IMG/VR virus record: IMGVR_UViG_3300046167_000825
Span: 225,015-289,014 of that record
Length of the DNA: 64,000 nucleotides
Direction: 5' to 3' (one strand)
Shown piece by piece: positions 1 through 64,000 of this stretch; positions within the stretch are counted from its first letter, which is position 1, and each line of letters starts with the position of its first letter. Both the position numbers and the translations under genes were made by a program. Under the pieces are notes generated by a model. It did no database searches, was not told the DNA's origin, and saw nothing but the letters and a program-made list of their open reading frames with translations.

Positions 1-84
1 GATCAAGTGGCATTACAAAGACATTTGAAAGACCACATTCATGCTCAAGGCTCATGTCCTTTATGTGGTAGCACTGTATGTTAG
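1..84 (+). CDS. 3' end of a gene ending in CPLCG; probable N-terminal half of a split SbcC/Rad50 ending at the zinc hook (partial)
   Basis: Frame 1 reads DQVALQRHLKDHIHAQGSCPLCGSTVC*; CPxCG is the Rad50 hook motif; SbcD and a C-terminal-only SbcC lie downstream. Confidence 0.5.
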   Translation, partial: DQVALQRHLKDHIHAQGSCPLCGSTVC

Positions 85-221
85 TCCTCAAGTTTTTTGC
101 TCTAGTTTTTCTGCTGTTTTTTTCGGGTTCTTTGCTTGGGTATCTCTATGCCGATTATCGTTGGAAATCGGGGACTTGCTCCTTATGCAAAGAGAAAGGG
201 AATGATTGTCAATGTTTGTGA
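78..221 (+). CDS. small membrane protein with Cys-rich tail (47 aa)
   Basis: MLVLKFFALVFLLFFSGSLLGYLYADYRWKSGTCSLCKEKGNDCQCL*; overlaps both neighbours; below ORF-track cutoff. Confidence 0.5.
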   Translation: MLVLKFFALVFLLFFSGSLLGYLYADYRWKSGTCSLCKEKGNDCQCL

Positions 222-1123
222 TAACAAATGCAAGGGTGTATAAACCCGTCAATCTCCGAAATGTCTTATCGCTATTCGATGGGATTTCTTGTGGTCAATT
301 GGCTCTCAATCGCTTGGGGCTTTCTTACGGAACTTATTACGCTTCTGAAATAGATAAGACAGCCATATCCATCACTCAGTCGAACTTCCCAGAAACAGTT
401 CAGTTGGGAGATGTTCAGAAAGTGGATTCCAAGAATCTTACAGACATCGATCTGATATTTGCTGGGTCACCATGTCAAGGCTTTTCAAAAGCGGGATACC
501 GTCAGAACTTTGGTGACGAGAGATCAAAGTTGTTTTGGGAGTTCATTCGTTTGAAAGAAGAACTTAACCCCCGTTTTTTCTTGCTTGAAAATGTTGAGAT
601 GGATTCCTTTAGTGAGGGGGTCATCACAAAGACATTGGGAGTCACCCCCATCCGTATTGATTCCGTAGCCTTTTCAGCCCAACAACGAAAACGGATCTAT
701 TGGACGAACCTCCCCGTTCGATTGTTGCCCGTAATTCCTTGCTCTGACACTTTGGGAGATGTCCTTGATATGAGTGCCTCACGAAAGTGGGTGAAGGTGT
801 CCTCCATCAAAGGTTGGAGGTATGGTCGGAATTATCTTCAATATGATTTGACGGGAAAGGGTCATAACTCACAAGATCAGAGAGCCACCTATCTCATTAA
901 GAAATCCCCTACTGTTCTTCATAGCAATGGACACAGCAAAATTAAGTTCCTCAGAGAAGATGGTGAGATAGGGTTATTGACAGTGGAGGAGTTCGAGAAA
1001 CTTCAAACACTTCCCCTACAGTATACAAATATACAAGGGGCTTCTGATGCCAAGAGGATTTCAGCCATTGGTAACGGTTGGACAGTGTCTGTGATTGCTC
1101 ATTTGCTCTCGGGGATAAAATGA
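212..1123 (+). CDS. C5 DNA cytosine methyltransferase 1
   Basis: VLSLFDGISCG (I), GSPCQGFS (IV), ENV (VI), QQRKRIYW (VIII), GNGW (X); start ATG 212 or GTG 218. Confidence 0.92.
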   Translation: MFVITNARVYKPVNLRNVLSLFDGISCGQLALNRLGLSYGTYYASEIDKTAISITQSNFPETVQLGDVQKVDSKNLTDIDLIFAGSPCQGFSKAGYRQNFGDERSKLFWEFIRLKEELNPRFFLLENVEMDSFSEGVITKTLGVTPIRIDSVAFSAQQRKRIYWTNLPVRLLPVIPCSDTLGDVLDMSASRKWVKVSSIKGWRYGRNYLQYDLTGKGHNSQDQRATYLIKKSPTVLHSNGHSKIKFLREDGEIGLLTVEEFEKLQTLPLQYTNIQGASDAKRISAIGNGWTVSVIAHLLSGIK

Positions 1124-2067
1124 ATATCCCCTATGCGATTATCAACACCGACCTAGATGGTTTTCTCTCTGGGTTGCTTCTCCACCATTTTCTCGGGACA
1201 GAGATTGTGGGTTTCACTGACAGTGGTAAGACCGTTTGGAAAAGGGAGGGAGTCGCTTGGGAAGATTGTACTTTCATAGATATGTATGTCGTACCCCCCA
1301 AGATAAAAACACTTTGCAACCACATGGTTGCTGTGGATGAAGACCACGCCAAAGAGTTGTTTTGGAACACCAACAAGAGAAATCCCAACCTAGAAATTGC
1401 CACGAGGTCATTCCTAGATTCTTATACCACCAAGTTCTCCCTTGCGACTGTCCATTACATCATTGCACTTCTTGAGCAGCATGATTACCCAGTTCTAAAA
1501 GACCTCAATCTCCGAAATACCTCTATGGGTTATCGGTGTATTGATATCATTCTCCGTGCAGATGATGTGATGAATAACTCCGTTCATGCCTATCGTGAGA
1601 ACTGTCTTTTTTGGTGGGATAAAATGTACGAGATAGCCTCCGTGAATCTGCAAGGTTTGGTCACCAAATCTTTCATGAATTACACAGATGCTATTCATCG
1701 TGGAGATATTCGATTGGATGTTGAGAGATTCAAGAGGCTTTTTGCGAACTTCGTGAAGAATCGTTTTGGTTGTGATTCCCCAGATGGGGGATACAAGAAT
1801 CTTGGCTTTGGTGACACAGCCATCGGGGATAATGCGGTGCGGTTTATCAGTTGGTTGTCAGAACTAACGGGCTTGAAAGGCTTTCCTCTCCACGAGAGTC
1901 TAGTTCGCTATGAGGGGGAAGCCCACCGAACTAATGTTTCCATTGAGGAACTTCAAGAAATCAAGGGTGGGACATACCGAGGACAGAAGTTATTCTCGTA
2001 TGCGTTTGTGTGTCGTCCATCAAGCGAAAATCATTTCAGTTACACCATCAATTTGGAGAGAAAATGA
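1120..2067 (+). CDS. DHH-phosphoesterase-like protein (degenerate)
   Basis: N-terminal NTDLDG and FIDM motifs; DHH position reads CNH; ATGA overlap with upstream stop. Confidence 0.4.
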   Translation: MNIPYAIINTDLDGFLSGLLLHHFLGTEIVGFTDSGKTVWKREGVAWEDCTFIDMYVVPPKIKTLCNHMVAVDEDHAKELFWNTNKRNPNLEIATRSFLDSYTTKFSLATVHYIIALLEQHDYPVLKDLNLRNTSMGYRCIDIILRADDVMNNSVHAYRENCLFWWDKMYEIASVNLQGLVTKSFMNYTDAIHRGDIRLDVERFKRLFANFVKNRFGCDSPDGGYKNLGFGDTAIGDNAVRFISWLSELTGLKGFPLHESLVRYEGEAHRTNVSIEELQEIKGGTYRGQKLFSYAFVCRPSSENHFSYTINLERK

Positions 2068-2189
2068 TTATTACACGAGGCAAGGTTCGGAAGCCAATGC
2101 GTATTCTCATCGCTTGTGAATACGCTAGAAGTGAAACCTTTGACGGCATCGCCCAAGCGATGGCAGACCAATGGGGTTGGATTCCGTGA
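2064..2189 (+). pseudogene. 41-aa internally deleted remnant of a phage methyltransferase-like gene
   Basis: MIITRGKVRKPMRILIACEY fused directly to ARSETFDGIAQAMADQWG; ATGA and GTGA overlaps with both neighbours. Confidence 0.6.
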
Positions 2190-3134
2190 TTACTGTTTCC
2201 GTCAATAGAAAGGTTGAGCCGATACGGAATGTTCTCTCTTTGTTTGATGGGATTTCATGTGGGCAACTCGCACTCCAAAGAGCCAAAGTTCCCTATGAGA
2301 ACTACTACGCTTCTGAGATAGAAGATGCCTCCATCAAGGTCACCCAAGAGAACTTCCCTAAGACAAGACAACTCGGTGATGTGACCAAGATAACGGATTT
2401 CCCAAAGGTGGATTTACTCATCGCTGGGTCACCGTGTCAAGGCTTTTCAAAATCTGGGAGCAAACTGAACTTCGATGACTCTCGATCAGTTCTGTTTTTT
2501 GAGTTCTTACGGGTTCTGAAACTCACGAAACCGAAGTATTTCTTGCTTGAAAATGTCATTATGGATCAATGGGCTACCAATGTGATTTCATATTTTTTGC
2601 GAACCAGCCCCTACGAACTGAACTCCTCTTTGGTTTCAGCCCAGAACCGTCCTCGATACTACTGGACAAATCTCCCACGCCCCTCCATAACCGAAAAGAG
2701 TTTGTGCCTAGATGACATCGCTGGTCAAAGTTCCAAGAATCTCCTCTCGGATTCTTCTCTGGACTTCATTCCGTGTCCGTCTTCCAACACAGATACGGGG
2801 TTGATTTTTGTAGGGGGGTTCAAGACACGGAATCAGACCATGTGGATAGAGAATGGCAAACTGTTATCACGGAACTTTCGACAAGGCTATCGTGTGTATT
2901 CGAGTAAAGGTAAGTCTAGCACTCTCACAGCCAGTGGTGGGGGTCTAGGGGGGTGCAGTGGCTTTGTACCAGTTCGGAGATGCGATACGCCCTTTGACAC
3001 GATTGGAATGTGAAAGATTGCAGACCGTTCCCGACAACTACACCAAATCTATTTCTGAGGGTCAAGCCAAGAAAGCATTGGGGAATGGCTTCACGGTAGA
3101 TATGATTGCTGAGATTTTTAAGGGGTTGGTTTGA
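2186..3134 (+). CDS. C5 DNA cytosine methyltransferase 2, interrupted by a +1 frameshift at about 2963
   Basis: Motifs I, IV, VI, VIII in the listed ORF; motifs IX-X (RPLTRLECERLQTVPDNYT...ALGNGF) continue in the +1 frame to TGA 3134; GTG start at 2186. Confidence 0.85.
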
Positions 3135-3167
3135 CCCCCACTTTCCGTATACGCATTGGAGGAAGAT

Positions 3168-4124
3168 ATGATTAAACTACTATGGCGAACTGATATACAC
3201 ATGAGTGACAAGACCCCCGTATCTCGAACAGATGATTGGAGGGCGACACTCACAAAAAAATTGAAGAAGGTGGGGGAACTAGCAAAGGACTTCGATGCCG
3301 TTCTCGATGGAGGTGATTTCTTTGATATCAAGTCCCCTACAAGGAACTCCCACTCTTTGGTGAGGGAGATGATTGATATTCATAATGACTATCCCGTTCC
3401 CGTGTATGCCAATGTGGGCAACCACGATTGTGTCTATGGGGATTACACCTTTCTACACCAACAACCTCTTGGGGTTCTTTTTTCAAGTGGGTGCTTCAAG
3501 AGATTGTATGATGAACACGAGGTCATCTTCGAGAAGGATGGCTTGAAGGTTCGTGTGGTTGGTATCCCTTATCATGGTGTTCATTATGATATGGAACGGT
3601 TCAAGAGTATCACCAAAGGGGATGAGGACTATCTTGTGTGTGTCGCCCATGTGCTTGCTTCTGAAAAGGGTGGCTCAATGTTTGAGGGGGAGGATATCGT
3701 CAAGTATTCTGACTTGGAGAACCTCGCCCCCGATGTGTGGTGCTTTGGACACTGGCACAAGGATCAAGGCATCACAGAGATTGCCCCAAACAAATGGGTT
3801 GTGAATATTGGTTCTATGACGAGAGGTTCGCTCACACAAGACAACATCGAACGGATACCTTATCTTGGTTCATTGTGTTTTGACGAGAATGGCATCCACT
3901 TGAAGAAAATCCCACTTGAAGTTCAGCCCTCAGAGGAAGTCTTTGACCTTGCGAAGAGAGAGAAAGAAGAAATCCGAGAGGACACAATGACGACTTTCGT
4001 GGGTTCATTAAAGGAAAGCCTAGCCACTTGTAGCGAAACGGATTTGCGTGAGTCTGTGATGGCTTTGGAAATACCAAACTCCATCAAAGAGAGAGCCTTG
4101 TTGTATTTGGAGCAAGTGCAATAA
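3168..4124 (+). CDS. SbcD/Mre11-like metallophosphoesterase nuclease
   Basis: TDIH, GGDFFD, GNHD and GHWH motifs; GGAGG RBS. Confidence 0.88.
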   Translation: MIKLLWRTDIHMSDKTPVSRTDDWRATLTKKLKKVGELAKDFDAVLDGGDFFDIKSPTRNSHSLVREMIDIHNDYPVPVYANVGNHDCVYGDYTFLHQQPLGVLFSSGCFKRLYDEHEVIFEKDGLKVRVVGIPYHGVHYDMERFKSITKGDEDYLVCVAHVLASEKGGSMFEGEDIVKYSDLENLAPDVWCFGHWHKDQGITEIAPNKWVVNIGSMTRGSLTQDNIERIPYLGSLCFDENGIHLKKIPLEVQPSEEVFDLAKREKEEIREDTMTTFVGSLKESLATCSETDLRESVMALEIPNSIKERALLYLEQVQ

Positions 4125-4194
4125 ACCCCACTCCCTAGATAAAACCTTAACTTTTTCTTTCATGGGTATTGTGTTGTAAAAACGGAGCAACACG

Positions 4195-5124
4195 ATGGGA
4201 AGAAAAGTTAAGGTTCTCTATTGGTCAACAATGGAGAGATATGAGAAATGCCCCCAGATGTTTTTGTGGGGTCGTGGTTGGGAAGGCATCGACTTGGGTT
4301 ACGGTGTGGGTGAGCCTATCCCCCCACCTAAGCCGTCTTCTATGCACCATGCCGTGATGGGCATTGTGATTGCGAAGGCAATGGAGGATCTCTATAACGA
4401 TGAGTTGTGGCGAGACCCCACCAATCTCAAAGAAAATCTTGAGAAGAGCATTAGGAAAGAGTTCAAGTTTCTGACACACACGAAATACATTGATTGGGAA
4501 AAAGCCCCTAGCGAAGAAGAAATGCTCACGGTTTGCTTGGAAGGTATTCGTGGGTTTCTTCCCACGATGAAACACCACAAACTGTTGGGGCAGTATTCAC
4601 GGAGTGAAGTGAATATGATAGCCGAACTAGACGGTGGAGTGAAGGTGGGTGGTAGAGCAGACCTCGTGATTATCCGAAATCAAGAAGTAGGCATCTACGA
4701 TGGGAAGAACTCTTTGAGCAAAGGTAAATACACCTCTCCAGACCAGTTGAGATGGTATGCTATGTTATATCGGGCAACCACTGGTGACACTCCTCACAAA
4801 CTGGGCTTCATCTATTATAGATATCCTTACGGTATGGACAATGAGGGTGAGATGGAACAAGGGGTTGATTTCGTGGAGTTCACCCCCCACCATTTAGATT
4901 CTTTAGAGGAGCGAGCCAAAGAAACAATGATGGGTATGCACTCAAAATCTTTTGACCCCACTCCAAAAGCAAAACATTGTCAGTTCTGTGATTATGAATC
5001 CATCTGTGATGCTCGTAAAGAGCAGAAGGCAGTAAACTCGGAGAAAAGAAAGAAGAACTTCGATAAGAAATTGGGCATTGAAGGGTCGACCGAAAAGTTT
5101 GTTCAATTTAAATTGCCGAAGTAG
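4195..5124 (+). CDS. PD-(D/E)XK nuclease (RecB/Cas4-like)
   Basis: GRADLV...IYDGK, QLRWYA, C-terminal CQFCDYESIC plus N-terminal Cys. Confidence 0.8.
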   Translation: MGRKVKVLYWSTMERYEKCPQMFLWGRGWEGIDLGYGVGEPIPPPKPSSMHHAVMGIVIAKAMEDLYNDELWRDPTNLKENLEKSIRKEFKFLTHTKYIDWEKAPSEEEMLTVCLEGIRGFLPTMKHHKLLGQYSRSEVNMIAELDGGVKVGGRADLVIIRNQEVGIYDGKNSLSKGKYTSPDQLRWYAMLYRATTGDTPHKLGFIYYRYPYGMDNEGEMEQGVDFVEFTPHHLDSLEERAKETMMGMHSKSFDPTPKAKHCQFCDYESICDARKEQKAVNSEKRKKNFDKKLGIEGSTEKFVQFKLPK

Positions 5125-5169
5125 GATCGTTCTTGGGAAGTCTTTTCGTATAGTAAAAAGGAGGTGTAT

Positions 5170-5421
5170 ATGACACTTGATGAAGCATTGAAAAGAAAAC
5201 AAAAACTTGAGAAAACACTCCAGCGATTGCAAGGTCGTTTGGATGTCGCTAAATCAGATAAGCAAAAACTTGATACGGAGATCCGAGATAAGGGTTATGA
5301 CCCAGAAGACCTTGAAAATGTTATTGAGAGGTTATCTTCTCAGAAAACAAAATTACTAGAACAACTCGAAATCCATCTGCACGAAGCAGAAACTAACTTA
5401 CTCACCTATATGGAGAAATAA
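5170..5421 (+). CDS. coiled-coil protein (possible SbcC coiled-coil segment)
   Basis: Heptad-rich 83 aa; AGGAGG RBS. Confidence 0.6.
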   Translation: MTLDEALKRKQKLEKTLQRLQGRLDVAKSDKQKLDTEIRDKGYDPEDLENVIERLSSQKTKLLEQLEIHLHEAETNLLTYMEK

Positions 5422-5423
5422 CT

Positions 5424-6569
5424 ATGAAAATGACTATTGCAAAAACAGACCTTGAAAAAGCCATCGGTATCACGGCTTATTCACTAGGCTCAGACGGCAC
5501 AGCCGATTGGACGAAAAATTACTTCCTTCGTCAAACAGAGACTGGCATGGATGTTCACACCACCAACCATCGTTACTGCTCAAGTACAAGTATAAACACT
5601 TGCACAGTCAATGGTGATATTGTGAATAGTTTCAATCTTCCAGCCTCCCGTTTCAAAGATATGTTCAACTACATGGAAAACAATGTGGTCACCTTGACTG
5701 TCAAAGACAGTATTGTGACTGTCCACAACAGTCGTGGGAATGTTCGTTTCCCGTGTAACAAGCAAGACTTCCCTTACTGGGATAAATCGGTTTCGTCTGC
5801 AAAATCTATGTTGACCATCAAGGCAGAGGCATTGTACGAACTAATCAATCATCACAAAAAGTTTGTGGCAAAGCCAGATGCTAAATCGGTTGTCTATCGC
5901 TATATCTCTTTTCAGAATGGTGGTGTCCTCAGTGGTGACGGTCTTAATATGTGTTTGACTGTTTCGGATGATTTGAATGATGCCGACTTTTACTTGACCA
6001 AACTAGATGTCAATCCTTTGCTTGGCTTTTTGAAATCTTGTGACGGGGATATTGCTATCACCCATTGTGATAAAATGGTTTATTTCAAGTCGAACTCCGA
6101 TGCCGTGTTCGGTATGGTGAAGCCCCCTAAACGAGTGTGTGCTGGTTTAACGGGTATTGATGTTGGGATGATGAAAAACAGCCTTACAGATGTGTTAGCC
6201 GAGTGGTCTACCTCTAAAGCGAACTTGATTAACTCCTTTGGTATGCTTGGTTTCACTATGTCAGAGGACGACAAAGTGGTCAAGTTTGAGTTCAAGGACG
6301 GGTCACTGTTCTTTAATGGTCGTTCTATGGCTGGTGGTGTTGATACTCTTGAGGTAGGTTTGACAACCTTCAAAGATGACACAAAGGTGCTTGAAAATGC
6401 TTCCTACTTCAATCGAGAGGTCTTCACAAAGGTTCTGAAACTCATTGATGGGGATGATATCACTATCAAAACACTGAAGTCCTTGAATAACTCACCCGTA
6501 GTAGATCACACTGTTTCGGGGTATTCCACCTATTCTTTGGTCGTTCCTATCCAATCTGCGAACTTTTAA
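5424..6569 (+). CDS. DNA polymerase III beta-clamp-like protein
   Basis: 381 aa; MKMTIAKTDLEKAI start, DFP motif, C-terminal YSLVVPI; DnaX encoded nearby. Confidence 0.7.
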   Translation: MKMTIAKTDLEKAIGITAYSLGSDGTADWTKNYFLRQTETGMDVHTTNHRYCSSTSINTCTVNGDIVNSFNLPASRFKDMFNYMENNVVTLTVKDSIVTVHNSRGNVRFPCNKQDFPYWDKSVSSAKSMLTIKAEALYELINHHKKFVAKPDAKSVVYRYISFQNGGVLSGDGLNMCLTVSDDLNDADFYLTKLDVNPLLGFLKSCDGDIAITHCDKMVYFKSNSDAVFGMVKPPKRVCAGLTGIDVGMMKNSLTDVLAEWSTSKANLINSFGMLGFTMSEDDKVVKFEFKDGSLFFNGRSMAGGVDTLEVGLTTFKDDTKVLENASYFNREVFTKVLKLIDGDDITIKTLKSLNNSPVVDHTVSGYSTYSLVVPIQSANF

Positions 6570-7198
6570 TGTCTCAAGACCTCCGAAATAAATACCAAAA
6601 ACTGGTAGGGAAACGAGATAGTCTACAAGATAGGCTATCTCAAATCCTTTCTCAAATCTCAAGTTTAGAGAACGAGATAGACACCCTAGATTATGTTTCT
6701 AGTGTGTTTCGCCAGTTATTGGATAGAGAGGTGGTCAGCAGTGTTCAAAGTGTTGAGAGGTTGCTCACAGAAGCCTTACAAGCCGTATTCACAGACCAAG
6801 ACTTAAAGGTTGAATCAGAGGTGGGTGAAAGTCGAGGGAAGGTTTCGGTTAATCTCACCACCGTGCAAGATCATGGTGGTGGGGTTATTGTGGGGGGTGA
6901 TACCACAGAAGGGTTTGGTGGTGCAGTTTGTACTGTTCAAAGTGCTATTCTCCGTATCTTTGTGACTCTCAACAGAGGTCTTCGTCCATTGTTATTGATG
7001 GATGAAAGTCTGCCCGCTTTCGATAACAACTATGTTCAGAATATGGGCAAGTTTTTATCTTTGTTATGTGAACGACTTGACCTAGATATTTTATTGGTCA
7101 CTCACAACCAATCTCTGGTGGACTCGGCAGACAGAGCCTATCGCATAGACAAGAAGAACGGTAAAGCCATTTTCACGGAGATAACTCATGCCAATTAG
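6569..7198 (+). CDS. SbcC/Rad50 ABC-ATPase C-terminal half
   Basis: Coiled coil, variant signature GFGG, Walker B LLLMDE, H-loop LVTH; no Walker A. Confidence 0.8.
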   Translation: MSQDLRNKYQKLVGKRDSLQDRLSQILSQISSLENEIDTLDYVSSVFRQLLDREVVSSVQSVERLLTEALQAVFTDQDLKVESEVGESRGKVSVNLTTVQDHGGGVIVGGDTTEGFGGAVCTVQSAILRIFVTLNRGLRPLLLMDESLPAFDNNYVQNMGKFLSLLCERLDLDILLVTHNQSLVDSADRAYRIDKKNGKAIFTEITHAN

Positions 7199-7418
7199 AC
7201 GAAAACCCAAGAAGCAAGCCATGAGAAAAGTTGAGGTTGAAGTTGGGGGTAAGACCTACACTCTCAAGTTCTCCTCAGATATCGATCAGATTCTCAGTGG
7301 TCTTGGTATAGCCTTGTTAAGTTTGAATGATCCAAAAGTGAACCTCATATTAAAGCAGTTCGGCTTACAGTTTTATGATGTTGAGGGTAACAAGATAGAG
7401 GCGAGCGATGAAAACTAA
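7188..7418 (+). CDS. hypothetical protein
   Basis: ORF with RBS overlapping neighbours. Confidence 0.6.
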   Translation: MPIRRKPKKQAMRKVEVEVGGKTYTLKFSSDIDQILSGLGIALLSLNDPKVNLILKQFGLQFYDVEGNKIEASDEN

Positions 7419-7800
7419 GGGACAATTAATTCAGAAGATAAAACAAGTTCGATTTCGTTATTTGAAAAAGTTCATAGATAAATGTCTAGCGAAATCTTCT
7501 AGCAACTGCGTTTACAATCGCCCCTCTTCTTTTGAAATGTCGGGTGTTCCTAGCGTGGGTCTGTGTGGACACAATATGGAAACACGGGACTGGGTTGCTA
7601 TGCCGTGTGATAAACGAATCAACCCCTTGAAGGCAGATGATTGCCCCCATTTCGTGCCTTTGAATACGAAGGAAGAACTGAAAGAGGAGTTCAACTCTTC
7701 TATTGATGCTCTTCCCATTTCTACCATTGCTTCAAAGTTCCCCGATATGGCAGCCTTGCTTTGGGTTTTATCCGAAGATTTGGAGGATGATAATGGCTGA
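7408..7800 (+). CDS. Cys-rich hypothetical protein
   Basis: Five Cys, overlapping operon arrangement. Confidence 0.6.
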   Translation: MKTKGQLIQKIKQVRFRYLKKFIDKCLAKSSSNCVYNRPSSFEMSGVPSVGLCGHNMETRDWVAMPCDKRINPLKADDCPHFVPLNTKEELKEEFNSSIDALPISTIASKFPDMAALLWVLSEDLEDDNG

Positions 7801-8309
7801 TTTATTGAAGGTTTTGAAGTTTCAGAGTCTTAAAAAAAACCCTTTGCTTTTTGAGTTCAAGGTGAATGGAGAACTAGCCCCCTTTCTTGTCACGAACTCT
7901 AAGTCTATCTTGTGGGTCGATGCCCAAAATGATGTAGTTCGTGCTGGCGTTCGATTAAATACTCATGTGAAAGATTTCTTTATGGAGATTCTTGATGAGG
8001 TGGACAACTGTTGGTTCAGAAGCGGGTTGGGGGAATGTCCATGAGTTTTCAAAAGAGGGTGTCATGTCAGCCATCTCTTATGTTGAGGGTTACGATGTCG
8101 GTGATTTAGAGATTCTCGTTCACCCAAAATCTGCTGACAAACTAGATGTCAAATTGAAAGTTGTCAATACACATTGGCTTCCAGAGAACTGTGCTGTGGT
8201 TGTTCCTCAGAACAGAGATTTTATAGGTTTCATTGGGATGATAGGGAAGAACTTCGTGGGTGTCATTCACAATCCCTCAAGGGGTCTTTCGATTGCGAGG
8301 TCAATGTGA
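7793..8309 (+). CDS. hypothetical protein, probably one gene with a +1 frameshift at about 8002
   Basis: Removing one G from GTGG joins EILDEV to TTVGSEAGWGNVHEF. Confidence 0.5.
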
Positions 8310-9019
8310 ATTGGCTTGAGGAATCCATCTCTTTCAATCTCCCTCCTCAAGGGGAAGATTATCTTTTATCTAGGGGTGTTTCTCGAACCTTGATAAATGA
8401 ACTTCGTTTTGGTTGGTGGGATCAAATTACAGAGCCGACAGACAAGTTGGTTCTAGGACGATACCAATCAATGCTGCGTAAGTTTGATGGTCGTATAATC
8501 GTGCCTATCTTTTCCCCACAAGGTCGTATCGTTGGGGTGGAATCCCGTTGCCTAGAAGGGAAACACCCAAAATCTTTAAGGTTGCTCACGACCCAAGCCC
8601 AGTGGAATCCCTTGTTTGTGGGGCTATCCCCTTACGCTATGGAGCGAATCTGGAATGGGGCAAATGTTTGGATAGTGGAGGGCATCTTTGATGTCACAAC
8701 ACTCCAAAGGCTCTTGGGTAATGGCTCTGTGGTTCTAGGGACAATGCGAGCCTCCGTCACTAGAAAGCACCTAGACTTTTTGAAGAGAACCGTGAAGGGT
8801 TCGGTCTTTGTGGCATACGACAATGATAAGACGGGTCAAGACTCCATGAAGGGGTTCATTGATGATCAAGGTCGGAGTCGTAAAGGTGTTGTCGATAAGA
8901 TATCGGGCTTGGGCTTGTCGTGTTCCCCCGTTTATTATCGTGGTGGGAAAGACCCCAATGAGATTTGGGAGAAGGGTGGCGACCAAGCCTTGAAAAAAGC
9001 CTTCTCTCTTTATGTGTGA
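8306..9019 (+). CDS. DnaG-type primase catalytic core (TOPRIM)
   Basis: GRIIVPI, VEGIFD, YDND..G, KDPNE; GTG start overlapping upstream stop. Confidence 0.82.
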   Translation: MNWLEESISFNLPPQGEDYLLSRGVSRTLINELRFGWWDQITEPTDKLVLGRYQSMLRKFDGRIIVPIFSPQGRIVGVESRCLEGKHPKSLRLLTTQAQWNPLFVGLSPYAMERIWNGANVWIVEGIFDVTTLQRLLGNGSVVLGTMRASVTRKHLDFLKRTVKGSVFVAYDNDKTGQDSMKGFIDDQGRSRKGVVDKISGLGLSCSPVYYRGGKDPNEIWEKGGDQALKKAFSLYV

Positions 9020-9084
9020 GTGCGGTTGTGTCTTTCGATTAGATCCGTATACCTAGCAACAATCACACCCTTCGGAGAATAACA

Positions 9085-9276
9085 ATGAACTACAAAGTAA
9101 TCACACAAAATGTTTCGACAGACCGACCCTATGACAAGGGAGAGTTTGAGAAGAAAGTCCTAGAACACTTACGAGAGGGGTACACTCTTGTTGGTGGTGT
9201 CACTGTCACAGTTGTGGCATTTAGCACAAATCAACCCAAAACATTACAATACACACAAGCCGTTATCAAACAATAG
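9085..9276 (+). CDS. small hypothetical protein (DUF1737-like)
   Basis: YKVI...EGYTLVGGV...YTQAVIK pattern; GGAG RBS. Confidence 0.55.
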   Translation: MNYKVITQNVSTDRPYDKGEFEKKVLEHLREGYTLVGGVTVTVVAFSTNQPKTLQYTQAVIKQ

Positions 9277-9285
9277 GAGGATACA

Positions 9286-9774
9286 ATGGCAGATATCTAC
9301 AAAGCAAACGAGGACATCGTACTGCGAGTGAAAAACATCATCAAGGACAACCACCCAGAGTTGTTCTTGATCCAAGATGAAATAGCAATTCTCATCCGAG
9401 AAAAGGCTGGTAAGCGTGGTGGTCGTATCACTTACGCAAAGACAATGAAAGCCCCCAAGATTCTTGAAATCTTAGGGGACACAGACTACAAGTTTATCCT
9501 TGAGATCGCTGGTGATGAATGGCAAAACTTGTCATCCCCACAACAGACAGCATTATTGGATCATCATCTGTGTGCTATGCGAGCCGAAGAAGAAGAAGAA
9601 ACGGGCGAAGTGAAATACTTTGTTGCTCCACCAGATATTGGGTACTACTATGACGAACTAGACCGTCATGGGAACTGGCGACCCGAACTGGATGGGGAAG
9701 ACCCAGATGAACTAGAGGGGATACCTTCTATTGATATGGCATCTATCGTCACGGGTGCTACCACAGAAGCCTAA
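9286..9774 (+). CDS. putative phage metallopeptidase-family protein (degenerate)
   Basis: FILEIAGDEW...ALLDHHLC...PPDI...RHGNW; the HExxH position reads HHLCA. Confidence 0.6.
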   Translation: MADIYKANEDIVLRVKNIIKDNHPELFLIQDEIAILIREKAGKRGGRITYAKTMKAPKILEILGDTDYKFILEIAGDEWQNLSSPQQTALLDHHLCAMRAEEEEETGEVKYFVAPPDIGYYYDELDRHGNWRPELDGEDPDELEGIPSIDMASIVTGATTEA

Positions 9775-9796
9775 TTTTCATATAGGGTTTCTTGGC

Positions 9797-9833
9797 AAGG
9801 CTTCGTCAGATTTTTGTCGAAGCCTTTTTTTTT
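9797..9833 (+). terminator. intrinsic terminator
   Basis: AAGGCTTCG/CGAAGCCTT stem followed by a T run. Confidence 0.8.
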
Positions 9834-9884
9834 GTTTGCAGTTGAAATCCTTTTCATTTTTCGTATAAGGGTTAGGAGGATATT

Positions 9885-11168
9885 ATGTCACTAGATACAA
9901 AATACAGACCAATGGTATATGCCGATGTGATCGGTCAGCAAAGTAATGTTGAGGTTCTCACCAACATTGTGAAGAAGGAAGCGGGGTTTCATCAATCCTA
10001 TGTCTTCTGTGGCCCACACGGTACGGGGAAAACAACACTGGGGCGAATACTCGCTAGGGCTTTATTGTGTGATTCCCCCGTGAATGGCGAACCATGTGAT
10101 GAATGTTCCTCGTGCAAGACTATCCTTGAACACGGTAATAGCGAATGTTTCATTGAGATCGATGCTGCCACGAACAGTGGGAAAAGTGACATCAAGGATA
10201 TCGTGGACTCCCTTGAGTATGTGGCTGTGAGTGGTCGTAAGAAGATTTACCTTTTTGATGAGGCACATGAACTTTCTCGTCAAGCCCTTGATGGTCTCTT
10301 AAAACCAATGGAAGACACCGTCTATGGAACACAAGAGAAGAAACTCATTTGTATCTTCTGTACCACAGAGCCAGAGAAAATGAGGAAAACGATCTTCTCA
10401 CGATGTGCTCCAGCATTTGTTGTGCGTTCTCCGACACCTCAAGTGATCGCAGATCGCCTTCAGTATATCTGTGAGCAAGAGAAGATTGAGTTTGATTATC
10501 CAGCCCTCACAGCCATAGCAGAATATGGTGAGTGTCATGTCCGTGATGCCATCAAAGCAGTGGAAGGGGTTTCAATGGTTGGGAGGGTGTCCTCTGAATC
10601 CGTGAACCACTATTTAAGGCTAGATACAACCTTCAAAGCCCTAGACATCCTTGAGAACCTACACGGAGATTTCAGCAAGGTTTTGGAAACCCTAGACACT
10701 TTATCCACGATGGCTTCAGCCAGTGCAATGTACGAGATGTTGGCAAAACTTTCAATGACGGCTTTTCGTTATTCAATGGGTTTCCAAAAGTTACCCTCTT
10801 ATTTGAACGAAGAAAGAGTGTCGAAAATTGCAGAGAAGAAAGGGGTTTTACTGCAATTAGTGAAAAGTTTATTGTCACCTCCCTTCAATCCGACATATAA
10901 TATGTTGATTTGCGACTTGGCAAACTATTATCATAACCAACACACTATCAGCACTCCACAAAAAAACGAAGCATTCCCGAACCAAGTCCAGTCTTCAACG
11001 GTATCATACACCGAAGATACGACAAAGGTACTAAATGGGGTCTATCGAGAGCCAAAGGCTGTCAATAATGCCCCAAAAAAAGACATTCCTTCAATGGGGT
11101 TGTCTTTGGATCAATTCCGTTCCTTTGTCCTCACAAGATTAAAGGAACTGGAAACCAATGGCAGATGA
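9885..11168 (+). CDS. dnaX: DNA polymerase III gamma/tau clamp-loader subunit
   Basis: KYRP, GPHGTGKT, Zn motif C..PCDECSSC, EIDAA, DEAH, SRC. Confidence 0.92.
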   Translation: MSLDTKYRPMVYADVIGQQSNVEVLTNIVKKEAGFHQSYVFCGPHGTGKTTLGRILARALLCDSPVNGEPCDECSSCKTILEHGNSECFIEIDAATNSGKSDIKDIVDSLEYVAVSGRKKIYLFDEAHELSRQALDGLLKPMEDTVYGTQEKKLICIFCTTEPEKMRKTIFSRCAPAFVVRSPTPQVIADRLQYICEQEKIEFDYPALTAIAEYGECHVRDAIKAVEGVSMVGRVSSESVNHYLRLDTTFKALDILENLHGDFSKVLETLDTLSTMASASAMYEMLAKLSMTAFRYSMGFQKLPSYLNEERVSKIAEKKGVLLQLVKSLLSPPFNPTYNMLICDLANYYHNQHTISTPQKNEAFPNQVQSSTVSYTEDTTKVLNGVYREPKAVNNAPKKDIPSMGLSLDQFRSFVLTRLKELETNGR

Positions 11169-11691
11169 TAGAGACCAAAAAACTTGGGTTGTCCTAGAAC
11201 TCACTTCAAAAGGTGAATACCTTGTTCGTGAGGGAACACTAGAGAAATATCTCAGAAGACATCTAGGTATAGATGAAGATCACTCCATCTATATTCCTCT
11301 CCATACTTATAAAAAGGGTGGGAGAGAAATCCAACTAGAAGGGATACAAGGATACGCCTTTATAGCCAGTGGTTTGATGGATTATGATTATTTCGCTCTT
11401 GAACAACATGACTACACTCGCAGTGTTCTTTCGATAGATAGAGGTAAATACAGAACAATCACAACACTACCAGATAGTTCCATTCAACATATCCGAGATA
11501 AGATTCGAGAAGAAATCTCGACAGACCTTGATGAGGGTATGTTTATTCGTGTCATTCTAGGGAACTACATCTCCTTAGAAGGTGAAATTATTGGGTTCGA
11601 TGGTGATAAAGCATTGGTGGAAGTCGGTCTGAGATCGATTCACGCTATTGTTCCAATCCCAAGAATCTGTTGTGACCCTATTAAGGAGTGA
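11158..11691 (+). CDS. NusG-family transcription factor (NGN + KOW)
   Basis: TWVVL...IYIP...GYAFI; KOW-like GMFIRVILGNYISLEGEI. Confidence 0.75.
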   Translation: MADDRDQKTWVVLELTSKGEYLVREGTLEKYLRRHLGIDEDHSIYIPLHTYKKGGREIQLEGIQGYAFIASGLMDYDYFALEQHDYTRSVLSIDRGKYRTITTLPDSSIQHIRDKIREEISTDLDEGMFIRVILGNYISLEGEIIGFDGDKALVEVGLRSIHAIVPIPRICCDPIKE

Positions 11692-12296
11692 ATATGTGGT
11701 GGAGTGGACATAAAATACTAGAGCCTCACGAGTTGGAGAATCGCTTTTCTACTGAGGATTGTATCTTCAATAATGGGATTACCTTCACAGAGGTGATGTC
11801 TGAGGAGATGAAAGCACAAGTTGATAAGATTAAATCGTTTTTGGATATGATTCCTAGACGGGAAGCCGATTTTGTTGAGTTGTACTACTTCCAACACATG
11901 AAGCAAACGGATATCGCAAACTTGTTTTGTGTGACCCAACCGACTGTCTGTTATCGTCTTCAAAGGGCTTCTGCTCGGATTAAGTTCCTTGTAGAACTCC
12001 CCGATTTAACCATAGCACAGATTCAGAATGACCTTGAAGAAGTCTTGGTTGACCCTCTCGATGTGAAGATCATGGTGCAAATGTATCAAACGACATGTCA
12101 ATCAGAAGTGGCGAAGAATCTCAATGTTTCTCAAGGGCTAGTTCGACATAGATTTATTAGGTCTATCAAACGATTGGGTTGTGACGGCTACGATGAACTG
12201 GTTGCCGTTTATAAAAAAATCTCCGAAAACTTGAACATCCTCAGAGAAGTGCAACGACCCTCTCTTTCCGAAACTTCTTTCATTGTCTTACACTAA
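11688..12296 (+). CDS. sigma-70 region 4-like protein with two HTH motifs
   Basis: LYYFQHMKQTDIANLFCVTQPTVCYRL and QSEVAKNLNVSQGLVRHR. Confidence 0.7.
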   Translation: MNMWWSGHKILEPHELENRFSTEDCIFNNGITFTEVMSEEMKAQVDKIKSFLDMIPRREADFVELYYFQHMKQTDIANLFCVTQPTVCYRLQRASARIKFLVELPDLTIAQIQNDLEEVLVDPLDVKIMVQMYQTTCQSEVAKNLNVSQGLVRHRFIRSIKRLGCDGYDELVAVYKKISENLNILREVQRPSLSETSFIVLH

Positions 12297-12306
12297 TCCG
12301 TTTATA
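12294..12306 (+). promoter_or_regulatory. putative late promoter (first of 19 copies counted)
   Basis: TAATCCGTTTATA; matches consensus TAWY-N3-YYKATA found at intergenic sites. Confidence 0.6.
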
Positions 12307-12333
12307 GACGGACACATTTATTGAGGGACACAA

Positions 12334-12645
12334 ATGTCAGACAAGAAAGAACATCGTATTTTAATGACCAAGCGACTGGCTAGGCGGTGGGTGTTATCCC
12401 ATATTCGTCCAGAGAGCCGTATTACGGTTTATTATGGTGCAACGGATGTTAGCCGTATCCCTTCTCTTTTGCGTAGTTTCCGAGATGGGAAAGTGAAATT
12501 GACGGGTGTTGATATCAAGATTCCCGATTTGGGTGTTCAAGAACGCTTTGATGCCTTTGAGGTTTGGTCTTCCGATAAAGAGTCTATGATTGTTCTTAAT
12601 AAATGGCTTGAAGATCGTGGATTTCAGACATCGGGAGTTTGGTAA
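12334..12645 (+). CDS. hypothetical late protein with tag-like RLARRWV
   Basis: ORF with RBS after the late motif. Confidence 0.65.
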   Translation: MSDKKEHRILMTKRLARRWVLSHIRPESRITVYYGATDVSRIPSLLRSFRDGKVKLTGVDIKIPDLGVQERFDAFEVWSSDKESMIVLNKWLEDRGFQTSGVW

Positions 12646-13076
12646 TGTCATCACAAAGAATTGAGAGTGCCTTCAAATATAAGTATGTGACGGTAACGGC
12701 AGACACTTATTATTACGAAATTGTGGCAGACACCCAACTTAATATCTCAGTTCGAGATATCGTAGCCCCCAACGGTCAGTTGATAGACTCCATGACACTT
12801 CTCCCAGCAGAAGTTGTTTCTGATATAGCCGCAAGTATTCTTGTGGTGAAAGATTTATTAGGTCTTGCTACTCGTCTTACGGGTGAGGCAGATTTCGTTT
12901 CGGCTACCTCCGTTACGGTGGAGTTCGCAGAAGCCCAGAACTCCACAGATTATTCTGTTCTTCTTGACCCTTCTGTTTTCTTAGATTTTCGTGTCACAGC
13001 GAAAACTACGGTGAGTTTCACTATTGAATCCTCGACAACATATACGGGTTCAGTTCGCTGGTCTTTATTTGTGTAG
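12645..13076 (+). CDS. virion protein with C-terminal beta-sandwich (fibre-tip-like) domain
   Basis: SVTVEF...DYSVLL...VTAKTTVSFTI resembles the C-terminus of the next gene. Confidence 0.5.
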   Translation: MSSQRIESAFKYKYVTVTADTYYYEIVADTQLNISVRDIVAPNGQLIDSMTLLPAEVVSDIAASILVVKDLLGLATRLTGEADFVSATSVTVEFAEAQNSTDYSVLLDPSVFLDFRVTAKTTVSFTIESSTTYTGSVRWSLFV

Positions 13077-13085
13077 GGAGTTGAT

Positions 13086-14282
13086 ATGGGTCAAAGTAAG
13101 TTTTCAAAATTAGATGGGGTGTCGTTCGACCCAGAGAACTACGCCAATACTCAGATAACCATCAATCATGTTGATGGGACATTGGTGTTTCAAGACGAAG
13201 AAATAACCGCTTTGAAACTATCTCAATTGGTGGGCTTCGAGAATATTGATAATGTTTTTCTCGTGGGCAAAACGGGTAGTGGTGCTAGATATAAGACCAT
13301 CCAAGATGCTGTTGATGCAGTTTCCGTGACGAGTTCTTATTTAGAACCGTCTGTTATAATCGTTACGGCTGGTGTTTATCAAGAATCTTTGACTATCCAG
13401 AAGGATGGGCTTCACATTATTGGAATGGGGCGAGTCGCTCTCAAAGGTGACGATGGTTCTCCCTCTGTTTTGATTGATGACTTGGGTGTTGTTATCCCTC
13501 AAGTTCTCCACATAGAAAATCTTATCATTGAGAAAGACCAAGACGGTGAATCTTGTGTCGAAGTATCTGGTTCGTTGGATTCAACTCTCCTTCAAAAAGG
13601 GTTGACTCTTAAAAATTGTTCTTTAGAGGCTACTGGGATTGGGTCATACCCAATCAAAGCCGATAAAGTCAATTCTATCACTGTGCTTGACGGTACTTGG
13701 GGGGCTAGTCGCCTAGACTCCATTTGCTTTATTTCACAAGTGGCATATTTCCATTGTGTTGGTTTGCAACAAGGTACGGCTTTTCAGATGTCTTATGATG
13801 ACTCTGCTGATGCTCCCCTCACAAAAACCTCCGAGTATATTATTTCTAGTATGCTTGGGAGTGGTAACTTCTTGATTTCTTTGTTGGGGACGGGTTCTTT
13901 GACTGTCAACCGTAGCACCATTGGTGATTTATCCATTACGGGAGATAGACTACTGTCAGTGTCGGACAGTAAGACAATGAACCTTACGGTACAAGGGACG
14001 ACAGCGTGTTCTGTGGATGCGACAAAGCATGGGACAATCGGTGGAGATATCACTGCCACTCTTTCCCTCAGTGAACTTAGGGATTCTGTGGATTTAATAG
14101 GAGTGGTCAGCGTTAGCGTGCCGTTGCCTTTGCCTTACCCCAACTCTTTTTATATGGTCAATCTCGATGGCTATGATGGGTCAGCCCCTTATGTCACCAA
14201 TAAGACTACCACGACTTTTGATGTGGTCTTTCCCGATGGGTTGGTTCACACCACAACAGTGCAGTATCAAGTTATTCTTTGA
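13086..14282 (+). CDS. beta-helix (pectinesterase-like) tailspike or virion protein
   Basis: YKTIQDAVDA...IIVTAGVYQESL motif; beta-rich repeats. Confidence 0.6.
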   Translation: MGQSKFSKLDGVSFDPENYANTQITINHVDGTLVFQDEEITALKLSQLVGFENIDNVFLVGKTGSGARYKTIQDAVDAVSVTSSYLEPSVIIVTAGVYQESLTIQKDGLHIIGMGRVALKGDDGSPSVLIDDLGVVIPQVLHIENLIIEKDQDGESCVEVSGSLDSTLLQKGLTLKNCSLEATGIGSYPIKADKVNSITVLDGTWGASRLDSICFISQVAYFHCVGLQQGTAFQMSYDDSADAPLTKTSEYIISSMLGSGNFLISLLGTGSLTVNRSTIGDLSITGDRLLSVSDSKTMNLTVQGTTACSVDATKHGTIGGDITATLSLSELRDSVDLIGVVSVSVPLPLPYPNSFYMVNLDGYDGSAPYVTNKTTTTFDVVFPDGLVHTTTVQYQVIL

Positions 14283-14329
14283 TCGTGGTAATATGCCTAT
14301 ATTTTCAACAAAGATAATAGAGGTGTCTT

Positions 14330-14914
14330 ATGAGTACGGATAAATATGACTTTTGGAACGGCTTGATGTCGGGTGCATACATGAATGTGAAAGGTGCATC
14401 TGACGGGGTCGATATGTTTTTAGAGGAAAGCCTTGATAAAGAAGCAACCGATAGAACCTTATCAGATTTGACTGATAAAGGTAGAGCCAACAATGCTTTG
14501 AGTTTGCCCGTTTCCGATGGAACACGGGTGGCTTTCGTAGCGAACTTGGGTTCGATTCTGTCTTTAGATGACGCTCCCGAAAACAATGCCAAAGGGACAG
14601 TTGTTACTGTTAAGTCTGCTGGAGGGGCTATCACTTCCCACGATGGTCGTGTTTTTGTGAAATGGGATGATGGTCAGTTTCGTGCAGTCCACCAAAATCA
14701 TCTTCGTTTGGCGAGTGGACACTCCAAGACACAAAAAGCCGCTGGTAACACAATGCGAGTTGCTTCTCTTGGTGACTTGACAGACTTCTTGAGAATTAGT
14801 TCGGATACTCTTATCCATAAAGCCACAGAAGATATCTGGTCATTCAAAAAAGATGCTGACGGTTTCGTCATAGAGCGTTTGCTCGGTGAAGACGGTAAGC
14901 CTTTGAAATTATAG
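14330..14914 (+). CDS. probable head-associated protein (SH3-like segment)
   Basis: GTVV...VFVKWDDG; follows late motif at 14289. Confidence 0.55.
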   Translation: MSTDKYDFWNGLMSGAYMNVKGASDGVDMFLEESLDKEATDRTLSDLTDKGRANNALSLPVSDGTRVAFVANLGSILSLDDAPENNAKGTVVTVKSAGGAITSHDGRVFVKWDDGQFRAVHQNHLRLASGHSKTQKAAGNTMRVASLGDLTDFLRISSDTLIHKATEDIWSFKKDADGFVIERLLGEDGKPLKL

Positions 14915-14923
14915 GATTGTATA

Positions 14924-15562
14924 ATGAAGAAAATATCATTTAAGAAGAAGCAACGGTCTTTTCTGGAAGAAAAGTGGGGGGCATCCTTAGAACCGAAAAG
15001 TCAAATGACTAGAACGGCTGGTGAAGTTCGTTTCGTTAAGGATAACTCGAATGATGCTAGTTCGTGGGCTTGGAAACAAGGCCCCTCCGAACGCTCAATG
15101 CAACCCGATTACAACTTTAAGCCAAAGCGAAAGAAAGCATTAGCCAAAGTTCTCAGAAGCACAACTGCTTCTATGGGACACGCTATGAGTGCCTACAACT
15201 CTTTCACGAAAATCAAGAGTGCTGATGTATCCCCCGATGGGGCATTGGGTGGGAAAGGGTACATACAAAAGATTATGGATATGCGAAAGCAGTACATGAA
15301 TGTCGTTGAGGCGTTATCTGCTTTGAGTGACACCATTTATGACGAGATTCAAGCCCCACATTGGGCTGCGATTTCCCGTCAAGAAACGCCCGAAGACAAA
15401 GCAGAGGTCACCCAAATCATACAAGATGCCGAGAGCATTAAAGAAGACCCAGAGAGTTGGGCAGAAGAACAAGAGGAAACAATGGATGAAGATCACACCC
15501 CAATGGGCAAGACTGCTTCTTCAAAATCTATTCCTAAAAAGTATTTAAGAGGTGACAAATGA
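14924..15562 (+). CDS. probable head-associated protein
   Basis: Core bounded by RTA-G and KTA-S sites. Confidence 0.6.
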   Translation: MKKISFKKKQRSFLEEKWGASLEPKSQMTRTAGEVRFVKDNSNDASSWAWKQGPSERSMQPDYNFKPKRKKALAKVLRSTTASMGHAMSAYNSFTKIKSADVSPDGALGGKGYIQKIMDMRKQYMNVVEALSALSDTIYDEIQAPHWAAISRQETPEDKAEVTQIIQDAESIKEDPESWAEEQEETMDEDHTPMGKTASSKSIPKKYLRGDK

Positions 15563-17631
15563 GTTCAAAAATACCATCAGACCATCTAGTTCCTAGAGGT
15601 CTAAACGGCTTGATCGATACCTACCCCGATATGAACTACGGCTTGGGGACATTGGAGAAGACTTTCATGACAGATGGCACAGCCGACTTCACTTCGGGAC
15701 TCCCCGATGGGATAGTTCGTGGTGAGGATGAAGGTCTTGGTGATCTTGGTGATTTTATGAAAGAAGGGAACATTGCTGATATGTCTTTCATTGATATTGA
15801 AGGCGATGCTCACATCCAAAGTCTGCCCGAATATGGTGAAGCAGACAGTTCGCTCGAATCTGCTTGGGGAGAACTACAAACTCCAGCCATATATGCTGAA
15901 CACCAAAAAGATTTGACAGCCATTCCCCGTGCCATAACTCAGACTGAAGTAGAAGAAGATGTCCTAGAAGAAGTCGCCATGAAATGTGCGAGGTTGTTGC
16001 ATAATGGTGCGAGCATGAAGAATCTCCAGCGAATCGCTTTCGACCGATTGGGTTCTGATGTTACGGAACTTCGTGAGGATTTTGAATACCTCACGGAAGA
16101 AAGAGGCTTGATGGGAAATGTTTATGTCCTTGCGAGTGCTTACCCACAAATCGAAACGGGGCATTGGAATAAAGCCATTAAGAAGGCTTCCCCACACGCT
16201 CAGTACTTGTTGATTGATGACGGTCACGCTCTATCAAGCCAAGAGACATTCAATGGAATGAAAGTGGTTTTGGATGTTCCTTACAAGCAAGCCTTTGAGG
16301 TCTATAAGCCTTTACTTGAAGCCTCTGGTCGTAAACTAGCCTCTGGTGATTCAAGGGCTGTCCTCAAACAAGCCTTCCTAACTACGCCTCAGAAGAAAAT
16401 CCAAGAGGTATTCCATGAGAAGGCATACAGAGTCGTTGACACTGTTTCCATGAAGGAAGCCCAACAACAGTTCGGGGAATACACCCCAGAAGAACAAAGA
16501 GTTTATCAAGATAGTGAACGCCAAGATAGAATCGCACTCAAAAAAGCCCACAAGAAACTAGCCAGTGCTTACCGTGCTGGGATGATGAGCCGAGATGAAT
16601 TGAAGAAATTGGCGGGTCTGCGTAGTCACACTCAAATCGAACTAGAACTACATAGGCTGAAACTCAAGAGTCACGCTGCCTCTGAATCTTATTCTGGTGC
16701 AAAAAACTCTATCGCCAATCAAGAATCTTTGAAGCATGAACAAGGAGATATCACTGGGCGAGTTAAGAAAGCGAAAGAAGAAAAACGAGTTGCTTCCGTG
16801 AGGGCAAAAGTTGCTGTTATTAAACAAGCAATCGACAGAGGTGTTCGTGGGAATGAACTAGCCCGTATCATTAAGCAGAAACTCAACAAAGCAGACCTCC
16901 GTATTGCTTCTCCGATATTAAATCCCATCTTGAAAGAAACCAATGCACTCGCTCTCCCTTCTGCTCAGACGGAAGAATATAGTGGTGCTTCTTTCACAGC
17001 CCACCAAGAACATCGAAGAACCGCCCATGTCGAGAAGTTATCTCAAACTGAGATAGCCATCGGTAAAATGGCTCGTTGGACTAGACAACAGATGACAGAA
17101 GGGACAATCGGAAAAACTCTCACGGCTATGCTAAAGACCAAGTTCGCTTCCCCCTTCTTGAAGAAAGCCTCAACCACAATCCAAGAAATCCGAACATCCC
17201 ATGAAGGCTTGTCTGGGCATCTTTATGTGGATGCTGAGGCGTATGCCTCTCCCGTTGGGACAAAAGGTTGTGATGAAGGTGGCTTGAAGCACCGAGCCAA
17301 TCAGTTGCCTTTCGTTATGGGGATGGACAGATGTGGTTCTTGTTCTTTTGCCAGTCGTAAAGCCGATGGTACTTCTGTTTGTCAGAAATACAACAAGCCG
17401 ATTATCACCGAACTCCCTTCTGAGTCTAAAGACTACCAAGCAGAGAATATCCGAATGGCAGATGCCAGTGATGCTGAAATAACGGCTTCTATTTTTGCTT
17501 CTCGATACGAACCCTCAGAGTTCAATCTAGCGAACTCCGAACTAGATAACTTTTCCTTTGAAGAAATGGCGACAGCAGAAACTCTCTCAAATGTCTTTTT
17601 CGGTGGGATGGAGATACACGATGACGAATAA
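15559..17631 (+). CDS. 690-aa probable head or core protein with C-terminal Cys cluster
   Basis: Long ORF in head operon; C..CGSC..C; multiple [KR]xA sites. Confidence 0.65.
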   Translation: MSSKIPSDHLVPRGLNGLIDTYPDMNYGLGTLEKTFMTDGTADFTSGLPDGIVRGEDEGLGDLGDFMKEGNIADMSFIDIEGDAHIQSLPEYGEADSSLESAWGELQTPAIYAEHQKDLTAIPRAITQTEVEEDVLEEVAMKCARLLHNGASMKNLQRIAFDRLGSDVTELREDFEYLTEERGLMGNVYVLASAYPQIETGHWNKAIKKASPHAQYLLIDDGHALSSQETFNGMKVVLDVPYKQAFEVYKPLLEASGRKLASGDSRAVLKQAFLTTPQKKIQEVFHEKAYRVVDTVSMKEAQQQFGEYTPEEQRVYQDSERQDRIALKKAHKKLASAYRAGMMSRDELKKLAGLRSHTQIELELHRLKLKSHAASESYSGAKNSIANQESLKHEQGDITGRVKKAKEEKRVASVRAKVAVIKQAIDRGVRGNELARIIKQKLNKADLRIASPILNPILKETNALALPSAQTEEYSGASFTAHQEHRRTAHVEKLSQTEIAIGKMARWTRQQMTEGTIGKTLTAMLKTKFASPFLKKASTTIQEIRTSHEGLSGHLYVDAEAYASPVGTKGCDEGGLKHRANQLPFVMGMDRCGSCSFASRKADGTSVCQKYNKPIITELPSESKDYQAENIRMADASDAEITASIFASRYEPSEFNLANSELDNFSFEEMATAETLSNVFFGGMEIHDDE

Positions 17632-18397
17632 AGAAGCGGGTATGCCTCAGAACCCAGAAATACTAGGTCAAGTTTTGCATGATGTCCTTTGTACTTTGCG
17701 AACTATGTATGTTCATTATCAGAACTTACATTGGGAGAGTAAAGGCGATTCCTTTTACAGCGACCATCTTTTGTTCCAACGCTTGTATGAAGGCGTGGCA
17801 GAAGAAACAGATGCACTCGCTGAGAAGATTCTTGGCTTGACGGGACAGACCAAATGGGTTTCTGACCTCCATACTTTCCAACACGGTCATGATACTTTAC
17901 AGATATGGTACGAGTTCACTAAAGGTGACGATTCAACTAGCCGTGCTTTCTTCTCTGAGATGTACTTCCAAGAACAACTCGATTATGCTCGTGCTGTCCT
18001 AGAAGAAAGCAACAATATGACTTACGGTTTGGATGACTTTCTAGGAGGTCTGGCTTCAAAACACGAGGAACATGTTTATCTTCTCCGTCAAAGATGGGGC
18101 AAAGTAGAACATGAATCACGAGTGGCAAGTGGTGCTGGACATCATTTCCATGACAACCCCGAAAAGAGAGAGGTTCGTCAACTTCAGCAGAGCAAAGCGA
18201 AAGGCAATGCCATCACAGACAAACCCTCCGATGCACCACCGACTCCCTCTGATATCTTGGAAGATAAGGGTAAAGAGTTCTCTACTCTATCTCGTTATGT
18301 TATTAACACGGCTCAACCGACCAAGAAGCCGATGCCCTCATCTCGTGCCGAACTCCCAAAACAAGCCAAGCGAGTTCGCCTAACAAGGAGTAAGTAA
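17621..18397 (+). CDS. Dps/ferritin-like protein with C-terminal extension
   Basis: NLHW.SKG..FYSDHLLF..LY......D.LAE ferroxidase-centre pattern. Confidence 0.8.
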   Translation: MTNKEAGMPQNPEILGQVLHDVLCTLRTMYVHYQNLHWESKGDSFYSDHLLFQRLYEGVAEETDALAEKILGLTGQTKWVSDLHTFQHGHDTLQIWYEFTKGDDSTSRAFFSEMYFQEQLDYARAVLEESNNMTYGLDDFLGGLASKHEEHVYLLRQRWGKVEHESRVASGAGHHFHDNPEKREVRQLQQSKAKGNAITDKPSDAPPTPSDILEDKGKEFSTLSRYVINTAQPTKKPMPSSRAELPKQAKRVRLTRSK

Positions 18398-18999
18398 TGA
18401 AAATCATTAAACCACCCTTCACACAAGTAGTTGCTGGTGTTGTTAAATCGGGTGACCCTTCTGTTGGTGTGAATCCAACTGTTCAAGGTCAACTGCGAAC
18501 TACCCAATGGATTATGGATGGGGCGAATAAGAACCCTAAGTCTTTCCCTCCAAATGCCAGTCATTTTACGGGTTTCAATACCAATGGGCATGTCGTAGGA
18601 GGATTCAATCCTTCTGTTGCTACATTGACATTTGACCTTGTGACTTACAATAAACTGTTTGAACTACACATCGGAAGTCATGTTTTGAAAGCGGGCAACT
18701 CCCTCACTTACACATCTTCTGCTGTCATCGTGGGTGACTTCTTGAACAATGTGGGGATACTCATAGCAGATATGTTAGATAATCTTGTGGATGCCATCAA
18801 TCGTATCCCAGAGTTCTCAGCCACCAATGACGGTGCTGCTATCATCACTATTGAACATAAAGCCCAAGTGGGAATCAATTCAGATTCTCTTGCCATCTCG
18901 TATCGAAATATCGACCCGACTGTCACAACCTCACCTTTCGTAGAAATAATAGGGTTTGATGGTGGCTCTCCTACTGTTGGTTCGGTACTAATTAACTAG
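18397..18999 (+). CDS. virion structural protein (hypothetical)
   Basis: Beta-rich composition; operon context. Confidence 0.5.
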   Translation: MKIIKPPFTQVVAGVVKSGDPSVGVNPTVQGQLRTTQWIMDGANKNPKSFPPNASHFTGFNTNGHVVGGFNPSVATLTFDLVTYNKLFELHIGSHVLKAGNSLTYTSSAVIVGDFLNNVGILIADMLDNLVDAINRIPEFSATNDGAAIITIEHKAQVGINSDSLAISYRNIDPTVTTSPFVEIIGFDGGSPTVGSVLIN

Positions 19000-19009
19000 G
19001 GGGTGATAA

Positions 19010-19750
19010 ATGAGTTCTGGAATACCTAAACCAAATGTCAACAAACAAGAGATTCTTGAAGCCTTACCTTTGGAGATCAGCCGAATTGCGGTGACGACCA
19101 AAGAAGGGGAAGTCAAGTATCGGAAAGTCGAAGAAGTCGAACTAGAAGACATCTTGATGTTCAACAAGAGCAATCAACCCGTTGTGATGAGAGGCAAGGC
19201 TGGGAGACCCTCCGATCTCCCCACATTGGATTTGCCCTCTCTCCAAGACACAAGCAACTTTGTCCCTCTGCCAAATCGTCTGCAAAAACGAAAAGACTTG
19301 GCTGTTGCACAAACACCTCAGCCAACGGCTCTGAACTATCAAAATGATAGGGTTCTCGCACAAGTGAGTCAAGACCCCGAATCCTTAGATGTCCTCCATT
19401 CCGTGATGATGGGCTTGGCAGAAGAAGCAGCCGCTATGGCTCAAGCGAGAGTTTCACTTGAAGCACAAGGGAAGAACACCTCCAATGTGTCATCAAAGCG
19501 TGTATCGGCATTGCGAGCCATTGGTGATACATGGATGAAGCGAAAGGAACAGTTGGGGGGTAAGGGAATCGACTTGGAGGGTTTGGCTTTCAAGAGAGTT
19601 TTCGGATTCACAATGGAAACTTTTCGTAAAGCACTCACTCAATCCAACATTCGTCCAGAACAGATTGAGGTTATCTTCGCAAAACTAGCGAACTTGATGG
19701 GTGATGATTGGGTAACTGAAGCGAAGAAAAGAGCAGATGGGGATGACTAA
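19010..19750 (+). CDS. putative terminase small subunit
   Basis: Helical protein immediately upstream of and coupled to the large terminase; positional inference only. Confidence 0.4.
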   Translation: MSSGIPKPNVNKQEILEALPLEISRIAVTTKEGEVKYRKVEEVELEDILMFNKSNQPVVMRGKAGRPSDLPTLDLPSLQDTSNFVPLPNRLQKRKDLAVAQTPQPTALNYQNDRVLAQVSQDPESLDVLHSVMMGLAEEAAAMAQARVSLEAQGKNTSNVSSKRVSALRAIGDTWMKRKEQLGGKGIDLEGLAFKRVFGFTMETFRKALTQSNIRPEQIEVIFAKLANLMGDDWVTEAKKRADGDD

Positions 19751-21588
19751 TGTCTGGATTTCTTTCCGACATCGTGATGGGTGCTGGTCGTGTAAAAGGG
19801 ACTGAAAGTCGCTCCGTTGTTGACATCATCACTTTCATCGAAAGTGCATGGGGTTTGCAAATGCGATTATTCCCCGTTCAGAAAATCATACTGAAAGCAC
19901 ATTACGGTATCCCCCTAGATGACACAGAAAAGACAGTCCCTTATTCCGATTGGAGAAGGGAGAATGTCCAGATGCTGACAGAAGCCGAATACCTCCGATT
20001 ATTGCATAAAGAGGGTCGGTGTAATATCTCTGAGGTGACGGAAGGACACGAAAGACGAGAGATGATTTTATCTGTGGGGAGACGGAGTGGGAAGACAACA
20101 ATATCTGCTTGTATCGCTGCCTATGAAACATACAAGTTGATTTCCAAAGGTGACCCACAAGGGTTCTATGGTTTGCCTAGTTCCAACGTTATTCAGTTAA
20201 TAAGTGTTGCGACAGACAAAGACCAAGCGGGATTACTCTACAACGAGGTGAGTGGTCACTTTCGCAATTGCTCTTTCTTCACTCCCTACTCTGCTAACAA
20301 CACCATGTCCTATGCGAGATTTCAAACCCCTATGGACATTGAAAGATATGGCTCTTATTCAGAGGACAACAGTGCCAACGCCAATATCAAAGTGACCTTC
20401 CGTTCTTGTGTTGCGAAGGGGCTTCGTGGGGCTGGTAATATCTGTGTTATCCTTGATGAGGTCGCTCACTTTACAGACAAGGGACAAAGTGGTGCAGAAG
20501 CCGTATATAACGCTGTGACACCTTCTACCTCAGCCTATTCACAGAAAGACCCCAACAATAAATCAAAGCCCATAGGTGAGGTTGAGGGGCGTATTATATC
20601 CATCTCCTCTCCATTGGGGAAACAAGGGTTGTTCTACAAATTGTTTAATACAGCATTTCGTGGTGGAGCAGCCAGTGCTAATATGTTGGCTGTTCAAGCA
20701 CCCACTTGGGAAGTGAATCCCACTGTTCCAGCCACCGAGTTCGCTAAACATTATGTTAAAGACCCTCGTGTGTTTTTCACGGAATATGGGGCTGTGTTCT
20801 CTGACCGAACAAGAGGTTGGATAGAGGATTCCAAAGACCTCTTGGCGTGCGTGGATGACTCCCGAAAAGAAGTTAAAAAAGGCAAAACACGAGTTCCCTA
20901 TTTCATGGGAATCGACTTGGCTCTTGTTGGTGATGGCACGGCTGTGGCTATTGGGCATCTCGAAGAGATTGATGGGGAGAATAAGATAATCCTCGATCTC
21001 ATAGCCCATATTAAGGCTGGAGAAGGGGATTATGCTGATAGGGAACGCTTGGAGTTCGATGATGTGGCTGATTGGATACTCGGTTGGACAAAGAAGTTCT
21101 ATGTGAAAGAAGGTATCTTCGATCAATGGGCTGGGATTCCTTTTGAGCAAGCCCTCGCCAAAAGAGGTTTGAAGAATATCAAGTCTACACACTTCACCAA
21201 GAATCTCACATCACAGATATTTCAGAACTTCAAAGATTTGATGTTCGACAAGAAAATGATTCTCTATAATGACCCAGTACCCAAAGACGGTGAACTGTGT
21301 CCCTACTTAGAGGAAATTATGGAACTCCAAGCCGAGATCCATAGCAAGCACATCATCACGGTGGCTGCCCCTCAAGTCGAAGGAAAGCATGACGATATGT
21401 CGGATGCTTTAGTTCGGATGGTTTGGTCGGCTTCCCAGAATATCACAAAGCAACTGCGTGTTTCTATGGCGAATGGTCGTAATGCCTTCGGTCATCAAAC
21501 CACCACAAGTGACCTAGTTCGTAGGCGAACTAGAGCCTTACAAAAGGGGTCACACCCATCCCGTCAATCACGCAAATGGCGAAAATAG
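19750..21588 (+). CDS. terminase large subunit
   Basis: GRRSGKT Walker A, VILDE Walker B, ISS coupling motif, RNase H-like GIDLA and HDDMSDA. Confidence 0.93.
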   Translation: MSGFLSDIVMGAGRVKGTESRSVVDIITFIESAWGLQMRLFPVQKIILKAHYGIPLDDTEKTVPYSDWRRENVQMLTEAEYLRLLHKEGRCNISEVTEGHERREMILSVGRRSGKTTISACIAAYETYKLISKGDPQGFYGLPSSNVIQLISVATDKDQAGLLYNEVSGHFRNCSFFTPYSANNTMSYARFQTPMDIERYGSYSEDNSANANIKVTFRSCVAKGLRGAGNICVILDEVAHFTDKGQSGAEAVYNAVTPSTSAYSQKDPNNKSKPIGEVEGRIISISSPLGKQGLFYKLFNTAFRGGAASANMLAVQAPTWEVNPTVPATEFAKHYVKDPRVFFTEYGAVFSDRTRGWIEDSKDLLACVDDSRKEVKKGKTRVPYFMGIDLALVGDGTAVAIGHLEEIDGENKIILDLIAHIKAGEGDYADRERLEFDDVADWILGWTKKFYVKEGIFDQWAGIPFEQALAKRGLKNIKSTHFTKNLTSQIFQNFKDLMFDKKMILYNDPVPKDGELCPYLEEIMELQAEIHSKHIITVAAPQVEGKHDDMSDALVRMVWSASQNITKQLRVSMANGRNAFGHQTTTSDLVRRRTRALQKGSHPSRQSRKWRK

Positions 21589-21597
21589 GAGTTTTTT

Positions 21598-21861
21598 ATG
21601 TCATCCCCACACAGAGCAGACTATCGTTTAATTCATCGTTTTATGTTGCAATACTCAAAGAGTAAAGCCTCAAAAAATAACCTCGTGTCACCCACTGATG
21701 CTGACATTGAGAAAGTTCTCCGTGCTTTCCATCATTTTGGGGGTTCTTGGGAGAGATTGTTCAAGGGAAGCATTAAAGATATGGTTGTCTTGAAGAAGAT
21801 TGTCAAAGTTGGGGTCAAAAAGAAACTCTTCAACCTTGCTCCATCTTGGGATAGGGTATAG
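21598..21861 (+). CDS. hypothetical protein
   Basis: RBS; operon position. Confidence 0.6.
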   Translation: MSSPHRADYRLIHRFMLQYSKSKASKNNLVSPTDADIEKVLRAFHHFGGSWERLFKGSIKDMVVLKKIVKVGVKKKLFNLAPSWDRV

Positions 21862-21870
21862 TGATTCACT

Positions 21871-22170
21871 ATGGGAAGATACAGAGCAAGAAACACAGAC
21901 CCCGTTGAAAGGGATGTTCATAAGAACATAGCCGAAGCCGAGCGTTATCTGAAAAGAGCGTTGTCGGTTCTTTCTTCTGTTCGTGGGAATCCCTCTATAC
22001 GGAAAGCACGGTATAATCAACTAGAGCAAATGCTCCAAGAATCCGTGAAGGTTTTATCTTCTCCTCCTCGATTGACACATGCTCATGATAAAAACGACCC
22101 CGACTTGAATCCAAAGGTCGCAGAGGAACAACGGAAAAAACGAATGGAACGGAAAAGAGGTGATAAATGA
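21871..22170 (+). CDS. basic hypothetical protein
   Basis: ATGA overlap with portal. Confidence 0.6.
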   Translation: MGRYRARNTDPVERDVHKNIAEAERYLKRALSVLSSVRGNPSIRKARYNQLEQMLQESVKVLSSPPRLTHAHDKNDPDLNPKVAEEQRKKRMERKRGDK

Positions 22171-23849
22171 CAAAAAAATCTGGTGTGGCAGTCGGTAAAG
22201 TTCCTTCTCGTGCGAAAGTACACACGGGAAAACCTCGTAAAGTTGTGGCTAGTTCAATGAAAGTTGGTGGGTTACAGACCTATTCTGGTGGCGAAGGGTC
22301 TGGTGGGAACTTCTATTCTCCCGAACTGAGTACCGATTTCCTTGAACTCCCACAGAGTATGCACGAGAGATGGAATTACTTCCGTTTCTTCTATCGTTCA
22401 GAACCTTTCGTGGGTCAAGCGATTGATCTTCACACCGAACTTCCCCTTTCAAAAATCCGTCTGGGTTTCCCGAACTACATCAAAGACAGAGAGATGGCGA
22501 AGGAGGCATTGGACTTCTGTCAGAAGTGGTCTAGGAAAATCGGATTACTTCACCGTTTGATTGAGATCGTCCATGAATACAATCTCATTGGTGAAGTGTT
22601 TATCTTCATGGAAGATGTGACTTCAGACCCACCCGATGATCTTAAATATGAAGTCAGACGAGAACTGCTTGATGATGGGACAGTCCAAGAGGAACTTGTA
22701 GAACGAGAGGATGCCAAAGAACTGCAAGTGAAATGGTTGAAAAAGAACTACAAGGGTTGGACAGCCCTCCGAGTTCTCCCCCCAGAGCAAACCCATGTTC
22801 AATCGTTTCCATTCACGGATGAGAAGATTATTGAACTTATCCCCGATTCTAAAACAAAGGACATTATCTCACAAGCAGATAGTGGTGACCCAACAGCAAA
22901 GCGTATTGTGGACTCCATGCCTAGAGGTGTGGTGGAAGCCGTCCTTGAAGGGAAGAATATCCCCTTGAACACCGATCCAGATGCGGGTTCTTTCGTCTGC
23001 TATCTCGCTCGTAAGAAATCACAGTATGAGGACAGAGGGCATTCCATCCTTGAGAGATGTATCCGAACTCTCGTGTTCCGAGATAAACTTCGTCAAGCCA
23101 ACACTTCTATCGCTTCAAGGCACATGACCCCCATCCGTTTGGTCTATGGTGAAGATATGGATCAAGCCGATGTGGAAGCATTGAGAGAGCAAGTGGATTT
23201 GGCTCTTGCTGATCCCGACTTCTCTATCATAGCGAACTTTGAAATCCGATGGGAGGAAATGGGTTCTGACCAACGCCTCCTTGATCTTGGTTCTGAATAT
23301 GACCTCACTGATCGTCAGTTGTATGCTGGTCTTGGTGTGACAGAAGGCTTACTCTCTGGTGAGAGTTCTTATAGTGGTGACCGTATCAACTTGGAAGTCA
23401 TCAACACGAGGTACATGCTTCTCCGAGAAATCCTACAAGACTTGGTTGAGGAGAAAATGCTCAAACCAATGTGTGCTAGGATGGGTTTCATTGAGGAAGA
23501 TGAATACGGAAATGAACATGTGGTTTATCCCACACTTTCTTTCACAAGACTTGCACTCAGAGATAACAATGACACTTTCGATGCCTTGTTCAATCTCTAT
23601 CAGAAGGGTTCATTGGATGTGGATATCATCTTGGAACTCTTGAACATTGACCCAGTAGCAACCAAAGAGAAACTAGAACGAGATATGTTCACACTCAACG
23701 ATAGTCAGTTCAATGAGGTTCTACGAGGTATCTATGGTGAGGCTGGTCGTGCATTAGCCGAGAACTCAGATGCCCTTGAAAAGATAGCCGAGAATCTAGG
23801 TCTGACCTACGAGAAGCCCGAAGAAGAAGGTGGCGGTGGTAGATTCTGA
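22167..23849 (+). CDS. portal protein
   Basis: 560 aa after terminase; EPFVGQAID, GEVFI, RGHSILE, AGLGV motifs typical of portals. Confidence 0.85.
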   Translation: MTKKSGVAVGKVPSRAKVHTGKPRKVVASSMKVGGLQTYSGGEGSGGNFYSPELSTDFLELPQSMHERWNYFRFFYRSEPFVGQAIDLHTELPLSKIRLGFPNYIKDREMAKEALDFCQKWSRKIGLLHRLIEIVHEYNLIGEVFIFMEDVTSDPPDDLKYEVRRELLDDGTVQEELVEREDAKELQVKWLKKNYKGWTALRVLPPEQTHVQSFPFTDEKIIELIPDSKTKDIISQADSGDPTAKRIVDSMPRGVVEAVLEGKNIPLNTDPDAGSFVCYLARKKSQYEDRGHSILERCIRTLVFRDKLRQANTSIASRHMTPIRLVYGEDMDQADVEALREQVDLALADPDFSIIANFEIRWEEMGSDQRLLDLGSEYDLTDRQLYAGLGVTEGLLSGESSYSGDRINLEVINTRYMLLREILQDLVEEKMLKPMCARMGFIEEDEYGNEHVVYPTLSFTRLALRDNNDTFDALFNLYQKGSLDVDIILELLNIDPVATKEKLERDMFTLNDSQFNEVLRGIYGEAGRALAENSDALEKIAENLGLTYEKPEEEGGGGRF

Positions 23850-23907
23850 TAATCTATCTATATCGTCTTATAGATGAATAAGAGAGAAGTCGTCAAAAAC
23901 TTCAACT

Positions 23908-23940
23908 AAAAAAGAAAGGGGAGTCCCTCAACTCCCCTTT
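23908..23940 (-). terminator. intrinsic terminator for the minus-strand island
   Basis: AAAGGGGAGT/ACTCCCCTTT stem with upstream A run. Confidence 0.65.
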
Positions 23941-23964
23941 CAACCACAAACTTGGCTTAATGTA

Positions 23965-24219
23965 CTACTTGGGTTTCCCTCCCCGACAAGGAGTACACCA
24001 ACTTTGTGGAATCGTTTTACCCTTGATAACTCGCAAACCAAAAGACTCTACAACTTTCCCTATCTTTTTACATTTGGGGCATGCCTTGTATTCTAGTTCA
24101 TATTGGTCAATGGCTTCAATGAGCGTGTTTTTCGATATTTTCCCGTTGCCAATTCGGTGATCAAGTACAAGCACCATACCATTGGGTGTGTTTATCCTTT
24201 TACATATTTCGTCACTCAT
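23965..24219 (-). CDS. small zinc-finger protein
   Basis: CPKC...FG.R...QSWCTPCR. Confidence 0.65.
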   Translation of the reverse strand: MSDEICKRINTPNGMVLVLDHRIGNGKISKNTLIEAIDQYELEYKACPKCKKIGKVVESFGLRVIKGKTIPQSWCTPCRGGKPK

Positions 24220-24227
24220 GTCTTCTC

Positions 24228-24611
24228 CTATGCAGATTTGCGTTGTTGTGAAATGATTTGATGAGTACCAACTAGGGAGTTGTTGAGGGCATGCTCTATG
24301 GCTCTTTGGTCTATATCAAGACGGTCATCAAGCCATCGACCTAAAGCGATGGTGTGCTTACATAAGCGACCGAAACCACCAGCCTCACAAGTGCAACGAA
24401 CACTCTTTGTTTTGAGATTCACTCTCGTGGTATAAACTTCCGAGCCAGATATGGGTGTGTGGGTCATCCCCGTAATCAATCCCGCATCGACATCGAATGA
24501 CGGTGACATCACAGCCACCTTTGATGCTTTTATTCGGGTGTCCTTTGACACTTTGCTCTCAAGCCGTTGGATGGTTTCTCGTAATATCGTAGTTTGGTTC
24601 AGTATATTCAT
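24228..24611 (-). CDS. SWIM zinc-finger protein
   Basis: CTC...LCKH. Confidence 0.75.
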   Translation of the reverse strand: MNILNQTTILRETIQRLESKVSKDTRIKASKVAVMSPSFDVDAGLITGMTHTPISGSEVYTTRVNLKTKSVRCTCEAGGFGRLCKHTIALGRWLDDRLDIDQRAIEHALNNSLVGTHQIISQQRKSA

Positions 24612-24682
24612 AGCAATCTCCTTGTGCTTTATATACGGAGAAACCTTTTCGATGCGATCCCTTTACGGCATTATTTTATAAA

Positions 24683-25069
24683 TTAGTTCTCTCGGTTTTC
24701 TAGTTCCATCTCAAAGAGTTCAACGGCTTCTGTCAAGCCATGCTTTTTCAATAGTTCGATGGCGTACTCATCACACATATCTTCATTGAGAGAACGGAAG
24801 TGTATATGCCCTAGTTCGTGTGCTAAGATAATAAAGAGGTGGTCAGCCGAGAACCAGTCACTGCTAAATAATCTCCTATCAAGTAATATCAGAGGCTGAG
24901 GTACATCTTCCCAAGCAGCAAAAGCGTGAGAGGTTTCAAACATCGACATTTCAAAGTGCCACTTGGAATCTTCGGGGAGGACGAAGGTATCAGTGGCTGG
25001 ATCTAGACATAGAACTAGCACCTTTTCGTCAAGGGGGCAGATAAACTGTTGGTATTGTGCTAAATCCAT
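24683..25069 (-). CDS. HExxH zinc metallopeptidase (ImmA/IrrE-like)
   Basis: ILAHELGHIH...E..CD..A. Confidence 0.7.
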   Translation of the reverse strand: MDLAQYQQFICPLDEKVLVLCLDPATDTFVLPEDSKWHFEMSMFETSHAFAAWEDVPQPLILLDRRLFSSDWFSADHLFIILAHELGHIHFRSLNEDMCDEYAIELLKKHGLTEAVELFEMELENREN

Positions 25070-25119
25070 AATCTCTTTATAGAACTCCTATATCAAACGC
25101 CTTATTGAAGGAAAATCGA

Positions 25120-28050
25120 ATGTATGTCTTTTTGAAAAAAACGTGGAATGGTGCAGTTTATAGTCTCTCTCTGAGAGATGATGCTTTCATTCATTTCACA
25201 CCCCAAAGTAGAGCGAGAGAGATACTTGCCTCTGGTCGGTTACTGTTCAACCCTCCTTATAAGAAGTTTGGGATAGATTCCGTCACAGCCATCTCAACCT
25301 CTTTCGGGAGTGCTGTCGCTGGTGTGCAAACAACACACATTAAAGAAACACCCGATGACCCCATCGTTGCCCTTTGGTTCAAAACGAACACCCTCCCCCC
25401 GAAAATAAACTATCCCGAAGAAGTCTATTGGAGTTCGGACGTGGTTTTCACAAAGGTCAAACTTCTCACCAAGCGGGAGGGTCTCTCTATTCTCAGTCGG
25501 TCTAAGCCCCCAACAAAGGACGACTTCTCAGTGGTGTATGAAGGTTCACCTTCTCATAAACAACTACGGACAGCCAAATACAAGAACAAGAAGACCGTCA
25601 AAGACCAAGACGGGAAAGACATGATCGTCTATGAGTATTCAGACCAGCAGATCAATAAGCGACATAAAGAGAAATCCCAAAAGGTCGAGAAAATCCGTCA
25701 GAATATAAACTCTTTGGAAACGCAAGTTCTCAAAGACCTCAAAAAAGAGGATACCCGTCAAGTAGCACTGGCGGTCGCCCTCATCAATCACACATACGAG
25801 CGTGTAGGGAACGATGATAGTGCTTCCAATGGTCACTATGGGGTAACGGGGTGGAAGAAGAAACATTTGTCTTTCAAGGGAAGCAAAGCCTTCCTCTCAT
25901 ACACGGGTAAGAGTGGTGTTCGTCATAATAAAGAGGTCGATGACAAGGTGTTGGTGTCAGCCCTCCGAGAGATATCGAAAGGTTTGAAAGATGACGATGT
26001 TCTTTTGTCAGACATTAAAGCCCCCGATGTCAATGAGTATCTCAACCAGTATGGGATCACAGCGAAAGACATGCGAGGTTACCATGCCAACAGAGAAATG
26101 CAAGAACGCTTGAAAGCCCTCCGAGAGGAAAGGGGCGAACTACCGAAGGACAAGAAAGAGAAGGACAAGATTCTTAAAGAGGAGTTTAAGGAAGCCCTCA
26201 ATGGAGCAGCGAAAGCCGTTGGTCATGAAGAAGCAACATTAAGAGGGCAGTACTTAGTCCCCCATTTGGAAGATACCTTTATGAAAGATGGCACAGTGAT
26301 AACCACTTTGAAGAAAGCACATATATCAAGAATCGCCACGAGAGTCTTCGGTACAAAAACAGAAAATGAAAAGATGGATGAGGAAGCCGATAGATTGGTG
26401 AAGAAACAACCCAAAAGTAAACCACCTCGCAAAGACCGTCAGCGAAGAAGAATCGACATAGGGGATAAGGACACCACTGAGGACAAGGATTTGAACTCAA
26501 AGGATATGTCGATGAACTACAAGGTGATTGGTGGTTCGTTGGGTGGTGTCATAACGAGAGTTGCTTCTCGTTATATGCTGCTCTCTCGGCTATCCGAGAG
26601 ATATCTGTCAGCGACCACTGAAATTGTGGAAACACCCAATCAAAAAGACACCGATAAGAAGGAAAAAGAGGACAAAAAAAAAGAGTTAGTTCGGAAGAAA
26701 GAAACCGAAGCGTGGGATAAGTTCACGGGGGAAAAAATCAAAGACCCCGAATCCAAAAGAGAAGTTTCGTGGGGTACTTTCCAGAAGAAACACCCCAAAG
26801 ATGCTCAGAAAATCCGTAACAAGTTTCGGACAGACTTTGAGGAATCCTTTAAGGAAGACCAAGTCAATAAAGAAAATGAACAAGCCCAGAAACTAGATAG
26901 ACGGCTCACCGAAGAAGAACTGGCAGAAGTTGATAATATGGTGGAGGAGGTGGTTAACCTCAATGGGCGTGAGATACGCCTCCCATTCGACACAGATGAC
27001 CGTGTTCGTAGTGTTTCGATGGCTCTTGAAGAACCAAAAAGAGATGATGAAACTGTTGAGGACTACAACTCTCGTAAGGCAGAAGAGATTTCTAAGTCTA
27101 TTAGAGGGATGGATACCAAAGCCCTCCAGCAGTTGTGGGATAGTGGGATGATTGATAAGAGTGACCCTCGTGTCAATGATGCGATAGATACCATGATGTC
27201 TATGGATGCAATGGGGGATGTTGTGGGTCGTCCTTTATCGGAGTCTGAAGCCAAAGCCATAGAAGATTTCTATTCTGCTATGCTGACGGAAACCATTAAG
27301 GTCGAGCATTTTGGTAGCGATAAAGAGGAAGGGAAGAGTTTCATTGCTGATTTCGTGGAGGGAGCGAAGAACTCAGCAGTGGAGGCTCTTAAAGAATCTG
27401 AGGATGCCGATTTAGGTGCAGTCATGAAAGATTATCTGTCTAATGCTACGACCAACAAGGAAAAGAAGACACTCAAAATCCACCACATCACAAAAGAGTT
27501 CATGTCAAAGGAACAGAAGGAGGCATTGAAAAGCCTAGAAGAATCTCAGAAGAAAGTGGAGTCCATTCGGAAAGAGAAGCAAACCCAAATGGATCAACTA
27601 TCCGAGATTGATAAAACTCTCTCGACTGAAGATATCAGTGATGAGGACAGAGAACAACTAGAAACGGATAAGGCTTCCCTTCAAAAGAGTGTTGATAGCC
27701 AAGAGGGGCTTCTGAAATCTGAGATGGAAAATCAACAATCCCTCACAGAAAAAACACAACCTAGTTCAGAGAACTTACAGAAGGCACTGGATAAAATGAT
27801 TCAGAAACTCCCAAAAGAAATCCAAAAAGAATATAAGGATTTCGGGAACACAGAGGAAATGATTGAAAAGGTCTTTGAACTCACTCAAGCAGAAGCCTTG
27901 AAGAAGTATGAGGAGATAATTGAAAACTCTAGCATGCCCCCCGAAGAAAAAAAGAAAGCCCTAGAAAGAGCCAAAGACCCTAATTTTGATCCAGAGGGAG
28001 CGTTGGCTGGTATGATGTCAGAGAGTGACGACATCGAAAATGAGATATAA
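25120..28050 (+). CDS. multi-domain protein: ART-like N-terminal domain + DNA topoisomerase IB core + tag motifs + charged coiled coil
   Basis: Topo IB catalytic residues ERVGN, GKSG, KDMR, VGH, QYL; N-terminal HFT..RA.EIL.SG.L. Confidence 0.8.
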   Translation: MYVFLKKTWNGAVYSLSLRDDAFIHFTPQSRAREILASGRLLFNPPYKKFGIDSVTAISTSFGSAVAGVQTTHIKETPDDPIVALWFKTNTLPPKINYPEEVYWSSDVVFTKVKLLTKREGLSILSRSKPPTKDDFSVVYEGSPSHKQLRTAKYKNKKTVKDQDGKDMIVYEYSDQQINKRHKEKSQKVEKIRQNINSLETQVLKDLKKEDTRQVALAVALINHTYERVGNDDSASNGHYGVTGWKKKHLSFKGSKAFLSYTGKSGVRHNKEVDDKVLVSALREISKGLKDDDVLLSDIKAPDVNEYLNQYGITAKDMRGYHANREMQERLKALREERGELPKDKKEKDKILKEEFKEALNGAAKAVGHEEATLRGQYLVPHLEDTFMKDGTVITTLKKAHISRIATRVFGTKTENEKMDEEADRLVKKQPKSKPPRKDRQRRRIDIGDKDTTEDKDLNSKDMSMNYKVIGGSLGGVITRVASRYMLLSRLSERYLSATTEIVETPNQKDTDKKEKEDKKKELVRKKETEAWDKFTGEKIKDPESKREVSWGTFQKKHPKDAQKIRNKFRTDFEESFKEDQVNKENEQAQKLDRRLTEEELAEVDNMVEEVVNLNGREIRLPFDTDDRVRSVSMALEEPKRDDETVEDYNSRKAEEISKSIRGMDTKALQQLWDSGMIDKSDPRVNDAIDTMMSMDAMGDVVGRPLSESEAKAIEDFYSAMLTETIKVEHFGSDKEEGKSFIADFVEGAKNSAVEALKESEDADLGAVMKDYLSNATTNKEKKTLKIHHITKEFMSKEQKEALKSLEESQKKVESIRKEKQTQMDQLSEIDKTLSTEDISDEDREQLETDKASLQKSVDSQEGLLKSEMENQQSLTEKTQPSSENLQKALDKMIQKLPKEIQKEYKDFGNTEEMIEKVFELTQAEALKKYEEIIENSSMPPEEKKKALERAKDPNFDPEGALAGMMSESDDIENEI

Positions 28051-28173
28051 TCTCATGTCTCATTCAAAATATATTCAAACAAAATAAATAATCATTCTAT
28101 ATCAAACACTATATTGTCGATAGCCCTCAGAGGGGTTCTTATGACAATTTTATCTTATTGGGAGGCTTATACC

Positions 28174-28839
28174 ATGAAAAAATTCGCTACACGGGCAATT
28201 GTTGCTGATCTAGACAACCTTGCTGATCTTTTCCAAAACGCTGGTTCTGAACTCGGTGTTCCAACTCGTATCGCTATGGATTTCGCATATCGTTGTGACC
28301 TTTTGTCTGATGTCATCGAAAAATTGGCTGGTGACGAAGAAGCAGAAGAGGAAGAGGAAGAAGAAGAAGTAAAAGAAGAAGAAACTGAACTAGAAAAGAA
28401 GGCTTTTGCTGCATTACAAACTTTATCTCGTCTTGCTTCTGAAGAAGAAGAAAAGGAAGAAGAGAAGGAAGAAGAGAAGGAAGAAGAAGCAGAAGAAGAG
28501 GCAAAGGAATCTTCTAAAAAGGCTACTTTGAAAGAACTTTCTCGTTTAATCAATCGTCTTGCTGGCGATGATGAAGAAAGCGAAGAAGAAGAAAAGGAAG
28601 AAGAAGCAGAAGAGGAAAAGGAAGAAGCAAAAAAAGAGGCTCGTCAAATAACAAAACGCCAAGCCCTTGCTACCCTTCTTCGTATTGCTGAAGAAGAAGA
28701 AAAAGAACTGGGACAACAAGAGGATCAAGCCCTTGAAACTGAAACTGATGAGCCTTATATGAAGGGCTTTTCTGAAGGTTCAAAGGATGTAGCCGAGGTT
28801 GCTAAGGCTGCTGCGACTTACCGTAAACGTCTTAAGTAA
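28174..28839 (+). CDS. Glu-rich prohead core or scaffold-like protein
   Basis: Poly-E tracts alternating with amphipathic helices ending in [KR]xA. Confidence 0.65.
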   Translation: MKKFATRAIVADLDNLADLFQNAGSELGVPTRIAMDFAYRCDLLSDVIEKLAGDEEAEEEEEEEEVKEEETELEKKAFAALQTLSRLASEEEEKEEEKEEEKEEEAEEEAKESSKKATLKELSRLINRLAGDDEESEEEEKEEEAEEEKEEAKKEARQITKRQALATLLRIAEEEEKELGQQEDQALETETDEPYMKGFSEGSKDVAEVAKAAATYRKRLK

Positions 28840-28852
28840 AAAGAGGTCTCCC

Positions 28853-29437
28853 TTGAAGAAACAATCTGCAAGATATGATCTTCTCGCTGAGGAGTTGTCC
28901 GTTGGGGATGCTGTCATCCCCATCGGTCAGCCCATTGGTGGTGTTGGTCGAATTACGAAAATCTATGTCGGCATTGGCATGGCAGATGTTCAATTCAATG
29001 GGGGTAATCGTAGGATTCCCGTTGAGGACTTGAAGTTTGTTGCTGAGGAGGGATATTCTTTTGCTCCCGATCACGACACAACTGCTGGTGGAGAGATTGA
29101 TGAAGAACCCTTTGGTTCTCGTGAACTCTCAGTTCAACCACCTCATGAGGCTTTCACACCCGTGTTGAATGATATGTTCTATGAACAGACTCTTCCAACA
29201 AAGGTCGCCCAACGCTTTGTGAAAAAAGCATTGTATTGGGCTGGTCGTGATCGTAAATATCGAGCCACGAGATCCGAGTGTGGTGCTTCCTATCTATGTC
29301 CAAAGTGTGTAGACCCCATTGTGATGAAGAAAGCCATCTACAAACGGTTAGAGGGTGCTTCCGAGCGTCTGTGGGGTTGCCCCTCTTGTATGTTCTTAAT
29401 CAAGGACACTGACATTGTGCGTTGGGGGGGTGAATAA
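28853..29437 (+). CDS. SH3-like + zinc-ribbon protein with KVAQRFV tag
   Basis: TTG start after GAGG; CPKC...CPSC. Confidence 0.6.
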   Translation: MKKQSARYDLLAEELSVGDAVIPIGQPIGGVGRITKIYVGIGMADVQFNGGNRRIPVEDLKFVAEEGYSFAPDHDTTAGGEIDEEPFGSRELSVQPPHEAFTPVLNDMFYEQTLPTKVAQRFVKKALYWAGRDRKYRATRSECGASYLCPKCVDPIVMKKAIYKRLEGASERLWGCPSCMFLIKDTDIVRWGGE

Positions 29438-30849
29438 TGGCATTTATGAAATATGCTTCTGCTCTTGTGGTTTCTCCCGAAGCCAATCAAAGAACTTGGG
29501 GTGGTGTTCGCACTGCCTCTAGTAATACAGCCAATCTGGTTGGTCAAGCCGAGAAGATTTTCGGTGGGAAGTTCAATCCCTCTGATTATCTTTTAACACA
29601 TTGTACTATTGTGGCTTCTGTTGATACAGATGATGCTCCCAATGTAAAACTCGGTTCTGTCACTGAGAATGGTAAGAAGATCAATCGTAAGTATTCTAAC
29701 TATCTCATAACTCCTTCGACATCTAAGTATGTGAATAACAACGGAGATTCTTGGGATCGTGATGTTCTGTTGAAGTCTTATCAAACATTTGTTGGTAGTC
29801 ATAACTTCCAAGAGCATGTTCAGATTGAGGACTTGTCGAAGGGTCGTATCATTGATGCCGTTGCTCGTGATGTCGGGGAATCTATTTATGTGGATATCCT
29901 AGTTGCGACAGACCGTAAGCACGCCCAGTTGGTTGAAGATATCCAGAGTGGTCGTTTAGGCACATTGTCTATGGGATGTACAGTCGATAGCACCATTTGC
30001 ACCAAGTGTGGGAATGTGGCAGTCGATGACACTGAGTTCTGTGACCATGTGAAGTATGAAAAACGAAACACTTTTATTGATAACAGTGGCAAGAAAAGAA
30101 TAGTGGCTGAGTTGTGTGGTCATACCGATATGGGCGACACGGCTGGAGTGACATTCATAGAAGCCTCTTGGGTTGCTGTACCCGCCTTTACTGGTGCAGT
30201 AATGCGAAATATTTTAACGGCAGACGAGGTTAGTTCGGATGTAGTTCGTAAAGCGAACGAGATTCTTTCAGTGCCTCCAGCCGAATGGTCAGACGAAGCC
30301 CAAAAGAAAGTCGCACGGAATGTGGTGTCTTTCGGTTTCGATGACGAAGAAGAAGATGAGGGTGGCGATAGCGAACCCACATCCCCTATTGATGAATTAG
30401 AAGATGAGATGGTATCAATGGTGAAGAAACGAGTTCTTCAACGGCTTAAATCCGAAATGTCCCCCAAAGAGGAGGCAAAGAAAGATGCACCAAAGCCCGA
30501 AGATAGTACCACTTATCAAAATGATACAGTGATCAAAGAAGGCACACTAAGAAAGGCTCACGCTATGGGTCAAAAACTTGGTGTTCTTCAAGGGATCGCA
30601 AAGGTTTCTCACACCAGAGAAGATTTTATTGATGGTATTGCTCTCCTTGATTATGAGAGGGGTTCAAAAACATCGGTATCTGTTTATCGTGCCAGCCTAA
30701 AGGTCGGTTCGGTATCAAAGTACGCCACACTGAAAGGTTTCTTGCTTGCTAGTAAGAAGGCTCTCGGTGGTACGATGACTAAATCTGAGGTTACTCAGAT
30801 GATTCGACTCGCTCGATTGCTTGACTTTTGGTCAGCACAAAAACATTAA
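29437..30849 (+). CDS. prohead maturation protease
   Basis: H(N)FQEH, LSMGC, FIEASWVAVPA motifs; located before scaffold and capsid genes. Confidence 0.75.
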   Translation: MAFMKYASALVVSPEANQRTWGGVRTASSNTANLVGQAEKIFGGKFNPSDYLLTHCTIVASVDTDDAPNVKLGSVTENGKKINRKYSNYLITPSTSKYVNNNGDSWDRDVLLKSYQTFVGSHNFQEHVQIEDLSKGRIIDAVARDVGESIYVDILVATDRKHAQLVEDIQSGRLGTLSMGCTVDSTICTKCGNVAVDDTEFCDHVKYEKRNTFIDNSGKKRIVAELCGHTDMGDTAGVTFIEASWVAVPAFTGAVMRNILTADEVSSDVVRKANEILSVPPAEWSDEAQKKVARNVVSFGFDDEEEDEGGDSEPTSPIDELEDEMVSMVKKRVLQRLKSEMSPKEEAKKDAPKPEDSTTYQNDTVIKEGTLRKAHAMGQKLGVLQGIAKVSHTREDFIDGIALLDYERGSKTSVSVYRASLKVGSVSKYATLKGFLLASKKALGGTMTKSEVTQMIRLARLLDFWSAQKH

Positions 30850-30882
30850 CCCCTTCACACTTAAAACACAAAGGAGAGTATT

Positions 30883-31911
30883 ATGCGTAGAAGCAGACTT
30901 ACTTGGAATAAAAAGGCAGATAATGCCCCCGCTACCCCAAATGAGGGGTATGACCATCCAGCAGATCAAGGACAACAACCCGTTGAGAAATACTTCATTG
31001 ACAACGATGGAAACGGTGTTGGTTCAGAACCTTCAGATTTCGCAGAAGATGTTCACCAACCACCTTATAACAAAGGTGACCACCCAGCGACTCCACACGA
31101 GGGACACGATCACCCAGCGATGAAACAAGCCGCTCGTGATATCCGTGCTTCTGTTGAGCGTAAAGCATCTAAATGTATTCGTATCGCACAAGCAACACTC
31201 GGAAAAGGTGCTTCTATTGAAGACTTAGAAGATCAAGCATTGGCATTCATGAATATGGCTGATGATGATGTTGCTGCAACTTTGGATCGTATGTCAGAAA
31301 TGGAAGCGTACCAAATGGCAGAAGAACCAACTGCTACTTCAATGTTCGCAGAAGAAGATTCTGAACTAGAAGGTTTGATGGCTGAGTTCATGGCAGAAAT
31401 CGAATCAGATGAACACGAAAGTACAGAAGAAGCAATGCTTTCTGAAATGCTTGCTCAAGAAGAAGCCGAAGAAACAATGGGCGAAGAAGAAATAATGCTT
31501 TCTGAAATGCTTGCCGAAGAAGAAATGGCTAACCAAAATGCTCCAGAACACTTTGAAGCAGAAGAAGAAGAAGCAATGGGTGATGAGTTAATGCTTGCCG
31601 AAGAAGGTCTTGATGCTATGGGACTTGATGACGGTATGGGCGATGACGAATTGCTTGCTGGATTGTTCGCTGGTAAGTTCGCTGGTGAAGAAGAAGCCGA
31701 AGAAGAAGAAGCAGAAGAAGAAGCAGAGGAAGAAGAAAAAGAAGCAGAAGAAGCAGCCGCTTCTAAGAAAGCATCTCGCCTTCGTCCCCGTGCTCGTAAA
31801 GCATCAAAGGGAGTTAAGACTCTTGGAAATGTTTCTAAAACAGCCTCTTCAGAAATGAACGAACTGTCAAAGTTGTGGGAAAGTGCTCCTAACATCAGTG
31901 ACTTGTTCTAA
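30883..31911 (+). CDS. scaffolding protein
   Basis: Very acidic, E/M/A-rich, between protease and capsid genes. Confidence 0.7.
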   Translation: MRRSRLTWNKKADNAPATPNEGYDHPADQGQQPVEKYFIDNDGNGVGSEPSDFAEDVHQPPYNKGDHPATPHEGHDHPAMKQAARDIRASVERKASKCIRIAQATLGKGASIEDLEDQALAFMNMADDDVAATLDRMSEMEAYQMAEEPTATSMFAEEDSELEGLMAEFMAEIESDEHESTEEAMLSEMLAQEEAEETMGEEEIMLSEMLAEEEMANQNAPEHFEAEEEEAMGDELMLAEEGLDAMGLDDGMGDDELLAGLFAGKFAGEEEAEEEEAEEEAEEEEKEAEEAAASKKASRLRPRARKASKGVKTLGNVSKTASSEMNELSKLWESAPNISDLF

Positions 31912-31937
31912 TCTTCCCGAAGATTCTTGAATGATTG

Positions 31938-31971
31938 AAATCCATCTAGTTCGCTAGGTGGATTTTTTTTT
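31938..31971 (+). terminator. intrinsic terminator
   Basis: AAATCCATCTAG-TTCG-CTAGGTGGATTT followed by a T run. Confidence 0.85.
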
Positions 31972-32124
31972 GCTTATCTGAGATAAAATCTCAATAATGT
32001 TTCGATAACTTGACCTATTGTATGATTGCCATCTTTGTTTCTGGAGGGGGTAGTCATTTTAACCTAAACTTTCAAACTCTCTCCCTTGTAAACAGGGAGT
32101 ATTGCCTAAAAAAGGAGAAATCTT

Positions 32125-32775
32125 ATGGCTTTACTTGGACAAGCGAGTGGTGCGTTTACAGAAAGTTCTTCATCTTTACGGATTCTACATGTTGGTATCC
32201 GAAACACTGTCGGTGTTATTACAGATGAGGCTTTCGAGCAAACTAACCCTCCCGTACTTTCTGCATCTGGTGCTGGATCTACCATCTCAGATCAAGTATC
32301 TACAACAATCTTCGGAGTTCTCTCTGGATCTGTTGCTTTCACTCGACCAGACATTGACGAAAATGTAATCGGTGGCCCAGCGGCTACTGCTGCTTTGTTG
32401 CTTTCTGCTGGATGTCGACCACTTGGTGTATTCATTAACCACGCTGCTGGATATTCTTTCGAGAACACACCCGCGGCTGCTTCTAACAAGTGTCCTTATG
32501 TTTCTGCACAAGGTTGCTATGCAAACTCTTTGTTTGAAACCAACATTATCACTAATGGTGGAACTACTGGTACTGCCGTTGCTGCTGTTGCTACTGTACC
32601 AGTTACTGCTTATGCTGCTGGACAAAACTTGGTTGCTTCTGTTAATGGTTACTTGACCAACGAAGCCGCTGACGGATATGAAGCGACACAAGGTGGAACT
32701 AATACTATTATCGGAATCGTGAAGATGGCCCCAGATAATACTCAAGATGAACTCGTTTACGACCAACGCATTTAA
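32125..32775 (+). CDS. capsid decoration/cement protein
   Basis: A/G/T-rich, directly upstream of MCP, highly biased codons. Confidence 0.65.
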   Translation: MALLGQASGAFTESSSSLRILHVGIRNTVGVITDEAFEQTNPPVLSASGAGSTISDQVSTTIFGVLSGSVAFTRPDIDENVIGGPAATAALLLSAGCRPLGVFINHAAGYSFENTPAAASNKCPYVSAQGCYANSLFETNIITNGGTTGTAVAAVATVPVTAYAAGQNLVASVNGYLTNEAADGYEATQGGTNTIIGIVKMAPDNTQDELVYDQRI

Positions 32776-32788
32776 GGAGGAGACTACT

Positions 32789-33658
32789 ATGAGCGTATCA
32801 AATGCTGTGAAGCAAAAAATCATTTCTGATTATATCAAGACTCCTCAAGGGCGTGCGAAACTTGCAGCGTCTATGACTCAACCATTACGTTTGCGTAGAG
32901 ATTACGCATCGGTTGGTCGTAAGACATTTCTTGTTGAACAACTGCCAGACGGAGCGTTGCCAATTTATGACAAAGATCCAGATGTAACTGCGTATGTGGT
33001 TGGTGAAGAAGGACAAAACATCCTTGCAATCACTAAGCCAAGACGTGTTATCTTTCCTTTGTTTGAGATTGCATCTAACCCCGAAATCCCTTTGACACAA
33101 ATCAAAGAAAGACGATTCGACCTTATTGAGCGTGCTCAAGATTTGGCTCGTGCCCAAATCCAAGCGGCAGAAGATGAGCGAGTATTCTCTACTCTTGATG
33201 CTGTTGCTCAGAACGGTTTCGATTCTGTTGGAAACCAAAACCCAGACATCCCAGTTGTTGCTCCAGTTACTGGTGCAGTCCTTGCTGATGCTTTTGCGTT
33301 AATCGAACGCCATGACCTTCGTGTTGCACGAATCTTCATGAACGCTCGTGACTATGCAGATTTGCGTAAGTTCGGTCGTGACATCTTGGATATCGAATCT
33401 CAGCGTGACTTGTTGAAGACTGGTCTTATGGCTACTCTTTGGGGTGCTCAGATCATCACTTCTCGTATCGTTCCCGTTGGAACAGTATATGTTGCTTGTG
33501 AGCCAGAGTTCTTTGGTCGCATGCCAGTTCGTACTGAGTTGACTGTATTGTCTGCTGATGATCCAAAGGCTCGTACTATTGGGTTCTCTGTATTCGAGAA
33601 TATCGGTATCGGTTGTTTCAATCCTCGTGGATTGGTTCGATTGTCTATCACTCGATAA
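32789..33658 (+). CDS. major capsid protein (HK97 fold)
   Basis: AGGAGG RBS, strong codon bias; IQAAEDERVF, IFMNARDYADL, LWGAQII motifs; followed by a terminator. Confidence 0.88.
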   Translation: MSVSNAVKQKIISDYIKTPQGRAKLAASMTQPLRLRRDYASVGRKTFLVEQLPDGALPIYDKDPDVTAYVVGEEGQNILAITKPRRVIFPLFEIASNPEIPLTQIKERRFDLIERAQDLARAQIQAAEDERVFSTLDAVAQNGFDSVGNQNPDIPVVAPVTGAVLADAFALIERHDLRVARIFMNARDYADLRKFGRDILDIESQRDLLKTGLMATLWGAQIITSRIVPVGTVYVACEPEFFGRMPVRTELTVLSADDPKARTIGFSVFENIGIGCFNPRGLVRLSITR

Positions 33659-33684
33659 TTGACTTAGAAACTTAGGTTTCATTG

Positions 33685-33718
33685 AAAGCCTCTTTCCGAA
33701 AGGAAGGGGGCTTTTTTT
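33685..33718 (+). terminator. intrinsic terminator
   Basis: AAAGCCTCTTTCC-GAAA-GGAAGGGGGCTTT followed by a T run. Confidence 0.88.
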
Positions 33719-34243
33719 GTGTCCCCACATGGGGTAAAAAGTCATTATTTTCGGTCGCCTCCCCTAATGTTTTGAACATCACCCCAAAAATGAAAGGGGA
33801 AACAACCGAAAATGGAGAGCAAGGAAGAACTAGGGGAGGCTATACTATGTGGTATCGGGATGGTTTGAGAGGGCAAGTACCCACCGAACACTTAAAAGTG
33901 CCTCCTATGGCTGTTTTTGAGAGCCTCAGTGACCGTCCTTTGATGGGGGCTGTTCTTTATACGATTTCCGATTTGATATATAATTTTCCGACAGAGTTTC
34001 ATGACAAGATAGAGGGGCATTGGTCTTCCCACCTAACAATGAAAAGGATGAATTGTTGTCTTCTATAAACCGTAGTTCGTTGAAGGAGATTTTGATAAAA
34101 AATCTCTATTCTCTGTGGCACAAGCAAATAGCCTATTGCCCTAGTTCAAACTGGCATATTGGTTTTTCTTTGCTTTTCTGTTCCACTTTTTTTCCCGATA
34201 ACTGCTCTATATTCTCATACTTAAGGTACAAGAGAGGTGTTGA

Positions 34244-34477
34244 ATGGTAGTAGAACTAACAGATTTTAGATTGGCTGGATACTTGGTGGCAAGAGGCGTG
34301 AAGTTTCTAGGCACTTCAAAGAATGACAGACGGGAAGTTGTCTTTTCATTTGATGACAGTGATGGTGAAGCCACAAGAGTCTTGACGGCATACCCAACTT
34401 CTCCAGAGCAGAGATATGACTCATCATGTAAGACAATGTATGACTTGGTTAAGGTCGAACTAAAAAAACGAGGCTAG
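34244..34477 (+). CDS. DUF5659-like small winged-helix protein, copy 1
   Basis: TDFRLAGYL..RG.....VVFSF. Confidence 0.65.
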   Translation: MVVELTDFRLAGYLVARGVKFLGTSKNDRREVVFSFDDSDGEATRVLTAYPTSPEQRYDSSCKTMYDLVKVELKKRG

Positions 34478-34479
34478 AT

Positions 34480-34734
34480 ATGGACTTACCATTGACGGAT
34501 TTCCGTCTTGCTGGTTTTCTATTGTCGAGGGGAATCACTTTTATCCGAACGGAAGAGCAACCTAACGGTGAAATACTCTTTCTATTTGATAATACAGATA
34601 ACCTCGCACAGAACACTTTGAATGAATACCCCAACTCGCCAGAGCAACGGTATGATACATCTTGTAAGACAATGCACAATTTCATCTCTGCTATCAAACG
34701 CAGTAAATCTTATCAAAAAAGGAGGACTCAATGA
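34480..34734 (+). CDS. DUF5659-like small winged-helix protein, copy 2
   Basis: Tandem paralog sharing LTDFRLAG and YP.SPEQRYD.SCKTM. Confidence 0.65.
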   Translation: MDLPLTDFRLAGFLLSRGITFIRTEEQPNGEILFLFDNTDNLAQNTLNEYPNSPEQRYDTSCKTMHNFISAIKRSKSYQKRRTQ

Positions 34735-35168
34735 GTACCGAAGAAACAGAAACCCCAGAAACACCTACTGAAGAGGTCACAGAAGAAGCATCAGAAATGA
34801 CAATCTTGGAAACCAAGATTCTTCGATTCGCTAAACTGCGTGATGTCCTCTTAATGAAAGACAAAGATTGGGTGGATGAACACAATCAAACACGCAAAGA
34901 CCTTTTGGAAGAAGCGGGTCTCCTAGAGAAGTTCATGGAACTCGATAAAGAGTTGCAAGAACACCGTGTCCAGTTGAAAGCCAATGTAGAGCCTATCAAT
35001 GCTTGTGTTCAAGTTCTCGCTAAATATCGTCAATCTAAGATTGATGGTGTTGAGTTTGAAGGCATGGAAACTCTTGAAAAGGTTTGGATCTTTGAAGAAC
35101 AAATCTTCAAAGGTGTGGAAAAGACGGCAGAAAAAGAAGAAAAAGAAGAAGAAAACTCAGAGGAGTAA
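34731..35168 (+). CDS. acidic helical hypothetical protein
   Basis: AGGAGG RBS. Confidence 0.65.
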   Translation: MSTEETETPETPTEEVTEEASEMTILETKILRFAKLRDVLLMKDKDWVDEHNQTRKDLLEEAGLLEKFMELDKELQEHRVQLKANVEPINACVQVLAKYRQSKIDGVEFEGMETLEKVWIFEEQIFKGVEKTAEKEEKEEENSEE

Positions 35169-35202
35169 TCCCTAGATTATTTCTGAGAGGCTAGTTCGAT
35201 TG

Positions 35203-35236
35203 AACGACAAGGTGAGAAATCCCTTGTCGTTTTTTT
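35203..35236 (+). terminator. intrinsic terminator
   Basis: AACGACAAGG/CCTTGTCGTT stem followed by a T run. Confidence 0.75.
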
Positions 35237-35400
35237 CGTTTATGGGTTTATACCAAAGCCTATATAAGTCACAAAGCCCACGCATAAATATTGTTCGATT
35301 GTTGTGAAGGCGTGGCTCATATCTATTGTTATTATTGTCGATACAACTGTTTTCTCAACGGGTTTTATACCCAATCTAATCTTTAATTAAGGAGTGAATT

Positions 35401-38121
35401 ATGCCTAATTCTGGTGTATTTTACAAAAGTGGTAAGTTCCACATTTCAAAACTTTCAACTGACCTCGTAGAGTTTGCTGGTAAGGTTGAAGCAACTGGTA
35501 TCACACTCATTGACGAGATGAAAACCAACTCTCCTCTCACTGGTGCTGCTACCTCTATCGTTCTTCCTACTGCAACTCAAGTAGTAGATTACGTACAACA
35601 AGTATCTAGTGGTGCTACTACTTACCAACTGGATGCTGGTTCTGCTAGTTCTGGTGAAGGAGAAGCATTTGCTTACACATTGAAGCCAGACACAGATTCT
35701 GAAAAGAAACGCCTTGACGATATGTTCGATGATTTTGCTGGACTGATCGCACAAGCGGCTTCTTCTTCTGAAGTTCGTGACAATGTAATCGAAGCATCTG
35801 CTGGACTTGAAACAGACGGTTCATATGCACAACACAGTGGTTCTAACTACATTGATAGTGGAACAACTCTGAAAGCAGTTGATCTTCTTCTTGACGTTCA
35901 AGCAAAAGCAAACGCTGATGCAATCGTTACTGAAAGAAGTCGTGCAATGGGTGTTGAATCTGCAATTCAAGCAGAACTTGACGCTACTCAAACTGGTGCT
36001 GGTTTGGGAACGGCTGGTGCTTACGCTGCACATACTGGTGCGAACTACATCGCTGGTGCTAGTGATCTTCATGGGGCTGACTTGCTTCTTGATACACAAG
36101 CAAAAACAAACGCTGACGGTATCGCTCAAGAAATCGTTGATCGTTCAAATGCTGATGCTCTTTTGCGTTCTGATGTAGATTCTGCTCTTGGGACTTCTGT
36201 TCCAAACTTTTCTGTAACTGCTAGTGGTCTTTCTACTGCCAATGGTTACAACACTGCATTTAATGGTGCTGGTGATGTTGTAACTGCTCTTGAAGCATTG
36301 GATTCTGCAATCTTCGCTATGCTTGACGGTTCTACTGTCAATCTTGACAACTTGGCACAGTTGGTTTCGGCATACGAGAATATGGATGATGATGTCTTCG
36401 CTATGGTCAATGGGATTTTCGGATTCACTGGTATGACTGCATCACCAACTTTGAATGCTGACGGTGTTGCTAATGAAGTAATTGCTTTCAGTTATTCTGG
36501 AACAAACTACATGGACAGTGCTGTTACTTTGAAAGCGGCTGATATCCTTTTGGATTCTGCACTTAAAGCAGAAGAAACTGCTCGTATCGCTTCTGATGGT
36601 AACTTGAGTTTCACTTATGTGGATTCAAATGGTGCGGCTGCAAGTGCTACTGATTTGACTGCTGCTATCAATGAACTTGGTGCTGCTGTTGCTTCTAGTA
36701 ACACAACTGTTCAAGCAGAATTGGATGCTACTCAGTCGGCTCTTGGTATGATTGCTGATGCTTCTGCTTCTGCTGGAAACGGTGGATACTACATGCCATC
36801 AGTTACTGCTCCAGCGGCTTCTGGGGCATACTTCAAGGTTGGATCTGACATCAATGCTGGTTCTTCTTTGGTTGCTATGTTTGGTTCAGTTCAATCTGAC
36901 ATGCAATCAATGTCTGAGGCTTTCGAGCAAGAAGATATTGATATCAACGCTGAGTTGACTGCCACACAATTGGGTGCTGGCTTAAACGCTGACGGTACTT
37001 ACAGTGCGAACGCTAGTGCGGACTACATCTCTGCTGCTACTTCATTGCAAGATGCTGACGACAAGTTGGATGCGGCTCTTAAAGCAGAAGAAGTTCGTGC
37101 AACGGGTGTAGAAGCAGCGATTCAAGCAGAACTTGATGCAACTCAATCTGCTCTTGGTGCAAGTATTTCTGGATTGGGTGTTTATGCTCCTCATTCTGGA
37201 AAGAACTACATCAATGGTAACGCTGACTTGACAGAAGACATTATTGATCTTGATGCTAAGTTGAAGGTTGAAGAAGATTCTTTGGATGCTTCTCAAGCCG
37301 ACATTTTTGCTTCTGGTGAAACTCTTGCTGCTGACTTCTCAATCAATGGTAACCAATATTCTACTATTGAAGGTGCAATCATCGCTATTGGTTCTTCATT
37401 GGGTGACTCTGATATGGACTTCAGTGCTGATTCTGGTGCTGGATCTGTTGATTTGGCTTCCGAAGTTATGGCTATTACTAGTGCTGCTACTGGTAATACC
37501 TTGCAAGCCCCAGCGACTAACCTTGTCACTGCTGCATCTGCTCAGTCTTTGACAATCAAGTTGAAGCCAGAGATTCAAGTTGATGAAGTTCGTGCTCAGT
37601 TTGTACAAAGTGCCGTTGTTGGTTCTAGTATTTCTGTACAACATGCTCCTTTCGTTGCTGATGAAGCAATGGATTCTGGTGCTATCGTTTGTGTTCAGAA
37701 AGGTGGAACTCGTAAGTACGGAATCGAGAATGCAGACATTGGAGACAGTGCTAAAATCGAGATTCTTGGAATGGCGTTCGATCCAGCATCTACTTCTGGT
37801 GGAATCACTGCTCACACTTTCGCTGCTGGAGATGCTGTTGCAATCGTCAAGAGTGGACAGAATGTTGAAGGTGTTTCTTTCGGTGTGAAAGATCAAGGTG
37901 GAAATACTTTGACCTACGCTGTCGGAGATGCTTTGTACATGGGTGTTGATGATCAAGGGAACTCTTGTATCACTAAGGCTATCCCATCTGATGATAGTAA
38001 CTTTGGTTTCGATGCTAAGGCAGTTATCTCTCTTGGTTTCGTTTCTGCTCTGAGTGGGACAAATGGTGCTACTGCTGATGCGATGTGGTTTGAAGTCAAA
38101 CTTGTTGCTATGGAAGCATAA
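35401..38121 (+). CDS. long fibre protein with internal repeats
   Basis: Repeated QAELDATQ..GL...Y...G.NYI..A..L..AD..LD units; A/S/D/G-rich. Confidence 0.75.
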   Translation: MPNSGVFYKSGKFHISKLSTDLVEFAGKVEATGITLIDEMKTNSPLTGAATSIVLPTATQVVDYVQQVSSGATTYQLDAGSASSGEGEAFAYTLKPDTDSEKKRLDDMFDDFAGLIAQAASSSEVRDNVIEASAGLETDGSYAQHSGSNYIDSGTTLKAVDLLLDVQAKANADAIVTERSRAMGVESAIQAELDATQTGAGLGTAGAYAAHTGANYIAGASDLHGADLLLDTQAKTNADGIAQEIVDRSNADALLRSDVDSALGTSVPNFSVTASGLSTANGYNTAFNGAGDVVTALEALDSAIFAMLDGSTVNLDNLAQLVSAYENMDDDVFAMVNGIFGFTGMTASPTLNADGVANEVIAFSYSGTNYMDSAVTLKAADILLDSALKAEETARIASDGNLSFTYVDSNGAAASATDLTAAINELGAAVASSNTTVQAELDATQSALGMIADASASAGNGGYYMPSVTAPAASGAYFKVGSDINAGSSLVAMFGSVQSDMQSMSEAFEQEDIDINAELTATQLGAGLNADGTYSANASADYISAATSLQDADDKLDAALKAEEVRATGVEAAIQAELDATQSALGASISGLGVYAPHSGKNYINGNADLTEDIIDLDAKLKVEEDSLDASQADIFASGETLAADFSINGNQYSTIEGAIIAIGSSLGDSDMDFSADSGAGSVDLASEVMAITSAATGNTLQAPATNLVTAASAQSLTIKLKPEIQVDEVRAQFVQSAVVGSSISVQHAPFVADEAMDSGAIVCVQKGGTRKYGIENADIGDSAKIEILGMAFDPASTSGGITAHTFAAGDAVAIVKSGQNVEGVSFGVKDQGGNTLTYAVGDALYMGVDDQGNSCITKAIPSDDSNFGFDAKAVISLGFVSALSGTNGATADAMWFEVKLVAMEA

Positions 38122-38234
38122 TCTTATAACTTGTAGGGTAGACTCTCTTTGAGGGTCTGCTCTCTTGTGAGAGATTTCCCTAGCCCTCGTATTGAGTATT
38201 TTCTCTATACGAGGGCTTTTTATATGGAGGTTCT

Positions 38235-38573
38235 ATGGAATTAGCAAATCGTAAAGAAATGAAACTTGGTTTGGGTGAAGCCATTCGGAGGATTATTAAG
38301 TTGCACGCAAGGAGTGTGCAAGGGGCAGTAACGCCAGCACAAAAAGAGGAACTGACACTCTTGATGGAGGCACTCAATGAGATTGAAATCGATCTTGGTT
38401 TCGATTGTAACGATGACGGAGTGGCTGACACCATCGAGATTTTTGCACAGACGGCAAAGACATCATGTTGTCGCTTGACCCCCACCAAAGGGAAATCGTC
38501 TAGTCGGTCAGATTTCACAGAAGAACGGAAGACTTCTTCCCGAAGAAAATCATCACGAAAGAAAACTAAATAA
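38235..38573 (+). CDS. hypothetical protein (DxDxDG-like motif, basic tail)
   Basis: DCNDDGVAD; GGAGG RBS. Confidence 0.6.
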   Translation: MELANRKEMKLGLGEAIRRIIKLHARSVQGAVTPAQKEELTLLMEALNEIEIDLGFDCNDDGVADTIEIFAQTAKTSCCRLTPTKGKSSSRSDFTEERKTSSRRKSSRKKTK

Positions 38574-38584
38574 GGAGTTTTATC

Positions 38585-38863
38585 ATGGAAATGTTCATCA
38601 TTCTTTTAACGGCATCTGGAATCTGTTTCGGTATGCAACATAAGGTCAAGTTCTTACACGGGAAAACTGAGTTCACGGACTCCCTTCTTGCTTGCACTTA
38701 CTGTTCGGGTTTCCACGCTGGGTGGTTGTCGTACCTCCTTTGGTCGTTGCCAATATTCAACCCACAACACATGGTGGGGTTCGCCCTCGCTAGTGCTATG
38801 TTCTGTTATGCTTTAGACGAGGTCACCAAGTATCTCGAAGAAGCACGCTTTGAGGAAGAGTGA
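38585..38863 (+). CDS. small membrane protein (DUF1360-like)
   Basis: Hydrophobic segments and CTYCSGFH motif. Confidence 0.6.
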   Translation: MEMFIILLTASGICFGMQHKVKFLHGKTEFTDSLLACTYCSGFHAGWLSYLLWSLPIFNPQHMVGFALASAMFCYALDEVTKYLEEARFEEE

Positions 38864-38866
38864 ACT

Positions 38867-39271
38867 ATGCCTATCGCTAGAAAGAACACAGCGATTCTCA
38901 CAGAGGAGTTCCCATTCTCGTTACCAGCGAGTGAGGATATTCCTCTTGGGGCATTAGTGTCCCTCACCCGAAACGATCAAGATATCGTTGAAGTGGTTCT
39001 CACAAATCCACAGAACGCAGACCGTTTGTTAGGCTTTGCCAAGTTTGGTGTGGTTTCGGGTAATGAAGGGAAGTATCTCGTGACACGGGGTTCTCGTGTC
39101 ACACCCCTTACGGATGCCCCTCTCGTACCGAACACAGCCGTTTATGCCATAGATGGGGGTAAGGTGTCCAACACGCCACCAAACAGTGGTGTGGTTGTAT
39201 CTGTCGGCTTTGCTGTCTCTCCCACTCAGATGGTGTTTATTACGGATCAACAGATTTTCAATGGTGTTTGA
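38867..39271 (+). CDS. capsid cement or fibre-tip-like beta protein
   Basis: ASEDIPLGALV...LLGFA...G.VSNTPP..VGFA. Confidence 0.5.
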   Translation: MPIARKNTAILTEEFPFSLPASEDIPLGALVSLTRNDQDIVEVVLTNPQNADRLLGFAKFGVVSGNEGKYLVTRGSRVTPLTDAPLVPNTAVYAIDGGKVSNTPPNSGVVVSVGFAVSPTQMVFITDQQIFNGV

Positions 39272-39318
39272 CTTTGATGGGTATATTGCATTGTACAACA
39301 CTCGCATAGGAGAAAACA

Positions 39319-40071
39319 ATGCAATTCATGAAAGGAAACTTTATATCTTTGCGTGCCACCACCAAAATCCATCTCGGTCAAATCGGAGAGGATGTTTTAG
39401 AAGATGATGTCATTGAGTTCGATGGTCAGACTCTAAAACTAGGTGGACACGAACATCAGTTGAGTGCTTTGAAAGGAGCAATTCGTGCTGGTTGGTTTGT
39501 CGTGGCTACGGACACCACTTCAAAATACGCCCCAAAGCCCTCGGGAGTTCGAATTAAGACAGCCCTCACACAAGAGGAAGATTCAGATAGAACTGAAATG
39601 GTTGTTCAGACAATCGCTGACGAAGAACGGGTGGTTGGGACAGTGCAGAGTAGCACCCAGACCGCCAATCGGAATGTTGAGGCACAAGAAGCCATCTCTG
39701 TTGGGACAATCAAAACCCAAGCCAAGCAGAAGGTCAATCTTGCTGACACTCAAGCCGTTCAAGAACAACTCTCTCGTTTGGAGAAACCTCTCCCGAAAGC
39801 CGATATCAAGAAAATCGCCACGCCCGTAGCCACTGGTGATGTTCAAGAGGCAATCGTAGGTGAGAAACTCACTGAATTACTCCCCAATGCCGCTACCCCA
39901 GAGACCCCAGTTCAAGAATCTTCTGCTTTGAACTGGGATAAGAAACTCCATTACACCAAGCGAGTCAAGTTGGCTCTCGAACTAGCGACAACCAATCCCA
40001 CCAAGTTCGCTAAAGTCATGGATATCGAAACTGACTCCGTCAAAAAACGCATCAACGATGCTCTTGCATAG
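39319..40071 (+). CDS. hypothetical protein
   Basis: RBS; 250-aa ORF. Confidence 0.65.
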   Translation: MQFMKGNFISLRATTKIHLGQIGEDVLEDDVIEFDGQTLKLGGHEHQLSALKGAIRAGWFVVATDTTSKYAPKPSGVRIKTALTQEEDSDRTEMVVQTIADEERVVGTVQSSTQTANRNVEAQEAISVGTIKTQAKQKVNLADTQAVQEQLSRLEKPLPKADIKKIATPVATGDVQEAIVGEKLTELLPNAATPETPVQESSALNWDKKLHYTKRVKLALELATTNPTKFAKVMDIETDSVKKRINDALA

Positions 40072-40137
40072 AACCTCTCGTTATTCATTCGATATATTCC
40101 TCTCATTGAGTATTATCTTGATGAGGGGTTTTTTATT

Positions 40138-40524
40138 ATGAAGAAAAAAGCAACAAGTTCCTACGCTTCTTGGGCGTTATTAAGTGAGGGTGTTTCCTCT
40201 GCGAGAGTTGAAGCCTATCGGTTAAGACACCTCGTCAATCGTGCTATGGCTCTCATTGAGCAATCTGTTGCCAAAGACCATCTGTATCAAGTGGCTGGAG
40301 ATATCATTATGGGTGTGCCTTCCCGTCTTGATAGGATAGAACAAACACTTGATAGAACTTCTTACGCTTTAGCGAAGATGGGGGATGCTCATCTCAAACA
40401 ACGCCTTCCTATCCACGATAGAGAAATGGTGGAAGAAAGTATCCAACGGGCTGACTTATTGAATCCGTCTTTTTCAAAGATGTCTTCTAATGTCGCTCAA
40501 AGATTCTTGGATACCGATAAATGA
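40138..40524 (+). CDS. probable internal head protein (C-terminal NVAQRFL tag)
   Basis: MKKKA start; late motif at 40082. Confidence 0.65.
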   Translation: MKKKATSSYASWALLSEGVSSARVEAYRLRHLVNRAMALIEQSVAKDHLYQVAGDIIMGVPSRLDRIEQTLDRTSYALAKMGDAHLKQRLPIHDREMVEESIQRADLLNPSFSKMSSNVAQRFLDTDK

Positions 40525-41537
40525 AAAAAGAAGCCCTTTCTAAATTACCCAGCGAACTGTCGGGTCAGAGAACCTTTGTACGGGATGAATCTAGTCGTGG
40601 GACACCCACAGACACAGATAGAACCCCTCAGAGTGTCTTGCCTCCCGATAAGGCGACACCTCGTTCTCCTTCTCGTGAAGATAGTAATAAGAAAGACAAT
40701 GTTTCTCATCTCGGCCCCACTTATTTCAATGTTCCCGATGGGACAGCCAAAGAAATCAAGCATAGGACTGTTCCAGCAGAGGGTGAGCAGTATGGGCATC
40801 CTTATCAGAATGGAGTGAATACTCTCAGACATCGTGTCGATCAGCGAACTGGCTCAGAGGAACTAGCCGAATCTATTGAAGCCATCTCCGATGTTTATCT
40901 CGGAGAGTTTGACGAACTAGATGACGACTTTGATGATGAAGGACTCACAGCCGAAGAAATAGAGGCGACTTCTCGGAGATGGAAAGGGAAACGCAGACCA
41001 TCAAAAGGTCGTGTGAGAACACGCCCTAGAAATGTCCGAACTAGATCAAAAAGATTGAGAAATCGTTCGAGAGGCAACAAAAGAAACAAGTATCAATACA
41101 ACTCCAAAACTAAGAAAGTAGAGAGAGTTAAACGGAAGCCGAAAGAGATACTCAATCGTCAGAAATATGACAGAGATTATAATCGAAGACAACGGAAACG
41201 GAATCCATCCACTCGAAAAAGACAGAGAGGATATTACAAAAAGAGAGCCACTGATATGAACTTGGAAGCAATACAAAGTGTGATGGCAGACATGGGTTTG
41301 TACGAAATCCGACCACCGAAGACAGACGAGTTGTATGTCCCAAGTGGTGTGCCTTACTCCCCCTCTGGTGGGAATGGCTATTGGAAAAGAGACCTCCCCA
41401 ATAGAAACCGAAAGCCCAGTGAGAGGCAAGACACCTCAAGAGAGCCGTCAGACATCGGAAACTCATCGAGAGTCGTACCTCAAGGGCAGTATGTCAAAGC
41501 GAGTATACGAGTGGCTTATCGCTTCTTGAATGGGTGA
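40521..41537 (+). CDS. probable internal head protein with acidic and Arg/Lys-rich blocks (C-terminal RVAYRFL tag)
   Basis: MKKEA start; protamine-like block. Confidence 0.7.
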   Translation: MKKEALSKLPSELSGQRTFVRDESSRGTPTDTDRTPQSVLPPDKATPRSPSREDSNKKDNVSHLGPTYFNVPDGTAKEIKHRTVPAEGEQYGHPYQNGVNTLRHRVDQRTGSEELAESIEAISDVYLGEFDELDDDFDDEGLTAEEIEATSRRWKGKRRPSKGRVRTRPRNVRTRSKRLRNRSRGNKRNKYQYNSKTKKVERVKRKPKEILNRQKYDRDYNRRQRKRNPSTRKRQRGYYKKRATDMNLEAIQSVMADMGLYEIRPPKTDELYVPSGVPYSPSGGNGYWKRDLPNRNRKPSERQDTSREPSDIGNSSRVVPQGQYVKASIRVAYRFLNG

Positions 41538-41560
41538 ATAACCCCAACAAGGAAGAAACA

Positions 41561-41896
41561 ATGGGTACTAATTTTTATATGAAAGTTGCCATTGATACTC
41601 CACACAATTGTGAGTTGCACCACATTGGGAAGAGATCCTATGGTTGGTGTTTCTCGCTACACGCAAATGCAAAGTATGCCCTTATGGATCTAGGGAGATG
41701 GACTGCTTTCCTAATGGGGGATAGCGTGGTGCGTATCTTCGATGAGTATGGGAATGATTACACTTGGACTGAGATGGTGCAGATAATCATTGATGATAAG
41801 ACTTGGGAGGGGAAAGAGCCACAAAGACACAACAGAGAAGAGGTTCTATTCAATGGTGAAGAACACTATGATGTTATCACTGGGCATTTTCGCTAA
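41561..41896 (+). CDS. hypothetical phage protein
   Basis: MGTNFY...HIGKRSYGW.F...IFDEYG. Confidence 0.65.
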   Translation: MGTNFYMKVAIDTPHNCELHHIGKRSYGWCFSLHANAKYALMDLGRWTAFLMGDSVVRIFDEYGNDYTWTEMVQIIIDDKTWEGKEPQRHNREEVLFNGEEHYDVITGHFR

Positions 41897-41963
41897 GAAT
41901 CTCAAGGTAGCCTTTTTACCACGAACGGTATAGTAGAATATATCTTTGAAACTCGGTGGAAGA

Positions 41964-43163
41964 ATGATTATCACTCACGCAAAAAAACCAACGGATAAAA
42001 AAGCCTATAAATATCTCTCTTTGTTTAGTGGTATTGAGGCAGCAAGTGTCGCTTGGAAGGACTTCGGATGGTCTTGTGTCGGTGTCAGTGAAATTGACCC
42101 CTTCCCTTGCGAGGTCTTAAAGAATCGTTTCCCCAATGTACCTAATTTGGGTGACATCACAAAAATCACAGAGGAGCAATTAAATGATCTCAAACATAGA
42201 CACGGAGGAATTGACATCGTGGTTGGCGGAAGTCCTTGTCAATCCTTCTCTCTCGCTGGAAAACGACTTGGACTCAAAGATCCGAGAGGCAATCTTATGT
42301 TTGAATATTGCCGAGTTGTTCGAGCCGTACTCCCGAAGTACTTCATCTGGGAAAATGTCATTGGAGCACTTTCAAGCAACGGAGGAAAAGACTTTTCTTC
42401 CCTCATCGGGGAAATGGTTGACATCGGGTATAGTTTGTGCTGGAGAGTGTTGGATGCACAACACTTCGGAGTCCCCCAAAGAAGGCGTAGAGTCTTCCTT
42501 GTCGGAAGTCTTGGAGAAAACAACCGTGCCTTCGACATATTATTTGAGCAAGAGGGCATCACAAGGGATCTTGTCTCGTGCCGAAAAGCGAGGGAAAACA
42601 ATCCCCACCCAGTTGAAGGAAGCATTGGAAACGATAGCCCACAAATAGCCTACAATATCACATTCAATGATGCGAACGGCAGAAGGAAAGATAGACCACA
42701 CGGTGGCTGTTATATCAATGAAACAAATACAAGTAATGCCATAACAACTGGTGGTGTGTCTGACACTCGCATTGTAGAGAGTGTTGGTGAATACTATGAG
42801 CATCACCAACAAGATAGTAGAATTAAGGGGCCAAAAAATATTGGTAGCACTGTCACGGCAATGTATGGGACTGGTGGTGGGAATACCCCCCTTGTACTAG
42901 AATCTCAATCAGAGATGGCTGGCATTGCTCCTTCCGTGAATGAAATGAGGGGTTCTGATGCTGTTCGTCTAACCGCAAAAGTTCGCAGACTCACCCCCCT
43001 AGAATGTGAAAGACTTCAAGGCTTCCCCGATAACTGGACTGAGATTTCTTATCGGGGCAAGAGCAAAGAGAAATGCCCCATGAGTTCTCGATACAAAGCA
43101 TTGGGAAACAGCATGGCAGTTCCCGTGATGAGGTTTATCGGCTTGGGGATAATGGGGCAGTGA
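41964..43163 (+). CDS. C5 DNA cytosine methyltransferase 3
   Basis: SLFSGIE, GGSPCQSFS, ENV, PQRRRRVF, RRLTPLECERLQGFPD, GNSM. Confidence 0.93.
   Translation: MIITHAKKPTDKKAYKYLSLFSGIEAASVAWKDFGWSCVGVSEIDPFPCEVLKNRFPNVPNLGDITKITEEQLNDLKHRHGGIDIVVGGSPCQSFSLAGKRLGLKDPRGNLMFEYCRVVRAVLPKYFIWENVIGALSSNGGKDFSSLIGEMVDIGYSLCWRVLDAQHFGVPQRRRRVFLVGSLGENNRAFDILFEQEGITRDLVSCRKARENNPHPVEGSIGNDSPQIAYNITFNDANGRRKDRPHGGCYINETNTSNAITTGGVSDTRIVESVGEYYEHHQQDSRIKGPKNIGSTVTAMYGTGGGNTPLVLESQSEMAGIAPSVNEMRGSDAVRLTAKVRRLTPLECERLQGFPDNWTEISYRGKSKEKCPMSSRYKALGNSMAVPVMRFIGLGIMGQ
42184..42648 (+). CDS. nested alternative-frame ORF inside methyltransferase 3 (beta-subunit-like)
   Basis: 154 codons open across motifs IV-VIII; SSLSEVLE...YYLS.RA..GIL.RAEKRGK. 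Confidence 0.55.
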   Translation: MISNIDTEELTSWLAEVLVNPSLSLENDLDSKIREAILCLNIAELFEPYSRSTSSGKMSLEHFQATEEKTFLPSSGKWLTSGIVCAGECWMHNTSESPKEGVESSLSEVLEKTTVPSTYYLSKRASQGILSRAEKRGKTIPTQLKEALETIAHK

Positions 43164-43251
43164 TCGATCTTCAGTCGTTCTTTTATATGACGACCCAATA
43201 TGGAGAGAGAGGGGTTTGCCCAAATCTTTTTTATTCCATACAGAGGTGTTT

Positions 43252-43785
43252 ATGATCAGCAAGATTGAGAAAGACTGTTTGAACTGTGGTGAGAAGTTCA
43301 TGGCAGTTAAGACCGAAGTTAAACGAGGCAACGGAAAGTTCTGTTCCCGTAGTTGTTGTTCGCAACATCGTGTAGCCCAAAGAGAAAAACCCCAGCCCAA
43401 TGTTTCTTGTGCCAACTGTGGGAAAGAGTTCTATAAAAATGCTAGTAAGAAACGGAACTCAAAATCGGGTTTGTTCTTCTGTGAACGAAAGTGTAAAGAT
43501 GAAGCACAGCGTATGGGTGGGATCAAAGAGATTATGCCAGACCATTATGGCAAGGGTACAAGAACTTATGTTTCTATTTGCAAAGCACACCACGATATGA
43601 TTTGTGTGGTCTGTGGTGAGGACAAAATTGTAGCCGTTCATCATTATGATAGAAATCACCACAATGACGACCCAAAGAACCTTGTGCCTCTTTGCCCTAC
43701 ACACCATTATTATGTTCATAGTCGATACGAGTATTTGGTCGCTGATGTGATTGATGATTATGTTAAGACCAAGTGGTCTGAATAG
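43252..43785 (+). CDS. HNH endonuclease with N-terminal Zn-finger repeats
   Basis: Two C..CG..F...FC...C units; CVVCG...VHH.D.N..N....NL..LC..HH...H. Confidence 0.85.
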   Translation: MISKIEKDCLNCGEKFMAVKTEVKRGNGKFCSRSCCSQHRVAQREKPQPNVSCANCGKEFYKNASKKRNSKSGLFFCERKCKDEAQRMGGIKEIMPDHYGKGTRTYVSICKAHHDMICVVCGEDKIVAVHHYDRNHHNDDPKNLVPLCPTHHYYVHSRYEYLVADVIDDYVKTKWSE

Positions 43786-43816
43786 TTCGTCTATAATCAT
43801 ATATAGAGAAGAATAT

Positions 43817-43889
43817 GGGGGCATAACTCAGTTGGGAGAGTGTCACCCTTGCAAGGTGAAAGTCGTGAGTTCGAATCTCACTGTCTCCA
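43817..43889 (+). tRNA. tRNA-Ala(UGC)
   Basis: Cloverleaf: GGGGGCA/TGTCTCC acceptor stem with G3:U70, anticodon arm TCACC-CTTGCAA-GGTGA, TTCGAAT loop, discriminator A; CCA not encoded. Confidence 0.93.
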
Positions 43890-43921
43890 TTTTCTTCTAT
43901 CTTTTCAAGGACTTACACTGT

Positions 43922-44566
43922 ATGTTAACGGCTATGGGCGATGTAATGAGGACTGCTTACGAGCGTGGTTGGATAACCACCCGTGATGGCAATATCTCAG
44001 TGATGATGAAAGAGAGAGATACTTTATACATCACACCGTCTGGTTGGAGAAAGACTATTCTTCATCCCGAACATATTGTTCGTATCAAGACCAATGGTGA
44101 CCTTCTGAATCTGTCTGAGTCACAGAACGCAAGTGGCGAACTAGAGATGCACTGGCTTCTCCAAAAGTCTTACGCCAAGACCAGATCAGTAGTCCATCTT
44201 CATCCGACATATACAATTGCGGCTATGTTGAGGGGTTTCGATCTCCAAAAACTTTCAAATCATTTCCCAGAACTATCAAGATATACGAGGGTTGGTCGGA
44301 CAGTGCCTATTCTTCCCGTGATATCCCCCGAACTAGCCGTTGCGACAGCCCAAGCCTTTAGGGTGACCGACAAAGGGGGTGTTTCTTACGACATCGTTGG
44401 TCAGAGGGGTCATGGTGTTTGTGCAGTGGCGAAGAATCCTTGGGATGCCTTTGAACACATTGAGAGATTGGAACACATTTGTCAGATTACATTGGCGAGT
44501 GGGGTCGAACCTAGTTTTTTTGAACCCATCCCTCCTCAGAGAAATGCCACGAGTACCTTCTTATGA
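43922..44566 (+). CDS. class II aldolase/adducin-family protein
   Basis: DGNIS, ITPSG, SGELEMH, VHLHP and GHG Zn-binding motifs. Confidence 0.85.
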   Translation: MLTAMGDVMRTAYERGWITTRDGNISVMMKERDTLYITPSGWRKTILHPEHIVRIKTNGDLLNLSESQNASGELEMHWLLQKSYAKTRSVVHLHPTYTIAAMLRGFDLQKLSNHFPELSRYTRVGRTVPILPVISPELAVATAQAFRVTDKGGVSYDIVGQRGHGVCAVAKNPWDAFEHIERLEHICQITLASGVEPSFFEPIPPQRNATSTFL

Positions 44567-44958
44567 AAATCGCTAAAACCATCCCAGAAATCCTATCTCA
44601 AACCGACAAGAAGATTCTTGGTCGTGCTAGGGGTGTGAATCCAACACTCAAGGGTCAAGAGGGGAAAGTGGTTCAGTATGAGGTGAAGGGTTCAAAGGCT
44701 TACACTATTGATGTGGAGTTTCGAGGAAATCATGTGAAGGTTCGGTGTTCGTGTGATGCTTTTGTTTTTCAAGGGAGTGAATATCACGCCAACAAGCAAA
44801 AGTTTCTGTATGGCAAAGCGAAGGGGAACTTAGCCGAACCCACTAAGCGTGACCCAGAGGGAAAGAACTTGGTATGTAAGCATATCGTGGCAGTATTTGA
44901 TAACATTGTGGGTAGTAGTATACAGCGAGTCGCTTCTCGTTATTTGTTTGATACTTAA
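44563..44958 (+). CDS. SWIM-type zinc-finger protein with C-terminal RVASRYL tag
   Basis: CSC.AF...CKH. Confidence 0.72.
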   Translation: MKIAKTIPEILSQTDKKILGRARGVNPTLKGQEGKVVQYEVKGSKAYTIDVEFRGNHVKVRCSCDAFVFQGSEYHANKQKFLYGKAKGNLAEPTKRDPEGKNLVCKHIVAVFDNIVGSSIQRVASRYLFDT

Positions 44959-44978
44959 ATACTCATAGGAGAACCTTA

Positions 44979-45368
44979 ATGCCCACATATACATTTCATT
45001 GTAAATCTTGTGATACCGACTTCGATTTGAAACTCCGAATGGGTGACCGAACGACACACCCTTGTACTTCGTGTCAAAGTTTGGATAACACAAGGGTCTT
45101 TTCACCTATGAGTGTTGTCCTAGAGGGTGACGGTTGGACTGGCAAGAACATCAAGATTCGTGGGCAGATGAAAAGAAAGAATGCTCGCATTGCTCCTAAA
45201 GAGCGTGAGTTCGTTCGTGATTCTAATGAAATGAAAACAATGACAATCCAACCCAATGTAGATGGGGAACGGACTGACACTTGGGTTGAGGCGAGAGAAC
45301 TTGCTCGGTCGAAGGGCAAGGACACATCTGGTTATGACACTTATGTCAGAAAGGAGAAAAGCAAATGA
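44979..45368 (+). CDS. FmdB-family zinc-ribbon protein
   Basis: MPTYTFHCKSC...CTSC...G.GW. Confidence 0.78.
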   Translation: MPTYTFHCKSCDTDFDLKLRMGDRTTHPCTSCQSLDNTRVFSPMSVVLEGDGWTGKNIKIRGQMKRKNARIAPKEREFVRDSNEMKTMTIQPNVDGERTDTWVEARELARSKGKDTSGYDTYVRKEKSK

Positions 45369-46072
45369 TTACATTATCCGAAAGAAAGAAAAACTATATC
45401 AATGTGGTGATCCCTCTCCGTGAAGGGGTTGGCTCGTACAAGGTGTTCCTAGCAAACACATTGGATAATGCCTATGACCCAACAGCCCTCGTTGAGATAT
45501 TTGAAGTTCGGCACAACAAAACCTTCTTGTCGCCCAGTATCAAGAAGTCTCGTAATCCTAATTACGAACTAGGGGTCAATAGTAAGATCACTCGGTTCGT
45601 CTTTGACCCAATGGATTATTATGACCCAACTACGAACACAGCCACCGATGAACAACAGATGTATGTCCGAGTGCAAGAAGTAGATAAATCTGGCACGGCT
45701 CTATCTTTATCTGAGATTCTTATCATCCCTCCCCCGAACTTTTTTATGTATCCAAGTGGGGCGATCACCGTGACATCTGACACAGTGGATAATCACGGGA
45801 GTGTATCCGTTGGTTCTCTCCCCCACCCGACAGACATGACCTTCGTAGTTCCGAACTATCTGAACTTCTTCCGATTGCATGTCCCTTCAGCAGCAACACA
45901 CGATTTACTGTATTCCCCCAATAAAGGGATGCCTTATGTCCTAGTTCCAAAGGGACAGATATTCAATCTCTTTTCTATCGCCAACAATCAGTTGTACTTC
46001 GCTTCGGCTGGTGCTGGTGCAACGGAGTTCAATCTGTTCCTCACTTGTTCGCTTGACCCCATAGATGGATAA
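45365..46072 (+). CDS. beta-rich hypothetical (virion?) protein
   Basis: ATGA overlap; Ig/FN3-like composition. Confidence 0.55.
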   Translation: MITLSERKKNYINVVIPLREGVGSYKVFLANTLDNAYDPTALVEIFEVRHNKTFLSPSIKKSRNPNYELGVNSKITRFVFDPMDYYDPTTNTATDEQQMYVRVQEVDKSGTALSLSEILIIPPPNFFMYPSGAITVTSDTVDNHGSVSVGSLPHPTDMTFVVPNYLNFFRLHVPSAATHDLLYSPNKGMPYVLVPKGQIFNLFSIANNQLYFASAGAGATEFNLFLTCSLDPIDG

Positions 46073-46196
46073 TCTTTCTATATTCCTTTTTAATTGCCTC
46101 CTTGTTTGATGGGGGCGAAATCTTAATCTCGTTATTCGTTCGATAAAGTACTCTTATTAACGAATACCCCTATCAAAAATATTCTAGGAGAAAAAA

Positions 46197-46680
46197 ATGG
46201 CTGAAATCTTTGTTGTAAATAAATCAGCGGGACTTAATGGAGCGTTGGTTTCTGACCTTCCCGTAACCAATTCTGCCCCCGTTGCTCGTCAAATCCAATT
46301 CTATATCGCTTCTTTGTACAGTGGTTACGAAGCAGAAATCACTGAGTATCTGACTGCTGTCGGTGCGACTGCTGTTTATGCAGACATCGCTGGTGCAGTT
46401 GCTGCTGGAACTGCTCTTGATGCTGCTTCAATTGGTAAGGAACTACGGAACTGGTTCTGTTGAAGATGTTCTTCGTATCCTTGTTGGTGCTAACAGTTCT
46501 GATGGTATGATTGAAGAATCTGCAAATCTTGGTAACCACCGAATCTTGGGTGGAACTACTCGCAGAATCTATACCCGTGACCGTGTTGATGCTTCAATTC
46601 ATGAAGGCTTCCTTCGTGCTCAATTGGATGCTGGATCAATCATTATCTATTCACTTGACGGCTCTGTCGCTCACTCATAA
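46197..46680 (+). CDS. virion protein paralog A (+1 frameshift at about 46439)
   Basis: Two ORF halves that together align end to end with the intact paralog at 46694. Confidence 0.75.
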
Positions 46681-46693
46681 TTAGGAGAATCCA

Positions 46694-47203
46694 ATGGCTG
46701 AGATTTTTGTAGTAAATAATAGTTCTGCTCTTGTAGGGCAATATGTGTCTGACCTTCCAGTTGTCAATGAGACACCCGTATCTCGCCAGATTGGGTTCTA
46801 CTTGCCAGCAGTGGCTTCATCTTATCAAGCGACTTTGAGTGCATATCTTACTGATACTGCTGCTGTTTTCGGTGCTGATGCTGCTGATGCAGACGCTGGT
46901 GCGACTGCTATCATCGGATTGATTGGTGGGGATATCACGGAAGCCACAATCAACACTGCGTTCGGTCTTGGTGGGGATGTTCTTAACGGAACAGCAAGCA
47001 TTGAAGAGATCATTCGTATCCTTGTGGGAACAGACAGTGCTTTCACTGAAACTGGTATTGTTGGGAATCACCGTTTACTCGGTGGGAAACGCAGAATATA
47101 CTTGCGTGACCGTGTTGAGGCTTCTCTTGGAGAAGGTTTCCTCCGTACATTCTCGGATGCTGGTGACTTGGTAGTGTATCTTGCAGACGGTACTGTTGTG
47201 TAA
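46694..47203 (+). CDS. virion protein paralog B
   Basis: MAEIFVVN...VSDLPV...RILVG...GNHR.LGG..RIY.RDRV.AS shared with paralog A. Confidence 0.75.
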   Translation: MAEIFVVNNSSALVGQYVSDLPVVNETPVSRQIGFYLPAVASSYQATLSAYLTDTAAVFGADAADADAGATAIIGLIGGDITEATINTAFGLGGDVLNGTASIEEIIRILVGTDSAFTETGIVGNHRLLGGKRRIYLRDRVEASLGEGFLRTFSDAGDLVVYLADGTVV

Positions 47204-47270
47204 GGTTCAATAACCATTCGATAAACAAAGGGTGTTGAGAAATCAACGCCCTTTTTTGTGGAGAAAATAC

Positions 47271-47534
47271 ATGTACCCCAACAAACGACAACAAGTACAA
47301 GACGGACGATATCGAACAAGTGACCTATACTATGCAGCCTACTTGAAGGTGGCTGGTGTTCAATTGATAGACACCGAGAGGGAAGGTCATCGTGTTTTCT
47401 TTGTGTTTGAACACACCCCCACAATCAAAGACCTCAAAACCGAATACTTCAATCGCACCTCGAAAGTTCCAGCCCTCACATACGCTGACGAAATCCGAAC
47501 GATGAAATCATTAACCCACATGGGTTCTCGTTGA
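47271..47534 (+). CDS. DUF5659-like small winged-helix protein, copy 3
   Basis: TSDLYYAAYL..AG......RVFFVF. Confidence 0.7.
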   Translation: MYPNKRQQVQDGRYRTSDLYYAAYLKVAGVQLIDTEREGHRVFFVFEHTPTIKDLKTEYFNRTSKVPALTYADEIRTMKSLTHMGSR

Positions 47535-47645
47535 ATCCTTTGTCGCAGACGGGTATCCAGTGGAGTTGAAACGCTAGACCCACTATCCCCCTACCAAGAA
47601 TCTAGGAATTAAGTCTTAAAAAAGACCCTTGATATTCTAGTTCGC

Positions 47646-47685
47646 AAAAAACCCTTTCTGGCTCATCAGAAGGGGTTTCTTTTTT
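47646..47685 (+). terminator. intrinsic terminator (possibly bidirectional)
   Basis: AAACCCTTTCTG/CAGAAGGGGTTT stem with A run before and T run after. Confidence 0.75.
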
Positions 47686-47927
47686 GTGGGAAATCTTAAA
47701 TGCACATGGACAGTTTTTGACCTTGAGAAAAACCTCGCAACAATGCCGATTCTTTCGTGGTAACCTCAGATTCCAGATGGAAACAATGTCTTTCGGTTGG
47801 GACTTTAGTTCGCACCCCCTTCAGACACTCTAGGAGGCAGATATCTCTCGTGGATAGTTCGAGGATTCACCTCAAATAAATATCAGAACTGACACTGGGA
47901 ACTTGGAAGATAAACTCTGAGGAACAT

Positions 47928-47962
47928 AAAAAAAAGGTGGGAACTAGAAGCCCCACCTTTTT
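47928..47962 (-). terminator. intrinsic terminator (possibly bidirectional)
   Basis: A8-GGTGGG...CCCACC-T5. Confidence 0.7.
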
Positions 47963-48137
47963 AGAAAATCAATCAACCTTTTCTCGCTCTAATTATTTCA
48001 ATCAAAATAATCAAAATGAGCATTGTGGTGAAGGGGTGCTTATGGAAGCACCACCCCACCACTGAAACCACAAGGAAAGTCACTATTAGCAACACTAGGA
48101 GAATAACATACATCACCTAGTGTGGGAAATAAAATAA

Positions 48138-48719
48138 TCATTGAAGTCCTTTAATAAAATCTTTCAATGCCGTGAGGTCTCCTCCTTCGACCCCCGTCCA
48201 AAGGAAACCATGCCCCCCAGCCTTGTTCCATTCTTTTATGGTGGTGTGGTGATCATCAATCAATACGGCATTGGGCTTACAGAAAGAAACCTTCTCAGAA
48301 CGAGGAACGACATTAACAACAGCCTCCGACCCCAACACCTCACGGACATATCTCGTCTTGTCCTCCTCAGCATACATACCAATGGGAGCAGTGAGAAACT
48401 CATAATAGAAGCCACTGTTCCTCACCCAATCCCATAGCCCATTGTGTTCCATTGTTGGGAGGTCGTAGAACCACCCCTCTTGACACCCTATCTTATAGAG
48501 TAGGGGTAAGACTACTTTATGATTTAACTCGTCTTTCTGGAGGGGGTAAGCCTTTCCGAAGACCTCAATGTATTTCCGTAATCCTTTCTTGAGGCTCTTG
48601 CTTTCAAGGGCTTCCATCTCTGTGTCGGTAAGGGTCGCCAGTCGTTTAATCTCTGTGACCATAGCCAAGCCAAAGTCACAGACACAGCCATCCATATCTT
48701 GATAAATTGTGATAGACAT
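48138..48719 (-). CDS. HAD-family 5'(3')-deoxyribonucleotidase-like protein
   Basis: DMDGCVCDF, FLTAP, K, LIDD motifs; AGGAGG RBS. Confidence 0.82.
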   Translation of the reverse strand: MSITIYQDMDGCVCDFGLAMVTEIKRLATLTDTEMEALESKSLKKGLRKYIEVFGKAYPLQKDELNHKVVLPLLYKIGCQEGWFYDLPTMEHNGLWDWVRNSGFYYEFLTAPIGMYAEEDKTRYVREVLGSEAVVNVVPRSEKVSFCKPNAVLIDDHHTTIKEWNKAGGHGFLWTGVEGGDLTALKDFIKGLQ

Positions 48720-48877
48720 AAAAAATCCTCCTTTGTTTGTCCAAATCATATACGGAAAAAACTACTTCAATCAACCGTAATCTAAAACACTTTACCACCC
48801 CCATTAAAATAGGAATCTCTTCCCAATTCCCATGAATCCTTTTATATTCCTATTTCAATAGGAACAAGGAGATAGAC

Positions 48878-49318
48878 ATGGGGAACTCAAGCATTCGTGT
48901 GGCATATAGATATTTGACAGCACGAGGGAAAGCCAAGAAAGATGTTGGACACGGTGGGTTAGACGAATGGTTTTCTGGTCATGGCACTGGGAAGAACAAG
49001 AGTGAGGGTGAAGCCACTTGGGGTGATTGGGTGTCAATATCTCCCGTAGATAAAACCATAGAGAAAGAAGACGGCACAAAGAAGAAGATACAGAAAGGGG
49101 ATATCGTGGGGGACTGTGGTATCAGCAAAGACCCCGAATGGAAAGACACCACCAACAATGGCAAATCACCCTTGAAGTGTATGCCTCGTCAGAAAGCCCA
49201 CAAGATGGATAAGAAGGAAAGAGCCGAACTAGCCAAAGGGAAGCAGAAAGCAGAGAAGGGGAGCAAAGGGAAGAAACCCGTGAACACCCCCACTTTCAAG
49301 AAAGAAGATAAGAAGTAA
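48878..49318 (+). CDS. basic probable internal head protein with N-terminal RVAYRYL tag
   Basis: GGLDEWF...WVSI...CG...KCMP. Confidence 0.7.
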   Translation: MGNSSIRVAYRYLTARGKAKKDVGHGGLDEWFSGHGTGKNKSEGEATWGDWVSISPVDKTIEKEDGTKKKIQKGDIVGDCGISKDPEWKDTTNNGKSPLKCMPRQKAHKMDKKERAELAKGKQKAEKGSKGKKPVNTPTFKKEDKK

Positions 49319-49321
49319 ATA

Positions 49322-50257
49322 TTACTTCCACCCCCCACCGAGTTCTTTGTATTTCGCCAAAGCCCACCCATTGGCGTAGGCTGAAGGATACTTGTTGAAG
49401 CCTTTACCCTCATTGGGGGCATTGACGGTTTTCCCACCTTCAGTGACCGACTTCAGTTCGCCCTTCGCCATCTGAATCATTTTATCCCACAGTTTCTGAT
49501 TGGTCGCTTCTGGTTTCTTTTCTTTCGACACCAAGAATCTGTAAGCAACTCGGACAGAGGCTTGTTTAACTTTGGGAGTGGCTTCCTTTGCGACCTTCTC
49601 TCTTGTTTTCAACCACTTGACTCCTTGTTGGAGATCCGTGAAGAAAATCCTATCCTTTCGCAGTAAACCTCTCGATTTTTTTGCTCTTATCTCAACATTC
49701 TCAAACTTCCGACCCGTCCATTCCCAAAGGTATTGGTTGCTCACAACAAGTTGGCGGGTGACCCTTCCATTCTCCCACACGGGGAGGCGAATAGATATGC
49801 TCCCTCCAGTTTTCTTGGCTTTCGCTTTGGATTTCATGATGGCATCTTTGTTGGATTTCTTCCATGCTTTGTACTTGGAGTTCGCTGAAGAAGAACTAAG
49901 TGCTGGATCATGACCCCAGTTCCGTAAAGATATCTCCCATTTGGACATCCCCGTGCTACCAACGGGTTGTCCGATTTTCCCACCGAGCATTCTCCCATTG
50001 AAACCATTCTCTTGGGCTGCATTATCAAAGTCGACATCTGACCACTCTTTAACGGGCTTTGATTTCCGTCTCTTGATACGATGAAGGGAATCCAAACCAC
50101 TTTGAATACCACCCTCATCTTTCGCTTTCGCTCTATTGAGAGAAGCCTCCAAACGGGCTGGGTTCTTCGCCCACTCATCGAGAGCATCTTGACTCATATT
50201 GATAAGCCCTTTCCATTTGTCGTATATCTCTTTTTTCTCTTTGTCAGATCGTGCCAT
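49322..50257 (-). CDS. multi-domain basic protein: DUF3140-like + RVAYRFL tag + DUF5872-like
   Basis: INMS...SLRNWGHDP; C-terminal PSAYANGWALAKYKELGGGW. Confidence 0.65.
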   Translation of the reverse strand: MARSDKEKKEIYDKWKGLINMSQDALDEWAKNPARLEASLNRAKAKDEGGIQSGLDSLHRIKRRKSKPVKEWSDVDFDNAAQENGFNGRMLGGKIGQPVGSTGMSKWEISLRNWGHDPALSSSSANSKYKAWKKSNKDAIMKSKAKAKKTGGSISIRLPVWENGRVTRQLVVSNQYLWEWTGRKFENVEIRAKKSRGLLRKDRIFFTDLQQGVKWLKTREKVAKEATPKVKQASVRVAYRFLVSKEKKPEATNQKLWDKMIQMAKGELKSVTEGGKTVNAPNEGKGFNKYPSAYANGWALAKYKELGGGWK

Positions 50258-50325
50258 TTCGGTATTCTCCCTTTATCTAAAACACAGATATAGAATGGTT
50301 ATTATCCTATAAGGTGAGGGTAGAT

Positions 50326-50628
50326 ATGACAGACAAAGAAAAACACAAGATTATGAAGGAAGCCTTCAATGCTCAGAACATTCGTGTCTATGAATATATA
50401 GATGACGAAGGTCGTGTTTTTTGGTCATTCGTGGAAACAAAGAAGCGTGTCGATATGTATCGCCTCCGTCTAGTTGATCGTGTGGGATTACAGTTCGTTC
50501 GTTGGGTCTTTGAACTCCGAAACCTCATCAAGAAAAAAGTCGAAATACAAAAGGACGACTCACTCGGTGAGGAACAGTTGGTACGTGAGTTCAACTGGGG
50601 TACAACCAACAAATTGAAGAAAAAATAA
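50326..50628 (+). CDS. hypothetical protein
   Basis: ORF with GAGG RBS. Confidence 0.55.
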   Translation: MTDKEKHKIMKEAFNAQNIRVYEYIDDEGRVFWSFVETKKRVDMYRLRLVDRVGLQFVRWVFELRNLIKKKVEIQKDDSLGEEQLVREFNWGTTNKLKKK

Positions 50629-50696
50629 CTCCTCCCCTGCCCCTTTGAGAGAATGGTGGGTATCATACAACGCAACAGATAACTAAGGAGTCAACC

Positions 50697-50969
50697 ATGT
50701 CTGAAACTACTGTAATAGGTGATGTTGAAGAAACCACAATCACACAACTTAACTCTCTCCGTCAAGCAGCGAAGGATATCACTGCCGAGATCGGAAGCCT
50801 CGAAATCCGTAAAGCCCGTATTATTGGGTCAATGGGTGAAATCGAAACGAAAGCACAAGAACTGCTCGCCAATGAAGCAAAGCGTTTGAACATCCCAGAA
50901 GGTACTGCTTGGCAAGTCACTCCAGAAGGGAAAGCCATTGCTCTCTCAACAGAAGCCAACAACGGATAA
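50697..50969 (+). CDS. small coiled-coil protein
   Basis: AAGGAG RBS; heptad pattern. Confidence 0.65.
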   Translation: MSETTVIGDVEETTITQLNSLRQAAKDITAEIGSLEIRKARIIGSMGEIETKAQELLANEAKRLNIPEGTAWQVTPEGKAIALSTEANNG

Positions 50970-51035
50970 GCCTCCCAATAATAGGTTTATATTCAGAGGG
51001 CTGTGAATACACAGTCCTTTTTTTATGGAGATTCT

Positions 51036-51614
51036 ATGTCTAACTTACGGAATAAAGTCATTCGTTTGGCACATCAAAACCCCGATTTACGCCCTCATCT
51101 TCTTCCTTTGCTTAAAGAAGCCTCAAAAGGACAAGCAAAAGCCGTTATCCAAAGCATCTTGAAAAGTCTTGACTTGAACGGTCTTGACCTTGAGGACTGT
51201 GTAGATGCTGTTCAACTCGACTCTCAGTGGCAAGCCTTCCTAGAAAGTCAGTACAAAATCGAGTTCAAGAAATCATACAAACTCTTGTCAAATGCTTATT
51301 CAAGAGATAATATAAGGGCTTTTCAAGAAACCTTCCCTCGCTCTAAGTTTTTCCAAAATGTGGATAGCACCAAAACGAGTAAATATGCTCTGGCTATCGT
51401 CAAGACGATGAAAGAAATCCTTCGGAGCAAAAAATCGTGGGAGTTCGGTGTTATGTTCGATGATATCGTTAAATATTGGCAAGGAGATGCTGCTGGGCGA
51501 ACTGCGTTGGTACAATCCGATGGTTTTCGTACAGATGTGATGTTCTTAACCACCGAGAAGAACTACGAGTCTCTTATCTGGGAAGAAACAGAGAGGTATT
51601 TACGTTCTCTCTAG
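51036..51614 (+). CDS. probable internal head protein with N-terminal leader LRNKVIRLAHQNPDLRPHLLPLLKEA
   Basis: Late motif at 50979; leader ends in KEA. Confidence 0.7.
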   Translation: MSNLRNKVIRLAHQNPDLRPHLLPLLKEASKGQAKAVIQSILKSLDLNGLDLEDCVDAVQLDSQWQAFLESQYKIEFKKSYKLLSNAYSRDNIRAFQETFPRSKFFQNVDSTKTSKYALAIVKTMKEILRSKKSWEFGVMFDDIVKYWQGDAAGRTALVQSDGFRTDVMFLTTEKNYESLIWEETERYLRSL

Positions 51615-51669
51615 TCGCATCAATAAAAATCTTATATTTGAACCTCCTATGTACATAGGGGGTTTTTTT

Positions 51670-52566
51670 ATGTCTGTTGCTTTCAAACAAGGGGACACTA
51701 TCGGGAGAGGGGATCTAGATATCTTCCTCTCAAACTCAAACGGAAATGTCGCTAATGCCTACGAGATTTTCTTCGGACTATATTATGTCGACCCAATAAC
51801 GACAGCAGAAGTTCTCATTGGGGGAGATAAACGACAACCAATGAACCCCTCTGTCGGGGAATACTATGCCGCACTCGCTATACCTATGGGTAGTACAGTA
51901 GGCGATTATCGCATCCGATGGACTTTCAAAGAGTTCTCTAGTTCCCCCTACCAACAAGTTGTACAAGAGTTCAATGTCGTGGGAGAAGCACTCATCACAA
52001 CCACAACCAAATACACTCAGTGCGAACAAGACATGATTCACAAACTAAGAATCTTACTCCGTGACCAAAACCCCGACAAGTTCTACCACTTCAGACCACC
52101 CGAACACGAAGGAAGCATCGGAAGATACAACCAAGTCTTCGGTTACATCTGGGAAGACGAAGAACTCCTAGAATACCTCGAACGCTCTCTCGACTGGTGG
52201 AACATGATGCCACCCGAAACCGAAATGCTCTCCGATATCGACAAACTCGTCCGTTCAAAACCAGCATGGCGTACTGCAATCCTATGGGGAGCAATCGTCC
52301 ACGCTGCAACTGCTCTCGCCTTCAACTGGGTCGCTGATGAGTTCGACTACTCCATCGGAGGTGTTTCACTCTCCATCGAAAAATCATCCAAGTACGAAGG
52401 ACTCAAATCCAACGCTGAAGGACAACTCCAAATCGCAACTGAAGCCAAACAAAGAACAACTAAGTACATGAGGTCTTTACAGCAGCCCCGCTTTGGAAGA
52501 GGTGTGCGGTCAGCCTTCGGCCCACATGTTGGTTCTGGTGTTCTTTCTCCCAGAAAGTTCGTTTAG
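51670..52566 (+). CDS. putative head-completion or neck protein
   Basis: Ig-like N-terminus then helical domain with YSIGGVSLS; late motif at 51624. Confidence 0.55.
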   Translation: MSVAFKQGDTIGRGDLDIFLSNSNGNVANAYEIFFGLYYVDPITTAEVLIGGDKRQPMNPSVGEYYAALAIPMGSTVGDYRIRWTFKEFSSSPYQQVVQEFNVVGEALITTTTKYTQCEQDMIHKLRILLRDQNPDKFYHFRPPEHEGSIGRYNQVFGYIWEDEELLEYLERSLDWWNMMPPETEMLSDIDKLVRSKPAWRTAILWGAIVHAATALAFNWVADEFDYSIGGVSLSIEKSSKYEGLKSNAEGQLQIATEAKQRTTKYMRSLQQPRFGRGVRSAFGPHVGSGVLSPRKFV

Positions 52567-52734
52567 CAAGGTTAAAACTGGCTTTTCGACTAGTTCGCTC
52601 ACTCTGTAGTTCGCTACTCGGTGGGCGAGTTTTGTTTTTAGTGCATCTACTGGGTTTGTGGGTTTTTCTCCCTTTACGAACCACGAAGTTTGTGCTATTC
52701 TATTCAAGAACACCTAGAAAGGAGATTCTTGGAT

Positions 52735-53973
52735 ATGAAAGTTTGTCAGCATTGTGGTCAGTCGTTTAAGGGAAGAATAAGTCGGGAGCATAAGGTCAAG
52801 TGTGCTGGTTGGGAGAACCCACCACCGTTGATGTGCTTGTGTGGTTTTTACACAGAGAGCCAGAGGGAGGACAAAGCCCACAAGAAGACTTGCTATGTTT
52901 GGCAGACGAGGGATAAGAAAGCGATAGCCCAAGCAAGGAGGAAACAACGAGCATTGGAGGTCTATGGTACGACCTCTCCCGTGAGCAAGTCAGCCTTAGC
53001 CCAGCAAGGAGTCAAGTCTGGTCGAAAGGGTTTGGATACTAGCACGGTGATAGAACGCTTCAAGGCGAAGCACGGGGGTGCGTATGATTATTCCAATGTG
53101 GTGTATGTTAATGCTCACACGAAGGTTGAGATAACTTGTCTTGCTCATGATTATACATTCAAGCAGAGGGCGAGGGATCATTGGGATGGGAATGGTTGTT
53201 CTTTGTGTGCTAGGGAGGCTATCTCTATTAGTCGTTTGGTTTCTTTTGATGAGTGGGAGGCATCGTGTGTGGCACGGCATGGTGCTATCTATGATTATTC
53301 CAAGATTGTTTTCTGGCTTGGCACTAACGAAAAGTATGTGATTGGTTGTAAGACTTGTGGTTCAGACTTTGAGCAGAGGGCGAGTAGTCATTATCAGCAT
53401 GGTTGCCCCAAGTGTGGTCAGAAACAACGAGAGATTTCTTGCACCAAGACTCACGATCAGTTCCTTTCCGAAGCAGAGATGGCACACGGGAGTGATAAGT
53501 ATGAATATCTGTCAGAGTACAACCATTCCAAAGAAAAGGTGACCATTCGTTGTATCCCTTGTGATTATGTCTTTGAGCAAGAGGCGAGTGAGCATACTAG
53601 GGGTAGTGGTTGTCCGAACTGTTGTAAGGGGAAGTCCGAAAGATTGTTCGGTGAGTGTCTGGCTGAGTTGCTTCCCGATGTGGAGATATGGGATGCACGG
53701 AAGTACGATTGGTTGATGAACTCCAACACGGGATATCCTCTTGAACTAGATTTCTTTATCCCTTCCTTGAAGATTGCTTTCGAGGTACAAGGCAGACAAC
53801 ACTATGAAGAAATTGAAAAGTGGGGTGGTTCAGACAAACTGTCCTCCCAGCAAGATCGAGATGACATCAAGCGAACCCTTTGTGAATCGGAGGGGGTTAC
53901 CTTGTATGAGTATGACTTGCGAGAGGGTCGTGACAAATCTTCTATGGAGTCATGGCTTAAAGGAGTGCTTTGA
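52735..53973 (+). CDS. Zn-ribbon-repeat endonuclease 1 (putative homing endonuclease)
   Basis: Three HG..YDYS...C...F.Q....H..G.GC..C repeats plus C-terminal LELDFFIPSLKIAFEVQGRQHY. Confidence 0.8.
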   Translation: MKVCQHCGQSFKGRISREHKVKCAGWENPPPLMCLCGFYTESQREDKAHKKTCYVWQTRDKKAIAQARRKQRALEVYGTTSPVSKSALAQQGVKSGRKGLDTSTVIERFKAKHGGAYDYSNVVYVNAHTKVEITCLAHDYTFKQRARDHWDGNGCSLCAREAISISRLVSFDEWEASCVARHGAIYDYSKIVFWLGTNEKYVIGCKTCGSDFEQRASSHYQHGCPKCGQKQREISCTKTHDQFLSEAEMAHGSDKYEYLSEYNHSKEKVTIRCIPCDYVFEQEASEHTRGSGCPNCCKGKSERLFGECLAELLPDVEIWDARKYDWLMNSNTGYPLELDFFIPSLKIAFEVQGRQHYEEIEKWGGSDKLSSQQDRDDIKRTLCESEGVTLYEYDLREGRDKSSMESWLKGVL

Positions 53974-55469
53974 TGGTGAGGTTGACAACACAAGATATAA
54001 TAGATCAATTGGTCGCTTTGAATGGTGAGGCACACTTTGATTATTCGAGAGTGTTGTGGCGAGGGAAATCCGTGAAGGTCACTATTGGTTGTAAGGCTTG
54101 TGGTGGTTGGTTTGATATGTTGACTCGCTATCACAAGCAAGGGAAGGGTTGTCCCTCGTGTGAACTTGATACTTTTGTTCAGACCAAACTGATCCCAAAG
54201 TTCCGAGAGGTTCATGGGGATAACTACGACTATTCTGCTATGGTTTATATGGGCTTAAACACAAAGGTTTCTATAATCTGTTCAGAGCATGGGGTGTTCC
54301 ATCAAAAACCAAATAAGCACCTCAAAGGTCAAGGGTGTGTTCGATGTGCTGGGACTCACCGACACACAACAGTCGAGTTTATATCCAAAGCCCAGCAAGC
54401 ACATCAATTTCGTTATACTTATGATGTCTGCAATTATGTGTCAGCCCACAAAAAAGTCCAAATAACGTGTCCCACACACGGGGTGTTCTCACAAACTCCA
54501 AGTAAGCATCTCAGAGGTGCTGGTTGCCCCTCTTGTGCAAACAATGTGAGGCTTTCTCACGCTGTGATCTTATCTCGGATTGAGCGATGGCATCCCAATA
54601 AGTTTGAGGTATTGCCCTTTTCTTATGAGAATACCAAAAGCAAGATATCTCTTGTTTGCCGAGATTGTACTTTGGTGGCTTCAAAAACTCTCTGTGGTTG
54701 GGAGTTGGGTTGTGTTTCATGTAATAGGAAAACACAGTCAGAGGCTTATTCTAATAGGAAACTGACAGAGTTCAAGGCTTTTTGGGGTGATCTATTTGAT
54801 TACACAGACACCAAAATCCTAGATAGTTCATCCCGAATGATTGTTCGTTGTCGGAAACACGACTATGTCTTTGAACAAGATGTGAGTCTTCATTTGCTTT
54901 ACAATGGTTGTTCTCTTTGTCGGGGGGAGAAGATTTCTCTGTCTAAGATGAAAACCCGAGAGGAAGCCCTACATGAGATGTCGGAAACTCATAAGGATTC
55001 TTATGATTACACTCATTTTGAGTATCTTGGTGTGACCATTCCTTCTTGGATTGGTTGTAGGACTTGTGGGGGTAGATTTAAGCAAAGCCTAGATAATCAT
55101 AAGAGAGGACACGGTTGCCCCAAGTGTTCAACGGGGAAATCCGAAAGATTGTTTGGAGAGTGCCTCAAAGAACTAGGGTACAAGGCGAACAAGGTGCGAC
55201 CACAGTGGCTACGCAACCACGAAACTGGCTATCCCCTCGAACTGGACTTTTACATCCCAGAACTCAAGATTGCCTTTGAAGTGCAAGGACTCCAACATTA
55301 TGAACCCGTTGAATATTTTGGTGGTGTAGAGAACTTCAAGAAAGTGCAGAAGAGGGACAAACTCAAGAGGTTCTTATGTTACATGAGTGGGGTTATTCTC
55401 CATGAATATGATCTACGGGATGGAAAGGATAAAGAATCCATCAAGAACTATCTGAACAGCATCCTTTGA
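53973..55469 (+). CDS. Zn-ribbon-repeat endonuclease 2 (putative homing endonuclease)
   Basis: About six repeats plus LELDFYIPELKIAFEVQGLQHY. Confidence 0.8.
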   Translation: MVRLTTQDIIDQLVALNGEAHFDYSRVLWRGKSVKVTIGCKACGGWFDMLTRYHKQGKGCPSCELDTFVQTKLIPKFREVHGDNYDYSAMVYMGLNTKVSIICSEHGVFHQKPNKHLKGQGCVRCAGTHRHTTVEFISKAQQAHQFRYTYDVCNYVSAHKKVQITCPTHGVFSQTPSKHLRGAGCPSCANNVRLSHAVILSRIERWHPNKFEVLPFSYENTKSKISLVCRDCTLVASKTLCGWELGCVSCNRKTQSEAYSNRKLTEFKAFWGDLFDYTDTKILDSSSRMIVRCRKHDYVFEQDVSLHLLYNGCSLCRGEKISLSKMKTREEALHEMSETHKDSYDYTHFEYLGVTIPSWIGCRTCGGRFKQSLDNHKRGHGCPKCSTGKSERLFGECLKELGYKANKVRPQWLRNHETGYPLELDFYIPELKIAFEVQGLQHYEPVEYFGGVENFKKVQKRDKLKRFLCYMSGVILHEYDLRDGKDKESIKNYLNSIL

Positions 55470-55603
55470 ACGAACTAGAACTAGAGATACACAAACTAGA
55501 CAGTCCAAAAACAAAAAAACCACCCTGAGACTAATCTACAATTTCGGATGAAAATCTTTCTTAAAGTTCTTTCGGTATAGTCTTTCGTAACTAAGGAGGT
55601 TGT

Positions 55604-55843
55604 ATGCCAGCGAAGAAGATATCTCAAGAAGTTGTCATTGCGAGATTTAAGGCAGCCCACGCTCACGAACCCGACCGTTATGACTATTCGAGAGTGGTTT
55701 ATGATAGGGCAATTGGTAAAGTGGAAATCAAATGTAATAAGTGTGGGAACTGGTTTTTCCAAAAGGCTAGATGGCATTGGAGAGGGCATGGCTGTGCGAA
55801 GTGTAACTTAGGCACGGAGCATCTTCGGAAGCCGAAGCGATAA
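55604..55843 (+). CDS. single Zn-ribbon-repeat protein (nuclease-less relative)
   Basis: RF..AH...YDYSRVVY...C.KC...F.Q....H..GHGCAKC; AAGGAGG RBS. Confidence 0.7.
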   Translation: MPAKKISQEVVIARFKAAHAHEPDRYDYSRVVYDRAIGKVEIKCNKCGNWFFQKARWHWRGHGCAKCNLGTEHLRKPKR

Positions 55844-55920
55844 GTTCTCTATATCTTTGTGGTATTGATAACCTATCTATATCTATGTATAGTCAGACCG
55901 TATTTGAAAGGGTGGATAAT

Positions 55921-58900
55921 ATGAGTAAAAAGTATTGGGATAAGAAAGTCAGCACATCAGACAAGAAAGATTCTTGGCAAGAACCGTTCAGTAGGGATTC
56001 CAATGTCTCTGCGAAGGCAATCCAAGCGATTGATACTTTGCTGGGTTTTTCTGGTTCGTGGATGGGTGCTTACGGTGAGCCGTATGTTTCGACAGAAGAT
56101 CAGAGGAGAACCAATGACGCTCCTAGTTCTAATCCCAACTGGCGAGTAAGCAATCTTGGTCGTTTTGGTTACCCCGAACTGAACTTCATCCCTTACAATT
56201 ATCGTACGAATACGATGGGTTCAAAGGGTGGTTCACTTGTAGGTCATCCGATTTCTTTTTCGATTGTGGGTTCGACTGTAAAGAACTCCGATCATTATTG
56301 GTCAATAGGGAATCCCACGACACTTGTTTTGACTAGTACTTCCACACTGACAGATATCTATGGTGATTTGTCCTTGTTGGTTGCAGAGGGGCTTTATTTT
56401 GTCGTTTCTGAGACTGGTGCAGAAAGAGGTGGGAAAGAGTTTGTTATAGACAGCATCTTCCCGAAGGAAGAATACGGTCAGAGTGCCAAGTTTGAAGTTT
56501 TCCGTGTGACGGGAGTGGACAATGCTCTCGGTCGTATCACTTTCGATAAGCCCATCGACAAGTTCTTTGAACTCCCAGCCAAGCCTCAGTTGGAGGGCAT
56601 CACTCTTTTCAAGCCTTATGTTTCTCGTGTTGTGGCTGTTCCAGAGAGTGGTGACAAAGGTGCAGAGAAGACCTTCGTGGTCATTACCCCCGAACAATCA
56701 GCCCATAATGACTTGAACCCAAGCAGTGACAATGTGGCTTTCGATTCATTGGCAAATGTTGGTGCAGCGAACGATAGAGGTTTCTTACTTCCCATTCCCA
56801 TCCCTCTCAAGAATCTTAATGGTCGCCTCGAAAGAGTTGCCGCGAAGACAGACGGTCGTGGTGTTTGGCGAATAGACAATGTTCCGACTGGTCATGGTCT
56901 ATCTGGTGGTGAGATCATTCATATCACATCTGTTGATATCACGGGTTTCACATCTGAAGCCCCTTTCAAAGCCAACTCTATGTTGGGGTGGTTTGAGGTC
57001 ATTGAGAATATTGGGGCTACGGGTCTTATTTTATCTCGTGCAATAGAGATCAATGCCAACACGGGTGAGATTGTTGACGACAGTGTTTTGTTCGTGGATT
57101 CAGTTGCCGAGCCAACGGCTAGTGTCTTGCTTGAGTTCAGTGTCCATGAAGCCGTTTCTGAGATTTTTAAGGGTGATTACAATGCCGACAAAGTGTCAGC
57201 GTGTCGTTTAACGAATCTCATTGACCCGAATTGGGTTGACCGAACTACCAAGCAAGTCAATGACGATGTGTCTGGGACTTTATTTGGTGGTTCTCCAGCG
57301 AAAGCAGACCGTTCGATTATCACAACGAACAAAGATGGTAGTTCGTATGCCGATGCTGGAAATCTTTTAGATTTGGGCTTCCGAATGGTTGTCTTCCCCG
57401 CCAAAGAAGTGGGTGGTAATGCCGTACCCGATTTTGAGAAGCCAATCACTTCCAATGAGGTGATTATAGACCCTAGCCTTTCTGAGAAACAGACTCTCGA
57501 TATTGATTACAGTGCTGGTACAATCACATTGTCCCACGCTCCCGTTAGTGGTGGTCAAATCGCTCCCAATGGCATTGTCGGTACATCTGTTGGTGGTAAC
57601 AACCCTCGTGGTGAGGTTGTCTTATTTGTTTCTTGTGTTCCTTATTCAATGGAGAGAGGTCAGACTGGTGCTGGGGTATCCATAACGGGTGGTGATTTAC
57701 GCTTTGCTGATCATGGCGTTGAGCAAATCTCTTACGCATCGACATTGGGTCAGACTGTCACGATGGAACTCGTACACGATTCTGGTGGTGGTGTTTACGC
57801 TGTTGAGACCAACGAGAAGATTCCGAGTAGTGGTTATTTCTCAGTGGTGGAGAAGGATGAAACCAATCCCCTAGAGAGTTCTTCTTGGTCATCTCGTCCA
57901 GAACGCCTTGATTTAACCATTTTGGGTGAAGGTCTTTTCAAGTCCATTGAGTTTCTAGGTTCATCTGCCACTCCCAATGGTTACCGTCACACTTACCGTC
58001 TTGTGGGTACAAGTTCTCTCACACCATTGATTTTGAATGACCACAACTTAATATTGCGTAAGCAGAACATCCATTTTGTAGCCCCAAAGGGGGATAACAC
58101 CTATGGTTCGGCTTGGAGAAGTGATAATGTTCGTTTTGCCTTCGCTGACATTGAGGTCAATGTCGATGGGAGTACCACTGTTTTCCCGACAGCCGTTAAA
58201 GGCCCAGCCCAAGAACTCCGTTCGCAGTTCCCACTCGGAAGCGAACTAGACTGGGGTCGTGTTGCTTTCAATCGAACTTCTCAGAGATGGACAATCAGTT
58301 CTCCCACTCACAAAGACACCGATGAGTACCAAATAGGCTTGGAAGTTTTACGAGGTAAGGCATTTATCACGGATTATTTAGAAGGCGACACAGACATTAA
58401 GACTGTGACTTTCGGTATTGATACCATCACCCCTCAATTGAGTCACACTCTCGATGTGTTGGATGTGAATATCGCTGAGAGTGATGGAAGTAAAGCATTG
58501 CAGATGGTGAAACTTTTCCTAGTGTTCCCTCATTTGCGAACACTTTGTTTTGGTGAATCCCTTGTGTCTCAAGATAAGACTTGGACGGCAGAAACCTTTG
58601 GGGATAATCGTTTGGTTCTCGCCTTGCGTTCTTATGAGGGAGGCATCCTTAAAAATGATTCAAACAACCCCGTGAACTGGTTGTCTGTCGGTGTCCCCGA
58701 CAATCAACCCCTTGCTACGACAGTGTTAGCCATAAATACAATGGCATCGGGATTAGGCTTTGGTGCTATCGCTCAAGAGATGACTGGTACAAACGAGGGA
58801 CGTATTCTCCTCACAGAGCGTTGTGTTGAGGTCATGCCTTCAAACCCAATGTTGTTCTCTGATGAAATCACCGTTGGTTCTCCTTTCATTGCTGGGGATA

Positions 58901-61900
58901 ATGCAAGATTCTTTATCACAGTTCGGTCAGCCAGCCCTAACTATCCAGACCGTTGGGTCACTTTCCCAATCCAAACAGAAAGTCTTACGACATCTGACCC
59001 CTTAGAAGCAGCCGCATTTCTGACTCGTAGCCTCTGTGACAGAAACTACGACAATTGGGTGGGTGACTCTTTAACTCAAGCGGGCTTTTACCGTGCAGAC
59101 GATACCATCAATCCTTATATTGCTGGTAGCACCTCTTACGCCTCAGCCCCCCTTCTTGACCCCAATGACCGTTTTGAGTTCCCCATTCTTTTTGCTGGAC
59201 ATGATGACCCTCGTCACCCAGCCAATGGGAATCCAGCCCACCCCGATTACAACAAGGTCATGCTTATTTGTGGTGGTCGTGGTTTCGGTGATATCGCAAA
59301 TGACAATATCGTAAATAGTCGTACTGATTATATGGGCGAGTCGACACCTCTCACAGATGGTGAGGGGAATGTTATTGGTTACAACTCCTTACATAATGTG
59401 TTGGTTGAAGTAGCCGAGGATAATGGTGATAATAACCCGAATCTCGTTGATGTTCTTGGTGGGGACTTCAAAGGTCTTCCCAATGATGTAGTTCGCTGTG
59501 GTCTTTTCTATCATGCTAGTGGAACTGGAATCAGTTCTGACCCTAATGCAAAGGTCTTGATTGCTCCCACCCCTCTTGACGAGCGTTGGTATGCGAAGGT
59601 GGGAGAAGTTTTCGAGAGTTCTGGTTACGGGACTATCACGACCTCAAGATTCTTGGGTTCTTCAAAGGTTGCCAATGTAACACCTTTGGGTACGGGTTTC
59701 TCAGCAGAACTCACATCTGATAAAATTAGCCCTATTTTTGGTGCTTCTTCTGTCAATGAGCGTTTTCTTTCAAAACCATCCACCGATTTCTCAAGGCGAA
59801 CTAGTCACCAGAAGAACTATGTTGGGGCAGACTTAACAGATCCCAACTCTCTAGGGTTCTATCGTCTTTGGTTCAATGTCTGTGCCAAAACCATTGAGGC
59901 ACATGAGTTCTCACAGAATCTCTCCCAAACACAAAAGATCATGACACCCATCTTGTATTCATTTACGGGGCTTCCCTCTCAACCAATGCGTGACCGAGAG
60001 TCCATAAGTGGTTCTTCCTTAAAGATTAACGAAAAGACGGGGCCGAACTGGTTCGTGGGGTCTGTTGTTGCTGCTGACACTGCCCTTTTGATGGGTCTAG
60101 CCTATCCTAATGTCTTTGACCCTCTTGATCTTGACCCAGTGACGGCTGATCTTTCTTATGAGATTTACCCAAAAACCTCAGCGTCTCATGAGAGTCATAA
60201 AATGACTTTATCCTTGATGCGTGCTAGAGGTCTTTTAACCCGTGAGGATTCAAGGATTCCAAGTGCCACTTATGTTTCTGGTGGTCACATTGATCTATTT
60301 TCTTCGACTCACAGAGATGCCCCTTCGGGGATATCCTTTGGGACTACTGTCGAGGATGGGTCTAATAAGACACATACCTTTTTGACACACATGGAACACG
60401 GTATTTTCCGAACTAAACTTTTGGGCGATACCTCCGAGTTGTATTGGGGTCTTGACACTTACGACACCCTCACTCAAGAGAATAAAGATTATAAATTATC
60501 CAATGGAGTTTATTCTTCTGACAACACATCTCTTATTGGTGGTGTGGCTGGAGTTCGGTTTTCGGGTGACACTCAGATTTGGATGAAGGATGCGAAAGTT
60601 CTTTCTTCCAACGGGCAATACACTGCCGCCATCATGAAAGAAATAGACAAAGATATCCTAGCCTCTCTTCCTCCAATCGCTGATTTCGGGCTAGGCTTTT
60701 CTAGTTCGATGACGGATAAAAGTGCTGTTTATGCTGATCCTTCTTATGGTGGACATTCTCCGTACAATGTACGAGGCAGTCAGAATCCCGATGGGGATGT
60801 GCTTCAAGAGACAGTCGTCTTTCTTGGGCTGACCAACAAAGACTTCTCTGCTTGGGAGAACTTCATCTTGGCTACCGATGGTGGTTTTGACCCCGCTTTC
60901 GATCTTGTGGGGACATCTCTCAATGAGAAAGAACAGTTTAATTATGCTCAATCACTCTCTGAAACGAATCTAGTCAAGAATCTTCAAGGTAAATGGCTCG
61001 ATTTACGCTTGCCTTCAAAAGGTGCTACTATTTTTGAAGAGCCTCCTTATACCTTCGAGGAAAATGTTGGTCGATGGCGTATTGTGGCATCCCCCGTGTT
61101 GCACTCTGGTTTGACTTTAATTGGTCAGACACAGTTACAACAAGTTCTAGGTTCTCAGAGTCGTTCTTTCGTTGCTGTCGTTGCCGTGAAAGTAGAACGC
61201 TGGGTCAAGCCTAGTGTTGGTTTCACAGCCTCAAGGGTTTCTTGGGTTGATACTTCTGGTGATGGTCTTCGTGATAGAAATGGTTACTCGTGGGCAGTCT
61301 ATGATTCACCCACTGGAAATGACCTTGTCTATACCGCCACTGTCCTTGAAACGGGTGGAGTTCCAACGGGAGTTCCCTCTAGTATTCGTGGTATGACAAT
61401 TGACCCCGTAGCCCTCAGACGGGAATACCTCCCGATGACTCTAGTTCGGGAGTCCAATGGTGATACTTCAGAAGGAAAACTCTGGGGTGTCTTCCCCCAC
61501 TCGGATTCGGCTGGGATACCTAAGACAGTTGCTTTCTTCACTTTGCCCGTGACTGATGAGACTGTCATCACAAGTTCGTTCAGAGGTGTTATTCAATCTT
61601 GGGAAGAGGAATATTTCTTATCTGAGGTATCCGATGACTTCCCTTACGATTTCACCGTAGACCAACAAGGGAAGACTTCTTACAAAATGAAGAAGCGATT
61701 GGGTCTTGGTGTTGTTATTGATGGTGGTTTGGGTGTAGTTCACGCAACGGGTTTCCGTTCCAACCCTAGACCTATCCAGCAAGAGTCTATCGGTGGTCTT
61801 CAAGTCTTCGGAACTGGTGGTTATCCTTACACTCAGACAAACAACAGAAAAGCCTCTGTTCTTGTCACGAATATCTTAGACACCACCGAGTTCGTTGATG

Positions 61901-64000
61901 ATGTCTATGTGATATCCCCGAAAGGTCGGATGGTATTCGAGGATGCGAGAGCCATAAGTGGTCTTGCTTCTCGTATGAAGGAAAACGCTTGGGTTTCTGA
62001 GTTCGGTTCAGACAAGGACTTCACAGCCTACGATACTTTACTGCCATACAACATGGGTGGAGTTGTCTTTAAGGGTTCGGGTGGAGTTGTTTATGCTCGT
62101 CCTTTCAGTCCTCTCAATTCGGTTGCTTCCAAAGCAAGGAAACTGATGGGTAAGCCCTTAGATTCTGGTTTGAAAGGTATGGGTGTTCCGAACTACGGTG
62201 GCTGTCTTCTTTTACCGAAAGGCCCCCCAACACCAGAGGGAACTGGAACTCCAAACTGGAACAATGGTGTTCCCTCGCTATCGGGAAAAACACCTTTGGA
62301 TGTTCCTTTGTATGAGTTCGTACAAGGAATTAATATCACTCTCTCTGCTACGGGTACAAATGAGAACTCTCTTATTGGTATTCAAGGTATCCACTCCTCT
62401 GCTTTCACACCCGTTGCTGGTGATGCCATTCAAGGAACTACTGATACTCACGAAGCCAACAGTGGTTCTATTATGCAAAGTAATGTTCCTCCCTATTCTC
62501 GTATGTCAGCCCCATACTCAGCCTCCGAACTTGTTAATCTCTTGGAGGGGATGATTGTTGAGGATATCACCAATGGGACTTTCTATACGATAGGGGAGAT
62601 CGGTCGAAACTGGATCGAATCTGCTTATCAAACATCGGGTATTCCCTCAACGGGTTCGACTGGTATTGGCTCAAGAACTTCTGTTCAAGGTTCAGTTATT
62701 GTTTATTCTGGGGCGGGTTATGAATCTATTAACTTTGACCTCAACCCTCTTGTTGGGTACAAGAACTCATTGGGCGACCCTTGTCACGGTTTCGGTGATA
62801 GAACGGACACCTTCACAGCCGATGACCCAACAACCACTTACAATGCCTTGTATTATGGCACTGAAAGAACTCATGTGAGAAATGTGGCTCTAGGTCACAA
62901 ACTTCGTATCACACCTAATGTGGAGTTTGTTCCTATTCTAGGAGAACACGGTGTGGATGGTGGACTTCTCCCTCCTAGAAGTGCTACGGGTGGCATTATC
63001 AATGATGCTGATGCTATATTCTATTCTTTATCACACCAATTCAAAAAGGCTGGCTTGGAACACGGTGCTGGAGATATTGGGAAGTTCCTTTATCTTTGTG
63101 GTACAGATTCCTATCAATACACGGGTTGGTGGGTTATCATGGATGTCTTTGAGGATTATCTTGTTCAAGGAGGTGACCCTAATCATCCCGATTACACTGC
63201 GATATATCGGAATGTGGCTGTTCTCCGTAAAATGAAACGAGGTACTGGTCGTGTTGGTGACTCCGATACGAACATGAACGCCTTGCCATTACAAGATCGA
63301 TCCCCGATTCTTCGTATGACGGGTTCTCCACATCTTAAAGATATCACGGGAGGTCTTCCTACATGGTTTGATAATGCCAACTGCTCGGATTTGATTTTGA
63401 CAATCACAAATCGAGTGGGTGCTCAAACAGTCCTCACTGTTCCAGCCGCTTTTTTCGCTGGGAAAACCTTACAGACTGCCGTGACTGCCTTGAACGCTGA
63501 CCCCTTATATAACGGTCAAGCAACTTTTGGTTCTGTTGGTTTTCTGAAATGGGGCTTTGAAGGAACTTCTGATTTTTCGGGTGCTATCACGGTCACTTAC
63601 GATAAAAGCGTGAACCCCGTTTCGATCATTGCATGGGAACAGTTTGTTGGGAATCATGCCACACTTCATGGTTATTTCCAACCAAACAACTCGGTGACCA
63701 ACCCCACCACCAATGACCCCCTAGCCGATTCGCAAGTTCTCGGTCAATCGGGCTTCTTTTCATTCCCTGGCGTCAACTCAGCCGTAGATAGAGGGGCGGG
63801 TGACCGAAATAACGCTGCTGTTATGGTTGGGAAGGGTGAGTTCAAATCGTATTCTGCTTCTCGTGGTCTTCGATGGGTGTTCTCACATCCTCTCACAGAA
63901 GAAAACACTGGTTCGTATCTCCATTTGACTCGACCTCAAACAAGATTCTTTGATAGAGATGTCGAAGGCTTCACAAAACCGACAGACGATGCAGCACCTC
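55921..64000 (+). CDS. giant (>2,690 aa) probable virion protein, runs off the window end
   Basis: ATG 55921 after two late motifs; no stop seen in this frame where checked, and no terminated ORF in this frame appears in the track; G/S/T/V-rich. Confidence 0.85.
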   Translation, partial: MSKKYWDKKVSTSDKKDSWQEPFSRDSNVSAKAIQAIDTLLGFSGSWMGAYGEPYVSTEDQRRTNDAPSSNPNWRVSNLGRFGYPELNFIPYNYRTNTMGSKGGSLVGHPISFSIVGSTVKNSDHYWSIGNPTTLVLTSTSTLTDIYGDLSLLVAEGLYFVVSETGAERGGKEFVIDSIFPKEEYGQSAKFEVFRVTGVDNALGRITFDKPIDKFFELPAKPQLEGITLFKPYVSRVVAVPESGDKGAEKTFVVITPEQSAHNDLNPSSDNVAFDSLANVGAANDRGFLLPIPIPLKNLNGRLERVAAKTDGRGVWRIDNVPTGHGLSGGEIIHITSVDITGFTSEAPFKANSMLGWFEVIENIGATGLILSRAIEINANTGEIVDDSVLFVDSVAEPTASVLLEFSVHEAVSEIFKGDYNADKVSACRLTNLIDPNWVDRTTKQVNDDVSGTLFGGSPAKADRSIITTNKDGSSYADAGNLLDLGFRMVVFPAKEVGGNAVPDFEKPITSNEVIIDPSLSEKQTLDIDYSAGTITLSHAPVSGGQIAPNGIVGTSVGGNNPRGEVVLFVSCVPYSMERGQTGAGVSITGGDLRFADHGVEQISYASTLGQTVTMELVHDSGGGVYAVETNEKIPSSGYFSVVEKDETNPLESSSWSSRPERLDLTILGEGLFKSIEFLGSSATPNGYRHTYRLVGTSSLTPLILNDHNLILRKQNIHFVAPKGDNTYGSAWRSDNVRFAFADIEVNVDGSTTVFPTAVKGPAQELRSQFPLGSELDWGRVAFNRTSQRWTISSPTHKDTDEYQIGLEVLRGKAFITDYLEGDTDIKTVTFGIDTITPQLSHTLDVLDVNIAESDGSKALQMVKLFLVFPHLRTLCFGESLVSQDKTWTAETFGDNRLVLALRSYEGGILKNDSNNPVNWLSVGVPDNQPLATTVLAINTMASGLGFGAIAQEMTGTNEGRILLTERCVEVMPSNPMLFSDEITVGSPFIAGDNARFFITVRSASPNYPDRWVTFPIQTESLTTSDPLEAAAFLTRSLCDRNYDNWVGDSLTQAGFYRADDTINPYIAGSTSYASAPLLDPNDRFEFPILFAGHDDPRHPANGNPAHPDYNKVMLICGGRGFGDIANDNIVNSRTDYMGESTPLTDGEGNVIGYNSLHNVLVEVAEDNGDNNPNLVDVLGGDFKGLPNDVVRCGLFYHASGTGISSDPNAKVLIAPTPLDERWYAKVGEVFESSGYGTITTSRFLGSSKVANVTPLGTGFSAELTSDKISPIFGASSVNERFLSKPSTDFSRRTSHQKNYVGADLTDPNSLGFYRLWFNVCAKTIEAHEFSQNLSQTQKIMTPILYSFTGLPSQPMRDRESISGSSLKINEKTGPNWFVGSVVAADTALLMGLAYPNVFDPLDLDPVTADLSYEIYPKTSASHESHKMTLSLMRARGLLTREDSRIPSATYVSGGHIDLFSSTHRDAPSGISFGTTVEDGSNKTHTFLTHMEHGIFRTKLLGDTSELYWGLDTYDTLTQENKDYKLSNGVYSSDNTSLIGGVAGVRFSGDTQIWMKDAKVLSSNGQYTAAIMKEIDKDILASLPPIADFGLGFSSSMTDKSAVYADPSYGGHSPYNVRGSQNPDGDVLQETVVFLGLTNKDFSAWENFILATDGGFDPAFDLVGTSLNEKEQFNYAQSLSETNLVKNLQGKWLDLRLPSKGATIFEEPPYTFEENVGRWRIVASPVLHSGLTLIGQTQLQQVLGSQSRSFVAVVAVKVERWVKPSVGFTASRVSWVDTSGDGLRDRNGYSWAVYDSPTGNDLVYTATVLETGGVPTGVPSSIRGMTIDPVALRREYLPMTLVRESNGDTSEGKLWGVFPHSDSAGIPKTVAFFTLPVTDETVITSSFRGVIQSWEEEYFLSEVSDDFPYDFTVDQQGKTSYKMKKRLGLGVVIDGGLGVVHATGFRSNPRPIQQESIGGLQVFGTGGYPYTQTNNRKASVLVTNILDTTEFVDDVYVISPKGRMVFEDARAISGLASRMKENAWVSEFGSDKDFTAYDTLLPYNMGGVVFKGSGGVVYARPFSPLNSVASKARKLMGKPLDSGLKGMGVPNYGGCLLLPKGPPTPEGTGTPNWNNGVPSLSGKTPLDVPLYEFVQGINITLSATGTNENSLIGIQGIHSSAFTPVAGDAIQGTTDTHEANSGSIMQSNVPPYSRMSAPYSASELVNLLEGMIVEDITNGTFYTIGEIGRNWIESAYQTSGIPSTGSTGIGSRTSVQGSVIVYSGAGYESINFDLNPLVGYKNSLGDPCHGFGDRTDTFTADDPTTTYNALYYGTERTHVRNVALGHKLRITPNVEFVPILGEHGVDGGLLPPRSATGGIINDADAIFYSLSHQFKKAGLEHGAGDIGKFLYLCGTDSYQYTGWWVIMDVFEDYLVQGGDPNHPDYTAIYRNVAVLRKMKRGTGRVGDSDTNMNALPLQDRSPILRMTGSPHLKDITGGLPTWFDNANCSDLILTITNRVGAQTVLTVPAAFFAGKTLQTAVTALNADPLYNGQATFGSVGFLKWGFEGTSDFSGAITVTYDKSVNPVSIIAWEQFVGNHATLHGYFQPNNSVTNPTTNDPLADSQVLGQSGFFSFPGVNSAVDRGAGDRNNAAVMVGKGEFKSYSASRGLRWVFSHPLTEENTGSYLHLTRPQTRFFDRDVEGFTKPTDDAAP

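What the first reader, a model, noticed from the sequence alone, without database searches (positions are those of the whole stretch)
12294..55881. 13-bp putative late promoter TAWY-N3-YYKATA, 19 copies
Seen at 12294, 14289, 23850, 25069, 28089, 31995, 34199, 38197, 40082, 43783, 46070, 46133, 47211, 48834, 50289-50301 (minus strand, before the minus-strand gene ending at 50257), 50979, 51624, 55841 and 55869. Examples: TAATCATTCTATA, TAATGTTTCGATA, TAACCATTCGATA; a few copies have one mismatch. Copies are at gene boundaries and point toward the downstream gene, except 23850, which precedes only an 11-codon ORF. I did not see it upstream of replication genes, and there is no obvious -35. Inference: promoter for a phage-specific late transcription factor.
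Basis: partly seen in the sequence, partly recalled or inferred. Interest (0 to 1): 0.6.

Follow-up and report, generated by a model that had tools for sequence, protein, structure and literature searches.

The report
Late-gene promoter motif of a huge phage
A 13-base signal, TAATCnnTCTATA, sits just upstream of the structural genes of an uncultivated marine giant phage and its relatives; it is most likely the promoter that switches on late genes, a familiar kind of signal with a new sequence in an unstudied phage group.

Summary
All 19 listed copies are at the stated coordinates: 15 match the pattern exactly and 4 have one mismatch. The pattern has 19 exact hits in the window against 2.8 expected.

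The window is the last 64 kb of a 289-kb marine phage contig related to Bacillus phage G. A refined matrix, (t)(c/g)AA-TAATCttTCTATA-t, finds 36 intergenic hits genome-wide against about 0.8 expected from composition. Nearly all point at a gene start 14-70 nt downstream, and one points at a tRNA.

Relatives keep the motif at orthologous sites while the flanks diverge. There are 72 forward hits and 1 reverse hit in 889 kb of related loci.

No -35 element accompanies it. It heads the terminase/portal, protease, capsid, tail-sheath and baseplate operons and is absent from the replication module. It also precedes a few nucleotide-metabolism genes.

It is one of three promoter-like classes in this genome. 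The other two share tCCGTATA and precede early-looking and replication genes.

Best reading: a -35-less late promoter used by host RNA polymerase redirected by a phage factor. The best candidate factor is a conserved gene pair just upstream of the first copy, a NusG-like protein and a tandem sigma-region-4 protein. No transcription start data exist.

It is a new member of a known kind.

The parts
12294..12306 (+). Motif copy TAATCCGTTTATA. It overlaps the stop codon of the sigma4-like gene and lies 27 nt before the ATG at 12334. It is the first copy, at the boundary between the replication and structural modules.
   Evidence: 13.6 bits. The orthologous position in relatives also carries a motif-like site.
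14289..14301 (+). Motif copy, 28 nt before the ATG at 14330. It heads the run of genes leading to the terminase (19750-21588) and portal (22167-23849).
   Evidence: 11.9 bits
23850..23862 (+). Orphan copy just after the portal stop codon. It is followed by an 11-codon ORF and a strong hairpin at about 23914-23940, and it faces three minus-strand genes.
   Evidence: 17.6 bits; fold z = -4.1
25069..25081 (+). Motif copy before the gene of about 976 aa at 25105/25120-28050 (no family match).
   Evidence: 18.0 bits
28089..28101 (+). Motif copy before 28114/28141-28839. It heads the operon with the prohead-protease-like gene 29437-30849.
   Evidence: 20.1 bits
31995..32007 (+). Motif copy before gene 32125-32775 and the major capsid gene 32747-33658. 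It lies downstream of a terminator-like hairpin and T-run.
   Evidence: (19.2 bits). The site is conserved in an alignment of 28 orthologous intergenic regions while the flanks diverge.
34199..34211 (+). Motif copy, 32 nt before the ATG at 34244.
   Evidence: 14.9 bits
38197..38209 (+). Motif copy, 25 nt before the ATG at 38235. It lies in the loop between the two arms of a hairpin that is followed by a T-run.
   Evidence: 14.8 bits
40082..40094 (+). Motif copy before the ATG at 40138. A terminator-like hairpin at 40099-40128 starts 5 nt after the motif.
   Evidence: (15.5 bits)
43175..43187 (+). Weak candidate copy before gene 43216/43252-43785.
   Evidence: 10.7 bits
43783..43795 (+).
   Evidence: 16.2 bits
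44941..44953 (+). Weak copy, 25 nt before the ATG at 44979.
   Evidence: 10.9 bits
46070..46082 (+). The best-scoring copy, and the first of a tandem pair before gene 46197-46463.
   Evidence: 23.9 bits
46133..46145 (+). Second copy of the tandem pair. A metatranscriptome contig starts at 46151, 6 nt after the motif, but a DNA contig from another run starts at 46154, so this is not proof of a start site.
   Evidence: (15.0 bits)
47211..47223 (+). Motif copy before the ATG at 47271. A terminator-like hairpin starts 4 nt after the motif.
   Evidence: (17.0 bits)
48834..48846 (+). Copy with one mismatch (GAAT..), 31 nt before the ATG at 48878.
   Evidence: 11.4 bits
50289..50301 (-). Minus-strand copy, 31 nt before the start of minus-strand gene 49322-50257.
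   Evidence: 15.1 bits
50263..50275 (+). Weak candidate copy in the same divergent intergenic region, before 50314/50326-50628.
   Evidence: 11.4 bits
50979..50991 (+). Motif copy before 51003/51036-51614. A terminator-like hairpin at 50995-51020 starts 4 nt after the motif.
   Evidence: (14.1 bits)
51624..51636 (+). The weakest listed copy (TAAAAATCTTATA). It is followed by the terminator-like hairpin 51640-51665 and the start of the gene that ends at 52566.
   Evidence: 9.8 bits
55841..55853 (+). First of a tandem pair before the giant ORF (one mismatch).
   Evidence: 14.5 bits
55869..55881 (+). Second of the tandem pair, 39 nt before the ATG at 55921 of the ORF of more than 2,690 aa that runs off the window.
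   Evidence: (17.2 bits)
11688..12296 (+). Candidate specificity factor (inferred only): a 202-aa protein with two sigma-region-4-like HTH domains and an invariant C-terminal NLNILREVQR motif.
   Evidence: Pfam Sigma70_r4 at 4.6e-8. 939 homologues. Alignment A1 with invariant recognition helices. AF2 model and sigma-region-4 fold matches. Present in 4 of 4 related records.
11158..11691 (+). Candidate elongation/antitermination factor (inferred only): a 177-aa NusG/Spt5-like protein, always directly upstream of the sigma4-like gene.
   Evidence: Weak NusG and UpxY profile matches. All top Foldseek matches are NusG, RfaH or Spt5, best E = 1.2e-5, but the model has pLDDT of only 54. Adjacent to the sigma4-like gene in 4 of 4 relatives.

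Best explanation
The 13-bp element is the core of a phage-specific promoter class that lacks a -35 element. I call it class C.

Consensus and conservation:
- In this genome the consensus is (t)(c/g)AA-TAATCttTCTATA-t.
- Across the phage family the conserved core is TA-N5-Y-YTAT, with GG before it in G+C-rich relatives.

What it drives: mainly the structural and packaging operons, plus a tRNA, of a marine huge phage related to Bacillus phage G.

Proposed mechanism (inferred, not shown):
- Host RNA polymerase is redirected to these sites by a phage-encoded factor.
- The downstream half (YTATA) acts as the -10-like, melting-prone part.
- The upstream half (TAAT, or GGTA in relatives, about one helical turn upstream) gives the extra specificity that replaces a -35 contact.
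- Transcription starts roughly 6-11 nt after the last A of the motif.
- This class is the last step of a three-class programme. Classes A and B share tCCGTATA with two different -35-like boxes and serve early-looking and replication genes.
- The most likely specificity factor is the conserved tandem sigma-region-4 protein (11688-12296), possibly working with its constant neighbour, the NusG-like protein (11158-11691). Both are expressed from the clamp-loader operon.
- In a few sites a terminator hairpin begins 4-5 nt after the motif. Transcripts that start at the motif would lack part of the 5' arm and escape termination, while read-through from upstream would stop.
For: Shown by computation:
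- Excess over chance: 19 against 2.8 exact hits in the window; 36 against about 0.8 intergenic matrix hits genome-wide, and 4 with the reversed matrix.
- Position and orientation: 36 of 53 hits at 13 bits or more lie in the 7% of the genome that is intergenic, and nearly all point at a same-strand start 14-70 nt away. The minus-strand copy serves a minus-strand gene.
- One copy lies 20 nt before tRNA-Ala, so the signal is not tied to translation.
- Tandem copies precede two genes: 46070/46133 and 55841/55869.
- No conserved sequence lies upstream of -4. A weak A/T signal lies 10-15 nt after the motif.
- Canonical sigma-70-type promoters are not enriched in the late region: 29 found against 31 expected.
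- Conservation: 72 forward and 1 reverse hits in 889 kb of related loci oriented by the capsid gene. The motif is a conserved island in diverged orthologous intergenic regions before the capsid operon and after the sigma4-like gene. A related 227-kb record has 32 hits against 9 for the control.
- Genes served: terminase/portal, protease, major capsid, tail sheath and baseplate-like genes carry class C. The DNA polymerase and a helicase carry class B, and Erf-like and small unknown genes carry class A.
- Candidate factors: the NusG-like and tandem-sigma4 pair is present and adjacent in 4 of 4 relatives. Sigma70_r2 genes are found above cut-off in 0 of 4, and the 250-aa sigma has no close relatives in IMG/VR.

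Precedents from the literature: the phiEco32 gp36 promoter, a single AATGTA element centred at -11.5 (PMC12276001), and T4 late promoters (PMC6024815 abstract).
Against: - No start site is mapped. The one RNA run is contigs only, and the contig end at 46151 is matched by a DNA contig end at 46154.
- Three or four strong copies lie only 14-19 nt before a start codon with a good Shine-Dalgarno sequence. A start 9-11 nt after the motif would cut into that sequence.
- The motif lacks the conserved T at the position that would be -7 in a sigma-70-type -10 element.
- Some nucleotide-metabolism genes also carry the motif, so 'late' is not clean.
- The 250-aa sigma gene lies downstream of class C copies only. 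That fits neither a simple cascade nor its use as the class C sigma.
- A protein made only of region-4-like domains cannot melt DNA by the known sigma mechanism, so another partner is needed.
- The contig is about 66% complete, so a polymerase or sigma gene may lie in the missing part.
Confidence: 0.68

Rival explanations
1. The motif is an upstream activator site rather than the -10 region. The tandem-HTH sigma4-like protein would bind the 13-mer as double-stranded DNA at about -36 to -24, one HTH per half-site. A weak -10-like TAnnnn box 10-15 nt further on would be melted, and transcription would start about 22-25 nt after the motif.
For: - The two conserved halves are 8-9 bp apart, which fits two HTH domains on one face of the DNA.
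- A second weakly conserved box lies at a fixed distance: A/T signal at +10 to +15 in this genome, and GGTAGA 11-13 nt after the motif in G+C-rich relatives.
- Fold matches of the protein are to -35-binding sigma region 4.
Against: - About ten strong copies lie 14-30 nt before a start codon with a clear Shine-Dalgarno sequence, and one lies 20 nt before a tRNA. A start 22-25 nt after the motif would remove the ribosome site or fall inside the gene or tRNA.
- The second box is weak in this genome, at 0.5 bit or less per position.
Confidence: 0.12
2. The motif is an ops-like loading or pause site in the transcribed leader. There the phage NusG paralogue would join elongating RNA polymerase and make it resistant to the intrinsic terminators in the long structural operons, as RfaH does at ops.
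For: - The phage encodes a NusG/Spt5-like protein, conserved in 4 of 4 relatives.
- The motif is strand-specific and lies in leaders.
- Terminator-like hairpins follow the motif by 4-5 nt at 40082, 47211, 50979 and 51624, and terminator-like sites are enriched in the region, 33 against 17.
Against: - No separate conserved promoter lies upstream of the copies out to -70, and sigma-70-type promoters are not enriched.
- Many copies overlap the stop codon of the previous gene.
- Copies recur every 1-4 kb and occur in tandem, whereas ops-type sites occur about once per operon.
- Only about 5 of 45 sites are followed by a terminator.
- The structural model behind the NusG assignment has low confidence (pLDDT 54).
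Confidence: 0.08
3. The motif acts at the RNA level, as a processing (endonuclease) site or a binding site for a translational regulator in polycistronic late mRNA.
For: It is strand-specific, intergenic, A/U-rich and close to ribosome binding sites.
Against: - The distance to the start codon varies from 14 to more than 70 nt.
- One copy precedes a tRNA, and one is an orphan with no gene.
- There is no conserved secondary structure.
- It ends in a TATA-like sequence shared with the two other promoter-like classes.
- It marks the heads of operons after terminators.
Confidence: 0.05
4. The motif is the promoter of a phage-encoded RNA polymerase, either T7-like single-subunit or phiKZ/AR9-like multisubunit, whose gene lies in the missing third of the genome or is too diverged to detect.
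For: - The motif begins TAAT and ends CTATA, as T7-group promoters do.
- There is no -35.
- The contig is only about 66% complete.
- A giant ORF without any family match follows two copies.
Against: - No match to PF00940 or PF00623 in 289 kb. The PF00940 control search rang nowhere, so that negative is weak.
- The motif is 13 bp rather than 17-23 bp, and no conserved +1 G follows it.
- The genome encodes several sigma-type proteins and a NusG-like protein, which implies use of the host enzyme.
- Phage G-type phages are described as lacking their own polymerase (PMC7824862).
Confidence: 0.05

Closest known systems
T4 late promoters (TATAAATA; gp55 sigma, gp33 co-activator, gp45 sliding clamp)
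   Same: - A short A/T-rich element near -10 with no -35.
- Dozens of copies spaced 1-4 kb apart in front of structural genes.
- It forms the third class of an early/middle/late scheme run on the host polymerase.
- The candidate factor genes lie in the clamp-loader operon.
   Different: - The sequence differs and is longer, with two conserved halves over 13 bp.
- No gp55 or gp33 homologue was identified.
- The candidate factor is a tandem region-4-like protein paired with a NusG-like protein.
- The clamp link is unsupported; the one test run gave no verdict.
phiEco32 middle/late promoters (AATGTA centred at -11.5; phage sigma gp36 with gp79) (PMC12276001)
   Same: A single conserved element around -10, recognised with phage-encoded sigma-type proteins on the host core enzyme, with no conserved -35 consensus.
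   Different: - A different consensus.
- Here the conserved part extends about 10 bp further upstream.
- The cognate factor is unknown, and the start sites are not mapped.
T7-group single-subunit polymerase promoters (TAATACGACTCACTATAG)
   Same: They begin with TAAT, end with CTATA, form one contiguous block and have no -35.
   Different: - 13 bp instead of 17-23 bp.
- The middle positions are not conserved.
- No conserved initiating G.
- No T7-like polymerase gene was found.
RfaH/ops and other specialised NusG paralogue systems (UpxY, LoaP)
   Same: A NusG-family paralogue is encoded next to the regulated long operons; a short strand-specific DNA element lies in operon leaders; terminators are present downstream.
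   Different: - There are many copies per operon, some in tandem.
- No separate promoter lies upstream.
- The sequence is unlike ops.
- The paralogue is always paired with a sigma4-like protein.

Membership tests
-35-less promoter of the sigma-70 type, dependent on a phage factor (T4 late / phiEco32 gp36 kind) | The conserved element lies at about -10 relative to a mapped transcription start. | not testable with these tools
   No raw RNA reads were available. The metatranscriptome contig starts at 46151, 6 nt after a copy, but a DNA contig starts at 46154.
-35-less promoter of the sigma-70 type, dependent on a phage factor (T4 late / phiEco32 gp36 kind) | No conserved -35 element. | tested here: met
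   There is no information content from -70 to -5 in 45 aligned sites.
-35-less promoter of the sigma-70 type, dependent on a phage factor (T4 late / phiEco32 gp36 kind) | Intergenic, oriented with the downstream gene, and far above chance. | tested here: met
   In related loci there are 72 forward hits and 1 reverse.
-35-less promoter of the sigma-70 type, dependent on a phage factor (T4 late / phiEco32 gp36 kind) | Serves late (virion and packaging) genes and not early or replication genes. | tested here: inconclusive
   Copies head the terminase/portal, protease, capsid, sheath and baseplate-like operons and are absent from the replication module. They also precede ThyX, a thioredoxin-like gene, an exonuclease and a methyltransferase. 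There are no timing data.
-35-less promoter of the sigma-70 type, dependent on a phage factor (T4 late / phiEco32 gp36 kind) | A cognate phage-encoded sigma or co-activator. | tested here: inconclusive
   Candidates exist: two sigma-70-family genes, a tandem region-4 protein and a NusG-like protein. None is linked to the motif except by position and co-conservation.
T7-like single-subunit RNA polymerase promoter | A T7-like polymerase gene in the genome. | tested here: not met
   PF00940 has no match in 289 kb. The control rang in no genome and the contig is about 66% complete, so this negative is weak.
T7-like single-subunit RNA polymerase promoter | A contiguous 17-23-bp consensus with a conserved initiating purine directly after TATA. 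| tested here: not met
   Only 13 bp, of which about 9 are informative. Positions +1 to +9 after the motif carry no information.
phiKZ/AR9-type non-virion multisubunit polymerase promoter | Phage-encoded beta/beta'-like subunits. | tested here: not met
   PF00623 has no match although the control rang in 14 of 14 genomes. Very diverged phage subunits could escape this model.
ops-like NusG-paralogue loading site | A NusG paralogue is encoded by the element. | tested here: met
   All top Foldseek matches are NusG, RfaH or Spt5 (E 1e-5 to 1e-3). Profile matches are weak. The model's pLDDT is only 54.
ops-like NusG-paralogue loading site | The site lies in the transcribed leader, downstream of a separate promoter, about once per operon. 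| tested here: not met
   No conserved promoter lies upstream. Copies recur every 1-4 kb, some in tandem.
sigma-54 (-24 GG / -12 GC) promoter | An invariant GG and GC one helical turn apart. | tested here: not met
   Relatives have GG before TA, but this genome has AA or GA there. The downstream half is YTAT, not TGC.

The most novel reading that the evidence does not exclude
The 13-mer is read not by a conventional sigma factor but by the family-wide gene pair: a tandem sigma-region-4 protein that recognises both halves of the motif, and a NusG paralogue. Together they would form a combined initiation and antitermination module, so that late transcription in G-like huge phages starts at these sites and is terminator-proof from the first nucleotides. 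This would be a way of reprogramming host RNA polymerase without a region-2 sigma domain of the phage's own.
Probability: 0.15. Interest if true: 0.75.

Novelty: new member of a known kind. Interest (0 to 1): 0.45.

Why it matters
Phage G-like huge phages are widespread. This one was found in runs from about 20 marine and seawater studies, and its capsid gene has 545 relatives in IMG/VR. All but phage G are uncultivated, and their transcription programme is unknown. The phage G literature offers only generic software predictions of promoters (PMC12484599).

A conserved late-promoter signal, together with the two tCCGTATA classes, gives three things:
- a sequence-only way to split the many genes of unknown function in these genomes into temporal classes;
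- a way to spot virion genes;
- defined DNA targets for testing the conserved NusG-like and tandem-sigma4 pair in vitro.

The principle itself, a phage-specific promoter lacking a -35 element, is well established.

Tried and rejected
- Megablast of 20 kb of the window against GenBank phages found nothing. Relatives were reached through proteins instead.
- Bacillus phage G, the only cultivated relative (40% capsid identity, 30% G+C): its intergenic regions show no obvious copy of the motif, and the A/T richness makes matrix scans meaningless. I did not pursue it. Its gp3 'sigma factor' is not detectably similar to the 11688 protein.
- A search for a phage RNA polymerase (PF00940, PF00623) was negative.
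- RNA evidence: a single metatranscriptome run holds only two contigs, over 46151-46966. The contig ends coincide with DNA contig ends and polymorphic sites, so I rejected them as start-site evidence. No variant fell inside a motif in three DNA runs, but only about 0.6 variants were expected, so this says nothing.
- Clamp tethering, as for T4 gp33: the invariant C-terminal NLNILREVQR of the 11688 protein was tested against the putative sliding clamp (5424-6569). The result was no verdict, which is neither support nor evidence against.
- The 250-aa sigma as the cognate factor: it is disfavoured because it has no close relatives in IMG/VR, no Sigma70_r2 gene is found above cut-off in four related records, and its own gene lies behind class C copies only. 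It is not excluded.
- Terminators: the idea that the motif is generally followed by a terminator was rejected. Only 3-5 of 45 sites are, and 5-6 have a terminator upstream instead.
- One call failed on a size limit and was not repeated for 12-32 kb.

Full report
WHAT THE WINDOW IS

The window is bases 225015-289014 of a 289,014-bp linear IMG/VR virus record that CheckV rates about 66% complete.
- Its major capsid protein (32747-33658) is 86% identical to that of a 485-kb uncultured phage (LR745208), 49% to Tunturiibacter phage Tunturi_5 and 40% to Bacillus phage G. It is therefore a phage G-like huge phage.
- Near-identical DNA occurs in marine and seawater metagenomes from about 20 studies.
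- Bases 1-12296 form a replication module: DNA methyltransferases, an SbcD-like nuclease, an exonuclease, a putative processivity factor, a primase and a clamp loader.
- From 12.3 kb onward lie the terminase, portal, prohead protease-like gene, major capsid gene, many genes without family matches, a tRNA-Ala, and a giant ORF of more than 2,690 aa that runs off the end.

THE OBSERVATION

- The exact pattern has 19 hits in the window against 2.8 +/- 1.5 in shuffles. In the whole record it has 35 forward and 11 reverse hits, against 7 and 14 for the backwards-read control.
- Iterative refinement gives (t)(c/g)AA-TAATCttTCTATA-t. T0, A1, T3, T7, Y8 and T9-A10-T11-A12 carry most of the information.
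- At 13 bits or more, 36 of 53 hits lie in the 7% of the genome that is intergenic. Simulated intergenic sequence gives 0.8 +/- 1.0, and the reversed matrix gives 4.
- Hits point at a same-strand gene start, usually 25-45 nt away (range 14 to about 70). One points at tRNA-Ala, 20 nt away.
- Three exact hits inside genes (19337-, 30514-, 46844+) score 3-6 bits and look like chance. 44941, 43175 and 50263 are weak extra candidates.

INDEPENDENT SUPPORT FROM RELATIVES

- In 77 related IMG/VR loci (889 kb), oriented so that the capsid gene is on the + strand, the matrix finds 72 forward hits and 1 reverse.
- In an alignment of 28 distinct orthologous intergenic regions upstream of the gene before the capsid gene, the motif is a conserved island (..CAATAGTnnnTYTATA..) in otherwise diverged sequence.
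- Downstream of the stop codon of the 11688 homologue, most relatives again carry a motif-like site. This holds even where the protein is only 45-60% identical and the G+C content is very different. In G+C-rich lineages the site generalises to GGTA-N6-YCTAT.
- A related 227-kb record uses the variant TAGTTTnTTTATA, with 32 hits against 9 for the control. A G+C-rich 297-kb record has few exact hits, so the consensus drifts between lineages.
- Conservation across phages of such different composition, and presumably different hosts, argues that a conserved phage protein reads the motif rather than a host-specific one. This is inference.

CONTEXT: THREE PROMOTER-LIKE CLASSES

K-mer enrichment in upstream regions revealed a second, stronger signal, tCCGTATA(a/t/g). 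It comes with two alternative upstream boxes at -35-like spacing.
- Class A is TGCGGTTGCA-N14/15-CCGTATA, often followed by GTGTAAGCAATCAA. There are about 25 copies, clustered in regions of small genes. Window copies lie at 9022-9051 (+) and, degenerate, at 48749-48778 (-).
- Class B is GGGATCG-N16/17-tCCGTATA, with about 16 copies. The window copy is at 24632-24661 (-).
- Class B precedes the DNA polymerase and a helicase. Class A precedes an Erf-like protein, ATPases and small unknown genes.
- Inside the late region, the few minus-strand genes carry class A or B sites instead.
- This looks like an early/middle/late programme, but timing is inferred only. Class C also precedes ThyX, a thioredoxin-like gene, an exonuclease and a methyltransferase.
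- Canonical sigma-70-type promoters are not enriched in 32-52 kb: 29 found against 31 expected.

ANATOMY AND THE LIKELY START SITE

- No conserved base lies upstream of -4, so there is no -35.
- Downstream there is only a weak A/T signal 10-15 nt after the motif. In G+C-rich relatives this appears as GGTAGA 11-13 nt after the motif.
- Two architectures are possible. In the first, the motif is the -10-proximal element and transcription starts about 6-11 nt after it. In the second, the motif is an upstream site at about -36 to -24, and the weak second box is the -10.
- I favour the first. About ten strong copies lie only 14-30 nt before a start codon with a clear Shine-Dalgarno sequence, and one lies 20 nt before the tRNA. 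A start 22-25 nt downstream would remove the ribosome site or fall inside the gene.
- Even the first architecture is strained at three or four sites that are 14-19 nt from the ATG.
- At 40082, 47211, 50979 and 51624 (and, with a long loop, 38197) a terminator-like hairpin begins 4-5 nt after the motif, or flanks it. A start inside the 5' arm would let transcripts from this promoter escape a terminator that stops read-through from upstream. This is inference, and it applies to a minority of sites: 3-5 of 45. Another 5-6 sites have the usual order of terminator first, then motif.

WHO READS IT

- The record has no match to the catalytic domain of the beta' subunit or to T7-like polymerase. It does have two sigma-70-family genes: a 250-aa protein with regions 1.2, 2 and 4, and a 207-aa protein with an RpoH-like region 2.
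- The 207-aa sigma sits behind a class A-like site. The 250-aa sigma sits behind class C copies only.
The 11688-12296 product has two sigma-region-4-like helix-turn-helix (HTH) domains with invariant recognition helices and an invariant C-terminal NLNILREVQR (Pfam Sigma70_r4 at 4.6e-8). It has 939 homologues, and its best domain-level fold matches are ECF sigma region 4.
- The 11158-11691 product gives only weak NusG and UpxY profile matches and a low-confidence model (pLDDT 54). Even so, every top Foldseek match is NusG, RfaH or Spt5 over the full length.
- The two genes are adjacent in 4 of 4 related records. No Sigma70_r2 gene passes the cut-off in those four records, and the 250-aa sigma has no close relatives in IMG/VR.
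- The pair is therefore the best candidate for the family-wide factor. A protein made only of region-4-like domains would still need a melting partner, either host sigma or an unrecognised protein. All of this is inference from position and co-conservation, and the related records are incomplete.

RNA DATA

One marine metatranscriptome run holds contigs only over 46151-46489 and 46523-46966, the two small genes behind the tandem copies 46070/46133.
- The first contig starts 6 nt after the motif.
- A DNA contig from another run starts at 46154, and the other contig ends sit at polymorphic sites. These are therefore assembly breaks as likely as transcript ends.

COMPARISON WITH KNOWN SYSTEMS

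- The closest in logic are the T4 late promoters and the phiEco32 gp36 promoters, which have a single AATGTA element at -11.5 (PMC12276001).
- The TAAT...CTATA outline recalls T7-group promoters. However, the length, the unconserved middle, the missing +1 G and the missing polymerase gene speak against membership.
- The ops/RfaH analogy is kept as a rival because of the NusG-like gene. The copy number, the tandem copies and the lack of any upstream promoter argue against it.
- A comparative survey describes phage G-type jumbo phages as lacking both their own polymerase and sigma factors (PMC7824862). The recent phage G multi-omics paper reports only software-predicted promoters (PMC12484599). 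I found no description of this motif in the searchable library.

VERDICT

The motif is real, highly non-random and conserved across a large family of uncultivated huge phages. It is most likely a late-gene promoter lacking a -35 element. It is a new consensus within a well-known kind of signal. The cognate factor and the start site remain open.

Noticed in passing
window 9022-9051 (+) and 48749-48778 (-); G000 about 9.5-12 kb, 143-165 kb and 185-206 kb: A second promoter-like class (A): TGCGGTTGCA-N14/15-CCGTATA, often followed by GTGTAAGCAATCAA. There are about 25 copies before small or early-looking genes.
   Followed up: partly
window 24632-24661 (-); G000 70936, 79211, 81178, 93671, 99782, 107561-, 143615-, 150999-, 157417-, 192546, 205779-, 219993: A third promoter-like class (B): GGGATCG-N16/17-tCCGTATA. 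It has the same -10-like box as class A but a different upstream box, and it precedes the DNA polymerase and a helicase. The CGTATA resembles -10 elements of ECF or RpoH-type sigmas, and the 207-aa phage sigma has an RpoH-like region 2. The resemblance to those sigma classes is recalled from memory and was not tested.
   Followed up: partly
window 32083-32099: A hairpin, CCCTTGTAAACAGGGAG, about 20 nt before the ribosome site of the gene that precedes the major capsid gene. It is almost invariant (C.TG.AAACAG.GAG) in 28 diverged relatives while the rest of the leader varies. It may be a conserved 5'-UTR regulatory or stabilising element of the capsid operon.
   Followed up: partly
window 11158-12296; G001 162248-163295, G002 271217-272351, G003 48250-49394, G004 71720-72839: A conserved adjacent gene pair: a NusG/Spt5-like protein followed by a tandem sigma-region-4 protein, at the head of the structural region. 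The sigma4-like protein has 939 homologues with invariant HTH recognition helices and an invariant C-terminal NLNILREVQR.
   Followed up: partly
window 23850-23965: An orphan motif copy after the portal gene. It is followed by an 11-codon ORF and a very stable hairpin with an A-run before it and a short T-run after (fold z = -4.1). This looks like a two-way terminator between convergent genes. If the copy fires, it would make a short RNA of about 70-80 nt, or RNA antisense to the three minus-strand genes.
   Followed up: partly
window 55885-64000: A giant ORF of more than 2,690 aa that runs off the contig end. It has no Pfam match and is preceded by two motif copies.
   Followed up: no
window 46694-47203, especially 46850-46893: A small gene that is one of only two covered by metatranscriptome contigs. 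It contains a GCT/GCTG-rich stretch where contigs from three DNA runs break or diverge (loose ends, and a 3-base insertion in one run). This looks like a strain-variable, low-complexity segment in a highly expressed late protein.
   Followed up: no
window 52690-55469: Two adjacent paralogous genes for HNH or homing-endonuclease-like proteins (427 and 499 aa), just before the giant ORF.
   Followed up: no
window 206-1123, 2171-3013 and 41946-43163; G000 168483-169139: At least four DNA methyltransferase genes in this part of the genome. One of them, at G000 168483, lies behind a strong class C copy.
   Followed up: no
G000 191237-191989 and 155283-155906: Two sigma-70-family genes of 250 and 207 aa. 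The 250-aa gene lies in an operon headed only by class C copies (G000 188946, 189996) and has no close relatives in IMG/VR. It seems to be a lineage-specific addition rather than a core gene.
   Followed up: partly

What the first reader, a model, noticed from the sequence alone, without database searches (positions are those of the whole stretch)
12373..49552. A portable peptide tag RVAxR[FY]L on unrelated late proteins: candidate capsid-targeting signal
Seen: RVAYRYL (48896-48916, N-terminus), RVAYRFL (41508-41528, C-terminus), RVAYRFL (49532-49552, minus strand, internal), RVASRYL (44926-44946, C-terminus of a SWIM protein), RVASRYM plus RLSERYL and RIATRVF (26329-26607, after the topoisomerase IB core), NVAQRFL (40489-40509, C-terminus), KVAQRFV (29201-29221) and the weaker RLARRWV (12373-12393). 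The carriers are otherwise non-homologous, the tag can be N-terminal, internal or C-terminal, and the codons differ, so conservation is at the peptide level. All carriers are downstream of the late motif. I did not see the tag in replication proteins, and the early-type SWIM protein at 24228 lacks it. Established: T4 internal proteins carry an N-terminal capsid-targeting sequence that gp21 removes. Inference: this is an analogous but position-independent amphipathic basic helix that docks cargo on the acidic core/scaffold for packaging and injection.
Basis: partly seen in the sequence, partly recalled or inferred. Interest (0 to 1): 0.88.

Follow-up and report, generated by a model that had tools for sequence, protein, structure and literature searches.

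The report
Shared peptide tag on jumbo-phage proteins
Six otherwise unrelated proteins of an uncultivated 289-kb marine jumbo phage share a short conserved helix-forming peptide, [A/S]-S-x-R-V-A-x-R-[Y/F]-L, that relatives keep even when protein modules are reshuffled; it is most likely an address label that loads cargo proteins into the assembling phage head.

Summary
All listed peptides are at the stated coordinates. The strict motif RVAxR[FY]L occurs 4 times in about 20,400 residues, against 0.0016 expected. It lies only in real ORFs, uses different codons, and its carriers show no similarity once the tag is masked.

- **Solid carriers (six):** A 48878-49318, B 40521-41537, C 49322-50257(-), D 44563-44958, E 25105-28050, F 40138-40524.
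- **Weaker instances:** KVAQRFV (G) is marginal. RLARRWV and RIATRVF are not supported. RLSERYL is plausible only as a tandem second copy.
- **Relatives:** related phages keep the tag in orthologs and in about 25 of 110 homologs of C, at N-termini, C-termini and domain junctions. When modules are redistributed, each product examined keeps a tag.
- **Context:** E is a topoisomerase-IB protein encoded between portal and prohead protease. Its orthologs are multi-enzyme "polyvalent" proteins, with tags after their mapped domains.
- **Structure:** AlphaFold models the tag in C as an isolated helix between disordered linkers.
- **Replication proteins** in the window lack it.
- **Side finding:** a second motif, [KR]-x-A-S, is enriched in scaffold and head-module proteins in two genomes. 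It often abuts the tag and may be the protease site.

Capsid targeting is the best reading (about 0.5) but is inferred; no partner was identified. This would be a new variant of a known kind.

The parts
48887..48916 (+). Tag of carrier A (SSIRVAYRYL, residues 4-13 of the 146-aa protein 48878-49318); N-terminal
   Evidence: The L040 ortholog keeps it. In L045 the same module has the tag internally, after a SOD domain.
41499..41528 (+). Tag of carrier B (ASIRVAYRFL, residues 327-336 of the 338-aa protein 40521-41537); C-terminal. B is Arg/Lys-rich, low-complexity, pI 10.2.
   Evidence: Conserved in the L040 and L045 orthologs.
49532..49561 (-). Tag of carrier C (ASVRVAYRFL, residues 233-242 of the 311-aa protein 49322-50257); internal, between folded modules
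   Evidence: AlphaFold models an isolated helix at 233-243 (block pLDDT 51-61) after a linker with pLDDT below 50. About 25 of 110 homologs carry the tag.
44914..44946 (+). Tag of carrier D (SSIQRVASRYL, residues 118-128 of the 131-aa SWIM-like protein 44563-44958); C-terminal
   Evidence: Conserved in L040 and L045.
26557..26607 (+). Tag of carrier E (RVASRYM, residues 485-491) plus a possible tandem second copy, RLSERYL. It follows the topoisomerase-IB core (residues 169-401) and a charged linker in the 981-aa protein 25105-28050.
   Evidence: Orthologous tags sit after the TopIB core in L025/L017, L016, L012, L021 and LR745208.1.
40480..40509 (+). Tag of carrier F (MSSNVAQRFL, residues 115-124 of the 128-aa protein 40138-40524); C-terminal
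   Evidence: Conserved in L040 and L045. The LR745208.1 ortholog has SRVAKRFL at the same place, but internal because of a C-terminal extension.
29201..29221 (+). Marginal, possibly ancestral tag-like helix KVAQRFV in G (28799-29437). G has an SH3-like barrel, a linker, this helix and a zinc ribbon, and is encoded just upstream of the protease in the relatives compared.
   Evidence: 'RVA' is conserved in orthologs; the rest is not.
29437..30849 (+). Prohead maturation protease (470 aa); candidate processor of tagged proteins
   Evidence: phrog_18299 and phrog_2774; orthologs in 22 viral contigs; alignment.
30883..31911 (+). Acidic scaffold-like protein (pI 4.2) with five [KR]-x-A-S sites; candidate partner and protease substrate
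28114..28839 (+). Acidic Glu-rich head-module protein (pI 4.4); candidate prohead-core component
32747..33658 (+). HK97-fold major capsid protein. It is 77-94% identical across the fetched relatives and 40% identical to Bacillus phage G gp27.
22167..23849 (+). Portal protein
   Evidence: phrog_16240.

Best explanation
The tag is a clade-specific short linear motif: a Ser-capped, basic amphipathic helix of about 10 residues, [AS]-S-x(0-1)-R-V-A-x-R-[YF]-L, held on flexible Lys-rich or charged linkers.

Proposed mechanism (inferred):
- The tag docks otherwise unrelated proteins onto one common partner inside the assembling prohead. The partner would be the acidic scaffold/core, another core protein such as G, or the inner face of the shell.
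- Those proteins are thereby enclosed with the DNA and delivered to the next host.
- The cargo consists of DNA- and RNA-directed enzymes and very basic DNA-associated proteins.
- The prohead protease probably then trims or releases them at adjacent [KR]-x-[AS]-S sites.

Shown here: the motif is real, portable, under selection, exposed and helical, and is retained per polypeptide.

Inferred, not shown: the partner, the packaging and the cleavage.
For: 1. Non-chance, peptide-level conservation on non-homologous proteins.
2. Orthologs of A, B, C, D and F in L040 and L045 keep the tag. A more distant phage (L043) has four tagged proteins in 20 kb. LR745208.1 keeps it on the F and TopIB orthologs and has several N-terminally tagged proteins. 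There the tag HMM gives 7 hits at or above 5.8 bits, against 1 in the shuffled genome.
3. Module shuffling keeps one tag per product. The arrangements seen are [tag]-Amodule, [SOD]-[tag]-Amodule, Amodule-[tag]-[C-terminal module] and [N-domain]-[tag]-stop.
4. Head context. E (TopIB) and G lie between portal and protease in the relatives compared. E's orthologs are polyvalent proteins: PolyA_pol+PAP2+TopIB, HAD_SAK_1+TopIB, and TopIB+InPase. Tags sit directly after the mapped TopIB and InPase domains of L021, and a tag-like RVA element follows PAP2 in L016. Iyer et al. 2017 (PMC5512222) predict that such phage proteins are packaged and injected.
5. A, B and C have pI about 10. The neighbouring scaffold-like proteins have pI 4.2-4.4.
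6. AlphaFold shows the tag in C as an isolated helix between disordered linkers and two confident modules.
7. [KR]-x-A-S is enriched in scaffold and head-module proteins in the window. Genome-wide in LR745208.1, the four most enriched of 611 ORFs are all head-module proteins. Many tags are immediately preceded by K-x-[AS]-S.
8. Replication proteins in the window lack the tag, and their orthologs in LR745208.1 are not among the tag HMM hits.
Against: - There are no virion proteomics for this phage or any tagged relative, and no partner was identified.
- B, F, D, A and C are encoded among non-structural genes (cytosine methylase, HNH nucleases, aldolase), not in the head module.
- Phage G, the nearest well-studied relative by capsid protein, has no TopIB, no G-like protein and no tag in its head module.
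- The major capsid protein is 77-94% identical across the fetched relatives, whereas tag usage and sequence vary. This argues against the shell itself as the receptor.
- N-terminal tags such as A's are not followed by an obvious [KR]-x-A-S site, so the release step is unclear.
- In LR745208.1 the tags are not preceded by that site.
Confidence: 0.5

Rival explanations
1. The tag docks its carriers onto a shared hub that is not part of the virion, for example a DNA-bound factor, the phage sliding clamp, a transcription complex or a host protein. On this reading its job is to concentrate DNA- and RNA-acting proteins on phage or host nucleic acid during infection.
For: - Many carriers look nucleic-acid related: TopIB, a SWIM finger, Arg/Lys-rich proteins and, as a borderline hit, an RNA ligase in LR745208.1.
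- Most carriers lie outside the head module.
- The phage encodes its own clamp and clamp loader.
- Short terminal or internal peptides are typical of hub-binding motifs (established knowledge).
Against: - The tag does not fit the known clamp-binding consensus patterns (the PIP box and the bacterial beta-clamp pentapeptide), compared by eye.
- The clamp loader, primase, nucleases and sigma factor in the window do not carry it, and their LR745208.1 orthologs are not among the tag hits.
- E and G sit inside the head-assembly operon next to protease and scaffold.
Confidence: 0.2
2. The motif is mainly the recognition or cleavage signal of the prohead protease (or another phage peptidase). On this reading it marks where polyproteins and precursors are cut, rather than being an address label.
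For: - In polyvalent proteins and in the C family the tag lies at domain junctions.
- RVAS itself fits [KR]-x-A-S, which is enriched in scaffold and head proteins in two genomes.
- The scaffold site KKASRL resembles RVASRYL.
- In herpesviruses, assemblin cuts at Ala|Ser just before the capsid-binding tail of the scaffold (PMC4498786).
Against: - A cut 2-12 residues from a terminus, as in A, B, D and F, has little purpose unless the removed or retained peptide has a function of its own.
- The most conserved positions (R-[YF]-L, and Tyr at x) are absent from the scaffold sites.
- One tag is kept per polypeptide even in single-module proteins.
- This reading also places the carriers in the prohead, so it overlaps with the main explanation.
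Confidence: 0.15
3. The tag is a generic amphipathic helix that acts without a dedicated receptor. It might self-associate (tag-tag bundles that co-assemble carriers), bind membrane or bind DNA.
For: - Predicted amphipathic helix with two Arg residues and an aromatic residue.
- Tandem copies occur in several proteins and could form hairpins.
- The flanks are rich in Lys.
Against: - Seven near-invariant positions over large divergence indicate specific recognition, not bulk physico-chemistry.
- Other lineages of the C family carry different but equally fixed versions at the same junction. That pattern fits co-evolution with a partner.
Confidence: 0.1

Closest known systems
T4 capsid-targeting sequence (CTS) of internal proteins IPI-III and Alt, and the N-terminal packaging signal of P1 DarB
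   Same: Both are short peptides shared by otherwise diverse proteins. In T4 the signal directs proteins into the scaffolding core, so that they are packaged and injected, and it is transferable to foreign proteins (PMC3012670; PMC9024508). As in T4, the cargo here looks like counter-defence or early-acting proteins, and basic cargo sits beside an acidic scaffold.
   Different: The T4 and P1 signals are N-terminal; this tag is N-terminal, C-terminal or internal. No sequence or family relationship was found (no Pfam or PHROG hits for the carriers). Packaging is untested here.
Herpesvirus and phage scaffold C-terminal capsid-binding tail with an adjacent maturation (M) site
   Same: A short terminal segment docks onto the capsid protein and is separated from the rest of the protein by the assemblin-type protease, which cuts at Ala|Ser next to it (PMC4498786). 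Here many tags are preceded by K-x-[AS]-S, and that motif is enriched in the scaffold-like protein.
   Different: In herpesviruses the tail belongs to the scaffold and protease only, not to a set of unrelated cargo proteins. Cleavage and binding have not been shown here.
Encapsulin cargo-loading (targeting) peptides and microcompartment encapsulation peptides
   Same: Both are portable terminal peptides on unrelated cargo enzymes. They bind the interior of a protein shell; encapsulin shells are HK97-fold like this capsid (PMC8229669 and PMC10960027, listed).
   Different: The sequence is different. Those systems have no DNA, no protease and no injection. The tag here also occurs internally and in multiple copies within polyproteins.
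Phage polyvalent proteins (Iyer et al. 2017)
   Same: E's orthologs combine TopIB with PolyA_pol, PAP2, HAD_SAK_1 or InPase domains and are encoded among virion genes. This matches the class predicted to be packaged and injected.
   Different: That work describes domain architectures and embedded peptidases. A shared inter-domain peptide tag was not among the passages I retrieved from the paper (a term search only). The MuF and portal fusions typical of that class were not detected here.

Membership tests
T4-type capsid-targeting sequence | Located at the extreme N-terminus of the precursor | tested here: not met
   Only A (residues 4-13) is N-terminal. B, D and F are C-terminal; C and E are internal.
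T4-type capsid-targeting sequence | Followed by a prohead-protease cleavage site that removes it after assembly | tested here: inconclusive
   A candidate site, [KR]-x-[AS]-S, abuts many tags and is enriched in head proteins. It lies on the N-terminal side of the helix, and no cleavage data exist.
T4-type capsid-targeting sequence | Necessary and sufficient to package a foreign protein into the head | not testable with these tools
   Needs a tag-reporter packaging assay.
T4-type capsid-targeting sequence | Carriers homologous to T4 internal proteins or Alt | tested here: not met
   No Pfam, PHROG or NCBIfam family is shared with T4 internal proteins.
Encapsulin-type cargo-loading peptide | Short portable peptide on unrelated cargo proteins | tested here: met
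Encapsulin-type cargo-loading peptide | Binds a pocket on the inner face of an HK97-fold shell protein | not testable with these tools
   The capsid protein is HK97-like. No complex prediction or binding assay was possible.
Phage polyvalent protein (for carrier E) | Several unrelated enzymatic domains in one polypeptide, encoded among virion genes | tested here: met
   Orthologs: L016 has PolyA_pol+PAP2+TopIB, L022 has HAD_SAK_1+TopIB, L021 has TopIB+InPase, all between portal and protease. In the window's E only TopIB is recognisable.
Sliding-clamp-binding peptide | Matches a clamp-binding consensus and is present on replisome proteins | tested here: not met
   The pattern differs from the known consensus motifs (by eye). 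Clamp loader, primase and nucleases in the window lack the tag, and their LR745208.1 orthologs are not among the tag hits. The DNA polymerase of the window phage lies outside the window.
Type IB topoisomerase (core of carrier E) | Sequence similarity to the catalytic core of solved TopIB structures or to Pfam Topoisom_I | tested here: met
   PDB 2h7f E=8e-6 and 2f4q E=2e-4 over residues 167-401. Orthologs hit PF01028 at 1e-24 to 1e-29. Catalytic residues were not checked.

The most novel reading that the evidence does not exclude
A lineage of marine jumbo phages uses a position-independent, 10-residue cargo-loading helix. Any protein module that carries it, at either end or between domains, would be enclosed in the prohead. 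A built-in [KR]-x-[AS]|S protease site would then release it. New injected effectors could evolve simply by recombining modules at the tag, with the tag sequence co-evolving with its receptor from lineage to lineage.
Probability: 0.35. Interest if true: 0.8.

Novelty: new variant of a known kind. Interest (0 to 1): 0.62.

Why it matters
How jumbo phages choose the many proteins they enclose and inject with their DNA is largely unknown outside T4, P1 and the phiKZ/SPN3US group. A short, transferable signal that works at any position would:
- explain how diverse counter-defence enzymes are recruited;
- show how new injected proteins evolve by module shuffling;
- let the injected proteome of uncultivated phages be predicted from sequence;
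- offer a simple handle for packaging foreign proteins in phage capsids.

The companion [KR]-x-A-S motif, if it is the protease site, would define the specificity of a prohead-protease lineage that has not been characterised.

Tried and rejected
- **Megablast of 20 kb against GenBank phages:** no match.
- **Family searches on the carriers (Pfam, PHROGs, NCBIfam):** nothing beyond a weak SWIM hit and the TopIB match to solved structures.
- **Whole-collection DNA scan for the back-translated tag:** the tool needs 14 fixed bases, so only one codon-restricted pattern could be run. It found only this phage's own contigs. The remaining 225 kb of the genome could not be fetched, so a full early-versus-late test was not possible.
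- **tblastn of A and C against cultured phages:** essentially nothing.
- **Foldseek of the C model against the PDB:** no significant match.
- **Sequence search of the protease against the PDB:** none.
- **Phage G head module:** no tag.
- **Promoter box in LR745208.1:** not recognisable.
- **A-like module inside E:** rejected, because the alignment is gappy and misses the conserved residues.
- **Complex prediction of tag plus candidate partners:** not possible with the structure tool, which takes single natural chains only.
- **DNA-level repeat or recombination signal:** rejected, because the codons differ.

Full report
**What the window is**

The window is the last 64 kb of a 289,014-bp viral contig, IMGVR_UViG_3300046167_000825. 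It has no nucleotide match among GenBank phages.

Its major capsid protein (32747-33658) is HK97-like. It is 86% identical to that of an uncultured 485-kb phage (LR745208.1), 49% to Tunturiibacter phage Tunturi_5 and 40% to Bacillus phage G gp27.

The gene order includes:
- a replication block: SbcCD-like proteins, an exonuclease, sliding clamp 5424-6569, primase, clamp loader and a sigma factor;
- a head module: large terminase 19750-21588, portal 22167-23849, carrier E 25105-28050, an acidic protein 28114-28839, G 28799-29437, prohead protease 29437-30849, an acidic scaffold-like protein 30883-31911, ORF 32125-32775 and the capsid protein;
- a mixed region with a cytosine methylase, HNH nucleases, an aldolase and small unknown proteins;
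- a giant ORF from 55885 to the end of the contig.

Yes.

RVAxR[FY]L occurs four times in 20,388 residues. The analytic expectation is 0.0016, and none of 2000 shuffles gave more than one. With RVASRYM there are five hits, all in long ORFs and none in the other frames.

The motif is longer than reported: [AS]-S-x(0-1)-R-V-A-x-R-[YF]-L. Codons for Arg, Val and Ala differ among copies, so it is not a DNA repeat.

An unbiased all-against-all 9-mer comparison recovers the tag as the best matches between non-homologous proteins. After masking the tag, the carriers show no significant similarity.

A tag HMM separates six carriers (A-F, 10-21 bits) from G (4.2 bits; the shuffle maximum is 2.7) and from noise. 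RIATRVF scores below shuffle level, and RLARRWV and RLSERYL are not among the listed hits.

**Conservation elsewhere**

- In closely related marine contigs (L040, L045) the orthologs of A, B, C, D and F all keep the tag.
- A more distant phage (L043) has four tagged proteins within 20 kb, one with a tandem copy.
- Of 110 homologs of C in the large protein collection, about 25 carry the tag. They include nearly all of the closest ones. The tag lies at residues 6-7, at the C-terminus, or between the conserved N-domain and varied C-terminal modules.
- More distant members of that family have different but equally fixed Ser-capped amphipathic segments at the same junction. This is the pattern expected if a peptide co-evolves with a partner.
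- The TopIB protein E has the tag after its core and a charged linker. The same arrangement is found in L025/L017, L016, L012, L021 and LR745208.1, although the linkers have diverged.
- LR745208.1 was read in full. The tag HMM gives seven hits at or above 5.8 bits, against one in a shuffled copy. Several are at N-termini.

**What the anatomy says**

Modules are redistributed around the tag. The window has [tag]-Amodule. L045 has [SOD]-[tag]-Amodule. L043 has Amodule-[tag]-[C-terminal module of C] and [N-domain]-[tag]-stop. Every product keeps a tag.

The TopIB orthologs are polyvalent proteins: PolyA_pol+PAP2+TopIB, HAD_SAK_1+TopIB, and TopIB+InPase. In L021, tags sit directly after the mapped TopIB and InPase domains, and in L016 a tag-like RVA element follows PAP2.

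AlphaFold models C (mean pLDDT 86) as three confident modules. The tag forms an isolated helix at 233-243 (block pLDDT 51-61), preceded by a linker with pLDDT below 50. In G the tag-like segment is likewise a helix after a disordered linker, at low confidence.

As a helix, the two Arg residues fall on one face and Ile/Val, Ala, Tyr/Phe and Leu on the other. This is my reading of the sequence.

Over 36 instances, 5 are N-terminal, 14 are C-terminal and 17 are internal. Lys dominates at position -5 and Ser at positions -2 and -3.

**How it most likely works**

The best-supported reading is a docking peptide for one common partner. The partner is probably in the assembling prohead, so that tagged proteins are enclosed and later delivered with the DNA.

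The support is indirect:
- E and G lie inside the portal-protease-scaffold operon in the relatives compared.
- E belongs to a class predicted to be packaged and injected (PMC5512222).
- A, B and C have pI about 10, beside two proteins of pI 4.2-4.4.
- The modules attached to the tag are the sort of early-acting or counter-defence enzymes that T4 and P1 deliver as internal proteins: TopIB, SOD, InPase, a phosphatase, a nucleotidyltransferase and, as a borderline hit, an RNA ligase (PMC3012670; PMC9024508).
- Replication proteins in the window lack the tag, and their LR745208.1 orthologs are not among the tag hits.
- TCTATATC-like boxes precede E, the 28114-G-protease-scaffold operon, C and the giant ORF. 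Looser variants precede A and F/B. This suggests co-expression, but promoter function is untested.

**A second motif**

[KR]-x-A-S is over-represented, after correcting for composition, in three window proteins:
- the scaffold-like protein (5 sites against 0.27 expected);
- 15559-17631 (7 against 0.66);
- 14330-14914 (3 against 0.19).

The sites sit at conserved positions in scaffold orthologs.

The motif was defined on the window and then tested genome-wide in LR745208.1. The four most enriched of 611 ORFs are the scaffold ortholog, the 15559 ortholog, the protease and the acidic-protein ortholog. The capsid and portal proteins have none.

I infer that this is the cleavage motif of the prohead protease. 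Many tags in the window clade are immediately preceded by K-x-[AS]-S, and RVAS itself fits the motif. This recalls the herpesvirus scaffold, where assemblin cuts at Ala|Ser just before the capsid-binding tail (PMC4498786). It is an analogy and a hypothesis. LR745208.1 tags lack the adjacent site.

**Rivals**

- A non-virion hub, such as the clamp, a DNA-bound factor or a host protein, fits the nucleic-acid flavour of the carriers and their scattered genes. It does not fit the head-module position of E and G or the absence of the tag from replisome proteins.
- A pure protease signal fits the junction positions. It does not explain tags a few residues from a terminus, or the conserved R-[YF]-L.
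- A generic amphipathic helix (self-association, membrane or DNA binding) is hard to reconcile with seven near-invariant positions.

**Comparison and novelty**

Functionally the closest systems are:
- the T4 and P1 capsid-targeting sequences;
- scaffold C-terminal docking tails;
- encapsulin targeting peptides.

The tag is not a member of the T4 class. It is not restricted to the N-terminus, and the carriers are unrelated to T4 internal proteins. My term search of the polyvalent-protein paper retrieved no mention of such a tag. I rate it a new variant of a known kind, with function unproven.

**Limits**

The other 225 kb of this genome could not be read. No complex prediction was possible. No virion proteome exists for any tag-using phage.

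Noticed in passing
window 30883-31911, 15559-17631, 14330-14914; LR745208.1 398709-399974, 414658-416499, 399992-401413, 403543-404175: The motif [KR]-x-A-S is strongly enriched, after composition correction, in scaffold-like and other head-module proteins, at conserved positions in scaffold orthologs. In the complete LR745208.1 genome the four most enriched of 611 ORFs are all head-module proteins. It is a candidate cleavage motif of the prohead protease.
   Followed up: partly
window 25105-28050; L016:3123-8261, L022:5208-8972, L021:1699-8088: A type IB topoisomerase is encoded between portal and prohead protease. In relatives it is embedded in 1255-2130-aa polyvalent proteins with PolyA_pol, PAP2, HAD_SAK_1 or InPase domains, which suggests a virion-delivered DNA/RNA-repair toolkit.
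   Followed up: partly
window 55885-64000 (runs off the contig end): A giant ORF of more than 2705 aa has no Pfam or PHROG hit. Syntenic ORFs of 3321-3505 aa occur in L040, L041, L042 and L045. It is preceded by two TCTATATC boxes.
   Followed up: no
window 25088, 28096, 46300, 50293(-), 55848, 55876; variants near 40090, 46078, 48840: The box TCTATATC (variant TATATTCC) lies almost only in intergenic DNA, 10-65 nt upstream of starts. These include E, the acidic-G-protease-scaffold operon, C and the giant ORF. It is a candidate phage promoter, possibly used with the phage sigma factor at 11688-12296.
   Followed up: partly
P0018-P0104 (homologs of window 49322-50257); L047, L048: The conserved N-domain of C (DUF3140-like, PF11338 on some members) is fused in other jumbo phages to C45/AAT hydrolase, SWIM, cupin or PF18905 modules. 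Each lineage has its own fixed Ser-capped segment at the junction. Other recurrent short motifs seen: LE-x-RVA-x-LE on two N-termini in L047, and IKLAYHNP-x-x-R on two neighbouring proteins in L048.
   Followed up: partly
L045:10703-11881(-): A superoxide dismutase domain is fused, through the tag, to the A module.
   Followed up: no
window 206-1123, 2171-3013, 41946-43163: Three paralogous C5-cytosine DNA methyltransferases share the GSPCQ motif.
   Followed up: no
window 52690-53973 and 53970-55469: Two tandem paralogous HNH/homing-endonuclease-like proteins carry DUF4379 zinc fingers. A further HNH protein is at 43216-43785.
   Followed up: no
window 32747-33658 compared with the rest of the head module: The capsid protein is 77-94% identical across the fetched relatives, whereas their protease, scaffold and G proteins are only about 40-65% identical. 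This is an unusually strong constraint on the shell.
   Followed up: no
window 35401-38121: Residues 128-254 of this 906-aa protein resemble (42-44% identity) a PA5oct-group protein annotated 'structural protein'. This is the only link to that jumbo-phage group.
   Followed up: no
window 12334-12645: The N-terminal segment K-R-L-A-R-R-W-V is conserved in the LR745208.1 ortholog (K-S-V-A-G-R-W-L), but it does not score as a tag. The gene directly follows the sigma-factor gene.
   Followed up: partly

What the first reader, a model, noticed from the sequence alone, without database searches (positions are those of the whole stretch)
14330..51122. Recurrent [KR]-x-[AG] sites at N-termini and domain boundaries: predicted maturation-protease code
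Seen: late proteins often begin with a short leader ending in KxA (MKKFA 28174, MAFMKYA 29437, MKKKA 40138, MKKEA 40521, MKIA 44563, MTNKEA 17621, ...WNKKA 30883, ...LLKEA 51036). Folded domains are flanked by RTA/KTA/KKA/KQA/KEA/RVA: RTA-G and KTA-S in 14924, RTA and KKA around the Topo IB core, KEA and RVA around the Dps core, KQA before the tag in 49322. The Glu-rich 28174 protein is punctuated by KLA, KKA, RLA, KKA, RLA, KEA, RQA and RIA. Established: T4 gp21 and phiKZ gp175 cleave after E in short motifs that are dense in scaffold and cargo propeptides. Inference: the 29437 protease cleaves after [KR]-x-A/G, a different specificity, and releases cargo domains from polyproteins. The motif is short, so some matches are chance.
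Basis: partly seen in the sequence, partly recalled or inferred. Interest (0 to 1): 0.75.

Follow-up and report, generated by a model that had tools for sequence, protein, structure and literature searches.

The report
Predicted cleavage code of huge-phage protease

Summary
The window is the last 64 kb of a 289-kb huge-phage record. It holds TerL, portal, a prohead protease (29437-30849) and the major capsid protein.

The loose motif [KR]-x-[AG] is not enriched: 274 observed against 273 expected in 65 ORFs. N-terminal occurrences are 9 against 5.9. Gly at the third position is not enriched (0.85x).

A sharper motif, [KR]-x-A-S, is real:
- It ranks first among non-trivial patterns in an unbiased scan.
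- Its three richest ORFs of 284 in the record are 15559, 30883 and 14330.
- It is enriched 12-fold in 107 homologues of the 30883 protein and 7-fold in 22 homologues of 15559.
- It recurs in the equivalent proteins of the distant cultured phage Tunturi_5.
- In the 30883 family the last site lies 20-25 residues before the C-terminus in about 75% of homologues, ahead of a conserved tail.

The protease has the T4 gp21 / herpesvirus assemblin fold (Z 10.3 and 7.2). Assemblin cuts A|S.

A 27-residue leader (51036) ends in K-x-A. It heads at least 56 unrelated proteins in related phages.

Cleavage itself is inferred, not shown. I rate this a new variant of a known kind.

The parts
29437..30849 (+). 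Prohead maturation protease, 470 aa. It has a catalytic domain (about residues 40-250) with an embedded Cys-rich (probable Zn) insertion, a disordered acidic linker (about 288-315), a long helix, and a helical C-terminal domain (about 393-470).
   Evidence: phrog_18299 'head maturation protease' E 1.7e-13. AF2 model pLDDT 82.6. Best PDB matches are T4 gp21 5jbl (Foldseek prob 0.93; VIA Z 10.3, 145 of 165 residues) and VZV protease 1vzv (Z 7.2). Invariant H55, S61, E126, H127, S178, C188, C191, C202 in 71 sequences.
29509..29520 (+). RTAS (residues 25-28), a candidate N-terminal self-processing site of the protease.
   Evidence: [KR]xA[STGAN] falls in this alignment column in 72 of 115 homologues. 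See also the alignment.
30307..30318 (+). KVA-R (residues 291-294) at the junction between catalytic domain and linker. Relatives mostly have KAA-S here. This is a candidate release site.
   Evidence: The column is conserved as [KR]xA in 56 of 115 homologues. It sits at the start of the low-pLDDT linker. Tunturi_5 gp331 has KKVA-S just after its protease domain.
30883..31911 (+). Acidic scaffold-like protein, 342 aa, with five [KR]xAS sites (nt 31159, 31204, 31765, 31795, 31837).
   Evidence: 5 sites against 0.27 expected, second of 284 ORFs in the record. 560 against 45.5 in 107 homologues. Sites are conserved in column with P2 free.
31837..31848 (+). KTAS (residues 319-322), the last site of the scaffold-like protein, analogous to a herpesvirus maturation (M) site.
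   Evidence: In 90 distinct C-termini, P3 is K/R in 84, P1 is A in 86, and P1' is S in 67 of 85, while P2 varies. The last site lies 20-25 residues from the C-terminus in 79 of the 106 homologues that have a site.
31846..31908 (+). Conserved C-terminal tail (S-x-E-x-N-E-L-S-K-L-W-E-S-A-P-D-V-S-x-x-F). This is a candidate shell-binding peptide that cleavage would detach.
   Evidence: L54, L57, W58, A61, P62, D63 and F68 are near-invariant in 90 sequences. The function is inferred.
28174..28839 (+). Glu-rich protein, 221 aa. It has repeated units of an acidic run followed by a K-K-A...R-L-A-[SG] helix. Candidate scaffold or core protein.
   Evidence: 11 [KR]x[AG] against 5.9. 3 [KR]xA[SG] against 0.36. 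19 against 4.7 in relatives. Alignment.
15559..17631 (+). 690-aa protein of unknown fold with seven [KR]xAS sites. Candidate internal (core or ejection) protein.
   Evidence: 7 against 0.67, the top ORF of 284. 98 against 13.8 in 22 homologues, with sites 259 and 448 conserved and others turning over. The ESM Atlas model has pLDDT 0.43.
14330..14914 (+). 194-aa protein with three [KR]xAS sites (plus KSAG and KAAG).
   Evidence: 3 against 0.18, third of 284 ORFs. Alignment.
14924..15562 (+). 212-aa protein with RTAG (30-33) and KTAS (196-199).
   Evidence: KTAS is not conserved in the three relatives, so the evidence is weak.
17621..18397 (+). Ferritin/Dps-like domain (16-157), then RVAS (167-170, nt 18119-18130), then a separable C-terminal module of about 90 aa.
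   Evidence: phrog_3636 E 4.8e-12; PF00210 23.4 bits, under the 24.5 cut-off. In L003 the C-terminal module is fused to a 40138-like domain instead.
51036..51122 (+). 29-residue N-terminal stretch: a leader of about 27 residues (M-S-N-L-R-N-K-V-I-R-L-A-H-Q-N-P-D-L-R-P-H-L-L-P-L-L) ending in K-E-A, followed by S. Candidate capsid-targeting propeptide.
   Evidence: The same leader heads non-homologous bodies in relatives. 69 loci were found in huge-phage contigs, several per genome. [KR]xA lies 0-2 residues after LLPLL in 48 of 56, against a 3.6% background.
32747..33658 (+). Major capsid protein (context). It has no [KR]xA[SG] site.
   Evidence: phrog_2522 E 1.4e-55. 0 sites against 5.3 expected in 13 near-identical orthologues.
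22167..23849 (+). Portal protein (context).
   Evidence: phrog_16240 E 4e-32.
19750..21588 (+). Large terminase (context).
   Evidence: phrog_2 E 3.8e-21.

Best explanation
The 29437 gene encodes a serine prohead protease of the T4 gp21 / herpesvirus assemblin fold. I infer that it recognises basic-x-Ala followed by a small residue, optimally [KR]-x-A|S, with a hydrophobic preference at P5.

Its predicted substrates are:
- the acidic scaffold-like protein 30883, which would be cut into pieces and detached from its conserved C-terminal tail;
- the Glu-rich 28174 protein;
- the protease itself, after residue 27, after its catalytic domain, and in relatives before its C-terminal domain;
- a set of candidate internal head proteins (14330, 15559, the Dps-like 17621, perhaps 14924);
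- proteins carrying a shared leader of about 27 residues that ends in K-x-A (51036 and three others in the record).

Shown: the motif's enrichment, its conservation with a free P2, its restriction to these families, and the protease fold.

Inferred: that the motif is cut, that the bond is Ala|Ser, that S178 and H127 (with H55) are catalytic, and that the substrates reside in the prohead.
For: - Fold and family.
- Gene order: protease, then the scaffold-like protein, then a small ORF, then the capsid protein. This order is conserved in relatives and in Tunturi_5.
- Motif in the window: [KR]xA[SG] occurs 43 times against 19, with 28 in seven proteins.
- Unbiased scan: it ranks 9th of 78,732 three-position patterns, behind only CxxC and poly-E patterns.
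- Arrangement control: it is the only strongly enriched one of 18 arrangements of the same residue classes, 167 against 36.6. Control families (TerL, portal, capsid and others) give 37 against 40.
- Record-wide ranking: the top three of 284 ORFs are 15559, 30883 and 14330, with Poisson p 6.5e-6, 9.6e-6 and 9e-4.
- Homologue replication: 560 against 45.5 in 107 homologues of 30883 and 98 against 13.8 in 22 homologues of 15559.
- Column conservation: P3, P1 and P1' are conserved while P2 varies.
- Site turnover: sites appear at non-homologous positions.
- Distant replication in Tunturi_5: gp332 has 4 against 0.54 and gp328 has 5 against 0.85. Of the other 17 proteins scanned, only the protease gp331 (one site, in its C-terminal tail) and the sheath (one site) have any; the remaining 15 have none.
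- Phage G gp7, gp19 and portal give weaker support.
- Leader: K-x-A follows LLPLL in 48 of 56 leaders despite register shifts.
- The T4 and phiKZ-type motifs are not enriched.
- Assemblin's A|S specificity is from my own knowledge. The homology of gp21 to the herpesvirus protease and the S/A/G-x-E specificity of phiKZ-type proteases are stated in PMC5694885.
Against: - There are no proteomic or biochemical data for this phage or any relative.
- The complex prediction of protease with the 30883 C-terminal segment gave no answer.
- Sequence profiles do not link the protein to Pfam S21, S77 or S78, and hhalign to T4 gp21 and HK97 gp4 is not significant.
- P1' is Ser in scaffold and internal proteins but variable (A, G, R, D, S) after the leader. 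Either P1' is tolerant or the two classes of site are not equivalent.
- The window's own protein lacks canonical sites at two positions that are conserved in relatives (KVA-R at 291; none at about 389).
- Mycobacteriophage I3, which has a 31%-identical protease domain, shows no enrichment.
- Homologous sequences are not independent samples, so the large observed/expected ratios overstate the number of independent events.
Confidence: 0.6

Rival explanations
1. [KR]-x-A-S is a conserved short linear motif that is bound but not cut. For example, it could be a multivalent docking site for the capsid interior, portal, DNA or a chaperone.
For: Conservation and multiplicity fit a binding motif as well as a cleavage motif. 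Related basic-hydrophobic-Ala cores occur in two other recurrent peptides, the RVAYRFL tag and the IRLAH leader, which look like docking elements. The complex model gave no support for protease binding (which is not evidence either way).
Against: The motif sits at domain boundaries and linkers of the protease itself, and directly between a conserved leader or tail and variable bodies. That is the pattern of processing sites in T4 and herpesviruses. The frame P3-x-P1|P1' with Ala-Ser matches the known specificity of the same fold.
Confidence: 0.15
2. The protease does process these proteins at the motif, but the scissile bond is elsewhere, for example after the Lys/Arg, with Ala-Ser occupying P2'-P3'.
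For: Sequence statistics cannot place the bond. HK97 gp5 is cut after a Lys (own knowledge).
Against: All characterised members of this fold with known motifs use the P3-x-P1 frame: L/I-x-E in T4, S/A/G-x-E in phiKZ, and V/L-x-A in herpesviruses (own knowledge). Ala, not Lys/Arg, is the most invariant position (96% at the last scaffold site).
Confidence: 0.1
3. The motif is a basophilic Ser phosphorylation site ([KR]-x-x-S).
For: Basic at -3 and Ser at 0 is the classic basophilic kinase frame (own knowledge).
Against: Ala at -1 is as conserved as the Ser, which kinases of that class do not require. Leader sites keep K-x-A but not Ser. No Pkinase domain was found in the 289-kb record, which is 66% complete.
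Confidence: 0.04
4. The pattern is chance or compositional bias in Lys/Ala/Glu-rich low-complexity proteins.
For: MKKxA starts fit the usual Lys-rich second codons (own knowledge).
Against: For [KR]-x-A-S, 17 other arrangements of the same classes range from 0.46x to 2.7x against 4.6x. The record-wide ranking, the replication in homologues and in Tunturi_5, and the column conservation also argue against chance.
Confidence: 0.02

Closest known systems
Herpesvirus assemblin (maturational protease, MEROPS S21) with its R and M sites
   Same: Same fold class (VZV protease Z 7.2, HCMV protease Z 5.2). The predicted P1-P1' is Ala|Ser. One site lies just after the catalytic domain. One site lies about 22 residues before the scaffold's C-terminus, ahead of a conserved tail.
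   Different: P3 is Lys/Arg rather than Val/Leu/Ile ([VLI]xAS is only 2.3x). The protease and scaffold are separate genes. A shared C-terminal tail between protease and scaffold was sought and not found. There is a Cys-rich insertion in the catalytic domain. There is no Pfam S21 match.
T4 gp21 prohead protease and the capsid-targeting sequences of T4 internal proteins
   Same: It is the best structural match (Z 10.3; Foldseek prob 0.93). It also makes many cuts in scaffold and core proteins. Short N-terminal leaders shared by unrelated packaged proteins end in the protease motif.
   Different: T4 cuts after Glu in L/I-x-E, and that motif is not enriched here (1.13x). The leader here is about 27 residues and can also sit internally or at the C-terminus. 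Sequence similarity is not significant.
phiKZ gp175 / SPN3US gp245 proteases of giant phages
   Same: Giant-phage setting, with many head proteins carrying motif-dense propeptides (PMC10052503, PMC5694885).
   Different: Their specificity is S/A/G-x-E or A-x-E. That motif is 0.9x here. This is a different protease lineage; the relatives here are phage G gp19, Tunturi_5 gp331 and mycobacteriophage cluster C.
HK97 gp4 (MEROPS S78)
   Same: Same broad fold family. A weak hhalign alignment puts S178 (T-L-S-M-G-C) on the G-M-S-V-G-F segment of gp4.
   Different: The alignment is not significant. HK97 removes a delta domain from its capsid protein, whereas this capsid protein (about 290 aa) has no delta domain and no site.
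Encapsulin cargo-loading peptides
   Same: Short terminal peptides shared by unrelated cargo, including ferritin-like proteins, for loading into an HK97-fold shell. They are analogous to the leader and to the RVAYRFL tag.
   Different: Encapsulin peptides are not removed by a protease and have different sequences. Loading was not tested here.

Membership tests
Prohead protease of the gp21 / HK97 gp4 / assemblin fold | The characteristic fold of the catalytic domain | tested here: met
   AF2 model with pLDDT above 90 over residues 40-250. T4 gp21 gives Z 10.3 with 145 of 165 residues aligned; VZV protease gives Z 7.2. gp21 chains are the top three Foldseek hits.
Prohead protease of the gp21 / HK97 gp4 / assemblin fold | Conserved catalytic Ser and His | tested here: inconclusive
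   S178, H127 and H55 are invariant in 71 sequences. Inteins insert next to these motifs. Equivalence to the gp21 or gp4 catalytic residues rests only on a non-significant hhalign alignment, because no residue-level structural alignment was available.
Prohead protease of the gp21 / HK97 gp4 / assemblin fold | Gene lies in the head module between portal and capsid protein, next to a scaffold | tested here: met
Prohead protease of the gp21 / HK97 gp4 / assemblin fold | Proteolytic activity on head proteins | not testable with these tools
   Needs biochemistry or virion proteomics.
Pfam Peptidase_S21 / S77 / S78 (sequence families) | Match above the family's gathering score | tested here: not met
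   No Pfam family at E below 0.01. Only phrog_18299 and phrog_2774 match. No PDB sequence match.
Assemblin-type substrate code (V/L/I)-x-A|S | Ala at P1 and Ser at P1' in scaffold and protease | tested here: met
   This was tested statistically only. Given [KR]xA, Ser is 3.1x. Given [KR]xx[SG], Ala is 3.2x. At the last scaffold site A is 96% and S is 79%.
Assemblin-type substrate code (V/L/I)-x-A|S | Aliphatic residue at P3 | tested here: not met
   P3 is K or R. Given xxAS, K is 4.4x, R is 3.0x and I is 2.9x. [VLI]xAS is 2.3x against 6.8x for [KR]xAS.
T4-type capsid-targeting leader | The same short N-terminal peptide on unrelated proteins of one phage | tested here: met
   Four copies in this record. 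69 loci in related contigs, up to seven per contig, with similarity limited to about the first 30 residues.
T4-type capsid-targeting leader | The leader ends in the protease's motif | tested here: met
   [KR]xA lies within 0-2 residues of LLPLL in 48 of 56, against a 3.6% background. P1' is variable.
T4-type capsid-targeting leader | The leader directs packaging into the prohead and is removed | not testable with these tools
   Needs fusion-protein packaging assays and proteomics.

The most novel reading that the evidence does not exclude
A large, mostly uncultured clade of huge phages (protease family of about 2,000 50%-identity clusters) uses a herpesvirus-like Ala|Ser maturation code with a basic P3. 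It pairs this with a universal removable leader of about 27 residues that loads diverse cargo proteins into the capsid. If so, the Ala|Ser specificity may be an old trait of this protease fold, and the leader would be a portable capsid-loading tag.
Probability: 0.4. Interest if true: 0.7.

Novelty: new variant of a known kind. Interest (0 to 1): 0.6.

Why it matters
Prohead protease specificity is known for only a few phages: T4, phiKZ and its relatives, and HK97. This protease family is very large (2,077 clusters at 50% identity), is annotated almost everywhere as hypothetical, and includes phage G, the largest cultured phage.

A concrete motif, a list of predicted substrates and a predicted targeting leader would let virion proteomes of huge phages be read. 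They would also mark which unknown proteins are likely packaged and ejected.

The Ala|Ser pair would add a functional link between tailed-phage and herpesvirus maturation. Two cultured relatives, phage G and Tunturi_5, make the prediction directly testable.

Tried and rejected
- The loose motif [KR]x[AG] is at chance over the window and at N-termini.
- The first AF2 model, from 9 sequences, was too poor to use (pLDDT 52).
- A profile search of PDB sequences found nothing.
- hhalign against T4 gp21 and HK97 gp4 was not significant.
- Complex prediction of the protease (residues 1-290) with residues 285-342 of 30883 gave no answer, score 0.00.
- A herpes UL26/UL26.5-style shared C-terminal tail between protease and scaffold was not supported: an L-S-x-W-E motif occurs in only 6-14 of 184 protease C-termini.
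- A Topo IB domain was not found in any candidate.
- The C-terminal module of the Dps-like protein has no paralogue in the record.
- The reverse-strand ORF 23965-24219 is not a bS21 gene. It is a small Cys-rich protein.
- Mycobacteriophage I3 shows no [KR]xAS enrichment, so the code is not shared by the whole protease family.
- The ESM Atlas search for 15559 gave no lead.
- Literature: no paper on the Tunturi phages is held. The phage G capsid paper (PMC7316594) is not held. The phage G multi-omics paper gives no cleavage data.

Full report
**Context.** The window is bases 225015-289014 of a 289-kb linear IMG/VR virus record estimated 66% complete, so it comes from a huge phage. It carries:
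- a large terminase (19750-21588) and a portal (22167-23849);
- a protein matching PHROG 'head maturation protease' (29437-30849);
- a major capsid protein (32747-33658);
- a ferritin/Dps-like protein (17621-18397).

The nearest public relatives are an uncultured 485-kb phage (LR745208.1), IMG/VR contigs with 43-64% identical proteases, and Tunturiibacter phage Tunturi_5 (44%). More distant are phage G gp19, mycobacteriophage cluster C and some Erwinia jumbo phages.

**Checking the observation.** The motif as written, [KR]-x-[AG], is not enriched:
- 274 observed against 273 expected from within-protein shuffles over 65 ORFs;
- 211 against 201 inside the stated range;
- 63 against 72 outside it.

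Proteins with the motif in their first ten residues number 9, against 5.9 expected from internal windows. MKKFA of 28174 is not conserved in orthologues. So most of the N-terminal 'leaders' are unremarkable.

Five ORFs do stand out individually: 14330, 15559, 28174, 29437 and 30883, with z of 2.0 to 3.5.

**The refined motif.** Reading the sites in those proteins showed a Ser after the Ala in most of them.
- [KR]-x-A-[SG] occurs 43 times against 19 expected. Of these, 28 are in seven proteins where about 4 are expected.
- Because this refinement was made after looking at the data, I ran an unbiased scan of 78,732 three-position patterns. [KR].A[SG] ranks ninth, behind only CxxC-type and poly-Glu patterns.
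- Among the 18 possible arrangements of the same three residue classes, only this one is strongly enriched in the seven families plus their relatives: 167 against 36.6. Control families (terminase, portal, capsid, 25120, 28799, 32125 and others) give 37 against 40.
- Conditional frequencies put the information at P3 (K 4.4x, R 3.0x), P1 (Ala 3.2x) and P1' (Ser 3.1x; Gly 1.0x). P5 shows a hydrophobic preference, and P2 is free.
- Gly at P1 is not enriched (0.85x). The T4-type and phiKZ-type x-Glu motifs are not enriched either.
- Over all 284 ORFs of the record, the three most [KR]xAS-enriched are 15559, 30883 and 14330. Their Poisson p-values are 6.5e-6, 9.6e-6 and 9e-4.

**Evolutionary replication.**
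- In 107 database homologues of the 30883 protein the motif occurs 560 times against 45.5 expected, typically five or six per protein.
- In 79 of the 106 homologues that have a site, the last site lies 20-25 residues before the C-terminus.
- In 90 distinct C-termini that last site has K/R at P3 in 84, Ala at P1 in 86, and Ser at P1' in 67 of 85. P2 is T, E, A or V.
- It is followed by a near-invariant tail, L-S-K-L-W-E-S-A-P-D-V-S-x-x-F.
- In 22 homologues of 15559 there are 98 sites against 13.8. Two positions are conserved and others turn over.
- In the protease family, [KR]xA columns sit at residues 5-7, 25-27, 291-293 (junction of catalytic domain and disordered linker) and about 389-391 (before the C-terminal helical domain).

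The cultured phage Tunturi_5 gives a nearly independent test:
- The acidic protein after the protease (gp332) has 4 sites against 0.54. One of these is K-V-A-S, 18 residues from its C-terminus.
- The protein annotated as a DNA ejection protein (gp328) has 5 against 0.85.
- The protease has one site right after its catalytic domain.
- The other 16 proteins scanned, about 6,500 residues, have one site between them (in the sheath).

Phage G gives weaker support (gp7, gp19 and portal). Mycobacteriophage I3 gives none.

**The protease.**
- With a 71-sequence alignment the AF2 model reaches pLDDT 82.6, and above 90 in the catalytic domain.
- Its best structural matches are T4 gp21 (Z 10.3, 145 of 165 residues; Foldseek probability 0.93), then varicella-zoster virus protease (Z 7.2) and cytomegalovirus protease (Z 5.2).
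- Invariant residues include H55, E126-H127, S178 in T-L-S-M-G-C, and a Cys cluster (C188, C191, C202).
- The family is very large (2,077 clusters at 50% identity), and many members carry inteins inserted next to these motifs.
- No Pfam peptidase family matches, and profile alignment to gp21 or HK97 gp4 is not significant.
- Membership of the fold is therefore shown, but membership of the curated sequence families is not.

**The leader.**
- In relatives this leader precedes unrelated bodies. It occurs four times in this record.
- It was found at 69 loci in huge-phage contigs, up to seven per contig, mostly N-terminal.
- In 48 of 56 distinct copies a [KR]-x-A starts 0-2 residues after LLPLL, against 3.6% for background windows. 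The motif is kept even when the register shifts. P1' is A, G, R, D or S.
- This is the pattern of the capsid-targeting sequences of T4 internal proteins (own knowledge).

**Interpretation.** The most economical reading has three parts.
1. The protease cuts after Ala in basic-x-Ala, best before Ser.
2. This degrades the scaffold-like proteins, detaches a shell-binding tail, trims the protease itself and removes targeting leaders.
3. The frame P3-x-P1|P1' is that of T4, phiKZ (PMC5694885) and herpesvirus proteases, and Ala|Ser is the herpesvirus pair (own knowledge).

Everything beyond enrichment, conservation and fold is inference. There are no proteomic data, and the complex model gave no answer.

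The rivals are a bound-but-uncut docking motif, a different scissile bond within the motif, and a phosphorylation site. No kinase domain was found in the record. 'Polyprotein' processing and a Topo IB cargo are not supported.

**Verdict.**
- This is a new variant of a known kind of system.
- It can be tested directly in phage G or Tunturi_5.

Noticed in passing
window 26557-26577 (25105 ORF residues 485-491), 29201-29221, 40489-40509, 41508-41528, 44926-44946, 48896-48916, and 49322-50257(-) residues 236-242: A second recurrent peptide, [RKNQ]-[VI]-[AL]-x-R-[FY]-[LMV] ('RVAYRFL tag'). It occurs 11 times in the 284 ORFs of the record against 0.2 expected from shuffles. Most copies lie within 7-12 residues of a protein terminus, and it is also present in relatives. 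In two proteins a [KR]xA-S site lies just upstream of the tag (one residue upstream in 49322). It may be a terminal docking or cargo-loading peptide, and its core resembles the I-R-L-A-H of the leader.
   Followed up: partly
G000 167873-168334, 172841-174067, 180034-180669 (outside the window); L032-L100: The 27-residue IRLAH...LLPLLK-x-A leader is multi-copy in this and related huge phages. It sits on unrelated proteins, occasionally internally or at the C-terminus.
   Followed up: yes
window 29437-30849 family; L023 10001-12877; P0047, P0056, P0124 and others: Many homologues of the protease carry one to three inteins (Pfam Hint, Hom_end and intein-splicing domains; lengths up to 1,850 aa). 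The inserts fall near residues 121-127, 182, 188-191, 203 and 229, next to the invariant His and Ser motifs.
   Followed up: partly
window 29998-30123 (protease residues 188-229): An invariant Cys cluster (C188, C191, C202, with C227/H229 nearly invariant) lies inside the protease catalytic domain. It suggests a zinc-binding insertion absent from T4 gp21.
   Followed up: no
window 18119-18397; L003 33007-33741: The C-terminal 90 residues or so of the Dps-like protein, after R-V-A-S, form a separable module. In the 485-kb relative the module is fused to a 40138-like domain instead of a ferritin-like one.
   Followed up: partly
P0295, P0297, P0333, P0347 and others (homologues of window 30883-31911): Some members of the scaffold-like family carry EF-hand calcium-binding domains.
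   Followed up: no
G000 180034-180669 (+) and 210493-211341 (-), outside the window: Two further ORFs of unknown function are enriched in [KR]xAS (4 against 0.46 and 3 against 0.26). They may be additional substrates. The neighbouring ORF 182347-183879 ends in R-L-A-S followed by a tag-like K-V-A-Y-K-W-L.
   Followed up: partly
L029 8962-13188 (Mycobacterium phage I3 gp103): In cluster C mycobacteriophages the homologous protease domain is the N-terminus of a 1,408-aa protein just upstream of the capsid gene. This is a protease fused to a long region, reminiscent of the herpesvirus protease-scaffold fusion, and it shows no [KR]xAS enrichment.
   Followed up: partly
window 13086-14282: Weak pectinesterase-like match (PF01095, E 8e-6, below the cut-off) at residues 60-115. 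This could be a beta-helix fibre or depolymerase-like protein.
   Followed up: no
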